Notes under the pieces: generated by a model
Seen by the model: the letters and a program-made list of their open reading frames with translations, nothing else
Databases searched by the model: none
Told to the model about the DNA's origin: nothing
Made by a program: the position numbers and the translations under genes
In this document: piece after piece, positions 1 to 26,791 of the stretch
Layout: every line of letters begins with the position of its first letter
How positions within the stretch are numbered: the first letter of the stretch is position 1
IMG/VR virus record: IMGVR_UViG_3300035130_000204
DNA length: 26,791 bases
Strand: one strand, 5' to 3'
Origin: an uncultured virus (IMG/VR IMGVR_UViG_3300035130_000204)
Taxonomy: Duplodnaviria > Heunggongvirae > Uroviricota > Caudoviricetes

Positions 1-2
1 CG

Positions 3-701
3 CATCACGTCAATGTCGTGGTGCAAGGGCGCTGTGAGTCGATGATCGGAAAATCCGGCGAAAAGCTACCGGCACCGATCAACTATCCTTACCGTTTGAC
101 TTACACAATAAACGATACCGACGCAGGCGATGCTGATGTCATGAGTCGCACGCTTGCCGGATGCACAAGTCGCTACTGGGCCTTCATAAGTCATAACGTA
201 ATCCTTCCACATCAGGGCATCGACGTGATGCTCAGGTGCCTACGCAACGAAGAGCGCCGCAAGGAACACAAGGTGGTTGCTGCGACGATGGCGTGCGTGG
301 ACCAAGAGGATGAGACGCCAAAAACGTTGGAGGTGCGCAAGGGTGTTTTGTACGTGGTCCCAGATGGACGTGGTTGTCGCGAAGAAGAGTTTGCGGCATG
401 GGATGTCTGTGATCACGCAGGCTACGGTCCTGTTGTGGTTTTCAAGACGCGCCTTGAAAAAACGGCGATTGCTTTCGACCGAGATTTCGGAGCGAGCGGC
501 CACTGGTTGGATTTCAGCATGCAGTTACACGAAGAAAACTTACGTGTAGTGCGCGTGCGCCAACCAGGAACTCAGATGCACGTTGGGTGCGTTGACAACG
601 ATTACGAGACGGCGCTCATGCCTGTGGGTGACGCTCCGCTGTTCTTTACGAAGTGGAAGAGCATCTGCGACAGGCTCGTCGCGGAAGAGGATGAGACGTG
701 A
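3..701 (+). CDS. Degenerate glycosyltransferase-like protein (5'-truncated by window edge)
   Basis: Frame is open from base 3. AFISHNVIL resembles the GT2 DxD strand and DFSMQLHEENLRVV resembles the D-x-x-x-R-L helix, but the catalytic acids are not conserved. GTGA overlap with the next GT gene. Confidence 0.45.
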   Translation, partial: HHVNVVVQGRCESMIGKSGEKLPAPINYPYRLTYTINDTDAGDADVMSRTLAGCTSRYWAFISHNVILPHQGIDVMLRCLRNEERRKEHKVVAATMACVDQEDETPKTLEVRKGVLYVVPDGRGCREEEFAAWDVCDHAGYGPVVVFKTRLEKTAIAFDRDFGASGHWLDFSMQLHEENLRVVRVRQPGTQMHVGCVDNDYETALMPVGDAPLFFTKWKSICDRLVAEEDET

Positions 702-1741
702 AGATTTCCTTGGTTATGCACACGTGTCGCAAGGACGACCCAGGTTTGCCGGCGCCAGTACTCAAGATGATGGTCGATACCGTTCTGGCACAGGACTACG
801 ACGGCGAGATGGAGCTGATCATCGTCGACCTGGCCTACGACTATCGGCGCGAGCAGTTCGCCGACATTCTTGCTACTACGGAGATGCCGGGGCACCGGAA
901 AGGAAAGTCCCCAGTGCCGGTTCTGCATGTGCCTGACAGGTCGACGCCGTTCAAGGACCGCAAGCTGCTGCGCATCTGCTCGCCCAAGAACACTGGAGCG
1001 ATGCTTGCGCGTGGCGACTGGGTAATCTTCACCGACGACTGTCAGGTGTTGCCAGAGAACGGCGTGTCCTTGTGCGCCAACTGGGCCAAGCAGGGCGTCG
1101 GCTGCACGATGGCCTACGAGAAGCGCATTTGGGGCCGTGGCGAAGAAGACCGCACCACGGGCAAGGACGCCCGCGGAGACCATCTTGGTGTCGCTGTGGG
1201 CGACGGAAAGCGCATCCCAGCGCGTCAGATCGGATTCCTCGGCGGCACGATGTCGATGTTGCCCATGGATGCTCTGCTTCAGCTCAACGGCTTCGACGAG
1301 ATGTTCGATGGCTCCAGGCAGCTCGAGGACGCCGACATGTGCATGCGCCTCGCTGCGCTCGGGCAGAACATGGCCTACGAGCGTCGAGCTAGCGTCATCG
1401 AGTACGAGGTAGGGGCCTATGATGAGCGCGTGGTGACGACCGAGCCCATCAAGTGCAACGGCGCCTATGCGGACTGGGTCTGGAAGAAGGGTGGTCGCGT
1501 GCGCGCCAACACTGGGCGCAACGCCTTGGAGGAGACGCAGGCCAGTGGATGGATGGCTTGCAGCCGACTTGAGCATCCTGACGTGTGCTTGCCGCACCGC
1601 AGTCCGTGTACGAAGTTGGGCGACCCTGATCTGCTCGAGGCTGTGTATTTGGACCCGAGGCTGACTTTCGACTTGGCCAAGGAGCGCGAGCGGCTAAATT
1701 GGAGTAACGCAGCAGAGGCGCTAGGGGGTGACTGTGGCTGA
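698..1741 (+). CDS. Glycosyltransferase family 2 with GT7C-like C-terminal motif
   Basis: KISLV, ELIIVD, KNTGAMLARGDWVIFTDD, LNGFDEMFDG..LEDADMCMRL motifs. Confidence 0.85.
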   Translation: MKISLVMHTCRKDDPGLPAPVLKMMVDTVLAQDYDGEMELIIVDLAYDYRREQFADILATTEMPGHRKGKSPVPVLHVPDRSTPFKDRKLLRICSPKNTGAMLARGDWVIFTDDCQVLPENGVSLCANWAKQGVGCTMAYEKRIWGRGEEDRTTGKDARGDHLGVAVGDGKRIPARQIGFLGGTMSMLPMDALLQLNGFDEMFDGSRQLEDADMCMRLAALGQNMAYERRASVIEYEVGAYDERVVTTEPIKCNGAYADWVWKKGGRVRANTGRNALEETQASGWMACSRLEHPDVCLPHRSPCTKLGDPDLLEAVYLDPRLTFDLAKERERLNWSNAAEALGGDCG

Positions 1742-2786
1742 TAGACCCGAGAGAGAGGACGCGATCGACCTGTCGATCATCGTCATCATGGGATACCAGG
1801 GGCAAACGAACTTGAGCGCTCCTGTTGTCGGCGACGAGTTTGAGCACTTGGCCGAAGTGGCTAACACGAAGCACAACGTCGAGCTGATCATCGTCGACAA
1901 AGCGTGGCCCTACCGGAGTAAGCGTGTCATTCGCACGCTTGAGTCGATGCTCGCGCGGGTGCGGTACATCCCGCCGAGGCCGACGCTGCTGACGAGTCGC
2001 GGATATTTCGGTGTCTCGTCGGCGATGAATAGCGGCGGGGTTTGTTCGCAAGGCCAGCTGCTGATGTTCGTGGGCGACTTCATGCGTCTGCAGAGCGGTA
2101 TCCTCGATGAGGTCTGCGACGCGTTTTACGAAGAGGACAAGCTGCTCCACCCTGTGATCCAGTCCATATCTGAATCGCTCAATGTCGAGAAGGAGCAGAT
2201 ATTCTCGGGCCACAACAGCGGCATCAAGGTGTGCGCCCGGCACCACTTCGAGAAGACGTGGGGATGGGAAGAGTACTTCGACGGTGCTTATGGTGAGGAC
2301 GACGTGGAGTGGCAGCAGCGACTGGACCTTTTGAACAACGAGGAGGGGGTGTTCAAGCGCGTCCGTAGGCTCGGCATCGATTTTCATAGGTCATATCACG
2401 AAAACGGGGTTATGCCGATTCCCTTCCGGCCACTATGGGATCAGCCCGTTGAGCACAAGAGGGTCAGCCTCCGGTGCAACCGTGTCTTCTATCAGTCGGT
2501 GGTCTATCCGAGGTTGGACAGGGGTGAGTACAGGGGCAACCAGGTTGTAACTCCCGAAGAGCTTGCTGTTCTGAGAGCCGCGAAGTGCAGTGATCACTGC
2601 GAGATCTGCAATCGCGAGGATCGCAGCAAGCAGCTTCGCTCGTACGCTATGCAGGACTTGCCGAATATACCTTTGCTGATGAGCGTCATGGAGCGAACTG
2701 TGGGGCATCGGAGCGGTGTCCTTGACCCGTGGAACGGCCACCAGCTTAACTGGGATGCTGAGTTCGAGGAGGAACTACGTGTCTGA
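1728..2786 (+). CDS. Glycosyltransferase family 2-like, paralog of 698..1741 (start could be GTG 1734)
   Basis: LSIIV, ELIIVD, AMNSGGVCSQGQLLMF, WGWEEYFDGAYGEDDVEWQQRL. Shares the [KR]CN...R[AG]N C-terminal segment with the upstream gene. Confidence 0.75.
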   Translation: MTVADRPEREDAIDLSIIVIMGYQGQTNLSAPVVGDEFEHLAEVANTKHNVELIIVDKAWPYRSKRVIRTLESMLARVRYIPPRPTLLTSRGYFGVSSAMNSGGVCSQGQLLMFVGDFMRLQSGILDEVCDAFYEEDKLLHPVIQSISESLNVEKEQIFSGHNSGIKVCARHHFEKTWGWEEYFDGAYGEDDVEWQQRLDLLNNEEGVFKRVRRLGIDFHRSYHENGVMPIPFRPLWDQPVEHKRVSLRCNRVFYQSVVYPRLDRGEYRGNQVVTPEELAVLRAAKCSDHCEICNREDRSKQLRSYAMQDLPNIPLLMSVMERTVGHRSGVLDPWNGHQLNWDAEFEEELRV

Positions 2787-3360
2787 AAAAAAAGATATGG
2801 AACCCGGATTTGGCTACGAAAAGCTATTCGCCGGACAGAGGGCTCAGCACTCGTTCATGCTGCACCATCATATCAGTAGAATCCTACTGAAGAACCCCGG
2901 CGTTGAGGGGATCGTCGAAATCGGCACGGCGATGGGAGCGCTGTCGATCTATCTAGGCCTGTGGGGAGCGCGTCTTTCGGTACCTGTAGATACCTTCGAC
3001 CACACGGAGTTTGCTTTCCAGAAAGAACACAACGTCGACGACCTGACGGCCGAGCCAGTCTTTCGGCGCCTTGGTGTTCGTCTGCACAAGGCTAACGTCT
3101 TTACCGAAGGCCGCGCCGAGGTGGAGTCTTTGATCAAGGGCAAGGCTGTGTACCTGTTTTGCGACGGGGGGAACAAGGCGCGTGAGTTTCAAGCGTTCGC
3201 CCCGTTGCTTGCTCCAGGGAGCATCATCAGCACGCACGATTGGCCCGGTGAGATCAAGTCGGACGACGTGGTACCGACGGTGCATAGCTGTGGGCTCGTC
3301 CCATTCGAGAAGGAGGAGTGGGGAAGGATCGCTACGGCTACCTGGGTGAAGCCACAATGA
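2779..3360 (+). CDS. Class I SAM-dependent methyltransferase (Methyltransf_24/CmcI-like)
   Basis: IVEIGTAMG motif I, LFCDGGNK, LLAPGSIISTHDW. GTG 2779 follows GAGGAGG, so the start is moved from 2716. Confidence 0.8.
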   Translation: MSEKKDMEPGFGYEKLFAGQRAQHSFMLHHHISRILLKNPGVEGIVEIGTAMGALSIYLGLWGARLSVPVDTFDHTEFAFQKEHNVDDLTAEPVFRRLGVRLHKANVFTEGRAEVESLIKGKAVYLFCDGGNKAREFQAFAPLLAPGSIISTHDWPGEIKSDDVVPTVHSCGLVPFEKEEWGRIATATWVKPQ

Positions 3361-4100
3361 CAAGGCTGATCGGTGTTGTAGGTCGATCGTTTACTGGTTC
3401 GACGCTCCTGTCGAAGCTGTTCTGGTGCGCGCCTGGTGTAGCTTCTCCGGGGGAGACGCATTGGCTTGTTGATGACCCGTCGCGCACCGAGTGCATGGTG
3501 TGTCATGAGCGATGCCCCATCCTTACTCCGAAGTTTCGCAGCTCTGAGTTCACAGAAAAAAGTCTATACGCCAGGATTGCCGAGCAGTTTGCAACCGATG
3601 TTCTCGTAGTCTCGGAAGTTCAGAGGCAGCGGTACGAGGTCTTCTGTAAGCCAGGCAGCATGGACGCAGTCATTCTGCATAAGTCGCCCTTTGGATTCGT
3701 AGCCAGCGATCTGCGGCGAAAGGTCTATAGCGTCGACGAAGCACGATTCACGCTGAATCATTACAAGGAGGTCTATGGCGACATCCTTGAGTGGGCCCGG
3801 CGCTTCTGCAACCGCTACGTTGTGGTCGAGTACGAAAGCCTTGCAGAAGATCACTCGGCCATGATGCACGCCATCTTTGCATCGCTAGACCTAGATGACG
3901 GTGTCGTGCCCGAGGATTTGCAGAAGATCGACTACCACTACATCTACGGTAGCCAGCACACACACGCTGCTCAAACCGTCCGCGTCGACGGCAGGTGGAA
4001 GACGGAGTTGGGTGAGCCGCTGCAATCGGTGATTAGGCAGGACACTGAGGCGATGGACCTACACCGTCGCCTCGTCGACGCATCGATCTCGATCGCTTAG
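3357..4100 (+). CDS. Sulfotransferase family protein
   Basis: N-terminal PAPS-binding loop GRSFTGSTLL, GETHW, Cys insert, VEYESLAED, RWKTEL. ATG 3357 forms an ATGA overlap with the upstream stop. Confidence 0.75.
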   Translation: MTRLIGVVGRSFTGSTLLSKLFWCAPGVASPGETHWLVDDPSRTECMVCHERCPILTPKFRSSEFTEKSLYARIAEQFATDVLVVSEVQRQRYEVFCKPGSMDAVILHKSPFGFVASDLRRKVYSVDEARFTLNHYKEVYGDILEWARRFCNRYVVVEYESLAEDHSAMMHAIFASLDLDDGVVPEDLQKIDYHYIYGSQHTHAAQTVRVDGRWKTELGEPLQSVIRQDTEAMDLHRRLVDASISIA

Positions 4101-4108
4101 GGGCCATC

Positions 4109-4909
4109 ATGACACATCGGACTGTCGGCATCGTCGGCCGCGACTTCTGCGGCTCCACCATGCTCCTGAAGATGCTTTCATGTCTTGACGGTGTTCACAC
4201 GGCCGGGGAGATGCACTGGCTTGTCGACGTGCCGTCTGGAGAGTCGATCACCACAAGAGCTGGGTGGCCTGTGACGCGTCGCTGCGTCGTTCACGGCGAT
4301 GCCTGCGAGGCGCTCACTCCAGCTTTTGTCGACGGGCCACACGCACCCGAGACTCTCTATGCTGACGTCGCCGAGGCCATGGGTGCTGATATACTGGTCT
4401 CTGCGGACAAGATGGTGTTTCACTACGATCGTTTTGTGAAGCCAGGACAGCTCGAAGCCATCGTGCTTTTCAAGAGTCCAAAGGCTCAAGTCTCGAGCGA
4501 CATGCGCAACGAGCAGCGCGGATTCTTCGAGGCACTCGACTTGTGGGTGGCGACCTATCAGCGGATTATCGAATGGGTGCTGTCAACGAAGTACCCCTCG
4601 AGGACCAGTTTCGTGTCCTATGAGCAGCTGGCCAATCAGCCTCGCCCGATGTTGAAGGCGATTTGTTCACACCACGAGCTACCCGAACCTCCTGAAAACT
4701 TCGTCGAACGATTCGCGAACGTCAAAAATAGCAAGGCTTACCACTGCATAGGCTGCAGCCCTCACTCACACAACCGCACCGCGGTGGCTGTGGATAGAAG
4801 GTGGAGAGAAGAGCTGAAGAATGGACAGATCAGGCTGTGCGACACGGGTCCTGCGGCCATGACGTTCGAACGTCTGCAGAAGCTCGCCTTGCAACCGAAC
4901 GAGTCATGA
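4109..4909 (+). CDS. Sulfotransferase family protein, paralog of 3357..4100
   Basis: GRDFCGSTML, GEMHW, VKPGQLEAIVLFKSP (vs CKPGSMDAVILHKSP), VSYEQLANQP, RWREEL. Confidence 0.75.
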   Translation: MTHRTVGIVGRDFCGSTMLLKMLSCLDGVHTAGEMHWLVDVPSGESITTRAGWPVTRRCVVHGDACEALTPAFVDGPHAPETLYADVAEAMGADILVSADKMVFHYDRFVKPGQLEAIVLFKSPKAQVSSDMRNEQRGFFEALDLWVATYQRIIEWVLSTKYPSRTSFVSYEQLANQPRPMLKAICSHHELPEPPENFVERFANVKNSKAYHCIGCSPHSHNRTAVAVDRRWREELKNGQIRLCDTGPAAMTFERLQKLALQPNES

Positions 4910-5697
4910 GCGGACGTCGCCCGAAGGGGATCAGCGTTGTGATTCCGCTGTCCTCGGCCAGTTACATGCCGTACCTGCGAAACTGCGTCACGTCCATAGC
5001 TGACCAAACGGTTGGCAAGGACATGCTCGACATCACGATCGTCTACGCTTTCAACCGACAGCACCTGGAGTCCGAGGTCCCGTGCGATCAGTTGGCTCAG
5101 TTGGCATCAGAACATGACGCCGCGGTGATCTTCCATGAGCATAACTACCCGGACTTTCCACTCTCTCTGGCTCGGAATGTAGGCGGACGTCGAGCAGTGC
5201 GGCAGGTAGTGGGCTTTGTAGATGCTGACATCGTGCTTGATCCGGAGACGTTCGAAACAGTTTTGCGGTTCGTACCGGCGTCACACAAAGCAGCGTGTGT
5301 GCACGTGCACAGGATGAACGAACGGCCAGATGGTCTGAAGGGTTACATCTACGAGGAACGCCGGAAGGAAGTGTTCCGGCATAACCTGAAGAAGGGTCGT
5401 CTTGATCCTGCTGGCAAGGGCGGCTGCGTGTTCGTTGAAACACACACATTTGTGGACATCGGCGGCTATGACGAGCGGTTTTATGGCTGGGGTTGCGAAG
5501 ATGAAGACCTGGCCAAGAGACTTGATGATCACAGAGTGTCCATCGTCCCCCTGCTAACCGAAGGCATCATCGCCATGCACCAATACCATGATCGACCCAA
5601 ACAGTTCAGCCCTCGAGTTGCTCGCAATCGCGAGCTGCTCGCGACGTCTGCGACCGTCCATCGCAATGACGACGGCTGGGGTGGCTTCAAGGGTTGA
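4906..5697 (+). CDS. Glycosyltransferase family 2 / GT7C-like
   Basis: ISVVIP, ARNVG, FVDADIV (DxD), IGGYDERFYGWGCEDEDLAKRL, HQYH. ATG 4906 overlaps the upstream stop. Confidence 0.9.
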   Translation: MSGRRPKGISVVIPLSSASYMPYLRNCVTSIADQTVGKDMLDITIVYAFNRQHLESEVPCDQLAQLASEHDAAVIFHEHNYPDFPLSLARNVGGRRAVRQVVGFVDADIVLDPETFETVLRFVPASHKAACVHVHRMNERPDGLKGYIYEERRKEVFRHNLKKGRLDPAGKGGCVFVETHTFVDIGGYDERFYGWGCEDEDLAKRLDDHRVSIVPLLTEGIIAMHQYHDRPKQFSPRVARNRELLATSATVHRNDDGWGGFKG

Positions 5698-5708
5698 CAC
5701 CAGGCAAG

Positions 5709-5738
5709 TTGCTTGGCGTCCTCAGGACGTGGTAGCTT
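5709..5738 (+). promoter_or_regulatory. Putative sigma70-type promoter, possibly leaderless for 5745
   Basis: TTGCTT-18 nt-TAGCTT with extended -10 TG. The ATG at 5745 is 7 nt downstream and has no SD. The spacer contains the palindrome CGTCCT-C-AGGACG. Confidence 0.45.
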
Positions 5739-5744
5739 GGTCGT

Positions 5745-6011
5745 ATGCGTCTGTCCGATGAGCAGAAACACATCATCGAGCTGATGATCAAGATCGGCGT
5801 CGTGGGCACCGCCGTGTCCATCCCGATCGCGCTGTGGGCCATCCCGAAATGGTCAGAAAGGCCCATCATTCCGGCCTTGATCCTTACTGGGGTCGGCCTG
5901 GCGATCAAAGAGGTAATGATCGGTCACGCCGAGCACACACCGCCGCTAGAGGGTGAGCTAGCGGGTGCGCCGGTGCGTATGAACACCTCCTCGAGCTGCG
6001 GCTGCAGCTGA
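5745..6011 (+). CDS. Small two-TM membrane protein
   Basis: Two hydrophobic segments, IGVVGTAVSIPIALWAI and IIPALILTGVGLAI. C-terminal CGCS. Confidence 0.7.
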   Translation: MRLSDEQKHIIELMIKIGVVGTAVSIPIALWAIPKWSERPIIPALILTGVGLAIKEVMIGHAEHTPPLEGELAGAPVRMNTSSSCGCS

Positions 6012-6050
6012 CGACCTGCAGGTCCTCGTCCTGAGGACTCTCTACGTTCC

Positions 6051-6080
6051 TTGCTCTTAAAAGAGTGGGCGTGTTATGTT
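6051..6080 (+). promoter_or_regulatory. Putative sigma70-type promoter for the membrane-protein operon
   Basis: TTGCTC-18 nt-TATGTT with extended -10 TG, the same geometry as 5709-5738, lying in a 117-nt intergenic gap. Confidence 0.5.
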
Positions 6081-6128
6081 CATCACGCCGGCCCTGGCAC
6101 AGTACTACATCCCCGATCTGGAGGAAAA

Positions 6129-7127
6129 ATGTACGAGTACGTGCAGGGGCTGGGTCAGACAACGATGTTTCAGCACGGTGGTGCTCTGCCATCGTCGAGC
6201 GGCAGCCAAAGCAGCAGCACGATCGCGTCCACTGGGCCGTTGAGCTTCATGAAACATGGAGCCAAGCTCAGCCTCACGCCGAAGATGCCGGAGACAAAGG
6301 TTGCCTCCGCCAAGCTGACGGCAGCTCCAAGCACGAGCAAGCCGCCGACGACGGCTGTCATCCGTGACCTGGGCATCAAGGCACGAACGCAGTCAAGCGC
6401 TGCTGATCTGGCTTCGGCGCGGATCAAATCACTCGAGGACAAGATCGCGGCACTCACCTCCACTCTTGCTTCGGCGCAACAATCGGGTGCGCCTTCGGCA
6501 GAAGTGCAGCATTTGCAGCAGCAGGTGGCGAACTTGACCGCGGCACTGTCGGCAGCGCAGCAAGAGCACATTGCTGCGGCGCAGGCAGCGGCGGCTTTGC
6601 ACCGCGAGGAGATGTCAGCTCTGCAGATGCAGATCGCGGAGCTGGCGTCAGCCATGACAGCTGCGCAGACGGGCGGCAACGGCGAGGCCGCTGGCCAGGT
6701 CGCTGCCATGCAGGCCCAGATCGCCATGCTGCAGCAACAGCTGGCAGCCGCAGGGCAGGCGGCCGAAGCGGAGGAGCAGGCGGCGGCCGAAACGGCAGCG
6801 ACAGCTCAACCTGGCTTCTTCGAGCAGCACCGCAACACGCTGCTCATCGCAGGGGCTGCTGTGGCGGTCGCAGGGGCGGCCTACTGGTTCTTCCTGCGCC
6901 GGAAGCCGGCTGCGGGCCTACCTGCGCCGACCACGTCGGCTTCGCCGTCGGGACTCGCGGCCAATCCAATGCAGCGCGTCAAGTCCTACAGGCGCTCCGA
7001 TGGAACCCTGGTGAAGGCTCATGTGCGTCGCACCAAAAAGGGTCCTCGAAAGCCCAGGCGGTACACGAAGGCCGCCATGCGCAGGATGGGCTGGAAGCAC
7101 GACATCTACACCGGCGAAGTTTTGTAG
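6129..7127 (+). CDS. Coiled-coil, single-TM protein with basic C-terminal tail
   Basis: GGAGG RBS before ATG 6129. MYEYVQGLGQ leader, Ala/Gln heptads, TM LLIAGAAVAVAGAAYWFFL, ANP then VKSYRRSDGTLVKAHVRR. Confidence 0.8.
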   Translation: MYEYVQGLGQTTMFQHGGALPSSSGSQSSSTIASTGPLSFMKHGAKLSLTPKMPETKVASAKLTAAPSTSKPPTTAVIRDLGIKARTQSSAADLASARIKSLEDKIAALTSTLASAQQSGAPSAEVQHLQQQVANLTAALSAAQQEHIAAAQAAAALHREEMSALQMQIAELASAMTAAQTGGNGEAAGQVAAMQAQIAMLQQQLAAAGQAAEAEEQAAAETAATAQPGFFEQHRNTLLIAGAAVAVAGAAYWFFLRRKPAAGLPAPTTSASPSGLAANPMQRVKSYRRSDGTLVKAHVRRTKKGPRKPRRYTKAAMRRMGWKHDIYTGEVL

Positions 7128-7137
7128 GAGGCGTCCT

Positions 7138-8427
7138 GTGAGCTACGCGTTCCTTAAAGGTCTCGGAGCGCTCGGCGAAGCGCTTGGTGAGTTGCAGTTC
7201 TCAGGACGCGGAGACATCCGCGGCCACAAGGACTACCCTCCGGACCAGGGCGGCAAGAACTTTCACTTCCGCGACTGTCGACTAAAGCGCGAGGGCAGCG
7301 GGGCCTACGGCTCCGTCTGGGACTGCAACAGGATTGACCATAAGACCGTTCTGGTCCGACCAGGAGATAACCCTCCGCTACCAGAGGGCGACGATCCCGA
7401 GCGCAACTGCAAGCGGACGTCCATCACGTCAAGCGGAACCCGGTATTTCAAGTGCCCCCGCTGGGTCGTGGATGCCGAGGTAACCGAGGGGGAGGCGGCT
7501 CAGTACGCTGACCAGTGCCTCATCGAAGGTCAGCAGGGGACGCCGGAGTGGAGGCTCAAGTCAGCTTCGCGTCCCGACCGTGGATCATCATCCGACAGGT
7601 TCTTTCACTACACTGACGTCGTTCGCGGCGACCATGTGCTGCGATGCAAGTTCGCTGAGCCGATACCGAGCAAAGAGCGCGCTTTTCAAGCCGCAGCCCA
7701 TGCTCGTCTCGTTTCCGCAGGCAAAAGGTTCGTCACCGTCGCGGAGCAAGAGCAGTACGGCTCGTTGTGCCAGCCTCGAGTTACGGCCACGGGCGTCGAG
7801 GTCCCGACGAGGTTGTCGTGGCGCAAGAAGACCGACTACATCGGTACCGCGATTCAGCGCACTGAAGTGACCGATGGCGACTACATCCTGGTCTGCGTGC
7901 CGGACACTTCGAAGGTCAAGATGGTCATCGACGCGGAGCTGACGAGGCTTCAGCAGGCACGGGCCAACGCGATGACGCAGCAGCGGTCTGCGGCTGAGCA
8001 GCAAGCTCTCGAGGAGGCACAAGCTGAACTGCAGCGCATTCTTGCTGCTGGCGAAGAGCCCCAGGCTCCGTTCTGGGTGCGATACAAGGTCCCGCTGCTC
8101 ATGGTTGGCGGCATGCTTGTCCTCGGCGCCGGTGCGGCACTTGTTCAGCGCGCATTGACAAAGCGCAAGAAAATGACCGCGAATCCAGACGTCTTCGCAG
8201 AGACTGAAGGTGACGGGCTCTGGATTTTCTACTGGCAGCAGCCGGGTACGAGTCGCGCTGACGCAACCGTGATCGGTTGGTCAATGGTCAGTGATGACCC
8301 CGATGGTGGGTACAGCCTCGTGACAGAGTCGGCGGCTGACCGTGACGTTGGTGTATTTCACAGCTTCGACGATGCTTCGAAATGGCTCGTCAGGAAAACC
8401 TGGCGCGTCGTACCAGGAGGATTCTGA
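7138..8427 (+). CDS. Cys-rich single-TM protein with C-terminal beta-beta-beta-alpha domain
   Basis: AGGAGG RBS before GTG 7138. MSYAFLKGLG leader, TM VPLLMVGGMLVLGAGAALV, KRKKMTANP then the appended domain. Confidence 0.8.
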   Translation: MSYAFLKGLGALGEALGELQFSGRGDIRGHKDYPPDQGGKNFHFRDCRLKREGSGAYGSVWDCNRIDHKTVLVRPGDNPPLPEGDDPERNCKRTSITSSGTRYFKCPRWVVDAEVTEGEAAQYADQCLIEGQQGTPEWRLKSASRPDRGSSSDRFFHYTDVVRGDHVLRCKFAEPIPSKERAFQAAAHARLVSAGKRFVTVAEQEQYGSLCQPRVTATGVEVPTRLSWRKKTDYIGTAIQRTEVTDGDYILVCVPDTSKVKMVIDAELTRLQQARANAMTQQRSAAEQQALEEAQAELQRILAAGEEPQAPFWVRYKVPLLMVGGMLVLGAGAALVQRALTKRKKMTANPDVFAETEGDGLWIFYWQQPGTSRADATVIGWSMVSDDPDGGYSLVTESAADRDVGVFHSFDDASKWLVRKTWRVVPGGF

Positions 8428-8804
8428 TGAGCTACGAGTACGAGTACGCGATGGGCACCAACGGCACGAGCAATGTTGGCAGCGGCACAGTGCACAGGAT
8501 TGTTAGTCCAGCCCTGCGCCTGAAGTTCGCAGCGCCTTCTACGCCCTCGTTCGACATGCCAGCATACGACAGAGGCTACATCAACGGCAGGGCGGACACC
8601 CCTGCGTCAACTGACGAACCAAGTGCCGATCCGGACGAGCCCGATTTCATGACGACCACGGAAGAATCCTCGGTCGTGCCTTGGGTCATCGGCGGAGGTG
8701 CGGTCATCGCTCTCGGCGTCGGCGGCTACTTTCTCTGGAAGCACCTGACCAAGGAAGATAGCCCTGCTGTTGCGGGGCCATCGATGAACCCCATGGAGCA
8801 GTGA
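8427..8804 (+). CDS. Small single-TM protein
   Basis: AGGAGG RBS and TGATG overlap. MSYEYEYAMGTNG leader, TM VVPWVIGGGAVIALGVGGYFLW, ends SMNPMEQ. Confidence 0.8.
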   Translation: MSYEYEYAMGTNGTSNVGSGTVHRIVSPALRLKFAAPSTPSFDMPAYDRGYINGRADTPASTDEPSADPDEPDFMTTTEESSVVPWVIGGGAVIALGVGGYFLWKHLTKEDSPAVAGPSMNPMEQ

Positions 8805-8811
8805 CGACCCC

Positions 8812-11043
8812 GTGCCCGTAATCCTAAAGAGCCCAGGTGCTCCACTTTACGCTGAGCGCCTTCCAAACGGCGGCTACAGGCTACTGGAGGCACAGGCCGG
8901 CCTGGGCTCCGATGGCGTCCGTGCGCACGTTATGGCAGCTCCTAGCGTGGCTGCTGGCTCCCCTGGCATCTGGACTGCTCGAGAGATTGGTCCAGAGGGC
9001 CATTACGGACCAGAGAAATACGTCGACCGCAATCTGACCGTGGGTATCGGCCCCAATGGGCGAACAGGCAAGATGCGTCGGGCCAAGCTCTATCACTCGG
9101 TGCCGATCAAACCTGTCGGCGATATCGAGCAAGCAGCTCTGGCCCCGCTGCCGCCCGCCAACCCATGGGTTCTTGCAGCTATGGGCCTTGCTGCCGGCTT
9201 CTTGGGCCTTCGGTGGCTGCTCCAACGCAGAATCAAGCGGAATCCGGCTTGGACCAGCGAAGAGAGCAAGCTCGGCGATCAGTGGTCAGTCTGGACGCCA
9301 GACGGCGAGTTCATCGGCTACGTCCTCAGGATGCCAGGATACTTCGCGGCGCTCAACGACAATGGTGCGGTCATCGGCAAGATGGGCTCGCTGATCGAGG
9401 CTGAGGCGCTGGTCTACGGCAATTGGTCCTACCGTTTTGGCAGCTTCGACACCTTGGTCGCAAACCCTCCCTGGCGCATCGAGTGGCTGTTCGATATCGG
9501 CATGGTCTGGACGGGCTCTGCCGGAGGCTCCAACATCGGTCAGGTCACCGAGCAGGACGGCAAGTTCAGGGCAGACACCGGGCGCCACAGCCAGACTTTC
9601 GACTCGATAGACGAGGCCGCAGCGTGGCTGTATTCACAGCATGCGCCCAGCGAGGCCTCGCAGAGATCGATCCGCAAGGCCAAGAGGGAGATCGAGCGCG
9701 AGGAGATGCGAGAAGAGCGCATCTACATAACGCCCGAGGAGGTCCGCCACCGCATCCTGGTCAACCTGGGCCGGCAGAAGAAGCAGTCGAAGACCTACAG
9801 GCGCGACCCTTCCGTGGTGCGCGCAGACAAGGAACGTGAGGGCTACTCGTACCACACTTCGGTCATGCGCGACGTGACCTTCACCTTTCCCAAGCCGCTT
9901 TCGGAAGACCAGCTGACCCGCAAGGTCAAGGCGTCCAAGTCGCGAGTGCTCAAGCACGCCAAGCAGATGGCTCGCGACGGCGAGATCTACGGCTACTGCC
10001 ACAAGGTTCCGGTGGTGGTACCTGCAGTAGAGCGTGATGCTCGAGGCCGCAAGGTCATGACGGCCAAAAAGGCCAAGCGGCGCAGCAAGACCTACTGCTA
10101 CTTCGCGACGCACGGTCCAGGCGGCGAGCTTGGCCTGTTCAAGGCCGGCGAGCACAAGGTCCCCGAAGGCATCCAGACGCGGCTTCACCGCGGCGACACG
10201 GTCTACATCAAGGGCGCCGTCAAGCCAGAGCCGCTCTACGTCAGCCGCTTCAGCTTCGATTTCGAGGGCCAGCTGCAGGCCTACGTGCAGAAGTTCGGCC
10301 CTGCGATGACTGTTCCTTCTCCGAAAGAATCAGGCGAGTGGGTGCGGGTCGAGCAGCTGCAGCTGGCAACAGTGCCAAACCCTAAAGCCCGGAAGCAGAC
10401 CAAGGTCCTTGCTGCGCCAGAAATAACGATCGTCGAACATCCAGAGCCTGGCGATGACCCCGAGGCGCCCGCCAAGCGTGCGCACAGCTTCTATGTGGGC
10501 GACGAGGAAATTGGTGGAGCTAAATCCCACGCCTCGTATATGAGCTTCTTCAGCCTTGGTGAGTGGCAAAAACGCGGCGACCCCAATCGGCTCATCGTCT
10601 TCTACATCGACAAAAAGGGTCGGATCAGGACCATCGCGAAGGGTCATGGTCGCTTCGGAAGAGCGTACCCGAAGGTCTACACACCCGAGGAGGCGGCTCA
10701 GCTCGCCTATCAGCATTGGAGCCGTGATCGCGGTGGCATTGGGCCCATCTGGCACAACCCCGAGCAGACCGCGTTCCGGTTCTCAGCCGGACCGTCCTAC
10801 ATCGTCAAGGAGCGGAAGCCGAAGGGCCGCGGACGCGACGGACGGATGTTCTACGAGGAGTGGAAGACCGTGAGCAATCACGACACGCTCGAGTCGGCCA
10901 AAAAGGCGGCCACAGTTCATATCCCCAAGGGCGGTAGCCGAAGGTGGCTCAGGCAGCGCGCCATCTTCCTGCGCGGCAAGCGCGTGAGCAACGGACCGTT
11001 TTTGCTTCGAGAGTTCAAGGACCTCCCCGAGGTACCGAGGTAG
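8812..11043 (+). CDS. Large multidomain single-TM protein segmented by Asn-Pro motifs
   Basis: 743 aa ORF with IGPxG repeats, TM WVLAAMGLAAGFLGLRWLL, four post-TM NP motifs and very basic segments. Confidence 0.8.
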   Translation: MPVILKSPGAPLYAERLPNGGYRLLEAQAGLGSDGVRAHVMAAPSVAAGSPGIWTAREIGPEGHYGPEKYVDRNLTVGIGPNGRTGKMRRAKLYHSVPIKPVGDIEQAALAPLPPANPWVLAAMGLAAGFLGLRWLLQRRIKRNPAWTSEESKLGDQWSVWTPDGEFIGYVLRMPGYFAALNDNGAVIGKMGSLIEAEALVYGNWSYRFGSFDTLVANPPWRIEWLFDIGMVWTGSAGGSNIGQVTEQDGKFRADTGRHSQTFDSIDEAAAWLYSQHAPSEASQRSIRKAKREIEREEMREERIYITPEEVRHRILVNLGRQKKQSKTYRRDPSVVRADKEREGYSYHTSVMRDVTFTFPKPLSEDQLTRKVKASKSRVLKHAKQMARDGEIYGYCHKVPVVVPAVERDARGRKVMTAKKAKRRSKTYCYFATHGPGGELGLFKAGEHKVPEGIQTRLHRGDTVYIKGAVKPEPLYVSRFSFDFEGQLQAYVQKFGPAMTVPSPKESGEWVRVEQLQLATVPNPKARKQTKVLAAPEITIVEHPEPGDDPEAPAKRAHSFYVGDEEIGGAKSHASYMSFFSLGEWQKRGDPNRLIVFYIDKKGRIRTIAKGHGRFGRAYPKVYTPEEAAQLAYQHWSRDRGGIGPIWHNPEQTAFRFSAGPSYIVKERKPKGRGRDGRMFYEEWKTVSNHDTLESAKKAATVHIPKGGSRRWLRQRAIFLRGKRVSNGPFLLREFKDLPEVPR

Positions 11044-11052
11044 GAGAACAAC

Positions 11053-11547
11053 ATGGCATTCGGAGATGACAAGTTCTACGGCTGGCAGGGCAAGACGCTG
11101 GTGCTCGACCCTGGCACGTTCGCCTACGACCTTCCGCGCCGAGGTGCGGACTGGCAGGTGCAGTACTTCCCGATGGGCTCCAATGGCAACGGGAACGGCG
11201 TAGTCAGCGAGCTGGAGCAGTCGGGTCAGCACCTGGTCCGTGCCGGCGAGGCCGCTGCTCAGCAGGTGGCTCCTGCCATGAACCCCATCGAGGCGTGGGT
11301 GCGTCAGAACCCGCTCCTCGCGCTCATCGTAGGCGCTGGCGCGGGCGTGCTGCTCTACCGCATGTTGAAGCAGCGGTCGATGCGTGCCAACCCAGACATC
11401 GAGGAGAAGTTCCGCTACCTCATCCGTGGCGGCGCTGCTCGCGACGACGACAATTTCCTCAACCGCGTCTCTGACCTCATGCGCAAGAAATACGGCTACT
11501 CGCAGGGGCAGGTCGAGGAGATGTTCGCAGAAGAGGGCGCGCTGTGA
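11053..11547 (+). CDS. Single-TM protein
   Basis: AGGAGA RBS. PMGSNGNGNG, TM LLALIVGAGAGVLLY, RSMRANP then a small helical domain. Confidence 0.8.
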   Translation: MAFGDDKFYGWQGKTLVLDPGTFAYDLPRRGADWQVQYFPMGSNGNGNGVVSELEQSGQHLVRAGEAAAQQVAPAMNPIEAWVRQNPLLALIVGAGAGVLLYRMLKQRSMRANPDIEEKFRYLIRGGAARDDDNFLNRVSDLMRKKYGYSQGQVEEMFAEEGAL

Positions 11548-12275
11548 GCTACCACGGCATGGGGTCGGCGCCAGTTCTGCCATGTCCAACGAACTGTTGG
11601 CCGCGTCGCAACCCGGACGGAACTTTCGGACCTGAGTGCGACTGCGCCGCCTACGGCCCACCGCCTGGCGGTTCTGCAGCCTCTGAGGAGCTGCGGCGGA
11701 GACAAGCGGAGGCTCTTGCCATGAGAGCCCGTGGACAGGCTTGCCTCGATGCTGGTGGTCGTGAGTTTCGCCATCGCGGGCGCGAGTGCCCTGAAGGATC
11801 GATGTTCGTCAACCAGTTCAACATGGCACCGGCAGGCGTCCGCATGTACGAGCCGGGGGCGATTTGCTGCCAGCCTGCAGCAACCACGCAGTCAGCGACT
11901 ATTTTGATCCCCACGAGCTGCGTCCAGTACCTGCGCGGACTATCGCGAGCCGAGGTGTCATCACTCGCGGCCAGGTGGGCAGGCTATCAGCGCGCAGTGA
12001 CGGCGTGGCGCACGCAGACGATCGATCCAAGCCGCCGCTTGGAGATGGGCGCACGAGGTCCTGCGCCGGTCTTCCAGGGGACGCCGTCGGAGCGCGCTTG
12101 CGCTCGCCATGCAGGCCAGTGGCTCGAGCAGACGCCAGAGCGTCCTTGGTACGCACACCCGGCCGTCATGGTCGCAGGCGCTGCCATCGGAGCCATGACG
12201 CTGTACTCCTGGCTGACGCGGCGCCCCGTAGTACCTAAGGCTGGACCACCTCTGCTGGGAGGACAGCCCCGATGA
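11544..12275 (+). CDS. Cys-rich protein with C-terminal TM anchor
   Basis: GTGA overlap. MSYHGMGS leader, multiple Cys including a CC pair, TM AVMVAGAAIGAMTLYSWL. Confidence 0.75.
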   Translation: MSYHGMGSAPVLPCPTNCWPRRNPDGTFGPECDCAAYGPPPGGSAASEELRRRQAEALAMRARGQACLDAGGREFRHRGRECPEGSMFVNQFNMAPAGVRMYEPGAICCQPAATTQSATILIPTSCVQYLRGLSRAEVSSLAARWAGYQRAVTAWRTQTIDPSRRLEMGARGPAPVFQGTPSERACARHAGQWLEQTPERPWYAHPAVMVAGAAIGAMTLYSWLTRRPVVPKAGPPLLGGQPR

Positions 12276-12841
12276 GCTATGAGCGACCCATGGGCTCAGA
12301 GGTCTACGCTGCCAGTGCCATCGGCTCGAAGATCATGCCGGGCTGGAACGTCCAGCGCATCACGCCAGAGGGTGAGCGCGGTCCGCTGATGCCGACGCCA
12401 AGGCGCTTCGCGGCACCAATCGGAAACGGCCCGGTGCGACCGTACAAGACGCTCTTCGGCCGTGCCATCGGGCCGCAGGGACCCACGGGTCCCGTGACGG
12501 CACTTGGAGACAACGGCGATCGTCCGTTCACACAGCTCGTGATGGGCGCGGTCATTGTTGGCCTCGGATTTTTCGTTCTATTTCGACCGTTGCGCAAAGA
12601 ACGCAATCCCAAGCGCAAGCTCCTAGGGATGTCACCCAAGGGCGAGCGTCTCTTCGGCGAGCTGAATCCTGAGGACATTCGATACATGCACGTCTACGCC
12701 GTGAAGGACGGTCGTGAACGCTACGTCGGCCAGGTGCTCGACACGGGTGGCGCTTACTTTGCCGTGCTTCCATCGGGCAGACAGGTTCACGCTCATACAG
12801 CCAAGGAAGCTGCCGAGGTCCTGGTTGGGATAGGAGTTTGA
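12272..12841 (+). CDS. Single-TM protein with IGPxG repeats and C-terminal beta-beta-beta-alpha domain
   Basis: ATGA overlap. MSYERPMGS, ALGDNG, TM LVMGAVIVGLGFFVLF, RKERNP. Confidence 0.8.
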   Translation: MSYERPMGSEVYAASAIGSKIMPGWNVQRITPEGERGPLMPTPRRFAAPIGNGPVRPYKTLFGRAIGPQGPTGPVTALGDNGDRPFTQLVMGAVIVGLGFFVLFRPLRKERNPKRKLLGMSPKGERLFGELNPEDIRYMHVYAVKDGRERYVGQVLDTGGAYFAVLPSGRQVHAHTAKEAAEVLVGIGV

Positions 12842-12842
12842 G

Positions 12843-13535
12843 ATGAGCTACGAGTCCAAAGGCGCGCCCGTGATGGTCGAGACGACCATGCCAGGACCAG
12901 GCGGAACGATCGAGGCTCGCAACATAGGTCCTCACGGCCCGACAGGTCCGGACCACGTCGTGGATACCGACTACATGCGCGCCATAGGGCCGCATGGAGC
13001 GCAAGGACCGCTGCGACCGATGCCCATGGAATGGGCTCGCGCCATCGGGCCTGGAGGGGGCCAGGGGCCGCTCATCCCGCTCGAGGGTCTCGGCACCATC
13101 GGCGACTTTATCAGTCGCTATCGCACTGCCATGCTGGTTATTGGCGCTGGTGTGCTCGGATGGATGTTCTGGAAGAAGCAAAAGAGTGGCACAGACATAC
13201 TCACGCGAACGACACCCGAGGGCGACGTCGTTCAGGTGCGCCCCTACAAGGCTGTTCGCGAGCAGATCGTCGTTCCACCAGACGTCGTCAAGCGGCCGAC
13301 GGGTGACGCGGACTGGATGCTCTTCGAGTCCGACGTCAAGGATCGCATCAGCGACTTCAGCCTGGGCGTCGTCGGACCGTCGTACAAGACAAAGGGCAAG
13401 TGGACCGCCGATGTGAACGTCGGGTGGGGCGACTTTCTCAACCTGGGCACGTTCGACACCAGCAACGACGCCGTGATCGCGCTCCTCATGGAGTCCGAAG
13501 ACGTGCCGGTCTCGCACCGAAGGCCGATGGAGTAG
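12843..13535 (+). CDS. Single-TM protein with IGPxG repeats and AP2-like C-terminal domain
   Basis: AGGAG RBS. MSYES leader, three IGP[HG]GxxGP units, EGLG, TM AMLVIGAGVLGWMFW, GKWTADV..LGTFDTSNDA. Confidence 0.8.
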   Translation: MSYESKGAPVMVETTMPGPGGTIEARNIGPHGPTGPDHVVDTDYMRAIGPHGAQGPLRPMPMEWARAIGPGGGQGPLIPLEGLGTIGDFISRYRTAMLVIGAGVLGWMFWKKQKSGTDILTRTTPEGDVVQVRPYKAVREQIVVPPDVVKRPTGDADWMLFESDVKDRISDFSLGVVGPSYKTKGKWTADVNVGWGDFLNLGTFDTSNDAVIALLMESEDVPVSHRRPME

Positions 13536-13540
13536 ATGCC

Positions 13541-14116
13541 ATGAGCTACGACTACCAGGGTGCTTACAACAGGGCCATCGGGACGAAGCTGCTTCCGTCC
13601 AAACAGGGCGTATCAGGCGTTCCAGTCTGGGAGCGCGGCCAGTTCACCTACGGAGCTGGACCGTTCGCGCCTGGAGGCCCCGGCGGCGGCATGACCATCG
13701 GCCCCAGCTACACGCAGCCTGGGCCAGCAACAGGACCAGGCTCGTGTCCGCAGGTCAGCGGCGGTCGTCTGGTTTGCGTGCAGGCGCCGATGACCGAGCG
13801 CGGCATGGAGACTGGAAGAGGTTGGCCACCCGAGATCGGCCCGCAAGAAGAGCAGATGATGGAGGTGGGCTGTGTCGCGACTGGTCGCCGATGTGGTGGA
13901 AGTGCTCGTGCTCCTGGTCAGTATTGGTGCTGCCCGTCTTCGGGCGGCATGCCCATGCCGTTCATTGGCACGCCGTTTCCGCACGGGTCGGGAGGACTCG
14001 GAAACAACGGAAGCTCAGGCGCGACAACCCTGAGGGCTCTAGCAATTGGCGTCGTTGGTTTGGCTGCTGCATGGCTTGCCATGAACCTGATCGCAGGGCC
14101 CGCAAGGGACATGTGA
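13541..14116 (+). CDS. Gly/Pro/Cys-rich protein with C-terminal TM anchor
   Basis: GGAG RBS before ATG 13541. MSYDY leader, YWCC, GGLGNNGS, TM ALAIGVVGLAAAWLAM. Confidence 0.75.
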   Translation: MSYDYQGAYNRAIGTKLLPSKQGVSGVPVWERGQFTYGAGPFAPGGPGGGMTIGPSYTQPGPATGPGSCPQVSGGRLVCVQAPMTERGMETGRGWPPEIGPQEEQMMEVGCVATGRRCGGSARAPGQYWCCPSSGGMPMPFIGTPFPHGSGGLGNNGSSGATTLRALAIGVVGLAAAWLAMNLIAGPARDM

Positions 14117-14133
14117 AGGAAAAGAGACGTGTG

Positions 14134-14499
14134 ATGGGATACGAAAGCAACAACGGTTCCGACATCTGTGACTTCGGCTATTGCGATGAGAGCATGGGCG
14201 CTGCCGCAGCTCCACGAGGCGCTGTGCGACTCGGTGCCACAACCTACGGGAGTCTGCGGATCAACGTCTTCGTGCACGGAAGATGGACAACGACCCGATC
14301 ACGGAGTGTCGCTGATTTGGTGACTGTCACAGGCCGCACAGGGCCTGTGTACACCGGCACCGCAGCCACGCTGCCCTACTCGCTGCGTCTGCCCACGGGG
14401 TCGTACACGGTCACAGTGACAGGCATTGGCAAGCCTCGGCGAAGCCAGACGGTTCGCATCAGGCCGAATCGCATGACTTCGGTCAGGTTCTACGTGTAG
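14134..14499 (+). CDS. Small beta-sandwich (PEGA/carboxypeptidase-regulatory-like) protein
   Basis: MGYESNNG leader. GSLRINV, LPTGSYTVTVTG and SQTVRIRPNRMTSVRF follow the PEGA-like strand pattern. The track start at 13744 overlaps the previous gene, so it was moved. Confidence 0.6.
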   Translation: MGYESNNGSDICDFGYCDESMGAAAAPRGAVRLGATTYGSLRINVFVHGRWTTTRSRSVADLVTVTGRTGPVYTGTAATLPYSLRLPTGSYTVTVTGIGKPRRSQTVRIRPNRMTSVRFYV

Positions 14500-14505
14500 A
14501 CGAAC

Positions 14506-15360
14506 ATGCGGAGCCCAGGACAGGTCGGCTTCCTCGCCTCCCCCGATGGCGCACCCCGGCAGGGTGAGACGCCAGACGAGTCTCGTGACTCATCCGCACG
14601 AGAGCAGCTGCCGCTCGCCCTGCCGGGGCCGACCCAGTGGCTGGTTTACGGCGTCCTCGGGCTCGGGGGAGCCTACGTCCTGACCAAGGTTGCTGAGTGG
14701 CTGCTGAATCCTGAGGACGTCGTTCCCAATCCACCCGAGTGCCCGCTGACCAAGTACTCGTTTGGTGGAATTTCGATGGACGATGGCTTTGGGTCGGCAA
14801 CAGAGTACGAGATCGGCGCAAGGCGAATCGTGGATTCTTGCAGCTGCGTTCTTGGCGAGCTTGGCAAGGGGGCGTACTACGCAGATCGCAATCGTGACAA
14901 GGATTGGTTCGTTGCAGCTCGCATATCGACGGCCTACATCGATGAAAAGGTCAAGCTCGTCGTCTATGTACGTCGCGAGTACTCAAAGCAGCTCTACACC
15001 GATCGCATGGTGCCAGCCAGAATCCTTGAGATGGGCTACCACGACCCTGAGCAGGCCATAGAGTCAGCTCGCAAGAGCGTCTACAGCATCCGGCATGCGG
15101 CACCAGCGTTGATTATGCGTTCCGCTGACATGGCTGAAAGGTTGAGTGGCTGCAACTTGCCTGAGCCGGTCCACAACCTTGCGTTCTGGTGTTACGTGGT
15201 GATCGAGTCGCTCGGCGAGTGCATGCTGGACGGCGTAGAGGACTTTCCGGAGAGAGTCAAGGACCCCTTCGGCATGAACCGACTAGCATCCGACGTTTAC
15301 ATGCTCGAGCATGCGACGAAAAAGTTTTTTGCTGCCCAAGAGGCATCGGGGCGACACTAG
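14506..15360 (+). CDS. Single-TM protein with unknown C-terminal globular domain
   Basis: TM WLVYGVLGLGGAYVL followed by LNPEDVVPNP. Fills the gap between neighbours exactly. Confidence 0.7.
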   Translation: MRSPGQVGFLASPDGAPRQGETPDESRDSSAREQLPLALPGPTQWLVYGVLGLGGAYVLTKVAEWLLNPEDVVPNPPECPLTKYSFGGISMDDGFGSATEYEIGARRIVDSCSCVLGELGKGAYYADRNRDKDWFVAARISTAYIDEKVKLVVYVRREYSKQLYTDRMVPARILEMGYHDPEQAIESARKSVYSIRHAAPALIMRSADMAERLSGCNLPEPVHNLAFWCYVVIESLGECMLDGVEDFPERVKDPFGMNRLASDVYMLEHATKKFFAAQEASGRH

Positions 15361-15381
15361 CTACTTAAGGAGTACGTTAAC

Positions 15382-15909
15382 ATGTTTGACGACAACGAGA
15401 ACAACGGCATCTTCAACGGGGCCAGCGGCATTGGCGACACGCCTGAAGAGGCTGCCCAGGAAGCTCAGGTCGAGGAGGCCACCGCCACGACAGGCGCGCA
15501 GCCCATTCCGGCGATGACCAACCAGAACGTGGCCGCCGCGAACCAGAACGTGCAGGTCACCGCCCAAGGTCCCGCATGGTTGGCTCCGATTCTCGGCGTC
15601 GGTCTGCTCGGCATGGGCATCGTGGCCATGGCCATCCCTGTGGCGTTGGGCGCAGCAGGGGCAGCGCTCGCAGCGCCCAAGGGTCAGCGCAAGGAGCGCA
15701 TGCTCGGCGGCGCCCTCATCGGCCTGGGCGCCTCGATGGCAGCCAGCATGCTCGACCCACAGGGTCGCATCCCGATGTTCCGATCGATCGCAGCCTTCGG
15801 TGGCGGCTACACGTACGCGTTCAAGCGGATTCGCGGCGAATGGCCGACTCCAAGCGCCATCAAGGAGGCCCACACGACGCCGGCACCTGCTCTGCCGGCG
15901 CCTCGGTGA
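15382..15909 (+). CDS. Multi-TM glycine/alanine-rich membrane protein
   Basis: AAGGAG RBS. SGIGD motif, long Gly-zipper-like hydrophobic segments, GGGYT. Confidence 0.8.
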   Translation: MFDDNENNGIFNGASGIGDTPEEAAQEAQVEEATATTGAQPIPAMTNQNVAAANQNVQVTAQGPAWLAPILGVGLLGMGIVAMAIPVALGAAGAALAAPKGQRKERMLGGALIGLGASMAASMLDPQGRIPMFRSIAAFGGGYTYAFKRIRGEWPTPSAIKEAHTTPAPALPAPR

Positions 15910-15915
15910 GGCAGC

Positions 15916-16293
15916 ATGAGCTACGAAGCTCCACGGCTGGAACCTTCAGCGGTGCTCGCTGACGATGCCACATGGCCCGAAGCAACGCCACGGTTCATGG
16001 ATTCCGTGCGATGCCTAGGTGAAAGGCCTCACGGCGTGCGCACGCAGCTTCCGCCTGGCGGCTCCACGCCAGAGTACGAGGCTTACGTCGCGCAATGGTT
16101 GACCTCGCACGACTGCGTTCGTCATGTGCCGGTTACGGGCGAGACCGGACGGACATTCTGCTGTCGCGTCGGACCACCGCTGGTTTTTCCATGGGGACCA
16201 GTCATGGCGTTTGGCCTCGGCGGGGTGCTGCTCGCAGCCTGGTACAGCCGTCGTCGTCGCGCAGCTCTTGAAGAGGCACTGGAGGAGTCCTGA
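15916..16293 (+). CDS. Small Cys-containing protein with C-terminal TM anchor
   Basis: GAGG RBS. MSYEA leader, TFCC, TM VMAFGLGGVLLAAWY followed by RRRR. Confidence 0.75.
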   Translation: MSYEAPRLEPSAVLADDATWPEATPRFMDSVRCLGERPHGVRTQLPPGGSTPEYEAYVAQWLTSHDCVRHVPVTGETGRTFCCRVGPPLVFPWGPVMAFGLGGVLLAAWYSRRRRAALEEALEES

Positions 16294-17060
16294 TGTCTTA
16301 CGATTTCGTAGACCGAGGGGACATGTGGTTCGGCCACGTCTTCGATGTATACGAAGGCGATGACTGGATCGGCGGCGTGATGCAGGGAAAGCAAAACCCA
16401 AGATGGAGCGCCGTCACGCCTTCCGGTGCAAGCGCAGAGTCCCTGCCCTTTGCAACGCGAGAGGAGGGCGCCTGCTGGCTCGATGCTCAAGGCGTTCGAG
16501 TACCCAAGACGAAGAAGTGGCGCTATTCACCGCCTATATACGCCGTTCTCGGGCCGGTCGAGCCGGCCATGGGCAACAACGGATCGGCAACGCCATCGAT
16601 AGCAAGCCGGACGATCGTGGCTTCGCAAGACGCCATCGAACGCGATGCTGGCGAGCCAGAAGATCCAGACATCGTCGACGACCGATGGGAAGCAGCAGGC
16701 GAGGAGCTGCAACACGCGCTGCGGATCTTCCAGCGAAGAACGTGGGAAGACCCTTACGCCATTTTCCTTGCGATCACTGTCGGAGCTGCGCTGGCTCCGG
16801 CAGCCATTGCTGGTGGCATCGCAGGACGCCGAGAAGATGCGACTGCAAAAGGCGTCGCTGTGGGACTCGGAGCCGCTGCAGCCACGGCGCTGCTCATGAA
16901 CCCAGTAAGCGTTTTGATCACGGGGCGTCGTAACGCAATTCCACAGGCGATCATGCACATCGGCGGAGGCTACACGCCGTTCGTTCTCGCGCTTCTCGCT
17001 TCTGCTGGGGTTGGATACGGCGCTTCGTTCCTGGCAACGAGAGACACGGAGACACCATGA
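16293..17060 (+). CDS. Membrane protein: N-terminal beta-beta-beta-alpha domain plus multi-TM domain
   Basis: GGAGGAG RBS and TGATG overlap. MSYDF leader, AMGNNGS, three hydrophobic segments, GGGYT. Confidence 0.8.
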   Translation: MSYDFVDRGDMWFGHVFDVYEGDDWIGGVMQGKQNPRWSAVTPSGASAESLPFATREEGACWLDAQGVRVPKTKKWRYSPPIYAVLGPVEPAMGNNGSATPSIASRTIVASQDAIERDAGEPEDPDIVDDRWEAAGEELQHALRIFQRRTWEDPYAIFLAITVGAALAPAAIAGGIAGRREDATAKGVAVGLGAAAATALLMNPVSVLITGRRNAIPQAIMHIGGGYTPFVLALLASAGVGYGASFLATRDTETP

Positions 17061-17587
17061 GCTACGCCCAGGTCACCCGCGGCAAGCATCTGTTCGGGGG
17101 CGTCTACGAAACGCTCGTCGACGGTGAGGTCATCGGCGTCACAAAGCAAGGGCGCAACAACCCATGGTGGACCCCAGGGGTCAGACCAACCTTGGGTTCC
17201 ATAGAAGACTGGACGCGAAACCCTTTCCGGCTGGCAGTGGTGGTCGCCGTGGGCATCGCAGGGGTGGCAGTGATTACCGAAATGGCCAAGGTGTTCCGCT
17301 TCAAGCGGCGTGTTTACGTCAATCCGTTGAGCGTCTCCGATGCACGAAATCTAGGGCGGATGCTTGGCGTCAACTGGGAATCTGTCGACTACGGACCGGC
17401 ACAGCTGCGTGCCGGCATACTCGTGGAGCAAGAGCACGGGCCTGGTGGCCCGGCTGGAATGATGGGTGATGTCACACACGGTGATACGCTGGAGACGGCC
17501 AAGATAGCGCTGGCGCACCTCGAGGAGCTGCCCGACTACTATATCCGGCTCGCCGAGATGGAAGCACGGGGCGAGTGCGAGGTCTGA
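17057..17587 (+). CDS. Single-TM protein with C-terminal DUF5661-like domain
   Basis: QLRAGILVEQEHG..DVTHGD..TAKIALAHLEELPDYYIRLAEME matches the DUF5661 pattern as I recall it. TM LAVVVAVGIAGVAVI, then YVNP. Confidence 0.8.
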   Translation: MSYAQVTRGKHLFGGVYETLVDGEVIGVTKQGRNNPWWTPGVRPTLGSIEDWTRNPFRLAVVVAVGIAGVAVITEMAKVFRFKRRVYVNPLSVSDARNLGRMLGVNWESVDYGPAQLRAGILVEQEHGPGGPAGMMGDVTHGDTLETAKIALAHLEELPDYYIRLAEMEARGECEV

Positions 17588-17590
17588 GCG

Positions 17591-18931
17591 ATGAAGGACT
17601 CGACCACAAGAGCAGTCACCTGGCTCGACAACTACTCCATTATCCGCGAGTTCGGCGCCTCGAAGTACGCCGCGCAGCAGTGGATGGACGCGAGCAGCGA
17701 CAGCATCCAGGGTGCACTGGTTCAGGCTTCACGTGAAGAGATGGCAGCGGCCTCTGATGAGGCGCGTCTTCGCGACAAGGCGATCGGCCGTACAGTCGGT
17801 GACACCGTCATGGCCATCGGTGCCTCTGTATTCACTGCCGTCGGTGCTACCGGAGTTGGTGCCATCGTCGGCGCCGTCATCGCAGCTGTCGGAGGCATCA
17901 TCAGCGGCCTAACGGAGCTGTTCACGGTCGAGTGTGACGAGTGGGACTGCCCTTGGCCCAAGAGCTTCCACCGTCGCGGCATCGTAGGCGTCGACATCGG
18001 CCGCGTCGATGAGGGTTTTCACCTGCTCGACGACGACAAGCGGTGCATGTACTTCCACCGTCGCTGCACGCTGTACGGATACTTCCATGACGGCCAGATG
18101 ATCGACGGGATCTCCAAGGACCCTGACAACCCGAACGTCACGGGTCGTGTCGTCGGTTGCAACGGCAGCCGTGTCGGCAAGTACTCGCGGCCAATCCGCG
18201 ATGCTTGGATGCGTCACAGCTCGAATCCTCAGGACGTGCCCAAGGGCAGCATCGGCTCGCCGTGGAACGACCCACCGACGACCCGCGCTCACCGCGGCTG
18301 GAAGGTCAGCTGGGTGCTGTACTGGCTTCGCGACAAGATGCCCTGCCGCATCCTCAGCTGCATGGAGGAGATCCTCAAGAACACACAGCGAGGAGACAAG
18401 GACGCCAGCAAGTTCGACGCGCAACGACGTCGAGGTGGCCGTTGGTACGCCTCGATCGTCTGGATGATGAACGACGTATGGGAGATCGGTCAGTCGATCG
18501 GCTCTGAGCGCTTCGAGCAGGTGCTTCGCTCCCAGGGGCAGGACAATGCTGCCGATGTCGTCAAGCGGATCAGGACCGAGCAGCTGGTCTTCGAGCCTGA
18601 GGACCTGCCGTTCCCCTTCTGGCCTGTGATGCGCCACTGCTCCTGGGAGGGACTGCGCAAGACGCTCATCGCCATGAAGCCGATGATTCCGGCCGAGGGC
18701 CCCTGGGCAGGAACGCAACCCGAGGGAGAGCAGCGACGAGTAGTCAAGGTTGGCCTCGCACCGATGATGCCTCGTCGCGTGGTCCCGCTAATTTTCGACC
18801 CCAAGCGGCTGCGGCCAATACCCGCGAAGACAGGTTCGAGGCTTCCCGAGTGGCCTGTTCTGGTTGCAGGAGGCGCTGCAGCCGTCATCGGCGCTGTCGC
18901 TATTTTTCAGGCGCTCAAGAAGAAGGACTAG
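17591..18931 (+). CDS. Cys-rich protein with N-proximal hydrophobic hairpin and C-terminal TM anchor
   Basis: VMAIGASVFTAVGATGVGAIVGAVIAAVGGIISGL, several Cys, WPVLVAGGAAAVIGAVAIF-KKKD. Confidence 0.8.
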   Translation: MKDSTTRAVTWLDNYSIIREFGASKYAAQQWMDASSDSIQGALVQASREEMAAASDEARLRDKAIGRTVGDTVMAIGASVFTAVGATGVGAIVGAVIAAVGGIISGLTELFTVECDEWDCPWPKSFHRRGIVGVDIGRVDEGFHLLDDDKRCMYFHRRCTLYGYFHDGQMIDGISKDPDNPNVTGRVVGCNGSRVGKYSRPIRDAWMRHSSNPQDVPKGSIGSPWNDPPTTRAHRGWKVSWVLYWLRDKMPCRILSCMEEILKNTQRGDKDASKFDAQRRRGGRWYASIVWMMNDVWEIGQSIGSERFEQVLRSQGQDNAADVVKRIRTEQLVFEPEDLPFPFWPVMRHCSWEGLRKTLIAMKPMIPAEGPWAGTQPEGEQRRVVKVGLAPMMPRRVVPLIFDPKRLRPIPAKTGSRLPEWPVLVAGGAAAVIGAVAIFQALKKKD

Positions 18932-18934
18932 GGC

Positions 18935-19558
18935 ATGTACGAGTACGACATCCGTGGCCTTGGCCAGGCAGAGCAACCGCAAAGCGGAGCGGCTGCCAGC
19001 GAGGCGCTCACTTGGATCATCGACACGCCCATAGGTCCAAGAAAACGCGTCGGCATGCACATCGTAGGCCCTAGCGGCTTGCGCCACACCTGCCACTGCT
19101 ACGAAGAGCTTCCTCGCGACATGGTCGCTGCGATTGCCAGACCGTACGCGCTCGAGTTCACGACGGGGTTCTTCGGCAAGAAGTACGAATGCGGATGCGA
19201 GCCTGTCTGGGCATGGTGTCCCGAGGAGATTCGCCCGATCCCTGCTGCGCCAGGCTTTGCAAAGAAAAAGAAGCAGTGCGAGGCGTACAAGCAGCGAGCC
19301 AAGGCGAAGCTGCCCGAGTCCTACAAGGACGTCGAGGATGAGGGGTTTCGGCTGGCAATCGCCCAGAACCTCGGCCGTGCTGCAGGCCTGACCGAGGACC
19401 AGGTGTCTCGGCTCAAGCCAGCCGAGTTCCTGACGGTCGCAGAGGAGAAGTCGCGCCGTGCGGCTGGCATCTGGACCTTGAGCGCTATCACTGTTGCTGC
19501 AGGTGGCGGCTACCTGCTGTGGAGTTTCCTGCGCAGTCGAAAGAAGGCGAAACCATGA
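18935..19558 (+). CDS. Cys-containing protein with C-terminal TM anchor
   Basis: AAGGA upstream. MYEYDIRGLGQ leader (cf. 6129), CHC and CGC motifs, TM IWTLSAITVAAGGGYLLWSFL. Confidence 0.8.
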   Translation: MYEYDIRGLGQAEQPQSGAAASEALTWIIDTPIGPRKRVGMHIVGPSGLRHTCHCYEELPRDMVAAIARPYALEFTTGFFGKKYECGCEPVWAWCPEEIRPIPAAPGFAKKKKQCEAYKQRAKAKLPESYKDVEDEGFRLAIAQNLGRAAGLTEDQVSRLKPAEFLTVAEEKSRRAAGIWTLSAITVAAGGGYLLWSFLRSRKKAKP

Positions 19559-19794
19559 GGTACGAGAGGTACGAGCGGGCCACGTACGGCCCTGGTGACA
19601 TCGCAGCGCTTCCGCCGACCATCGGGCTGACCTCGAGGCGTCCGACGATTGGCTCTGAGGATGCGGGTCGTCCCATTCCGTCGATCCTCGACAGCATGGG
19701 AAACAACAACGGACAGACTGGCAGCTCCAATCCTTGGCTGCTGCCGCTCGGCATCGGGCTCGCCGTTGGCGGCCTGATTTTTCTGGCAAGGTAG
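19555..19794 (+). CDS. Small C-terminal-TM protein, paralog of 19811..20086
   Basis: ATGA overlap. YGPGDIAALP..GLT..PTIGS, SMGNNNG, TM WLLPLGIGLAVGGLIFL. Confidence 0.75.
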   Translation: MRYERYERATYGPGDIAALPPTIGLTSRRPTIGSEDAGRPIPSILDSMGNNNGQTGSSNPWLLPLGIGLAVGGLIFLAR

Positions 19795-19810
19795 CCAGAG
19801 GGAGAACGTC

Positions 19811-20086
<276 letters not shown>

Positions 20087-20295
20087 GTGATGGGTCAGGT
20101 CGGTGTCGCCCCGTGGGCTATCGCATCGTCGAGAGCTATGGAACGCTTCCAGAGGCGCGAGAATACGTCGCTGAGGAGTTCGGACTTCCTCGTCCTGTTC
20201 CCGCTGTCACGGTACTTCCAGCGCTAACGCCCAAGGTCACGCCCAAGCAGCCGTATCTTCGTACGGTGAGCGTCTTCTATCCTCAGGAGAATCAG

Positions 20296-21780
20296 ATGGG
20301 ATACGAATACGAGCAGGCCCTCGTCGGCGTCGACGAGGTCGATGGGACCAGCTACTATTCAACAACTGATACGCCCGGCTGGCCTGCGCCGATTCCCATG
20401 GCCGACAACGGCGAGCAAGCGATCGAGCAAGCTGCTTCTGTTCAGCCCTGGCATCAGCGAATGCCCTGGTGGGGTTGGGCAGCGGCTGGCGCTGGTCTCT
20501 TCGGGTTGTTTCACGTACTGAGGACAAAGCCACTGGTGCGAAACCCTGAAGACGAAGAAGTTGCAGCTATCGACGATGGGCCAGATGAGCAAAGGCTTAC
20601 CGATATGCAGGCAGCTCAGCAGGCCGCAGCCATCTCTGCAGAAGCAGGACTACCTGTTATCCTGTGGGGACCTCCTGGCATAGGCAAGACCGCATGGGTC
20701 GAAGCGCTTGGCAAGACCTTGAGAGCCAAGGTCATCACCGTCATCGGCTCCACTCGTGACCCGACCGACATTGCTGGAACACTCACGCCATCGGGGGATC
20801 TGATCCCTCCGTCGTGGGCTCGAGAAACCCAGGAGCGATCCAGAGCTGGCAAAAAGACCTTGCTGTTTCTCGATGAGTTCTCGTCGATGAGCCCGCTCGT
20901 CCATGCTGCACTGCTTCGCGTTGTCCGTGACAAGATTGCGGGCGACGCGCTGCTAGACCCTGCAGGCACACCGTGCAGGCCGAGTATCCGTGACCGCGGT
21001 TGCGTCTACATCGTCATGGCCGCCAACCGTCCCGAGGAAGGCGCCGGTGCGCTCGAGCTTCCGCCTCCGGCCGCCAACCGCATCGTTCACATCTTCTGGC
21101 CGCGTCCCGACATTGGTGAATGGATCAAAGGCCTGACGCTGGGCTGGGATACGCTCACGATCAGGATTCCAAAGCTTCCGGAGAACTGGAAGCAGACGAA
21201 GGAAGCCAAGCAGGCCTACGCCACCATCGCGGCCTACGTCCAGAAGTCCCAGATGCTCCTTGACATGCCTCAGACCGAAGCCGAGGCTGGCTACGCATGG
21301 CCCTCACCGCGGTCGTGGGAGCTTGCCGCCGAAGGTTACGCTGCGGCCGTAGTGGTCGGAGCGCCCAGAAAGGTGCAGCGGCTCATCGTTGCAGGAGCGG
21401 TCGGCGAGGGACAGGCACTGCAGTTCATGAACTTCTCGGTGCTCAAAGATCTTCCCGATCCAGAAAAGATGCTCAAAGCACCGACTAACTGGAAGGTGCC
21501 TGACACGCCGGACAAGCTCTACCTTGCGCTTTCATCGATGGTCTTCGCCATGATGCGAGACCACTCGCGGCAAAAGTTTGTCAACGCATGGAAGGCCTAC
21601 GCCTATGCCATAAACGAGCGTCCTCAGGATATACCGACCGCCACCCCTGCCATGTACCCTGCAGTCGAGCTGTTCCAAGAGTACCCGATGGCGCCCGTCA
21701 TGAAGGATGTCGGTCCAGAGAACATGAAGCCCTTCGTCAAGATGATGAAGAAAGCCGGCCTGATTCCCAGCACGAAGTAG
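20296..21780 (+). CDS. MoxR-like AAA+ ATPase (AAA_5 type) with N-terminal leader and TM anchor
   Basis: Walker A GPPGIGKT (20668-20691), Walker B LLFLDE, MAAN sensor 1, PAANR arginine finger, WPSPRSWE. AGGAGA RBS before ATG 20296. The frame is also open from GTG 20113. Confidence 0.9.
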   Translation: MGYEYEQALVGVDEVDGTSYYSTTDTPGWPAPIPMADNGEQAIEQAASVQPWHQRMPWWGWAAAGAGLFGLFHVLRTKPLVRNPEDEEVAAIDDGPDEQRLTDMQAAQQAAAISAEAGLPVILWGPPGIGKTAWVEALGKTLRAKVITVIGSTRDPTDIAGTLTPSGDLIPPSWARETQERSRAGKKTLLFLDEFSSMSPLVHAALLRVVRDKIAGDALLDPAGTPCRPSIRDRGCVYIVMAANRPEEGAGALELPPPAANRIVHIFWPRPDIGEWIKGLTLGWDTLTIRIPKLPENWKQTKEAKQAYATIAAYVQKSQMLLDMPQTEAEAGYAWPSPRSWELAAEGYAAAVVVGAPRKVQRLIVAGAVGEGQALQFMNFSVLKDLPDPEKMLKAPTNWKVPDTPDKLYLALSSMVFAMMRDHSRQKFVNAWKAYAYAINERPQDIPTATPAMYPAVELFQEYPMAPVMKDVGPENMKPFVKMMKKAGLIPSTK

Positions 21781-21798
21781 TTCATCGGAGGCTTTGTC

Positions 21799-23289
21799 AT
21801 GCACGACTATCCGCCTCGCCCGTATCTCGCAAACCCCCAGCCTTCAGCAGAGGTGCTCGAATACCTGCAAGCAGCAAGGATGTACCTGGTTGCACCCAAG
21901 CAGAGGCCGTACCTCGCTGTCCCGGCATTCAAGTTCGAGTACATCGCAACCGAGCGTATCGACACTGCCGCTGTAGATTCGAGCTGGCGTTTCTACTACA
22001 ACGAGGAATACGTCCTGCAGGCCGCAACCGACCCGCAGCTCGGTGGAATTCCATCGATCGCTGCGGTCACCGAGCACGAGCTATGGCACTTGCTGCGAAA
22101 GCACGCTGACCGAGCCGCCGCTGCAGGGGCTGTTACCAAGGCTCAGCTGAAGCTTTTCAACTGGGCAGCCGACATCGAGATCCACTCGGACGAGGCCCTG
22201 GCCAACGCCATTCGCACAACTGGCATAGAGCCGTTGACGCCACAATACTTCAACTTCGAGCCTCATAAGCTCGCCGAGGTGTACTACGCAAAGCTGCTCG
22301 AAAAAATATCCGACCATGGCGAGGACGAGGGTGGCGAATACATCGAGATCGAAGTCGAGGCCCCCAAGGATGCAATGCCACCAGGCGCGCCGCCCCCTCC
22401 AAGCGAAGCACAACGACCAGGTCCCTCTGGTGGCATCGGCGAAGACGGCGAGAAGGGCGACCGCGAAAAGGTCACAATAAAGGTCTACGTTGACCCTGAA
22501 GAGCCAACCGTGGGCGCTGGCGACTGCGGATCTGCCGCTACTGGAGAACCGGCGCCGTGGGAGGAGGCCCCATCAGGGCGCGTTTCGGACGACGAGGCCG
22601 ACATGGCCAGGGCTCAAGTCGCCCAGAGCATCGAAGAGTGGATGAAGCAAGGTGCGCCAGGCATGGGCACACAGGCCTACGACGGCATCATCGAGTGGTC
22701 AAAGAACCTCCTTCACCCGAAGGTGCCTTGGCAGCAGGTGCTCCGTTCCGCATTGCGTAGCGCAGTCGCCTGGGTTTCTGGCCAAACGGAGTATTCCAAG
22801 CGACGCTTCTCTCGTCGCCAATCTGCTATGCCTCACGTCGTTCTTCCTGGCATGGTCCACCCGGTACCTGAGATTGCAGTAGTCATGGACGCCTCAGGCT
22901 CGATGTTCATCCAGGGAGAGCGCGCATCGTTGTTCGAGGAGGCCGTCAGCGAGGTTGCTGGCATACTCAAGAAGTTTGGAAGCACCATTGGCGTAACCGT
23001 ATACAGCGTCGATGCTGCTGTTGGCTGGGCATCGCGTGTATACAGCGCCAGTCAGCTGCGCGGCATCGGAGGTGGCGGTACGAACATGGGCATCGGGATC
23101 GAAGCAGCCGCCAAAGCCAGGCCCAAGCCGCAGGTTATCGTTGTCGTTACCGACGGTGAAACCCCGTGGCCCGAGCGAGGACCACACGGGATCAAGACGG
23201 TCATTGCCATCGTCGGCAACAAAGACCACGTCATCAACTACGGCGATCCACCTCCTCCTTGGGCATGGAAGGTCATCTGGGTGGACTAA
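21799..23289 (+). CDS. DUF2201-like protein: putative HExxH metallopeptidase plus VWA domain
   Basis: RPYLA, TAAVD, HELWH..RKH, FNWAADIEI, acidic/Pro linker, CGSAATG, VPWQQVL, MIDAS DASGS, GGGGT, VTDG. GGAGG RBS. This is the usual partner of this ATPase type. Confidence 0.9.
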   Translation: MHDYPPRPYLANPQPSAEVLEYLQAARMYLVAPKQRPYLAVPAFKFEYIATERIDTAAVDSSWRFYYNEEYVLQAATDPQLGGIPSIAAVTEHELWHLLRKHADRAAAAGAVTKAQLKLFNWAADIEIHSDEALANAIRTTGIEPLTPQYFNFEPHKLAEVYYAKLLEKISDHGEDEGGEYIEIEVEAPKDAMPPGAPPPPSEAQRPGPSGGIGEDGEKGDREKVTIKVYVDPEEPTVGAGDCGSAATGEPAPWEEAPSGRVSDDEADMARAQVAQSIEEWMKQGAPGMGTQAYDGIIEWSKNLLHPKVPWQQVLRSALRSAVAWVSGQTEYSKRRFSRRQSAMPHVVLPGMVHPVPEIAVVMDASGSMFIQGERASLFEEAVSEVAGILKKFGSTIGVTVYSVDAAVGWASRVYSASQLRGIGGGGTNMGIGIEAAAKARPKPQVIVVVTDGETPWPERGPHGIKTVIAIVGNKDHVINYGDPPPPWAWKVIWVD

Positions 23290-23290
23290 A

Positions 23291-23959
23291 ATGTCGCGTA
23301 GCCGCATCGTAGCCACCACACAGATCGCGTGCAGCGGCGAAAATCACACGCTATTGGTCGACGCCAACGGCAAGCTGATTCTGCCAGATCACGACGTCGA
23401 CCTCGAGCGTAGCCTTGCCGCTTTGGGCGCCGAGCTTCCGGCATGCATAGTTATGCTCGACCACTGGAAGGCGGAAAGATACCAAGAGCTTACCCTGCCA
23501 CTGCGGCAAGCCGTGTTTCGTGTCAACAAGCGCTACATCGATAAACTGCGAACCGCCATCGACCTTGCAGATTACAGAAAACCGTCTACGCGCTGGGTCG
23601 ATCGTGCTGGTGTCGAAGTCACAATATCTCTGGCCAGCTGGCGTCCCAGCATTGATGGCGAGTCACAGAAGGTATGGGACACAAAACGGTCCTATTCAGG
23701 CACCTTTTTGGATATCAAGGTCCGGCTGGTTTTGTCGCGCTACAGATATATGCTAAAAACATTCAAAAACGGCCTAATACGCGATGCGAAAGGCAAAGAC
23801 TGGGTCGTCCTTTCGATGCGCAAGGAAAAAAAAGGTTCTCCGAACCTGTTCGTTCGCGCCGGACGCCAGGGGCGCGGTCTATCGATTTTTACTGCTCAAG
23901 CTCTCGCTGTTCCCGACAAAGACGCACCGAACGGCTACATCCTCAAAAAGTGGCTTTAG
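23291..23959 (+). CDS. C-H-H-C-tag protein 1, basic C-terminal domain
   Basis: ATG 23291 directly follows the upstream TAA. CSGENH..HDVDLERSLAALGAELPAC. Confidence 0.8.
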   Translation: MSRSRIVATTQIACSGENHTLLVDANGKLILPDHDVDLERSLAALGAELPACIVMLDHWKAERYQELTLPLRQAVFRVNKRYIDKLRTAIDLADYRKPSTRWVDRAGVEVTISLASWRPSIDGESQKVWDTKRSYSGTFLDIKVRLVLSRYRYMLKTFKNGLIRDAKGKDWVVLSMRKEKKGSPNLFVRAGRQGRGLSIFTAQALAVPDKDAPNGYILKKWL

Positions 23960-23962
23960 CCC

Positions 23963-24721
23963 ATGGCCTTCACCTTCCCCTCCTGGTGCTCGAACGAGAT
24001 CCACAAACTCGTTGTTACGCGAGACGGCCGCATGGTCTCTCACGAAAACACGCACGACTTCGATCTGGAGATCGCACTCGCCGAGATGGGAGCCGAGCTG
24101 ACCCACTGCACATGGCACTATCAACGGTGGCTTGCCAACCCGCTCGACTGGGTGCAGGGACCTCTGTTTAATGCTCTTGTCTTTGATGAATACCGAGGAA
24201 AACTCAAGTCTGGACAACGCAAGTCTCAATATCCAATTTTCGCAGACATTTTGAACATCCACTGGCCACCAAGAGACTTCAAATTTCTATCAGGTCTAAT
24301 TCTGCTCGATATGGCACAGCACGCGGTTGCTCAGCTGAGCGATGATGACTACGACATGGACGTCGTCATGCGCCCTATCCGCAGCGCACGTAAGGCTTAC
24401 TCCGACACCAAAGCTAGCCGCGACGTGGTTTTTCACCGTGCGTGTCTTTCGGAGATGTTCAACAGACGGGGGAAGTTCTACGAGAAAAAGATACAAAAGC
24501 GGGACGCCAAAGACAAGGCGATCGTCGACTTTGTCCTTGCCAGTACTGACTGGGCGAGCGGGGGCTATCTCTTTTTCACTGGCGCGAGAACTCTCGACGT
24601 GCTTTACAAAGATTTTCTCCAGCTCGGCAACGCAAAACAACAAGACGCTTGGCTGCGCAGGCGTATTGCTCGTGTCCTACAAAGCCTTACGGACGATCAA
24701 CAATGGCCGTCGATATCCTAG
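23963..24721 (+). CDS. C-H-H-C-tag protein 2, divergent Imm5-like helical C-terminus
   Basis: CSNEIH..HDFDLEIALAEMGAELTHC, LLDMAQHAV..PIRSARK, AWLRRR..WPS. Confidence 0.8.
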   Translation: MAFTFPSWCSNEIHKLVVTRDGRMVSHENTHDFDLEIALAEMGAELTHCTWHYQRWLANPLDWVQGPLFNALVFDEYRGKLKSGQRKSQYPIFADILNIHWPPRDFKFLSGLILLDMAQHAVAQLSDDDYDMDVVMRPIRSARKAYSDTKASRDVVFHRACLSEMFNRRGKFYEKKIQKRDAKDKAIVDFVLASTDWASGGYLFFTGARTLDVLYKDFLQLGNAKQQDAWLRRRIARVLQSLTDDQQWPSIS

Positions 24722-25485
24722 TCGAATGCGGCGAAGAGGAGCACCTGGTTCGTCTACTTCCGGACGACGTCGTCTGGCCCGACGGGTCTCACGACGTAGA
24801 CCTCGAGGAAGCTCTCGTCGAAATGGGGGCTCCACGCTGTCAATGCTTGGTGCTCCGCCGCGCCTGGCTGGGGCTACGAAAGAGCTGGGTCTTTCAGCGC
24901 GTCGAACCTTTCCCTAGAATCGCACCTTTTGCCCCATTGTCAGAAGTTGCATACACGGGACGTGCATCTGCCTACAAGCGTAACGAAGCTCTTGCCCTGC
25001 TGCTAGCCGACTTTTTGGAGCACGCGCTGCAACAGCTGTCTAACCCGCCGGAGCAACTCATTCCGGCCTACGCCGTCATAACTAATGTGCGCAACCAGGT
25101 ATTCCATCGACAGACAACCTCGACGGCTTCGTTGCGCACGGCCACTGCTGCTGCACGCCGCGCGGCAGAAGCTCATATATCAACATCGCCTTCGATATGC
25201 GCAGCAGAGGCCGCGTACCGTGCTGCCAACCAGATTGGATTGTTCATGATAGACGCTTTGTCTCAACGCCACGTGCCCGTACTTCACAAATTGGTGGCGC
25301 ATCAAGGGGCGCCCCCTCTTGCCCATCGTAATATTCTGAGCGCCCTGTGGCACCAAGCACGCACGAAGGGCACAGCGCTCGATCTCCTGCGCCGCCATCT
25401 CATAGCCGAAACCATCTGGCAACGACATCACGCGCTCCGTGTCTACGAGGCGATGATCGAGGGAAAGCCATGGCCGTCTACGTAA
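24703..25485 (+). CDS. C-H-H-C-tag protein 3, Imm5-like helical C-terminus
   Basis: CGEEEH..HDVDLEEALVEMGAPRCQC, LADFLEHAL, Ala-rich helix, ETIWQ..WPS. Start set by alignment with paralogs. Confidence 0.8.
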   Translation: MAVDILVECGEEEHLVRLLPDDVVWPDGSHDVDLEEALVEMGAPRCQCLVLRRAWLGLRKSWVFQRVEPFPRIAPFAPLSEVAYTGRASAYKRNEALALLLADFLEHALQQLSNPPEQLIPAYAVITNVRNQVFHRQTTSTASLRTATAAARRAAEAHISTSPSICAAEAAYRAANQIGLFMIDALSQRHVPVLHKLVAHQGAPPLAHRNILSALWHQARTKGTALDLLRRHLIAETIWQRHHALRVYEAMIEGKPWPST

Positions 25486-26687
25486 CAATCGACTGCTGCG
25501 ACGAAAAACACACTATCGGTCTCGCGGCTGGCAAGCGCGTCATAACTGACCCCGCCGCGCACGACTTCGATCTTGAGCTAAGCCTGGTAGAGATGGGCGC
25601 CGAACCATGCCCGTGTATAAGGTACTGGCAAAATTTTTCGGATAGCGCAGAACTAGCAATGTCAGCTCTGTGGCATTACAAGCGCGGTCACCGCTGGCTG
25701 GAGATAGCGAAGCTTGGCCAATATATAGTCGAGCAGGTTGGCGCAGAGCAAGCAGCAAAAAAGCTTTACGAGGATATCGACTACGGCGAGCACGTAGACG
25801 AAGCCGTCGCTGCCCTGCTTGAGAGAGCAAAGCGCGACGACACCGTAGACATGGGATACTGGGGCGACCGCGACGATCAGCGCATCGTAGATAGCATCGT
25901 TGGCGAGCTACAGGAAGCTATCAACGACGAGAACGCGTACCTCGCTATGGAACTTGTTGTACTTTTGGGCGACTTGTTCCCCAAGGTAGACCCATGGGAG
26001 ATGGACGTTCACGAAGAAGAGTACGACAACGGCCTCGAAGGCGGCGTAACACTTATGTCCGAACGCACTCTTAAATTTTTCGACCGCGACATAGCAGAGT
26101 GGACAAGAGCCTTTGAAAAACGCTACTTCGACGAGATCTACTTTCATTCGTGGGACGAAGTCGAGGATCTATGCGAAGCCTCGCCTGACTACTGCACGCC
26201 AGAGGCGCTGGGTGTCGTTTTGTTTTTTTTGGGCTTCGACGAAGACGAAGAGCCAGAGGTCTCCGAGCCTTACCTAGATGCGCGCCCATGCGCGCCAGCT
26301 GAGGCCGCCGCATGTGAGTACGGCGTTTTGTACGAGCCTGATCTTTCCAACCCCTACATGGGCGGAGCCGAGTGGCGAGAGACGACCGTCGCAGCCTACG
26401 ATACCTACGAGGAATCGCTCAAGGGCATAGAGCAGTCGCAGCAGCTGTCCGACCTGCGCGGTGACGGCAACCTGTACGTCATGACTCCCGTACGGCGTGT
26501 CTCCGAAAAGAAGCTTGCCCAAGCCGTTCGGCGCGTCGAAGAGGAGCGCAAGAACTGGAAGCTGTTCGGCGTCGACGTTGTTCCAGAGCTGACCGACCTC
26601 GACTACCTGAAGCTCCAGTGGCAACCGTGGGACGACCACCTCGAGGAGATGCTGCAGGACGACCTGCTGCCCGAGGAGGAGCTGTGA
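25470..26687 (+). CDS. C-H-H-C-tag protein 4, long acidic C-terminus
   Basis: CCDEKH..HDFDLELSLVEMGAEPCPC. Start set by alignment with paralogs. Confidence 0.8.
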   Translation: MAVYVTIDCCDEKHTIGLAAGKRVITDPAAHDFDLELSLVEMGAEPCPCIRYWQNFSDSAELAMSALWHYKRGHRWLEIAKLGQYIVEQVGAEQAAKKLYEDIDYGEHVDEAVAALLERAKRDDTVDMGYWGDRDDQRIVDSIVGELQEAINDENAYLAMELVVLLGDLFPKVDPWEMDVHEEEYDNGLEGGVTLMSERTLKFFDRDIAEWTRAFEKRYFDEIYFHSWDEVEDLCEASPDYCTPEALGVVLFFLGFDEDEEPEVSEPYLDARPCAPAEAAACEYGVLYEPDLSNPYMGGAEWRETTVAAYDTYEESLKGIEQSQQLSDLRGDGNLYVMTPVRRVSEKKLAQAVRRVEEERKNWKLFGVDVVPELTDLDYLKLQWQPWDDHLEEMLQDDLLPEEEL

Positions 26688-26791
26688 GCTTCAAGCTACC
26701 TGTCAACTGCTCTGACGACGAGGTGCACGAGGTCCAGCTGCTTGATGACGGCACCATGGTGGTTGACGACGATCACGACCTGGAACTCGAG
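26684..26791 (+). CDS. C-H-H-C-tag protein 5 (3'-truncated by window edge; absent from ORF track)
   Basis: GAGGAGGAG RBS and GTGA overlap. Hand translation gives MSFKLPVNCSDDEVHEVQLLDDGTMVVDDDHDLELE, matching the tag. Confidence 0.8.
   Translation, partial: MSFKLPVNCSDDEVHEVQLLDDGTMVVDDDHDLELE

What the first reader, a model, noticed from the sequence alone, without database searches (positions are those of the whole stretch)
6963..21837. TM-basic-Asn-Pro-cargo grammar: NP marks where unrelated domains are appended to membrane anchors
Seen: NP follows the TM helix, usually after a basic stretch, and precedes a new domain at AANP 6963, KKMTANP 8182, SMNP 8787, IKRNP 9241, SMRANP 11389, KERNP 12605, LNP/VPNP 14707/14728, YVNP 17321 and LVRNP 20542. 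It also occurs without a TM at YLANP 21832. Cargoes differ: basic tail, beta-beta-beta-alpha domains, helical domain, DUF5661, AAA+ ATPase, peptidase-VWA. Established: Asn-Pro bonds autocleave in FlhB/YscU (NPTH) and reovirus mu1. Inference: a modular loading-and-release system in which cargo is tethered to a membrane (e.g. virion interior) and freed at N-P, or NP is a docking tag.
Basis: partly seen in the sequence, partly recalled or inferred. Interest (0 to 1): 0.85.

Follow-up and report, generated by a model that had tools for sequence, protein, structure and literature searches.

The report
Conserved Asn-Pro joint after membrane anchors
In a block of small membrane proteins from an uncultivated, probably viral or other mobile element, the point where a membrane anchor meets its attached domain is nearly always marked by an asparagine-proline pair that is kept unchanged in distant relatives, so it looks like a new tag for handling or releasing anchored proteins, though nobody has yet shown what reads it.

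Summary
All 11 NP sites are at the stated coordinates. NP occurs in 9 of 13 30-residue stretches after a TM helix, against 7% expected (P=2.5e-8). It is the top dipeptide of 400. Collapsing paralogous anchors gives 6 of 9 (P=9e-6). Unrelated contigs show no excess (15 of 186).

NP is under selection. All 57 TM-anchored MoxR homologues keep it, 48 of 55 at 6-7 residues past the helix. Four diverged w12272 orthologues keep it. VWA-peptidase orthologues keep it at their N-terminus without a TM.

NP lies at module borders. It sits in low-confidence linkers in 2 of 2 AF2 models. It sits where free-standing DUF5661 proteins begin, and at soluble-soluble joints in relatives. Anchors without cargo lack it.

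Cleavage is untested. The FlhB NPTH, reovirus mu1, 2A, NPxY, PPEP and sortase-signal definitions are not met.

My best reading (0.4) is a motif read in trans at the membrane face, probably a processing site. The adjacent anchored AAA+ and VWA-Zn-peptidase pair is the candidate reader. Rivals: passive linker punctuation, docking only, self-cleavage, translational pause.

The parts
6129..7127 (+). Gene w6129 (332 aa). Coiled-coil-like N-part, TM at aa 236-256 (nt 6834-6896), NP at nt 6963-6968 (23 aa after the TM), then a basic tail.
7138..8427 (+). Gene w7138 (429 aa). Cys-containing N-part, TM at aa 318-337 (nt 8089-8148), KRKKMTA-NP at nt 8182-8187, then an 80-aa C-terminal module.
   Evidence: residues 276-352 are homologous to w11053 47-116 (E=1e-5), and the homology ends 3 aa after NP.
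8427..8804 (+). Gene w8427 (125 aa). TM at aa 81-104 (nt 8667-8738), NP at nt 8787-8792, only 3 residues before the stop, so there is no cargo.
8812..11043 (+). Gene w8812 (743 aa). IGPxGxxGP ectodomain. NP immediately before the TM (nt 9160). TM at aa 117-133 (nt 9160-9210). RRIKR-NP at nt 9241-9246. Then a chain of modules with further NP at nt 9463, 10378 and 10756.
   Evidence: paralogous to w12272, w12843 and w11053 in the ectodomain and TM.
11053..11547 (+). Gene w11053 (164 aa). NP-TM-basic-NP: NP at nt 11308, TM at aa 85-102 (nt 11305-11358), SMRA-NP at nt 11389-11394, then a 50-aa helical tail.
   Evidence: homologues in L020 and L021 end right after the TM with no cargo and no NP, whereas L027 2850-3437 has cargo and NKNP.
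12272..12841 (+). Gene w12272 (189 aa). MSYE start, IGPQGPTGP motif, TM at aa 85-104 (nt 12524-12583), RKER-NP at nt 12605-12610, then a 77-aa C-terminal module holding a second conserved NP (nt 12665).
   Evidence: NP is kept in all 6 sequences that cover it.
12843..13535 (+). Gene w12843 (230 aa). A paralogue of w12272 and w8812 with a TM (aa 95-110) and a 120-aa tail but NO NP. This is a counter-example.
14506..15360 (+). Gene w14506 (284 aa). Weak TM at aa 45-60 (nt 14638-14685), LL-NP at nt 14707-14712 and VP-NP at nt 14728-14733, then a 209-aa module.
17057..17587 (+). Gene w17057 (176 aa). MSYA start, NP before the TM (nt 17219), TM at aa 59-74 (nt 17231-17278), KRRVYV-NP at nt 17321-17326, DUF5661 from aa 96.
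   Evidence: PF18905, E=2.4e-15, residues 96-171; homologue matches begin at query residues 88-94, and NP sits where free-standing DUF5661 proteins start.
20113..21780 (+). Membrane-anchored MoxR-type AAA+ ATPase. The likely start is MGYE at nt 20296. TM at nt 20476-20520, LVR-NP at nt 20542-20547, AAA+ core after a low-confidence linker.
21799..23289 (+). DUF2201_N putative Zn metallopeptidase (HExxH) plus VWA/MIDAS protein. It has a disordered N-terminal extension holding NP at nt 21832-21837 and no TM.
   Evidence: PF13203, E=1.6e-23, and PF09967, E=2.4e-11. NP lies within the first 13 residues in 9 of the 12 closest orthologues and in none of 14 distant ones; residues 1-12 have pLDDT<50 and the first helix is 17-30.
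13541..20086 (+). Interleaved genes whose TM sits at or near the C-terminus with no appended module and no post-TM NP. These are w13541, w15916, w16293, w17591, w18935, w19555 and w19811. w14134 (no TM) and w15382 (51-aa tail, no NP) also lie here.

Best explanation
The Asn-Pro pair is a real, selected short linear motif. Its form is a basic stretch, often two hydrophobic residues, one variable residue, then N-P. It sits in a flexible segment at the N-terminal border of cytoplasmic modules. In anchored proteins it lies a fixed 6-12 residues past the TM helix.

I think it is read in trans by one common factor at the cytoplasmic face of the membrane, and that the most likely outcome is site-specific processing that detaches a module from its anchor or from the preceding module. 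The best candidate reader is the conserved pair encoded at the end of the block: a membrane-anchored MoxR AAA+ ATPase and a VWA protein carrying an HExxH peptidase domain. Together they would resemble a split FtsH-like membrane protease.

Shown here: the motif exists, is enriched, is conserved, has fixed spacing to the membrane, lies at module borders, and travels with cargo.
For: 1. Enrichment is specific to this block and its relatives, and is absent from controls.

2. Conservation is as strict as at catalytic residues. N144 and P145 are invariant in an alignment with 36% mean column identity (35 of the 57 long forms were aligned, chosen because my first TM finder had displayed the motif). 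All 57 long-form MoxR homologues have NP. N is never replaced by the other helix-cap residues S, T or D. The codons vary (AAC/AAT, CCN), so the constraint acts on the protein.

3. Spacing to the TM is tight: 6-7 residues in 48 of 55. The NP-to-Walker-A distance is 27-32 in 47 of 55 but reaches 114, so insertions fall only after NP. This ties NP to the membrane face, not to the AAA+ fold.

4. NP lies in low-confidence, non-regular segments in both AF2 models. Packing inside a fold therefore does not explain its invariance.

5. The motif occurs without a TM at the extreme N-terminus of the clade's VWA-peptidases (9 of the 12 closest, 0 of 14 distant). It also occurs there in DUF5661 homologues: P0156 starts MRRNP and P0274 starts MSNP.

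6. It occurs at soluble-soluble joints in P0295, P0296 (before DUF7694) and P0181.

7. It travels with cargo. The L027 homologue of w17591 gained a C-terminal domain after SPKSNP. Cargo-less homologues of w11053 and w17057 (L020, L021, P0164, P0167) stop after the basic residues without NP.

8. A peptidase domain with intact HExxH and a VWA with an intact MIDAS (D364, S366, S368, T428, D452 invariant) is encoded next to the anchored AAA+ in the window and in relatives.
Against: The DUF2201_N/MoxR pair also exists in organisms and phages whose proteins lack the motif. The pair is therefore not specific to the motif.

MoxR ATPases are known as remodelling chaperones, not as protease partners (recalled; PMC7159879 passages).

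At 8787 cleavage would free only three residues.

Four of 13 tails in the window, and several in relatives, lack NP. Some relatives have RNT, RNW or RNM instead.

Three or more of the window's anchors are paralogous. Part of the pattern is therefore inherited, not independently selected.
Confidence: 0.4

Rival explanations
1. Passive structural punctuation. N-P is this lineage's preferred helix stop/start signal at module borders. It is inherited along with shuffled anchor or cargo cassettes, and no factor reads it.
For: NP also sits immediately before the TM helix in 4 of 24 TMs (P=0.004), a classic helix N-cap position.

In the AAA+ model a short helix starts right after NP, and D or E often follows NP (32 of 55 orthologues).

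Anchors of w7138, w8812 and w11053 are homologous up to 3 residues past NP, as expected if cassettes recombine at the joint.

N followed by P cannot deamidate through the backbone route (recalled chemistry), so it is a durable choice for an exposed Asn.
Against: A cap position normally tolerates S, T or D, yet N is invariant in 57 of 57 orthologues at about 40% identity.

The fixed distance to the TM, with free insertion after NP, is not expected for the cap of the cargo's first helix.

A linker signal has no role at the extreme N-terminus of soluble proteins (VWA-peptidases; P0156, MRRNP).

Nucleotide context around the NP sites is not shared, so homologous recombination at a conserved DNA joint is not supported in the window.
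Confidence: 0.25
2. Docking tag without cleavage. The basic-hydrophobic-N-P stretch binds a common hub at the membrane face, for example the VWA MIDAS site with the acidic residue after NP, or another conserved core protein. All modules, and the TM-less VWA-peptidase, would thereby be gathered into one assembly.
For: The motif is kept at the N-terminus of the soluble VWA-peptidase, which would recruit it to the same place as anchored partners.

The 8787 site, with only 3 residues after it, makes sense as a tail tag.

The motif is disordered and has fixed spacing from the membrane.

vWA domains of MoxR-vWA systems are described as peptide binders (PMC7159879 passages).

Eukaryotic NPxY tails are a precedent for a juxtamembrane docking turn. 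This is recalled; only search listings were seen.
Against: NP at internal soluble-soluble joints far from any membrane (P0295, P0296, P0181, w8812) is not needed for docking at the membrane.

The acidic residue after NP is absent in several sites, for example NPKRK, NPAW and NPMQ.

No partner was identified.
Confidence: 0.2
3. Self-cleavage at N|P by asparagine cyclisation (asparagine peptide lyase chemistry). This could be catalysed by local structure, or be slow and spontaneous as a timer.
For: Both residues are strictly kept. Where P is replaced, N stays (RNT, RNW, RNM). This fits a mechanism in which only Asn is essential.

An acidic residue often follows.

Viral coat proteins and FlhB/YscU use this chemistry (PMC3207474 passages).
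Against: The review passages read state that cleavage by these lyases occurs when a second acidic active-site residue is brought close to the Asn. Here the neighbouring domains are unrelated (DUF5661, AAA+, peptidase, small beta-alpha modules) and the sites are predicted disordered.

None of the 11 sites has the NPTH motif.

Uncatalysed Asn-Pro cleavage is very slow (recalled).
Confidence: 0.1
4. Translation-level signal. A basic stretch plus Asn-Pro, often with the rare AAT codon, pauses the ribosome at module borders to aid membrane insertion or domain folding.
For: Seven of 11 juxtamembrane NP sites in the window use AAT, against 18% AAT among all Asn codons of the block (nominal P=0.001). 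Pro is a slow substrate for peptide bond formation (recalled).
Against: The AAT bias is not kept in the high-GC relatives: AAC at 4 of 4 sites in L020, L024 and L025.

When NP is being decoded the TM is still inside the exit tunnel, which is the wrong distance for targeting.

A pause does not explain invariance of Asn itself.
Confidence: 0.05

Closest known systems
FlhB/YscU/EscU export-switch proteins (MEROPS N6), which self-cleave at N|PTH
   Same: A membrane anchor is followed on the cytoplasmic side by an Asn-Pro bond that separates two parts of the protein. Asn is the key residue.
   Different: NPTH lies in a loop of one conserved folded domain, which supplies the catalytic environment. 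Here there is no TH (0 of 11 sites), no such domain, the cargo domains are unrelated, and the linkers are predicted disordered.
Reovirus mu1 (MEROPS N7) and other viral coat proteins that self-cleave at Asn
   Same: Cleavage at Asn-42 frees a membrane-active N-terminal piece, mu-1N (PMC3207474 passage). That the residue after Asn-42 is Pro is recalled, not in the passage. The setting is viral.
   Different: That cleavage depends on the mu1 fold and on assembly. It is a eukaryotic dsRNA virus with a myristoyl group, not a TM helix. No sequence or family similarity was found here.
C-terminal tripartite sorting signals (LPXTG/sortase, PEP-CTERM/exosortase, GlyGly-CTERM/rhombosortase)
   Same: A short motif, a TM helix and a basic cluster are shared by many unrelated proteins of one genome and are read by one dedicated enzyme. 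The motif marks where the anchor is cut from the cargo.
   Different: The order is mirrored here (TM, basic, motif, cargo), with the motif on the cytoplasmic side and the cargo C-terminal. No sortase-like gene is in the window. This comparison is recalled knowledge, not a tool result.
Pro-Pro endopeptidase PPEP-1/Zmp1 and its VNP|PVP sites in anchored adhesins
   Same: A zinc metallopeptidase recognises an Asn-Pro-containing motif and releases anchored proteins. I saw the search listing and abstract starts only. The exact site and its position near the anchor are recalled.
   Different: It needs Pro-Pro at the scissile bond. Only 1 of the 11 sites here is NPP. It acts outside the cell, belongs to a different peptidase family and occurs in Firmicutes.
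Propeptide and targeting-sequence removal by phage prohead proteases (T4 gp21, phiKZ gp175)
   Same: One short cleavage motif is shared by many unrelated proteins of one virus and sits at the border between a targeting piece and the mature protein (recalled).
   Different: Those motifs end in Glu. The targeting piece is soluble, not a TM anchor. No prohead protease, capsid or portal family was hit in the window.
FtsH (a membrane-anchored AAA+ fused to an HExxH protease)
   Same: TM anchor, AAA+ ring and zinc peptidase act at the cytoplasmic membrane face. Here the same three parts are spread over two adjacent genes.
   Different: The AAA+ here is MoxR-type, not classical-clade. The peptidase is DUF2201_N, not M41, and would be joined through a VWA domain. 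No activity is known for it.

Membership tests
FlhB/YscU NPTH autocleavage (MEROPS N6) | The tetrapeptide N-P-T-H at the cleavage site | tested here: not met
   None of the 11 NP sites is followed by TH.
FlhB/YscU NPTH autocleavage (MEROPS N6) | The site lies in a loop of the conserved FlhB-type cytoplasmic domain | tested here: not met
   No such Pfam family is hit in any of the 33 window proteins. The domains that follow NP are DUF5661, AAA+, DUF2201_N or unassigned.
Asparagine peptide lyases in general | Self-cleavage requires a second acidic active-site residue brought close to the Asn | tested here: not met
   NP lies in pLDDT<50 segments in 2 of 2 AF2 models. The defining statement was taken from PMC3207474 passages. 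D or E directly follows NP in 32 of 55 AAA+ orthologues, which is inconclusive on its own.
Asparagine peptide lyases in general | Demonstrated cleavage C-terminal to Asn | not testable with these tools
   This needs protein chemistry or proteomics.
2A-type ribosome-skipping peptides | The N-P-G-P core | tested here: not met
   None of the 11 window sites has it. NPGP occurs once, in the L025 VWA orthologue. The mechanism is known only for eukaryotic ribosomes (recalled).
NPxY/NPxF PTB-docking tails | An aromatic residue two positions after the Pro | tested here: not met
   None of the 11 sites has Y or F there.
PPEP-1-type sites | Pro-Pro at the scissile bond after Asn | tested here: not met
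   Only 14728 (VPNPPE) has NPP among the 11 sites.
Sortase/exosortase-type tripartite sorting signal | The order motif, TM, basic cluster at the C-terminus of a secreted protein | tested here: not met
   The order here is TM, basic, motif, cargo.
MoxR-type AAA+ ATPase (the cargo of the 20113-21780 gene) | An AAA+ core with Walker A/B and a MoxR-like profile | tested here: met
   Pfam AAA and AAA_5 are hit. P188, G189, G191, K192 and D254, E255 are invariant in 35 sequences. Homologues are named MoxR-like by their sources.
DUF2201_N peptidase plus VWA (the 21799-23289 gene) | An HExxH motif and a MIDAS DxSxS...T...D | tested here: met
   PF13203 (E=1.6e-23) and PF09967 (E=2.4e-11) are hit. HELWH is present. 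D364, S366, S368, T428 and D452 are invariant in 26 sequences. The model matches solved VWA domains. Peptidase activity itself is not tested.

The most novel reading that the evidence does not exclude
The basic-N-P joint is a new protein sorting and processing signal. It is a mirror image of the sortase or exosortase type. An uncultivated clade of large elements would use it to park many unrelated modules on the cytoplasmic face of a membrane through interchangeable N-terminal anchors. A split FtsH-like machine (the membrane-anchored MoxR AAA+ plus the VWA-Zn-peptidase) would then release or hand them over. The peptidase would carry the same tag on its own N-terminus for recruitment or self-activation.
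Probability: 0.2. Interest if true: 0.85.

Novelty: new variant of a known kind. Interest (0 to 1): 0.66.

Why it matters
Short motifs shared by many unrelated proteins of one genome have repeatedly led to dedicated machines such as sortases, exosortases, prepilin peptidases and prohead proteases. Here such a motif is strictly conserved, clade-specific and sits at a defined distance from the membrane. It also lies next to a conserved anchored AAA+/VWA-peptidase pair whose family (DUF2201_N with MoxR) has no known function.

If the motif is read by that pair, this would give the family its first substrate rule. It would also give a simple, testable handle (N-to-A, P-to-A) on how these elements load and release membrane-tethered proteins.

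The motif is also a practical marker. It predicts module borders in proteins with no detectable families, and it flags members of an element clade that is missing from both the viral and the species-genome collections searched.

I found no paper on it. Searches for 'DUF5661' and 'DUF2201'+'MoxR' gave 0 hits. 'Asn-Pro'+'juxtamembrane'+'cleavage' gave only eukaryotic NPxY and shedding papers. 'MoxR'+'von Willebrand'+'metallopeptidase'+'transmembrane'+'phage' gave 3 papers, none on this.

Tried and rejected
Genome context. No genome is held for the window. The records behind the related loci are not held either. The nature of the element (virus, plasmid or other) therefore stays open.

Close relatives. 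The phage record collection gave no tblastn match to the VWA-peptidase. IMG/VR held no close relatives of the AAA+ or the DUF5661 protein, only relatives at 22-36% identity with the profile. GTDB species genomes gave 2 weak, partial hits.

Protein families. PHROGs gave only the ATPase and VWA families plus weak hits. Pfam on the isolated post-NP modules gave nothing above threshold; the best was DUF2969 at E=5e-4, below its cut-off. Pfam on 43 proteins of relatives added only DUF5661, DUF5983 and DUF7694.

Other look-ups. The protein atlas gave no usable hit for the conserved core protein w17591. Earlier-findings look-ups returned nothing. Foldseek on the VWA-peptidase model returned only VWA domains and did not place the peptidase domain.

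Complex prediction (VWA-peptidase against the AAA+ juxtamembrane linker) was not available. No binding test was made.

First TM predictor. My first version (Kyte-Doolittle, 19-residue window, threshold 1.5) gave many false TMs and missed Trp/Gly-rich ones (9 of 33). I replaced it with an uncharged-stretch rule.

Rejected ideas:
- A DNA-level recombination motif. Only AAYCC is shared and the flanks differ.
- N-glycosylation sequon. Pro after Asn blocks known sequons (recalled).
- The cap of the AAA+ alpha0 helix. Insertions separate NP from that helix.
- A column tally of ten sites. One string was mis-registered, so it was not used beyond showing that only N and P are fixed.

Full report
WHAT THE WINDOW IS. 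All credible genes lie on the + strand, and GC is 0.56-0.64. Positions 698-5697 encode glycosyl-, methyl- and sulfotransferase-like proteins. From 5745 to 20086 there are about 20 small genes with no family assignment, nearly all with one hydrophobic helix. The block ends with a MoxR-type AAA+ ATPase (20113/20296-21780) and a protein combining the DUF2201_N putative metallopeptidase domain with a VWA domain (21799-23289). No genome is held for the window. The AAA+ clade is absent from the phage records. IMG/VR holds only relatives at 22-36% identity, and GTDB species genomes give 2 weak partial hits. The clade is present in 12 metagenome loci at 40-52% identity (L020-L031). No capsid, portal or terminase family was hit. 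The element is therefore uncultivated and of unknown kind. A virus or other mobile element is likely but not shown.

THE OBSERVATION. Every NP named in the finding is at the stated coordinate. I defined a TM as an uncharged stretch of at least 16 residues whose best 15-mer has mean Kyte-Doolittle hydropathy of at least 1.3. With that rule, 13 post-TM tails of at least 20 residues exist in 22 proteins. Nine of them hold NP within 30 residues, against 7.1% expected from the NP rate elsewhere in the same proteins (binomial P=2.5e-8; Fisher on positions P=1.5e-7). NP ranks first of all 400 dipeptides, and the runner-up has P=1e-3. NP overall is 2.9-fold over expectation in the block (27 observed, 9.4 expected). 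The ratio is 1.27 in the flanking genes and 1.27 in 44 unrelated loci. Those unrelated loci show no post-TM excess (15 of 186 stretches, P=0.43). Related loci show 10 of 36 (P=4.6e-5), even though 7 of the 36 are false TMs.

There are two caveats. The test is post hoc on the data that suggested it, and the anchors are not independent. w11053 47-116 aligns with w7138 276-352 (E=1e-5). w11053 86-114 aligns with w8812 117-145. w8812, w12272 and w12843 share ectodomain and TM. Collapsing to 9 lineages still gives 6 with NP (P=8.9e-6). Counter-examples exist: w12843, w15382, w5745 and the segment after the w17591 hairpin have tails without NP.

CONSERVATION. Of 120 listed homologues of the AAA+ protein, 115 matched my Walker A pattern. 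The 57 with an N-terminal extension (P0001-P0054, P0057, P0066, P0068) all have a Trp-rich TM followed by NP. The 58 short forms have neither. I aligned 35 of the 57, chosen because my first TM finder had displayed the motif. In that alignment N144 and P145 are invariant, like the Walker residues, while mean column identity is 36%. The spacing from the end of the uncharged stretch to N is 6-7 residues in 48 of 55; two records are N-terminally short. The distance from N to Walker A is 27-32 in 47 of 55 but reaches 114. Insertions are therefore tolerated after NP and not before it.

For w12272, all 6 sequences that cover the site keep NP. Four of them are 53-69% identical, and one is a 99% identical fragment. 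For the VWA-peptidase, NP lies within the first 13 residues in 9 of the 12 closest sequences (window, P0121-P0124, P0128, L020, L021, L025). It is missing in P0125 and P0127, and P0126 is N-terminally short. None of 14 more distant DUF2201 proteins has NP in its first 30 residues. Codons for both residues vary among relatives, so the constraint is on the protein. In relatives the Pro is sometimes replaced (RNT, RNW, RNM) while Asn stays.

NP LIES AT MODULE BORDERS.
- In the AF2 model of the AAA+ protein (mean pLDDT 72), the TM helix is 119-138. Residues 137-158, which hold NP at 144-145, are below pLDDT 50. The ATPase core starts at helix 164.
- In the model of the VWA-peptidase (mean pLDDT 79), residues 1-12 are below 50, NP is 12-13, and the first helix is 17-30.
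- For w17057, Pfam places DUF5661 at 96-171. An exhaustive search found 1,153 relatives, whose matches begin at query residues 88-94. Among the 150 best, 51 are free-standing proteins in which the distance from Met to the E.EH motif has median 36 (IQR 35-38). In the 7 proteins that carry NP upstream, the NP-to-E.EH distance is 32-37. NP thus sits exactly where independent homologues begin.
- Relatives show NP at joints between soluble modules. P0295 and P0296 carry an extra C-terminal domain after the w12272-type module, joined through a basic stretch with RNP or through ANP; in P0296 the added domain is DUF7694. P0181 strings DUF5661 and further modules through RNP, RNT and ANP. P0156 begins MRRNP without any TM and has a second NP right before DUF5661.
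- NP travels with cargo. The L027 homologue of w17591 has a roughly 190-residue domain appended after its C-terminal TM through SPKSNP, whereas the window protein ends four residues after the TM. Homologues of w11053 in L020 and L021, and of the w17057 N-part (P0164, P0167), stop after the TM and lack NP. The L027 homologue with cargo has NKNP.

WHAT THIS SUPPORTS AND WHAT IT DOES NOT. The descriptive claim, that NP marks where unrelated modules are joined to anchors, is confirmed. It extends to N-terminal and soluble-soluble joints.

The mechanistic claim is untested. The cited precedents fail their own definitions here. No site is NPTH, and no FlhB-type or mu1-type domain is present. The review passages I read (PMC3207474) state that cleavage by asparagine peptide lyases occurs when a second acidic active-site residue is brought close to the Asn. 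Here the sites are predicted disordered and flanked by unrelated domains. The 2A, NPxY, PPEP and sortase-signal definitions are likewise not met.

MOST LIKELY MECHANISM. Five features fit a short linear motif read in trans at the membrane face: invariance of both residues in a disordered segment; fixed spacing to the membrane but not to the cargo; presence at the N-terminus of soluble proteins of the same element; presence at internal joints; and gain together with cargo. They do not fit a fold element or a generic linker. Because the motif also marks internal joints, polyprotein-like processing explains more of the data than docking alone.

The only peptidase-like gene in the window is the DUF2201_N/VWA protein. 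Its HExxH and MIDAS residues are intact. It is syntenic with the anchored MoxR ATPase in the window and relatives. Together they have the parts of a split FtsH-like machine. This assignment is inference. The pair also occurs where the motif does not, and the binding prediction I tried to run was unavailable.

My estimates are:
- 0.40 for a trans-read processing site
- 0.25 for passive structural punctuation inherited with shuffled cassettes. This is supported by NP also capping the start of 4 of 24 TM helices and by anchor paralogy ending 3 residues after NP.
- 0.20 for docking without cleavage
- 0.10 for self-cleavage
- 0.05 for a translational pause. The AAT codon bias (7 of 11 sites against an 18% background) is not kept in high-GC relatives.

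NOVELTY. I found no description of this motif or of anchored MoxR proteins with it. Searches gave 0 papers. One search gave only eukaryotic NPxY and shedding papers. One search gave 3 papers, of which I read passages of PMC7159879; it treats other MoxR-vWA systems. I rate the finding as a new variant of a known kind (a shared sorting or processing motif), with moderate to high interest. The pattern itself is solid, but its function is still open.

Noticed in passing
window gene starts 6129, 7138, 8427, 11544, 12272, 12843, 13541, 14134, 15916, 16293, 17057, 18935, 19555, 19811, 20296: Fifteen of the 22 genes in the block begin with M-(S/G/R)-Y-(E/D) or MYEY, mostly as ATG AGC TAC GAG, often followed within 10 residues by (M/L)-G. 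Relatives show the same (MSYE, MYEY, MTYE, MSEY in L020-L027). This could be an N-terminal signal or an initiation-region constraint.
   Followed up: partly
window 8812-9100, 12272-12520, 12843-13110; L020 1436-2107 and 2567-3499: A repeated motif (R/N)-x-I-G-P-x-G-x-x-G-P, one to three copies, occurs in the N-terminal (presumed outer) parts of the paralogous anchors w8812, w12272 and w12843 and their relatives.
   Followed up: no
window 9160, 11308, 17219, 19729: NP also sits immediately before the TM helix in four proteins (4 of 24 TMs, P=0.004). w8812, w11053 and w17057 therefore read NP-TM-basic-NP.
   Followed up: partly
window 6963, 8182, 9241, 12605, 14707, 14728, 17321: Seven of the 11 juxtamembrane Asn codons are the rare AAT (18% of Asn codons in the block; nominal P=0.001). 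Other NP sites use AAC in 17 of 20. The bias is not kept in high-GC relatives.
   Followed up: partly
window 23963-26687; L020 13800-20539; L021 13703-20778: Downstream of the VWA-peptidase lie tandem paralogous genes of about 230-350 aa. They start with a hydrophobic strand and a Cys (MSIIxD..C, MAVDILVECG). There are up to eight or nine copies in relatives and no family hits.
   Followed up: no
L020 8309-11554, L021 8184-11305, L027 8109-11464, L023: Several relatives carry two tandem copies of the TM-anchored MoxR ATPase, each with its own TM and NP. The window has one.
   Followed up: partly
AAA+ homologues, about 20-40 residues before the TM; window protein lacks it: Most anchored MoxR homologues have a conserved I-E-x-C-A-x-G-C-type Cys motif in the short N-terminal, presumably extracytoplasmic, part.
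   Followed up: no
window 17591-18931 and homologues in L020, L021, L024, L027: This is the best-conserved unknown protein of the block (34-36% identity in relatives, E down to 1e-76). It has a long hydrophobic hairpin followed by E-C-D-(K/E)-(Y/W)-(H/D)-C and a C-terminal TM. There is no family or atlas match.
   Followed up: partly
window 698-5697: A cluster of glycosyltransferase-, methyltransferase- and two sulfotransferase-like genes lies directly upstream of the membrane-protein block.
   Followed up: no
window 21799-23289, residue about 66-70; alignment A3: Most DUF2201_N proteins have a conserved Y-Y-N-P inside the peptidase domain. The window protein has YYNEE there, so it lacks that internal NP while carrying the N-terminal one.
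   Followed up: no

Follow-up and report, generated by a model that had tools for sequence, protein, structure and literature searches.

A MoxR-like ATPase with a probable membrane anchor and its HExxH-VWA partner in an uncultured phage-like genome

The ATPase and its partner

The window (the whole 26,791-nt stretch of DNA that was analysed) encodes an AAA+ ATPase with an N-terminal extension and, directly after it, a protein that combines a zincin-like HExxH domain with a VWA domain. The locus contains the following features.

20113..20295, + strand: upstream stretch of 61 in-frame codons, a possible N-terminal extension of a 555-aa isoform
20113 (GTG)..21780, + strand: longer option for the ATPase ORF, 555 aa
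20285..20289, + strand: AGGAG, Shine-Dalgarno-like, 6 nt before ATG 20296, read from the sequence
20296..21780, + strand: ATPase gene from ATG 20296, 494 aa; AAA+ protein (MoxR/AAA_5), predicted to be anchored
20296..20313, + strand: MGYEYE start, an M(x)Y[E/D] motif common to 11 of 33 window genes
20395..20412, + strand: PMADNG, aa 34-39, a member of the [MLA][GA][DNST]NG motif
20467..20520, + strand: W58-L75, probably a transmembrane helix, Gly/Ala-rich in its core and with a Trp belt
20521..20547, + strand: juxtamembrane basic patch RTKPLVR, then N83-P84 (NP at 20542-20547)
20668..20691, + strand: Walker A GPPGIGKT, aa 125-132; G125, P127, G128, G130 and K131 invariant
20863..20877, + strand: Walker B LFLDE, aa 190-194; L190-E194 invariant
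21799..23289, + strand: partner gene, DUF2201_N (zincin-like HExxH) plus DUF2201 VWA
21832..21837, + strand: partner N12-P13 (ANP is aa 11-13), in an N-terminal extension
22075..22089, + strand: HELWH (HExxH), aa 93-97; E94 nearly invariant, H102 invariant
22855..23286, + strand: VWA domain with MIDAS residues D364-x-S366-x-S368, T428 and D452

The features named in the first-pass annotation (MGYEYE, PMADNG, the helix at 20467-20520, NP, AAA+, HELWH and VWA) all lie where it had placed them. Its assignment of the ATPase to the MoxR type also finds support. Pfam families AAA (8.3e-7) and AAA_5 (1e-5; 26.0 bits against a cut-off of 22) are both over threshold, and AAA_3, which is MoxR proper, falls under it (18.8, cut-off 27). 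The bpMoxR family is unlisted for this protein; it is precomputed for many short homologs, and another related protein, the second ATPase in locus L034, matches it at 2.8e-5, which does not reach the cut-off. The ATPase matches phrog_1297 at 1.8e-45 over aa 103-427, and the adjacent MIDAS-bearing VWA partner fits the same class.

Judged from its sequence, the ATPase looks active: the Walker A and B columns, N244 and R262 are invariant across 24 aligned long sequences, and N244 and R262 sit where we would expect the sensor 1 polar residue and the arginine finger, roles that we presume for them. The AlphaFold2 model of the core has a pLDDT of ~90. Its top fold matches are NorQ (Z 13.3, rmsd 3.4, 158 aligned) and the MoxR protein CHU_0153 (Z 13.3, rmsd 4.3, 233 aligned), with BchI (13.2), dynein (13.0), RavA (12.7) and MCM (12.6) within 1 Z of NorQ and effectively tied; CbbQ follows at Z 12.3. 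In profile comparison with solved structures the best match is midasin (5.8e-10).

The partner starts with MHDY, 18 nt past the ATPase stop codon, and GGAGG lies 8-12 nt before its ATG. That it is an HExxH plus VWA protein, as first proposed, is confirmed by Pfam (DUF2201_N 1.6e-23, 84.1 bits against 23.2; DUF2201 2.4e-11, 44.3 against 26.4), and it matches phrog_1314 at 3.5e-43. All five MIDAS residues (D364, S366, S368, T428 and D452) are invariant in 22 aligned sequences. The VWA fold matches BatB and CLCA1 (Z 14.2, rmsd ~2.4 over 134-140 residues) and the NorD VWA domain (Z 12.6). Both lists of fold matches were filled by the VWA domain. A Pfam scan of 31 ORFs identified no peptidase family other than the HExxH domain of the partner, which leaves HELWH, as earlier suggested, the only candidate protease domain of the window.

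The true N-terminus of the ATPase is ambiguous on sequence grounds: translation may begin at ATG 20296, which is backed by a Shine-Dalgarno motif, or at GTG 20113, which has no such motif in front. Between 20113 and 20295 the ATPase frame is the only open frame, and GC by codon position is 0.705/0.443/0.59. Protein identity of these 61 codons to the three nearest relatives (P0003, P0004 and P0005) is 56/61, 49/61 and 48/61 (92%, 80% and 79%), versus a lower 61%, 51% and 51% in the tail after 20296. Given this conservation, MGYEYE may be internal to a longer isoform. An M(S)YE start occurs in 25 of 55 long homologs among the matches listed.

The anchor module and the clade that carries it

Several predicted features point to a membrane helix near the N-terminus of the ATPase, from which we infer an N-out/C-in topology. 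The best 17-residue Kyte-Doolittle mean is moderate at 1.28, reaching 2.1 in homologs, and AlphaFold2 places a helix at 58-77 with a pLDDT of only ~50-58. The tail before the helix has a net charge of -8, and three K/R residues follow the helix directly; a hydrophobic helix with positive charges on the cytoplasmic side is the pattern expected of a single-pass N-out/C-in protein. An alignment of 24 long forms shows G65, N83 and P84 to be invariant and W58 and G67 nearly so.

Homologs with a Walker A motif (116 listed) divide into 55 long and 61 short forms, and the module of RPWWxW, Gly-rich helix, basic residues and NP is present in 55 of the 116. All 55 long forms have NP; in 51 of them there is an aromatic motif upstream of it, and in 49 it stands 27-32 aa ahead of Walker A. 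The distance is 42 aa in the window ATPase because of an acidic insertion. In a tree built from the core only, long and short forms fall on opposite sides of one branch (SH-aLRT 100). The extension with its probable helix, reported in the first-pass annotation, is absent from all 61 short homologs among the matches listed and from all 51 cultured-phage matches, each of which begins at query aa 118 or later. When the N-terminal 104 aa of one long form (P0007) were used as the query, five proteins were recovered, all ATPases. A helix-to-NP profile of the ATPase gave weak non-ATPase matches among 1808 ORFs, the best being the gene at 11053-11547 (E 1.4e-4).

Overall, these comparisons indicate that the anchor module defines a clade of ATPases rather than one genome, and the idea that the first ~85 aa are unique to a single genome must be dropped. 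The first-pass annotation would also have counted a common occurrence of this anchor in cellular homologs against its reading. Literally, the anchor does recur among homologs (55 of 116 listed), but these come from a syntenic uncultured group rather than from demonstrated cellular genomes. No anchor-covering relative was found among 185,579 species genomes, and no close relative in the viral collection searched.

Gene order is also conserved in this clade. The succession of membrane-protein block, ATPase or ATPases, and partner is kept in five related metagenome loci (L033, L034, L037, L038 and L042) at an ATPase identity of only 40-48%, and the ATPase(s) are followed by a DUF2201_N/DUF2201 protein in L033, L034, L037 and L038. 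Relatives lie on contigs of up to 269,630 nt. The anchored ATPase also marks out a clade of large, syntenic environmental genomes in which nearly all other genes are unannotated.

As read from the alignment, partners in the anchored clade have gained a short N-terminal extension containing NP. It lies within the first ~35 aligned residues of the window partner, of P0122-P0125 and P0129, and of the partners in L033, L034 and L038; distant partners, which start at the conserved AAR...RPYLA block, are without it. On the earlier caution that RPYLANP might be an internal duplication: RPYLANP is a local peculiarity (its counterparts are RPYVQNP in P0122 and MIRVINP in other relatives), and the NP itself is conserved among clade partners.

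Neighbouring membrane proteins and a proposed role

Upstream of the partner lies a block of predicted membrane proteins: 20 of the 21 genes listed between 6129 and 21780 encode a hydrophobic segment, and many of the proteins resemble each other in their M(x)Y[E/D] start, Gly-rich helix, basic patch and NP. The frequency of the start motif (11 of 33 window genes) has a binomial P of 9e-16 against composition and of 7e-12 against internal Met positions (4/228), and most of these starts are preceded by GGAG-type motifs. The [MLA][GA][DNST]NG motif precedes the helix in seven window proteins. Eleven single-helix proteins continue for more than 25 aa beyond the helix, and 9 of them have NP no more than 30 aa after it. 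Of the 31 NP dipeptides, 12 fall in the 45 aa that follow a hydrophobic segment, a zone that holds 10% of positions (P 3.5e-5). The ATPase does share its leader-like start and its helix, basic patch and NP with its neighbours, as first noted. The name "structural-protein" leader is not borne out: searches with Pfam and PHROG profiles turned up neither a capsid nor a portal or terminase family, either in the window or in five related loci. Since no hallmark virus genes were detected, "phage-like" refers here to gene layout and PHROG matches only.

Building on the observed architecture, its conservation, the pairing of ATPase and partner and the shared motifs, we propose, at a probability of about 0.5, a membrane-tethered MoxR-class chaperone with a VWA adaptor that acts on co-encoded membrane proteins of a phage-like element. 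We infer its membrane insertion, topology, clients and any proteolysis as follows. The acidic N-terminal tail of the ATPase would lie outside the membrane and the Gly/Ala-rich, Trp-belted helix would span the bilayer, while the basic patch and the invariant NP would face the cytoplasm. A short linker would suspend the ATPase ring beneath the membrane (~12-15 residues from helix to core start in most relatives, ~27 in the window ATPase). The adjacent protein would work with the ATPase as a cytoplasmic co-factor, with a VWA/MIDAS domain that would bind either clients or the ring, as seen elsewhere among MoxR-VWA pairs, and a zincin-like HExxH domain that may trim clients. The likely clients would be the ~20 membrane proteins encoded in this block, and the pair would assemble or remodel a membrane-protein complex of the phage-like element. 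A precedent for a virus MoxR-VWA chaperone pair in virion morphogenesis is p618/p892, which ATV (Acidianus two-tailed virus) encodes (PMC4124505). Few clients of the widespread MoxR-VWA pairs are known, and no function is assigned to the ATPase/DUF2201 pair of phages; the conserved probable tether, together with ~20 adjacent membrane-protein genes with related motifs, thus provides a concrete, testable candidate set of clients.

Alternatively, though we think this somewhat unlikely, the pair could do the same job as its soluble counterparts phrog_1297/phrog_1314, for example in host takeover or replication-linked chaperoning. The anchor would then merely place it at the host membrane, and the neighbouring membrane proteins would not be clients. 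The pair is indeed widespread in cultured phages, including N4-like ones (51 records). In Pseudomonas phage Zuri and cyanophage S-TIM5 the soluble pair has non-structural neighbours, among them nucleotide-metabolism and early-type genes (dCTP deaminase in the former, Hsp20 and thymidylate synthase in the latter), so the ancestral role may be unrelated to membrane proteins. The shared motifs could reflect the way this genome's membrane proteins are generally made, with no functional link behind it. However, retention of the block-ATPase-partner order at such low ATPase identity argues against this, as does the gain of the NP extension by partners together with the anchored ATPase.

It is also possible, but unlikely, that NP is a processing site and that what precedes it (M(x)Y[E/D] tail, helix and basic patch) serves as a targeting module to be removed. 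A cut at N83-P84 or beside it, made by the HExxH domain of the partner or by Asn self-cleavage, would release a soluble ATPase of short-form size, and the C-terminal domains of neighbouring proteins would be released likewise. Consistent with this, NP is invariant and sits at the boundary of anchor and core, 6-10 aa before short forms begin; in 9 of 11 neighbours helix, basic patch and NP come, in this order, ahead of C-terminal domains that are unrelated; partners of the anchored clade have an N-terminal NP of their own; and HExxH is the only peptidase-like domain by Pfam in the window. Yet in the genes at 8812, 11053, 17057 and 19555 NP stands immediately in front of helices as well, and overall it is 2.3 times over-represented. 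In the 55 long forms NP is followed by E in 22, by G in 9, by D in 8 and by other residues in the rest, and NP followed by E/D (30 of 55) reads equally well, from the sequence, as a plain helix N-cap; the AlphaFold2 model begins a short helix at aa 85, in a low-confidence linker. The fixed 28-aa spacing from NP to Walker A suggests that NP is built into the ATPase fold. In addition, 5 of 22 aligned partners (P0130, P0135, P0137, P0138 and P0141) have a degenerate HExxH, and among solved structures the partner profile has a single peptidase match, an M48 entry with E 0.089. Self-cleavage at Asn-Pro occurs in the T3SS switch proteins, at an NPTH motif, and in reovirus mu1. The ATPase does not resemble these families: no T-H follows NP in any of the 55 long forms.

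A bolder and unlikely extension is that this genome group carries its own code for sorting and processing membrane proteins, with a split FtsH-like machine reading the juxtamembrane NP. About 15 proteins would bear the tag, in which an acidic Tyr start, M(x)Y[E/D], is joined by a Gly-zipper helix, basic patch and NP. The anchored AAA+ ring and the zincin-VWA partner would release or assemble C-terminal cargo domains, the cargo including the ATPase itself and the N-terminus of the partner.

Quite improbable, in our view, is a non-viral origin of the locus as a cellular island, for example of Planctomycetota, that encodes a membrane or envelope assembly system. One relative (P0025) is named as from a Planctomycetota MAG. 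The large contigs of relatives, the lack of a close relative in the viral collection and the failure to detect capsid, portal or terminase families would suit such an island. Against it, all the main ORFs share a strand, with stops and starts that overlap, PHROGs give the best family matches, the species genomes yielded no anchor-covering relative, and bins often take in viral contigs. Finally, it is hardly credible that the anchor is untranslated and the product an ordinary soluble MoxR begun downstream of the helix: an in-frame ATG does exist at aa 104 of the 494-aa form (the Met of TDMQAAQQ), but the intervening region is conserved as protein across the clade (G65, N83 and P84 invariant), a good Shine-Dalgarno motif precedes 20296, the MSYE start of the L033 ATPase sits 3 codons past a stop, and a variant contig has a net +3 in-frame insertion at 20322-20327.

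Comparison with known systems

The ATPase/DUF2201 pair is, by sequence, already known in phages as phrog_1297/phrog_1314, and the anchor is the variation seen here. The earlier reading as a whole is partly supported. Zuri gp42/gp44 and S-TIM5 gp057/gp056 likewise consist of an AAA/AAA_5 ATPase followed by a DUF2201_N plus DUF2201 VWA protein, in Zuri with a small gene between the two, as in L034. Their ATPases, of 348 and 331 aa, have Walker A near the N-terminus and neither helix nor NP. Identity of cultured-phage matches (51 records) to the window ATPase is at most 27%. The cultured-phage partners are annotated "HNH endonuclease", a label unsupported by Pfam. Among the papers listed in searches of openly accessible full text, we found no report of a transmembrane-anchored MoxR ATPase.

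The cellular pairs NorQ-NorD, RavA-ViaA, CbbQ-CbbO and CoxD-CoxE have a similar AAA+ fold, a MIDAS VWA partner and adjacent genes. Their ATPases are described as soluble, and their partners are not known to have the HExxH domain that the window partner has. In FtsH, an N-terminal anchor holds an AAA+ ring with an HExxH domain at the cytoplasmic face, much as we propose for the tethered chaperone. However, FtsH is of the classical AAA clade, with its protease fused in cis, two helices and no VWA domain. In the window the HExxH domain, a putative protease, is on a separate protein and the folds closest to the ATPase are those of MoxR, chelatase and dynein, so the pair does not belong with FtsH-type AAA proteases.

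Among viruses, ATV encodes a MoxR (p618) and VWA (p892) pair, and p618 is a major virion component to which a chaperone role in tail development is assigned (PMC4124505; cited in PMC7159879). ATV is an archaeal virus, and the PMC4124505 passages on the pair describe neither a membrane anchor nor an HExxH domain. MoxR ATPases also occur with membrane-associated VWA partners in Bat/BB0172 operons and iSTAND systems, and BatB is among the closest VWA folds (Z 14.2). According to PMC5700661, the VWA-domain proteins are the membrane proteins of Bat/BB0172 operons. For iSTAND, N-terminal transmembrane segments are reported in ~28% of examples, in a passage of PMC7159879 that describes the vWA component but words the figure for the system. 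In contrast to the Bat/BB0172 arrangement, the VWA protein of the window has no hydrophobic helix outside its fold, and the probable anchor is carried by the ATPase.

The anchored ATPase and its partner

GC content is ~0.6 across the window, every long non-nested ORF lies on the + strand, and stop/start overlaps are frequent. An AAA+ ATPase gene is followed by a gene for a HExxH and VWA protein, with these features (ATPase residues are numbered from ATG 20296):

20113-21780, +: ATPase ORF from GTG (555 aa)
20296, +: ATG of the MGYEYE start (494 aa), AGGAG upstream at 20285-20289
ATPase aa 34-39, +: PMADNG
ATPase W58-L75, exactly 20467-20520, +: helix, best 17-residue Kyte-Doolittle mean 1.28
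ATPase, after the helix, +: RTKPLVR, then N83-P84
ATPase aa 125-132, +: Walker A GPPGIGKT, intact
ATPase aa 190-194, +: Walker B LFLDE, intact
21799-23289, +: partner (DUF2201_N 1.6e-23, DUF2201 2.4e-11, phrog_1314 3.5e-43)
Partner aa 93-97, +: HELWH
Partner D364-x-S366-x-S368, T428 and D452, +: complete MIDAS, all invariant in 22 aligned sequences

The leader, PMADNG, probable transmembrane helix, NP, intact AAA+ domain and HExxH-VWA partner described in the first-pass annotation are all present by sequence and by Pfam and PHROG matches, and that observation is therefore correct. Its reading of the pair as a membrane-anchored MoxR-type ATPase with a partner in a membrane or packaging pathway is supported in part. 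Pfam AAA (8.3e-7) and AAA_5 (1e-5) match aa 120-248 above their cut-offs, and phrog_1297 matches aa 103-427 (1.8e-45). The AlphaFold2 model (mean pLDDT 74.8; core ~90; residues 1-56 disordered) predicts the helix at aa 58-77. Among solved folds, NorQ and the MoxR protein CHU_0153 come closest to it (each Z 13.3), tied with BchI (13.2), dynein modules (13.0), RavA (12.7) and MCM (12.6). Against solved structures, the family profile matches midasin best (5.8e-10) and the single sequence finds generic AAA matches only; PADLOC returns faint AAA matches only, and NCBIfam nothing near its cut-offs. Pfam AAA_3 stays under its cut-off. "MoxR/AAA_5 kind" is a fair description; strict MoxR membership goes beyond the data.

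Fold searches with the partner return VWA-domain matches throughout (BatB and CLCA1, Z 14.2; NorD, 12.6). Five of 22 partners have a degenerate HExxH motif, the sole peptidase among solved structures matched by the partner profile is an M48 entry (E 0.089), and a single-sequence search of solved structures finds nothing. The HExxH domain may be called "peptidase-like" by Pfam name and motif only. Partners of the anchored clade carry a short N-terminal extension with NP (MIRVINP, MAIRVMNP; YLANP in the window), whereas more distant ones start directly at the conserved AAR...RPYLA block.

Conservation of the anchor

A large protein collection yielded 712 ATPase homologs, and the counts given here use the best 120; for the window ATPase itself it lists a contig of 150,791 nt. 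Walker A is present in 116 of these: 61 short forms of ~360 aa have it at aa 14-34, and 55 long forms, two of them cut at the N-terminus, have it at aa 35 or later. The long forms carry an anchor ahead of the AAA+ core, made up of an aromatic motif, a Gly-rich helix, a basic patch and NP. NP precedes Walker A in 55/55, and an RPWWxW-type motif precedes the Gly-rich helix in 51/55. The distance from NP to Walker A is 27-32 aa in 49/55 and exactly 28 in 30/55; E or D directly follows NP in 30/55, and 25/55 start with M(S)YE. When 24 long forms are aligned, G65, N83 and P84 do not vary.

In a maximum-likelihood tree of the core only (from 17 aa ahead of Walker A; 116 rows, 387 columns), one branch parts the 55 long from the 61 short forms with SH-aLRT 100, which implies a single gain or loss of the anchor within this set. 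As judged from sequence, the anchor is conserved and clade-defining. The first-pass annotation had expected alignment to show the first ~85 aa to be unique; the anchor module instead recurs in 55 of the 116 homologs with Walker A among the best 120 of 712. Relatives covering the anchor were found neither in IMG/VR nor in 185,579 species genomes, and the N-terminal 104 aa of the homolog P0007, used as query, retrieved 5 proteins, all ATPases.

Most of homologs P0006-P0050 in the alignment of long forms have an outer tail with one to four G(L/M)G.I.PS.A..F repeats. Most also have a cysteine pair (IE.C..G.C) ahead of the helix, of which both Cys are lost in the window ATPase.

Related loci and the membrane-protein block

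A metagenome scan identified eleven loci with matches upstream of query aa 60 (L033-L039, L041-L044), along with L040, whose ATPase is truncated by the end of the contig. L033, L034, L037, L038 and L042 keep the gene order at an ATPase identity of 40-48%. It runs from a DUF5661 protein through a large multi-helix protein and small proteins whose helix lies near the C-terminus to one or two anchored ATPases, followed by DUF2201_N/DUF2201 (the L042 contig stops short of this gene). Where there are two ATPases in tandem, each has helix and NP; the window has one. Downstream of the partner lies a tandem paralog family, with four copies in the window and at least 8 in L034. In its members, a hydrophobic strand at the N-terminus terminates in Cys and is followed by the conserved pattern E.H...H.(F/D)DLE..L.E.GA....C; they have no family match, and ESM Atlas gave no usable lead (best feature score 0.79).

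Tandem and conserved genes in the window and related loci
Tandem anchored ATPases: L033 8309-11551; L034 8184-11302; L042 8109-11461
DUF5661: window 17057-17587; L034 2-316; L042 608-2758
Tandem paralog family: window 23291-26687; L034 13703-21083; L033 13800-21447

The stretch 6129-20086 holds ~20 genes, nearly all with a hydrophobic helix and, except for DUF5661, without a family match. In the protein with the DUF5661 domain (2.4e-15 for the window copy), a helix/basic/NP module precedes that domain, which relatives have also retained; a full-text literature search found no mention of DUF5661 or PF18905. Over 6129-21780, 20 of 21 listed genes have a hydrophobic segment, and in genes 11544, 13541, 15916, 17591, 18935 and 19811 (named by their starts) the helix is near the C-terminus, which ends just past a basic patch. 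A start of the form M(x)Y[E/D] occurs in 11 of 33 window genes (binomial P 9e-16 versus composition, 7e-12 versus internal Met positions), with near-variants at 7138, 11544 and 17057. Within this leader S, Y, E and D are encoded by varying codons, so constraint acts on the protein.

M(x)Y[E/D] genes, + strand, by start
6129, 8427, 12272, 12843, 13541, 14134, 15916, 16293, 18935, 19555, 20296

Seven window proteins have [MLA][GA][DNST]NG ahead of the helix. Among 11 single-helix proteins with >25 aa past the helix, 9 have NP within 30 aa after it; the exceptions are gene 12843, without NP, and gene 19555, with NP directly ahead of the helix. The latter small gene (19555-19794) was missed by the 120-aa ORF list; it starts MRYERYE, overlaps the preceding stop as ATGA, and has an MGNNNG motif and a C-terminal helix. 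A helix-to-NP profile from 52 long ATPases, searched against 1808 ORFs, matches gene 11053-11547 (E 1.4e-4) and other neighbors weakly, which points to a shared style of sequence more than clear homology. Within gene 19811-20086, low-complexity 19958-19995 encodes a GNGNGNG run; in the wetland runs its contig depth is far higher than elsewhere (up to ~53) and loose ends are numerous, probably through matches to unrelated sequences.

Directly upstream of the block is a modification cluster (698-5697) with two or three GT2-type glycosyltransferases, one Methyltransf_24 gene and tandem Sulfotransfer_3-like genes at 3357-4100 (1.6e-6) and 4109-4909 (1.7e-6). Several of the [ML]G[DNST]NG motifs contain N-G-S/T, and the proteins begin with acidic Tyr motifs; one idea is that the block's membrane proteins could be glycosylated or sulfated. 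Among solved structures, the sulfotransferase-like genes match only CurM sulfotransferase (E 0.049) and pyoverdine synthetase F (E 0.085) and no tyrosylprotein sulfotransferase, so tyrosine sulfation is left as a lead.

Proposed role and comparison with known systems

The membrane-protein block around the anchored pair is unannotated, and we propose, with about even odds (roughly 0.5), that ATPase and partner assemble or remodel the membrane proteins encoded with them. The ATPase N-tail has a net charge of -8 and three K/R directly follow the helix, which by the positive-inside rule predicts an N-out/C-in topology. A role general to phages and independent of the neighbors seems rather unlikely. 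Tblastn against 50,697 phage records gave 51 with an ATPase match, at up to 27% identity and all from query aa 118 or later. As in the window, a DUF2201_N + DUF2201 protein follows the ATPase in the Pseudomonas phage Zuri (Schitoviridae; 348 aa) and the cyanophage S-TIM5 (331 aa); these partners are annotated "HNH endonuclease", whereas Pfam assigns DUF2201_N + DUF2201. The Zuri pair adjoins dCTP deaminase, and that of S-TIM5 is near Hsp20 and thymidylate synthase. The ATPase/DUF2201 pair is thus already known in phages; the window carries an anchored, clade-defining form of it.

Window proteins contain 31 NP where ~13 are expected (2.3 times over-represented), 12 of the 31 within 45 aa past a helix (P 3.5e-5). 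That NP is a cleavage site would fit its place at the point from which short forms start, and ahead of unrelated cargo domains. We nevertheless consider this improbable: NP with an acidic residue after it is a classical helix N-cap, NP lies directly ahead of helices in four genes, the ATPase model has a short helix from aa 85 (in a linker of low confidence), and a constant spacing of 28 aa to Walker A points to NP being part of the ATPase fold.

It is quite doubtful that the locus is a cellular island. One relative is labelled as originating from a Planctomycetota MAG, and capsid, portal and terminase families were not found in the 31 window ORFs and 60 ORFs of related loci; "phage-like" thus comes from gene layout and PHROG matches, and the structural-protein label of the first-pass annotation finds no counterpart among these families. 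The stretch is present in wetland metagenome runs, and no RNA runs containing it are listed.

That the anchor is not translated is scarcely credible. ATG 20296 has a Shine-Dalgarno sequence and agrees with the N-terminus of distant relatives, and in L033 a stop lies three codons ahead of the MSYE start. The ATPase frame alone is open across the 61 codons from GTG 20113, which have a coding-like GC pattern; they are identical at 56/61, 49/61 and 48/61 positions in homologs P0003, P0004 and P0005, falling to 35/57, 29/57 and 29/57 in the tail that follows. The 494-aa and 555-aa products are both plausible and both contain the helix, and initiation downstream of it, raised earlier as a counter-scenario, is therefore very unlikely. 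Contigs from four wetland runs are nearly identical to the window, differing by a net +3 insertion at 20322-20327 (one run) and by 21501 T read as G (one contig of X5), and give no codon-position signal for 20113-20295. We also weighed, and dropped, a -1 frameshift that would lead from gene 19811-20086 to the ATPase frame; no canonical slippery heptamer was seen by eye shortly before the stop, and the frame upstream of 20113 is an Arg-rich off-frame of that gene.

For a pair that assembles or remodels membrane proteins, the predicted topology would hold the AAA+ ring close under the membrane. FtsH holds its AAA+ ring in this way, and the geometry predicted here is FtsH-like. The partner, with its intact MIDAS, may act as an adaptor, as in NorQ-NorD, RavA-ViaA and ATV p618-p892. 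ATV p618 is reported to be part of the virion and to serve as a chaperone when the tails develop (PMC4124505; PMC7159879).

Follow-up and report, generated by a model that had tools for sequence, protein, structure and literature searches.

The DNA analysed here (the window) is a stretch of 26 791 nucleotides from an uncultured virus of the Caudoviricetes, IMG/VR record IMGVR_UViG_3300035130_000204. Three kinds of gene follow one another in its last part: one for a MoxR-class AAA+ ATPase, one for a zincin-like peptidase joined to a von Willebrand factor A (vWA) domain, and a series of genes whose products share an N-terminal domain of about 55 residues, hereafter the tag (Table 1). The list of open reading frames shows five tag genes, adjacent or overlapping, which reach the window edge. 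The ATG of the first lies 1 nt past the stop codon of the peptidase-vWA gene, genes 1 and 2 are separated by 3 nt, and the later genes overlap by 19, 16 and 4 nt. Gene 5 begins with a GTG that overlaps the stop of gene 4, and an alignment also supports its partial tag. A search of the window with the tag HMM gave the five copies and nothing else; the array runs past the window edge, and five is therefore a lower bound. In these respects the original prediction, which described at least five co-directional genes with a common N-terminal tag, starting 1 nt after the vWA stop and open at the window edge, was correct. The consensus motif occurs five times in the six-frame translation of the window and never in 200 codon-block shuffles. 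The five genes are best read as old paralogs. Upstream, the window encodes many small membrane-type proteins one after another, and named phages and plasmids yielded no match when searched for the nearest DNA or protein relatives.

Table 1. Positions of the ATPase, peptidase-vWA and tag genes in the window, with profile matches (E-values)
Feature	Position	Strand	Length	Profile matches
MoxR-class AAA+ ATPase	20113..21780	+	555 aa (longest ORF)	Pfam AAA 1.1e-6, AAA_5 1.3e-5; PHROG 1297 2.5e-45
Zincin-like peptidase-vWA protein	21799..23289	+	496 aa	DUF2201_N 1.6e-23, DUF2201 2.4e-11, VWA_2 1.3e-5; PHROG 1314 3.5e-43
Tag gene 1	23291..23959	+	222 aa	tag HMM 4e-22
Tag gene 2	23963..24721	+	252 aa	tag HMM 2e-19
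Tag gene 3	24703..25485	+	260 aa	tag HMM 1e-16
Tag gene 4	25470..26687	+	405 aa	tag HMM 1e-17
Tag gene 5	26684..26791	+	first 36 residues (rest cut by window end)	tag HMM 5e-08 (partial tag)

The core of the ATPase begins at about residue 160 and is preceded by an N-terminal extension with a hydrophobic stretch, the start codon being uncertain. An HMM built from the ATPases of the actinobacterial operons described below, most of which exceed the cut-off for AAA_5 and bpMoxR, matches the window ATPase with an E-value of 9e-65. In the peptidase-vWA protein both the DUF2201_N and the DUF2201 matches are over the cut-off. Alignment shows an intact zincin motif, HELWH, at residues 93–97 and an intact metal-ion-dependent adhesion site (MIDAS), DASGS, at 364–368, followed by GGGT and TDG. 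The vWA domain (residues 359–479) ends the protein, and apart from it there is just the zincin-like domain at the N-terminus. These two genes belong to the phage pair of MoxR ATPase and metallopeptidase-vWA protein defined by PHROG 1297 and PHROG 1314, which also occurs in the group 2.2 jumbo phages (Iyer et al. 2021, PMC7824862, in the part available). The pair is frequent in phages, with 193 relatives in one scan of IMG/VR. In coliphage N4, gp25 matches DUF2201_N (3.1e-87) and DUF2201 (1.4e-46) and gp24 is the ATPase, and the 15 kb scanned around them contain no tag. The pair as described has two parts, no third partner being named in the available part of PMC7824862, whereas the window adds a tagged third gene and four paralogs.

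The tag follows the pattern C-x4-H-x14-16-HD..LE..L..GA-x4-C. Its Cys and His residues lie at positions 14/19/34/52, 9/14/31/49, 9/14/30/48 and 9/14/31/49 in genes 1–4, so that the spacing H-x17-C is invariant in the four complete copies, as had been predicted. The C/H/H/C consensus holds far beyond the window: in an alignment of 101 sequences C9, H14, H31, G43 and C49 never vary, and D32 and E36 are each retained in at least 90%. Judging from this conservation, the four invariant Cys and His residues are most likely the ligands of a single zinc ion. AlphaFold2 modelled the tag of gene 2 (residues 1–62) with a pLDDT of 94.1, and the predicted fold consists of a β-hairpin, a third strand and two helices. 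None of the Pfam, PHROG, NCBIfam and PADLOC models covers the tag, which thus matches no characterized family in these collections, and the family is not described in the literature searched. Solved structures provided no clear counterpart either: the best Foldseek match in the PDB has an E-value of 0.19, the best VIA-align score among 48 161 chains is Z 3.2, the best PDB sequence-profile match has an E-value of 0.55, and fold searches that used the tag or full-length gene 1 as query stayed at or under Z 3.8, with no E-value below 0.05. The ESM Atlas produced no usable lead, and the BFVD fold search returned one likely relative, A0A516M218 (E 0.058, probability 1.00). The tag and most of what it carries are now annotated as nothing, and the tag merits a family model of its own.

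A profile search with the tag retrieved 342 proteins at E<=1e-3. Among the best 150 of these, 104 contain the full C..H..H..G..C pattern, nearly always at the N-terminus, and none has the tag fused to an AAA or DUF2201 domain. About 40 of the 46 proteins without the pattern are RCC1-like repeat proteins, which were set aside as false positives because only profile positions ~10–26 align, in several stretches; four others (P0126, P0134, P0135 and P0148) were missed by the regular expression and look like true tags. Scans of IMG/VR and metagenomes by the tag pattern gave no confirmed locus. No Pfam family is present in 95 of 106 tag relatives or in any of 36 viral tag copies. Families found behind the tag include ankyrin, Imm5_like, DUF5983, DUF2087 and HAAS, and one ankyrin form directly adjoins the AAA+/DUF2201 pair (L081). 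Variable cargo on a constant tag, as predicted from the window, is therefore also a property of the relatives.

The C-terminal parts of the window genes are themselves of several kinds. Gene 1 consists of the tag (residues ~6–60), a helical linker (69–92) and a basic, β-rich C-terminal domain (105–221). The last aligns with the C-terminal domain of the third gene of the actinobacterial operons over 152 columns (hhalign 97.4%, E 1.5e-11; HMM 2e-23), and gene 1 is thus the canonical third component, present in nearly every AAA+/DUF2201/tag operon. The canonical C-domain was not found by HMM in genes 2–4, and genes 2–5 are non-canonical followers that carry other C-termini. Pfam at E<=0.1 shows no family in the four complete genes or the partial fifth. 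The net charges of the parts downstream of the tag are +19, +7, +8 and −50 in genes 1 to 4. These parts had been called basic, Imm5-like twice, and acidic; the first and last descriptions hold for genes 1 and 4, but genes 2 and 3 do not match Pfam PF14423 or PF21805 (Imm5 and Imm5_like) at E<=0.1. Gene 3 does have a remote profile link: its family aligns with a large intermediate cluster over 46 columns (hhalign 98.3%, E 2.2e-14), and the wider cluster includes Imm5_like matches (P0036, P0039 and P0103). Aligned directly with the Imm5_like-positive set, the gene 3 family reaches 90.2% over 29 columns only, and the gene 2 family 2.3%, a weak resemblance at most. The C-terminal part of gene 2 forms a small family with P0001 and P0008 as its only relatives; that of gene 4, long and very acidic, forms another, with P0019 (50% identity), P0020 and P0052.

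Tandem genes that share an N-terminus and differ in their C-termini recall the cassettes of polymorphic toxins, in which the tag would be a trafficking domain and the C-termini toxins. Imm5_like and ankyrin, both found as cargo, are reportedly families of polymorphic-toxin loci. They are, however, immunity or binding modules and not toxins, and no toxin, secretion, trafficking or peptidase-processing domain was found in the window copies (Pfam, PADLOC and NCBIfam), the 106 relatives or the 36 viral copies, nor were signal peptides or secretion genes seen in the window. We therefore regard toxin cassettes as highly improbable. The polymorphic effector system of the original prediction is not supported by these results, nor does it agree with the occurrence of the module as a single-copy operon among housekeeping genes of actinobacterial chromosomes. 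A counter-defence role, the alternative offered with it, is speculative.

A small Cys/His domain could also be a zinc finger that binds nucleic acids, the tagged proteins then being regulators or DNA-end factors merely co-expressed with the pair. The very basic C-terminal part of gene 1 and the fusions to DUF2087 and HAAS, which we take to be regulator-associated, would suit such a role, as would the DNA ligase, Ku, Gam and ParB genes near the module in three of seven tagged viral loci scanned and the position of N4 gp24 and gp25 among replication genes. The tag itself is acidic, however, with a net charge of −4 to −7, the fold searches gave no structural match to DNA-binding zinc fingers, and the ankyrin and Imm5_like cargoes are protein-binding modules, all of which makes nucleic-acid binding improbable.

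The association of the tag with the AAA+/DUF2201 pair extends well beyond the window. In 29 of 30 Actinomycetota loci the gene immediately before the tag gene, on the same strand, encodes DUF2201; the 30th has no upstream DNA. The ATPase is present in 25, and four of the other five are cut by a contig end. The similar motif that the original prediction placed beside DUF2201 operons in Actinobacteria is thus real. Among 301 sampled Actinomycetota genomes, the 10 robust tag genomes all fall within the 20 that contain DUF2201 (hypergeometric 1.3e-13), and in all 10 a tag gene stands beside AAA, DUF2201 or both, in the order tag-AAA-DUF2201 or AAA-DUF2201-tag(s). Genomes with three, seven and 10 tag matches have a single DUF2201 match each. 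Of viral contigs with a DUF2201 relative, 25 of 80 carry the tag, with up to six copies per locus; all 36 viral tag matches are on the DUF2201 strand, and the pair is no more than 1.3 kb away from 32 of them. The tag was not found in the other 55 viral loci, in 10 of the 20 DUF2201-positive Actinomycetota genomes or in the scanned N4 region, which indicates that the pair also works without it. A conserved module emerges, composed of a MoxR-class ATPase, a zincin-vWA protein and a CHHC protein, and its third component is recognized by the tag.

The gene neighbourhoods bear on another proposal, namely that the module is a chaperone or protease for virion assembly and that the tagged proteins are its structural or packaged substrates. 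This role has been put forward for the phage pair (Iyer et al. 2021, PMC7824862, in the part available), and a virion structural gene within 7 kb of the module at one locus (L149), as well as the membrane-type proteins upstream in the window, would be compatible with it. However, the neighbours in the tagged viral loci scanned are mostly DNA-metabolism genes, the window has no hallmark structural gene, and on Actinomycetota chromosomes the triad is a single-copy operon with neighbours such as EPSP synthase, a chemotaxis receptor and a penicillin-binding protein. Such a function in virion assembly seems quite improbable. A DNA-damage promoter-like pattern (TGTCRGTG-N8-TANNNT) was present in none of the 30 actinobacterial loci.

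The peptidase site varies among the partners of the tag. Beside tags we compared 40 DUF2201 reading frames, 39 from the loci and the window's own, and 30 have HHxxH, with the catalytic Glu replaced by His. Since these loci have nevertheless kept the tag gene, proteolysis cannot be central to what the tag does across them. This argues against the idea that the tagged proteins are pro-proteins or pure substrates, fed by the ATPase to a peptidase that removes the tag or cuts in the linker and so activates or frees the C-terminal part. Moreover, the AlphaFold2 model of gene 1 (pLDDT 93.9, pTM 0.84) unites tag, linker and C-domain in one confident body that is not obviously detachable. HExxH is, on the other hand, intact in the window, in seven Streptomyces-size loci and in close metagenomic relatives, and peptidolytic processing has been proposed for the phage pair (Iyer et al. 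2021, PMC7824862, in the part available). On balance we consider the pro-protein reading unlikely.

Our preferred explanation, to which we give a probability of about 60%, is that the tag is a docking handle by which variable proteins are plugged into the MoxR-vWA-peptidase machine. The linkage of the tag genes, the conservation of the domain and the prediction of its fold are established by the data above. If other MoxR-vWA pairs are a guide, the vWA/peptidase protein would capture the acidic tag, plausibly through a contact, suggested in the original prediction, between the intact MIDAS and the conserved Asp and Glu that follow the third ligand. D32, which is next to a metal-binding His, could instead be a structural second-shell residue. 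The ATPase would then remodel or release the attached protein; in the window, where HExxH is intact, the cycle may also include cleavage. The tagged protein would act as either client or adaptor. Because genes 2–5 put other C-termini on the same handle, one machine would serve several clients or target-binding adaptors. Predictions of the complex between the DUF2201 protein and the tag, with two Zn and one Mg, scored 0.00 and 0.04, values that speak neither for nor against binding.

In CbbQ/CbbO, NorQ/NorD, RavA/ViaA and the Mg-chelatase BchI/BchD, a MoxR-class ATPase acts on its client by way of a vWA protein, which holds an acidic residue of that client at its MIDAS. Each of these, to our knowledge, serves one dedicated metabolic client and has neither a tag family nor a peptidase domain, and the parallel is a lead to mechanism only. 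F-box proteins and the poxvirus ankyrin/PRANC proteins likewise combine one small conserved docking domain with variable protein-binding parts and occur as tandem paralogs. The likeness is one of analogy only: the tag has no relation to them in sequence or fold, and the machine would be an AAA+/zincin-vWA pair and not a ubiquitin ligase. The ternary systems of Kaur et al. (2020, PMC7159879, in the part available), such as those with VMAP and iSTAND, likewise join a MoxR-vWA chaperone pair to a third protein that is conserved, include variable modules and come in many actinobacterial versions; there the vWA protein is proposed to capture a peptide, which MoxR releases in remodelled form. The CHHC third protein has no Pfam family and so matches neither VMAP nor iSTAND, and no family found on the tag relatives is VMAP or STAND. 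In contrast to those systems, the vWA protein of the window has an N-terminal zincin and no C-terminal effector, and the variability lies on the third component and its paralogs.

A more specific form of the docking reading, which we hold tentatively and think doubtful, is that the CHHC family consists of adaptors whose variable modules seize host or rival proteins for the shared machine to unfold or cleave. The C-terminal modules (ankyrin, Imm5-like helical repeats, acidic or basic domains) would each have a different target. If so, the phage arrays would be a programmable system for host takeover or anti-defence degradation that arose from a housekeeping module, the single-copy operon of actinobacteria. 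A conserved, recognizable third partner with a small, confidently predicted fold offers an experimental handle on the pair. Tag genes also occur as orphans, with no pair nearby, in nine of 20 actinobacterial regions.

From position 20113 to the right edge of the window, every gene lies on the + strand, and the genes are tightly packed. A MoxR-class AAA+ ATPase gene and a gene for a DUF2201 (zincin-vWA) protein, here called the pair, are followed by at least five genes carrying the tag, an N-terminal domain of about 55 residues (C-x4-H-x14-16-HD..LE..L..GA-x4-C); gene 5 reaches the window edge at 26791. This confirms the array of the original prediction, in which five genes with a common N-terminal domain and differing downstream parts start 1 nt after the stop of the VWA gene. 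The six-frame translation has five occurrences of the motif then proposed, compared with 0 in 200 codon-block shuffles, and the tag HMM found no copies in the window beyond these five.

Gene pair and tag genes at the right end of the window
Feature	Position	Strand	Evidence or remark
AAA+ ATPase	20113-21780	+	Pfam AAA 1.1e-6, AAA_5 1.3e-5; PHROG 1297 at 2.5e-45
DUF2201_N (zincin-like) + DUF2201/vWA protein, 496 aa	21799-23289	+	DUF2201_N 1.6e-23; DUF2201 2.4e-11; PHROG 1314 at 3.5e-43
Tag gene 1	23291-23959	+	start 1 nt past stop of DUF2201 gene
Tag gene 2	23963-24721	+	tag at N-terminus
Tag gene 3	24703-25485	+	tag at N-terminus
Tag gene 4	25470-26687	+	tag at N-terminus
Tag gene 5	26684 to window edge	+	partial; tag at N-terminus

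Within the array, genes are separated by 3 nt or overlap by 19, 16 and 4 nt. The Cys/His residues occupy positions 14/19/34/52 in gene 1 and 9/14/30-31/48-49 in genes 2-4, with the HD.[DE]LE..L..[LM]GA pattern, and the parts downstream of the tag have net charges of +19, +7, +8 and -50 in genes 1-4, respectively. The window tags share only 33-43% pairwise identity, so the duplications that produced the array are old. The DUF2201 protein retains an intact HELWH (residues 93-97) and intact MIDAS residues (DASGS at 364, then GGGT and TDG).

None of the Pfam, PHROG, NCBIfam or PADLOC models covers the tag. A profile of the five window tags, compared with 1.84 billion representatives, matched 342 proteins at E<=1e-3, of which 31 reached E<=1e-10, and 104 of the 150 best matches have the full C..H..H..G..C pattern, nearly always N-terminal, in proteins of <520 aa. 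The remaining 46 are mostly long proteins with RCC1-like repeats, which were set aside because several of their stretches match the hairpin part only. An alignment of 101 tags shows no variation at C9, H14, H31, G43 and C49, while >=90% of the sequences keep D32 and E36. The AlphaFold2 model from this alignment is very confident (pLDDT 94.1, pTM 0.77), with predicted strands at 3-9, 12-18 and 24-26 and helices at 33-41 and 48-58. Neither Foldseek against the PDB (best E 0.19) nor VIA-align against 48,161 chains (best Z 3.2) gave a convincing match to this fold, and the best E in a PDB sequence profile search was 0.55; BFVD contains one likely viral relative, A0A516M218 (E 0.058, probability 1.00, TM 0.69). 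The tag is a genuine domain without a name, and because four Cys/His residues are invariant within 55 residues, a putative structural zinc site is its natural reading.

The original prediction also coupled the tag to the AAA+/VWA pair, and a tag HMM search with scoring of gene neighborhoods extended this coupling beyond the window. Scanning one genome per species with the actinobacterial tag sub-family yielded 30 loci, all in Actinomycetota (Solirubrobacterales and Acidimicrobiales). According to HMMs built from the neighboring genes, DUF2201 lies directly upstream of the tag on the same strand in 29 of the 30, the 30th having just 35 bases of preceding sequence. Twenty-five of the loci also have the ATPase; four of the remaining five end at a contig end, and L008 has a RimK/GNAT gene in the place of the ATPase. 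The HMMs of these neighbors match the window ATPase at 9e-65 and the window DUF2201 protein at 3e-65, and the window pair and the actinobacterial operons are therefore the same module. Since all 30 loci stem from one tag sub-family chosen by one peptide pattern, they represent related operons and do not count as 30 independent events; the linkage is supported independently by the window, by the viral loci and by the change in gene order.

Among 301 evenly sampled Actinomycetota genomes, 12 were matched by a broader tag profile (10 robustly, 2 weakly and partially) and 20 by Pfam DUF2201; the DUF2201 set includes all ten robust genomes (hypergeometric 1.3e-13) and neither of the two weak ones. 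The tag adjoins the pair, or whatever part of it the contig contains, in 11 of 20 regions retrieved around tag genes, and nine of the 20 hold orphan tag genes. The order is tag-AAA-DUF2201 in seven loci from 7-10 Mb genomes, DUF2201-tag-tag in genome G210, and AAA-DUF2201-tag-tag-tag in genome G028, the same layout as in the window. Genomes with 10, 7 and 3 tag matches have one DUF2201 match each. In two 2.6-Mb genomes, G043 and G028, with ten and seven tag matches and a single DUF2201, most copies are dispersed orphans, two of them fused to DUF2087.

Scanning IMG/VR by tag pattern found nothing; a scan by DUF2201 alignment recovered 193 relatives, and the 80 best loci among them were examined. 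Of these 80, 25 have tags, with 36 tag matches in all, every one co-oriented with DUF2201; 19 of the matches fall between the ATPase and DUF2201 genes, 16 lie downstream and 1 lies upstream, and 32 are <=1.3 kb from the pair. One 170-kb contig (L150) has six tag matches. Its region 8665-17525 has a window-like build of ATPase, tag gene and DUF2201, then about ten tandem ORFs of about 230 aa; five of these are tag-positive, and the sixth match precedes DUF2201. In several L150 copies the third ligand His is replaced by Tyr. No phage hallmark gene was found in the window, and its viral origin rests on PHROG matches, on relatives in IMG/VR and on a lack of cellular housekeeping genes.

DUF2201 is tag-free in 55 of the best 80 viral loci and in 10 of the 20 DUF2201-positive actinobacterial genomes, and the gp24/gp25 region of N4 has no tag; thus the tag is a frequent third partner of the pair, not an obligatory one. 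The two-gene MoxR/peptidase-vWA pair of phages has already been described (Iyer et al. 2021; PMC7824862), and N4 gp24/gp25 were confirmed as members. The virion assembly role put forward there for the pair is hard to square with single-copy chromosomal operons adjoining housekeeping genes. The MoxR-vWA ternary systems considered in PMC7159879 also have a third component, but of other kinds than the tag protein. A search of the literature on DUF2201, phage MoxR-vWA-metallopeptidase and Imm5/ankyrin/MoxR, supplements aside, turned up no account of the tag or of any third partner of the DUF2201 pair.

The tag-free C-terminal parts were clustered and then compared profile to profile. That of gene 1 groups with the actinobacterial operon proteins (97.4%, E 1.5e-11, 152 columns), and an HMM of the operon-protein C-domain matches gene 1 at 2e-23 and none of genes 2-4; elsewhere it matches 11 of the 25 tag ORFs from actinobacteria and 3 of the 36 from viruses. 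In the AlphaFold2 model, the gene 1 product is a single confident body (pLDDT 93.9, pTM 0.84) in which the tag is followed by two linker helices and a beta-rich domain (105-221), a fold with no solved match by Foldseek (best E 0.069) or VIA (best Z 3.8). The gene 3 family joins a 32-member cluster (98.3% to the cluster core), three members of which are Imm5_like-positive; compared with these three directly, it reaches 90.2% over 29 columns only. Of the two Imm5-like copies first proposed, that in gene 3 would be a remote relative via this cluster, and the link of the gene 2 family is weaker still. The gene 4 part forms a family of its own. Among 106 relatives, ankyrin repeats follow the tag in four, and also in L081, directly beside the pair; other cargo comprises Imm5_like (3), DUF5983 (2), DUF2087 (2 orphan copies) and HAAS (1). 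No known family was found in the cargo of 95 of the 106 relatives or of the 36 viral copies. Toxin or trafficking domains were found nowhere, which speaks against a polymorphic toxin set, and the polymorphic effector system originally envisaged is not borne out.

In phages and bacteria, the small Cys/His domain strictly co-occurs and is strictly co-oriented with a MoxR-class ATPase and a zincin-vWA protein; a single machine has several tags, and their cargo varies. The tag would most likely work as a handle that docks on this machine. Such docking would also be in line with CbbQO- and NorQD-type pairs. It could follow the proposal of Kaur et al. 2020 (PMC7159879) for MoxR-vWA ternary systems, with a peptide captured by the vWA domain and released, remodelled, by MoxR. 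Contact of the tag with the MIDAS would fit, short of proof, the acidic tags (net charge -4 to -7), the conserved D32 and E36 on the predicted first helix, and the intact MIDAS. The ankyrin and Imm5-like cargo favor tagged proteins as target-binding adaptors over clients.

Tagged proteins might instead be pro-proteins cut by the peptidase. However, of the 40 DUF2201 ORFs examined, 30 have HHxxH as the catalytic motif, which limits this reading. HHxGH, with the catalytic Glu replaced, is found in the Solirubrobacterales/Acidimicrobiales-type operons (L001-L030) and also in G028 and G043 (L068, L072). By contrast, the window and the seven loci from Streptomyces-size genomes of 7-10 Mb (L079-L085, where the order is tag-AAA-DUF2201) keep an intact HExxH; proteolysis is optional for the module. 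A rival reading takes the tag as a nucleic-acid-binding finger: the gene 1 tail is basic, and in three of seven tagged viral loci (L094, L116 and L149) genes for ATP-dependent DNA ligase, Ku-like, Mu Gam-like and ParB-like nuclease proteins lie <=7 kb from the module, but the tag itself is acidic. The N4 pair is surrounded by replication genes.

Upstream, window 6051-20113 contains a run of + strand ORFs whose products start with M-[S/G]-Y-[E/D/A], most having a single hydrophobic stretch with a basic residue and Asn-Pro after it; apart from DUF5661 in 17057-17587, they match no Pfam or PHROG family. The N-terminal extension of the AAA ORF has the same features, and this common pattern may represent a shared sorting or membrane signal. 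Two adjacent 91-aa paralogs (19519-19794 and 19811-20086), which immediately precede the ATPase gene, have a common YGPG...P.IG motif and a hydrophobic C-terminal tail. Window 698-5697 encodes sugar/sulfate-modifying enzymes, namely two or three family-2 glycosyltransferases, a Methyltransf_24 protein and two tandem sulfotransferase paralogs, an unusual cargo for a phage-like contig.
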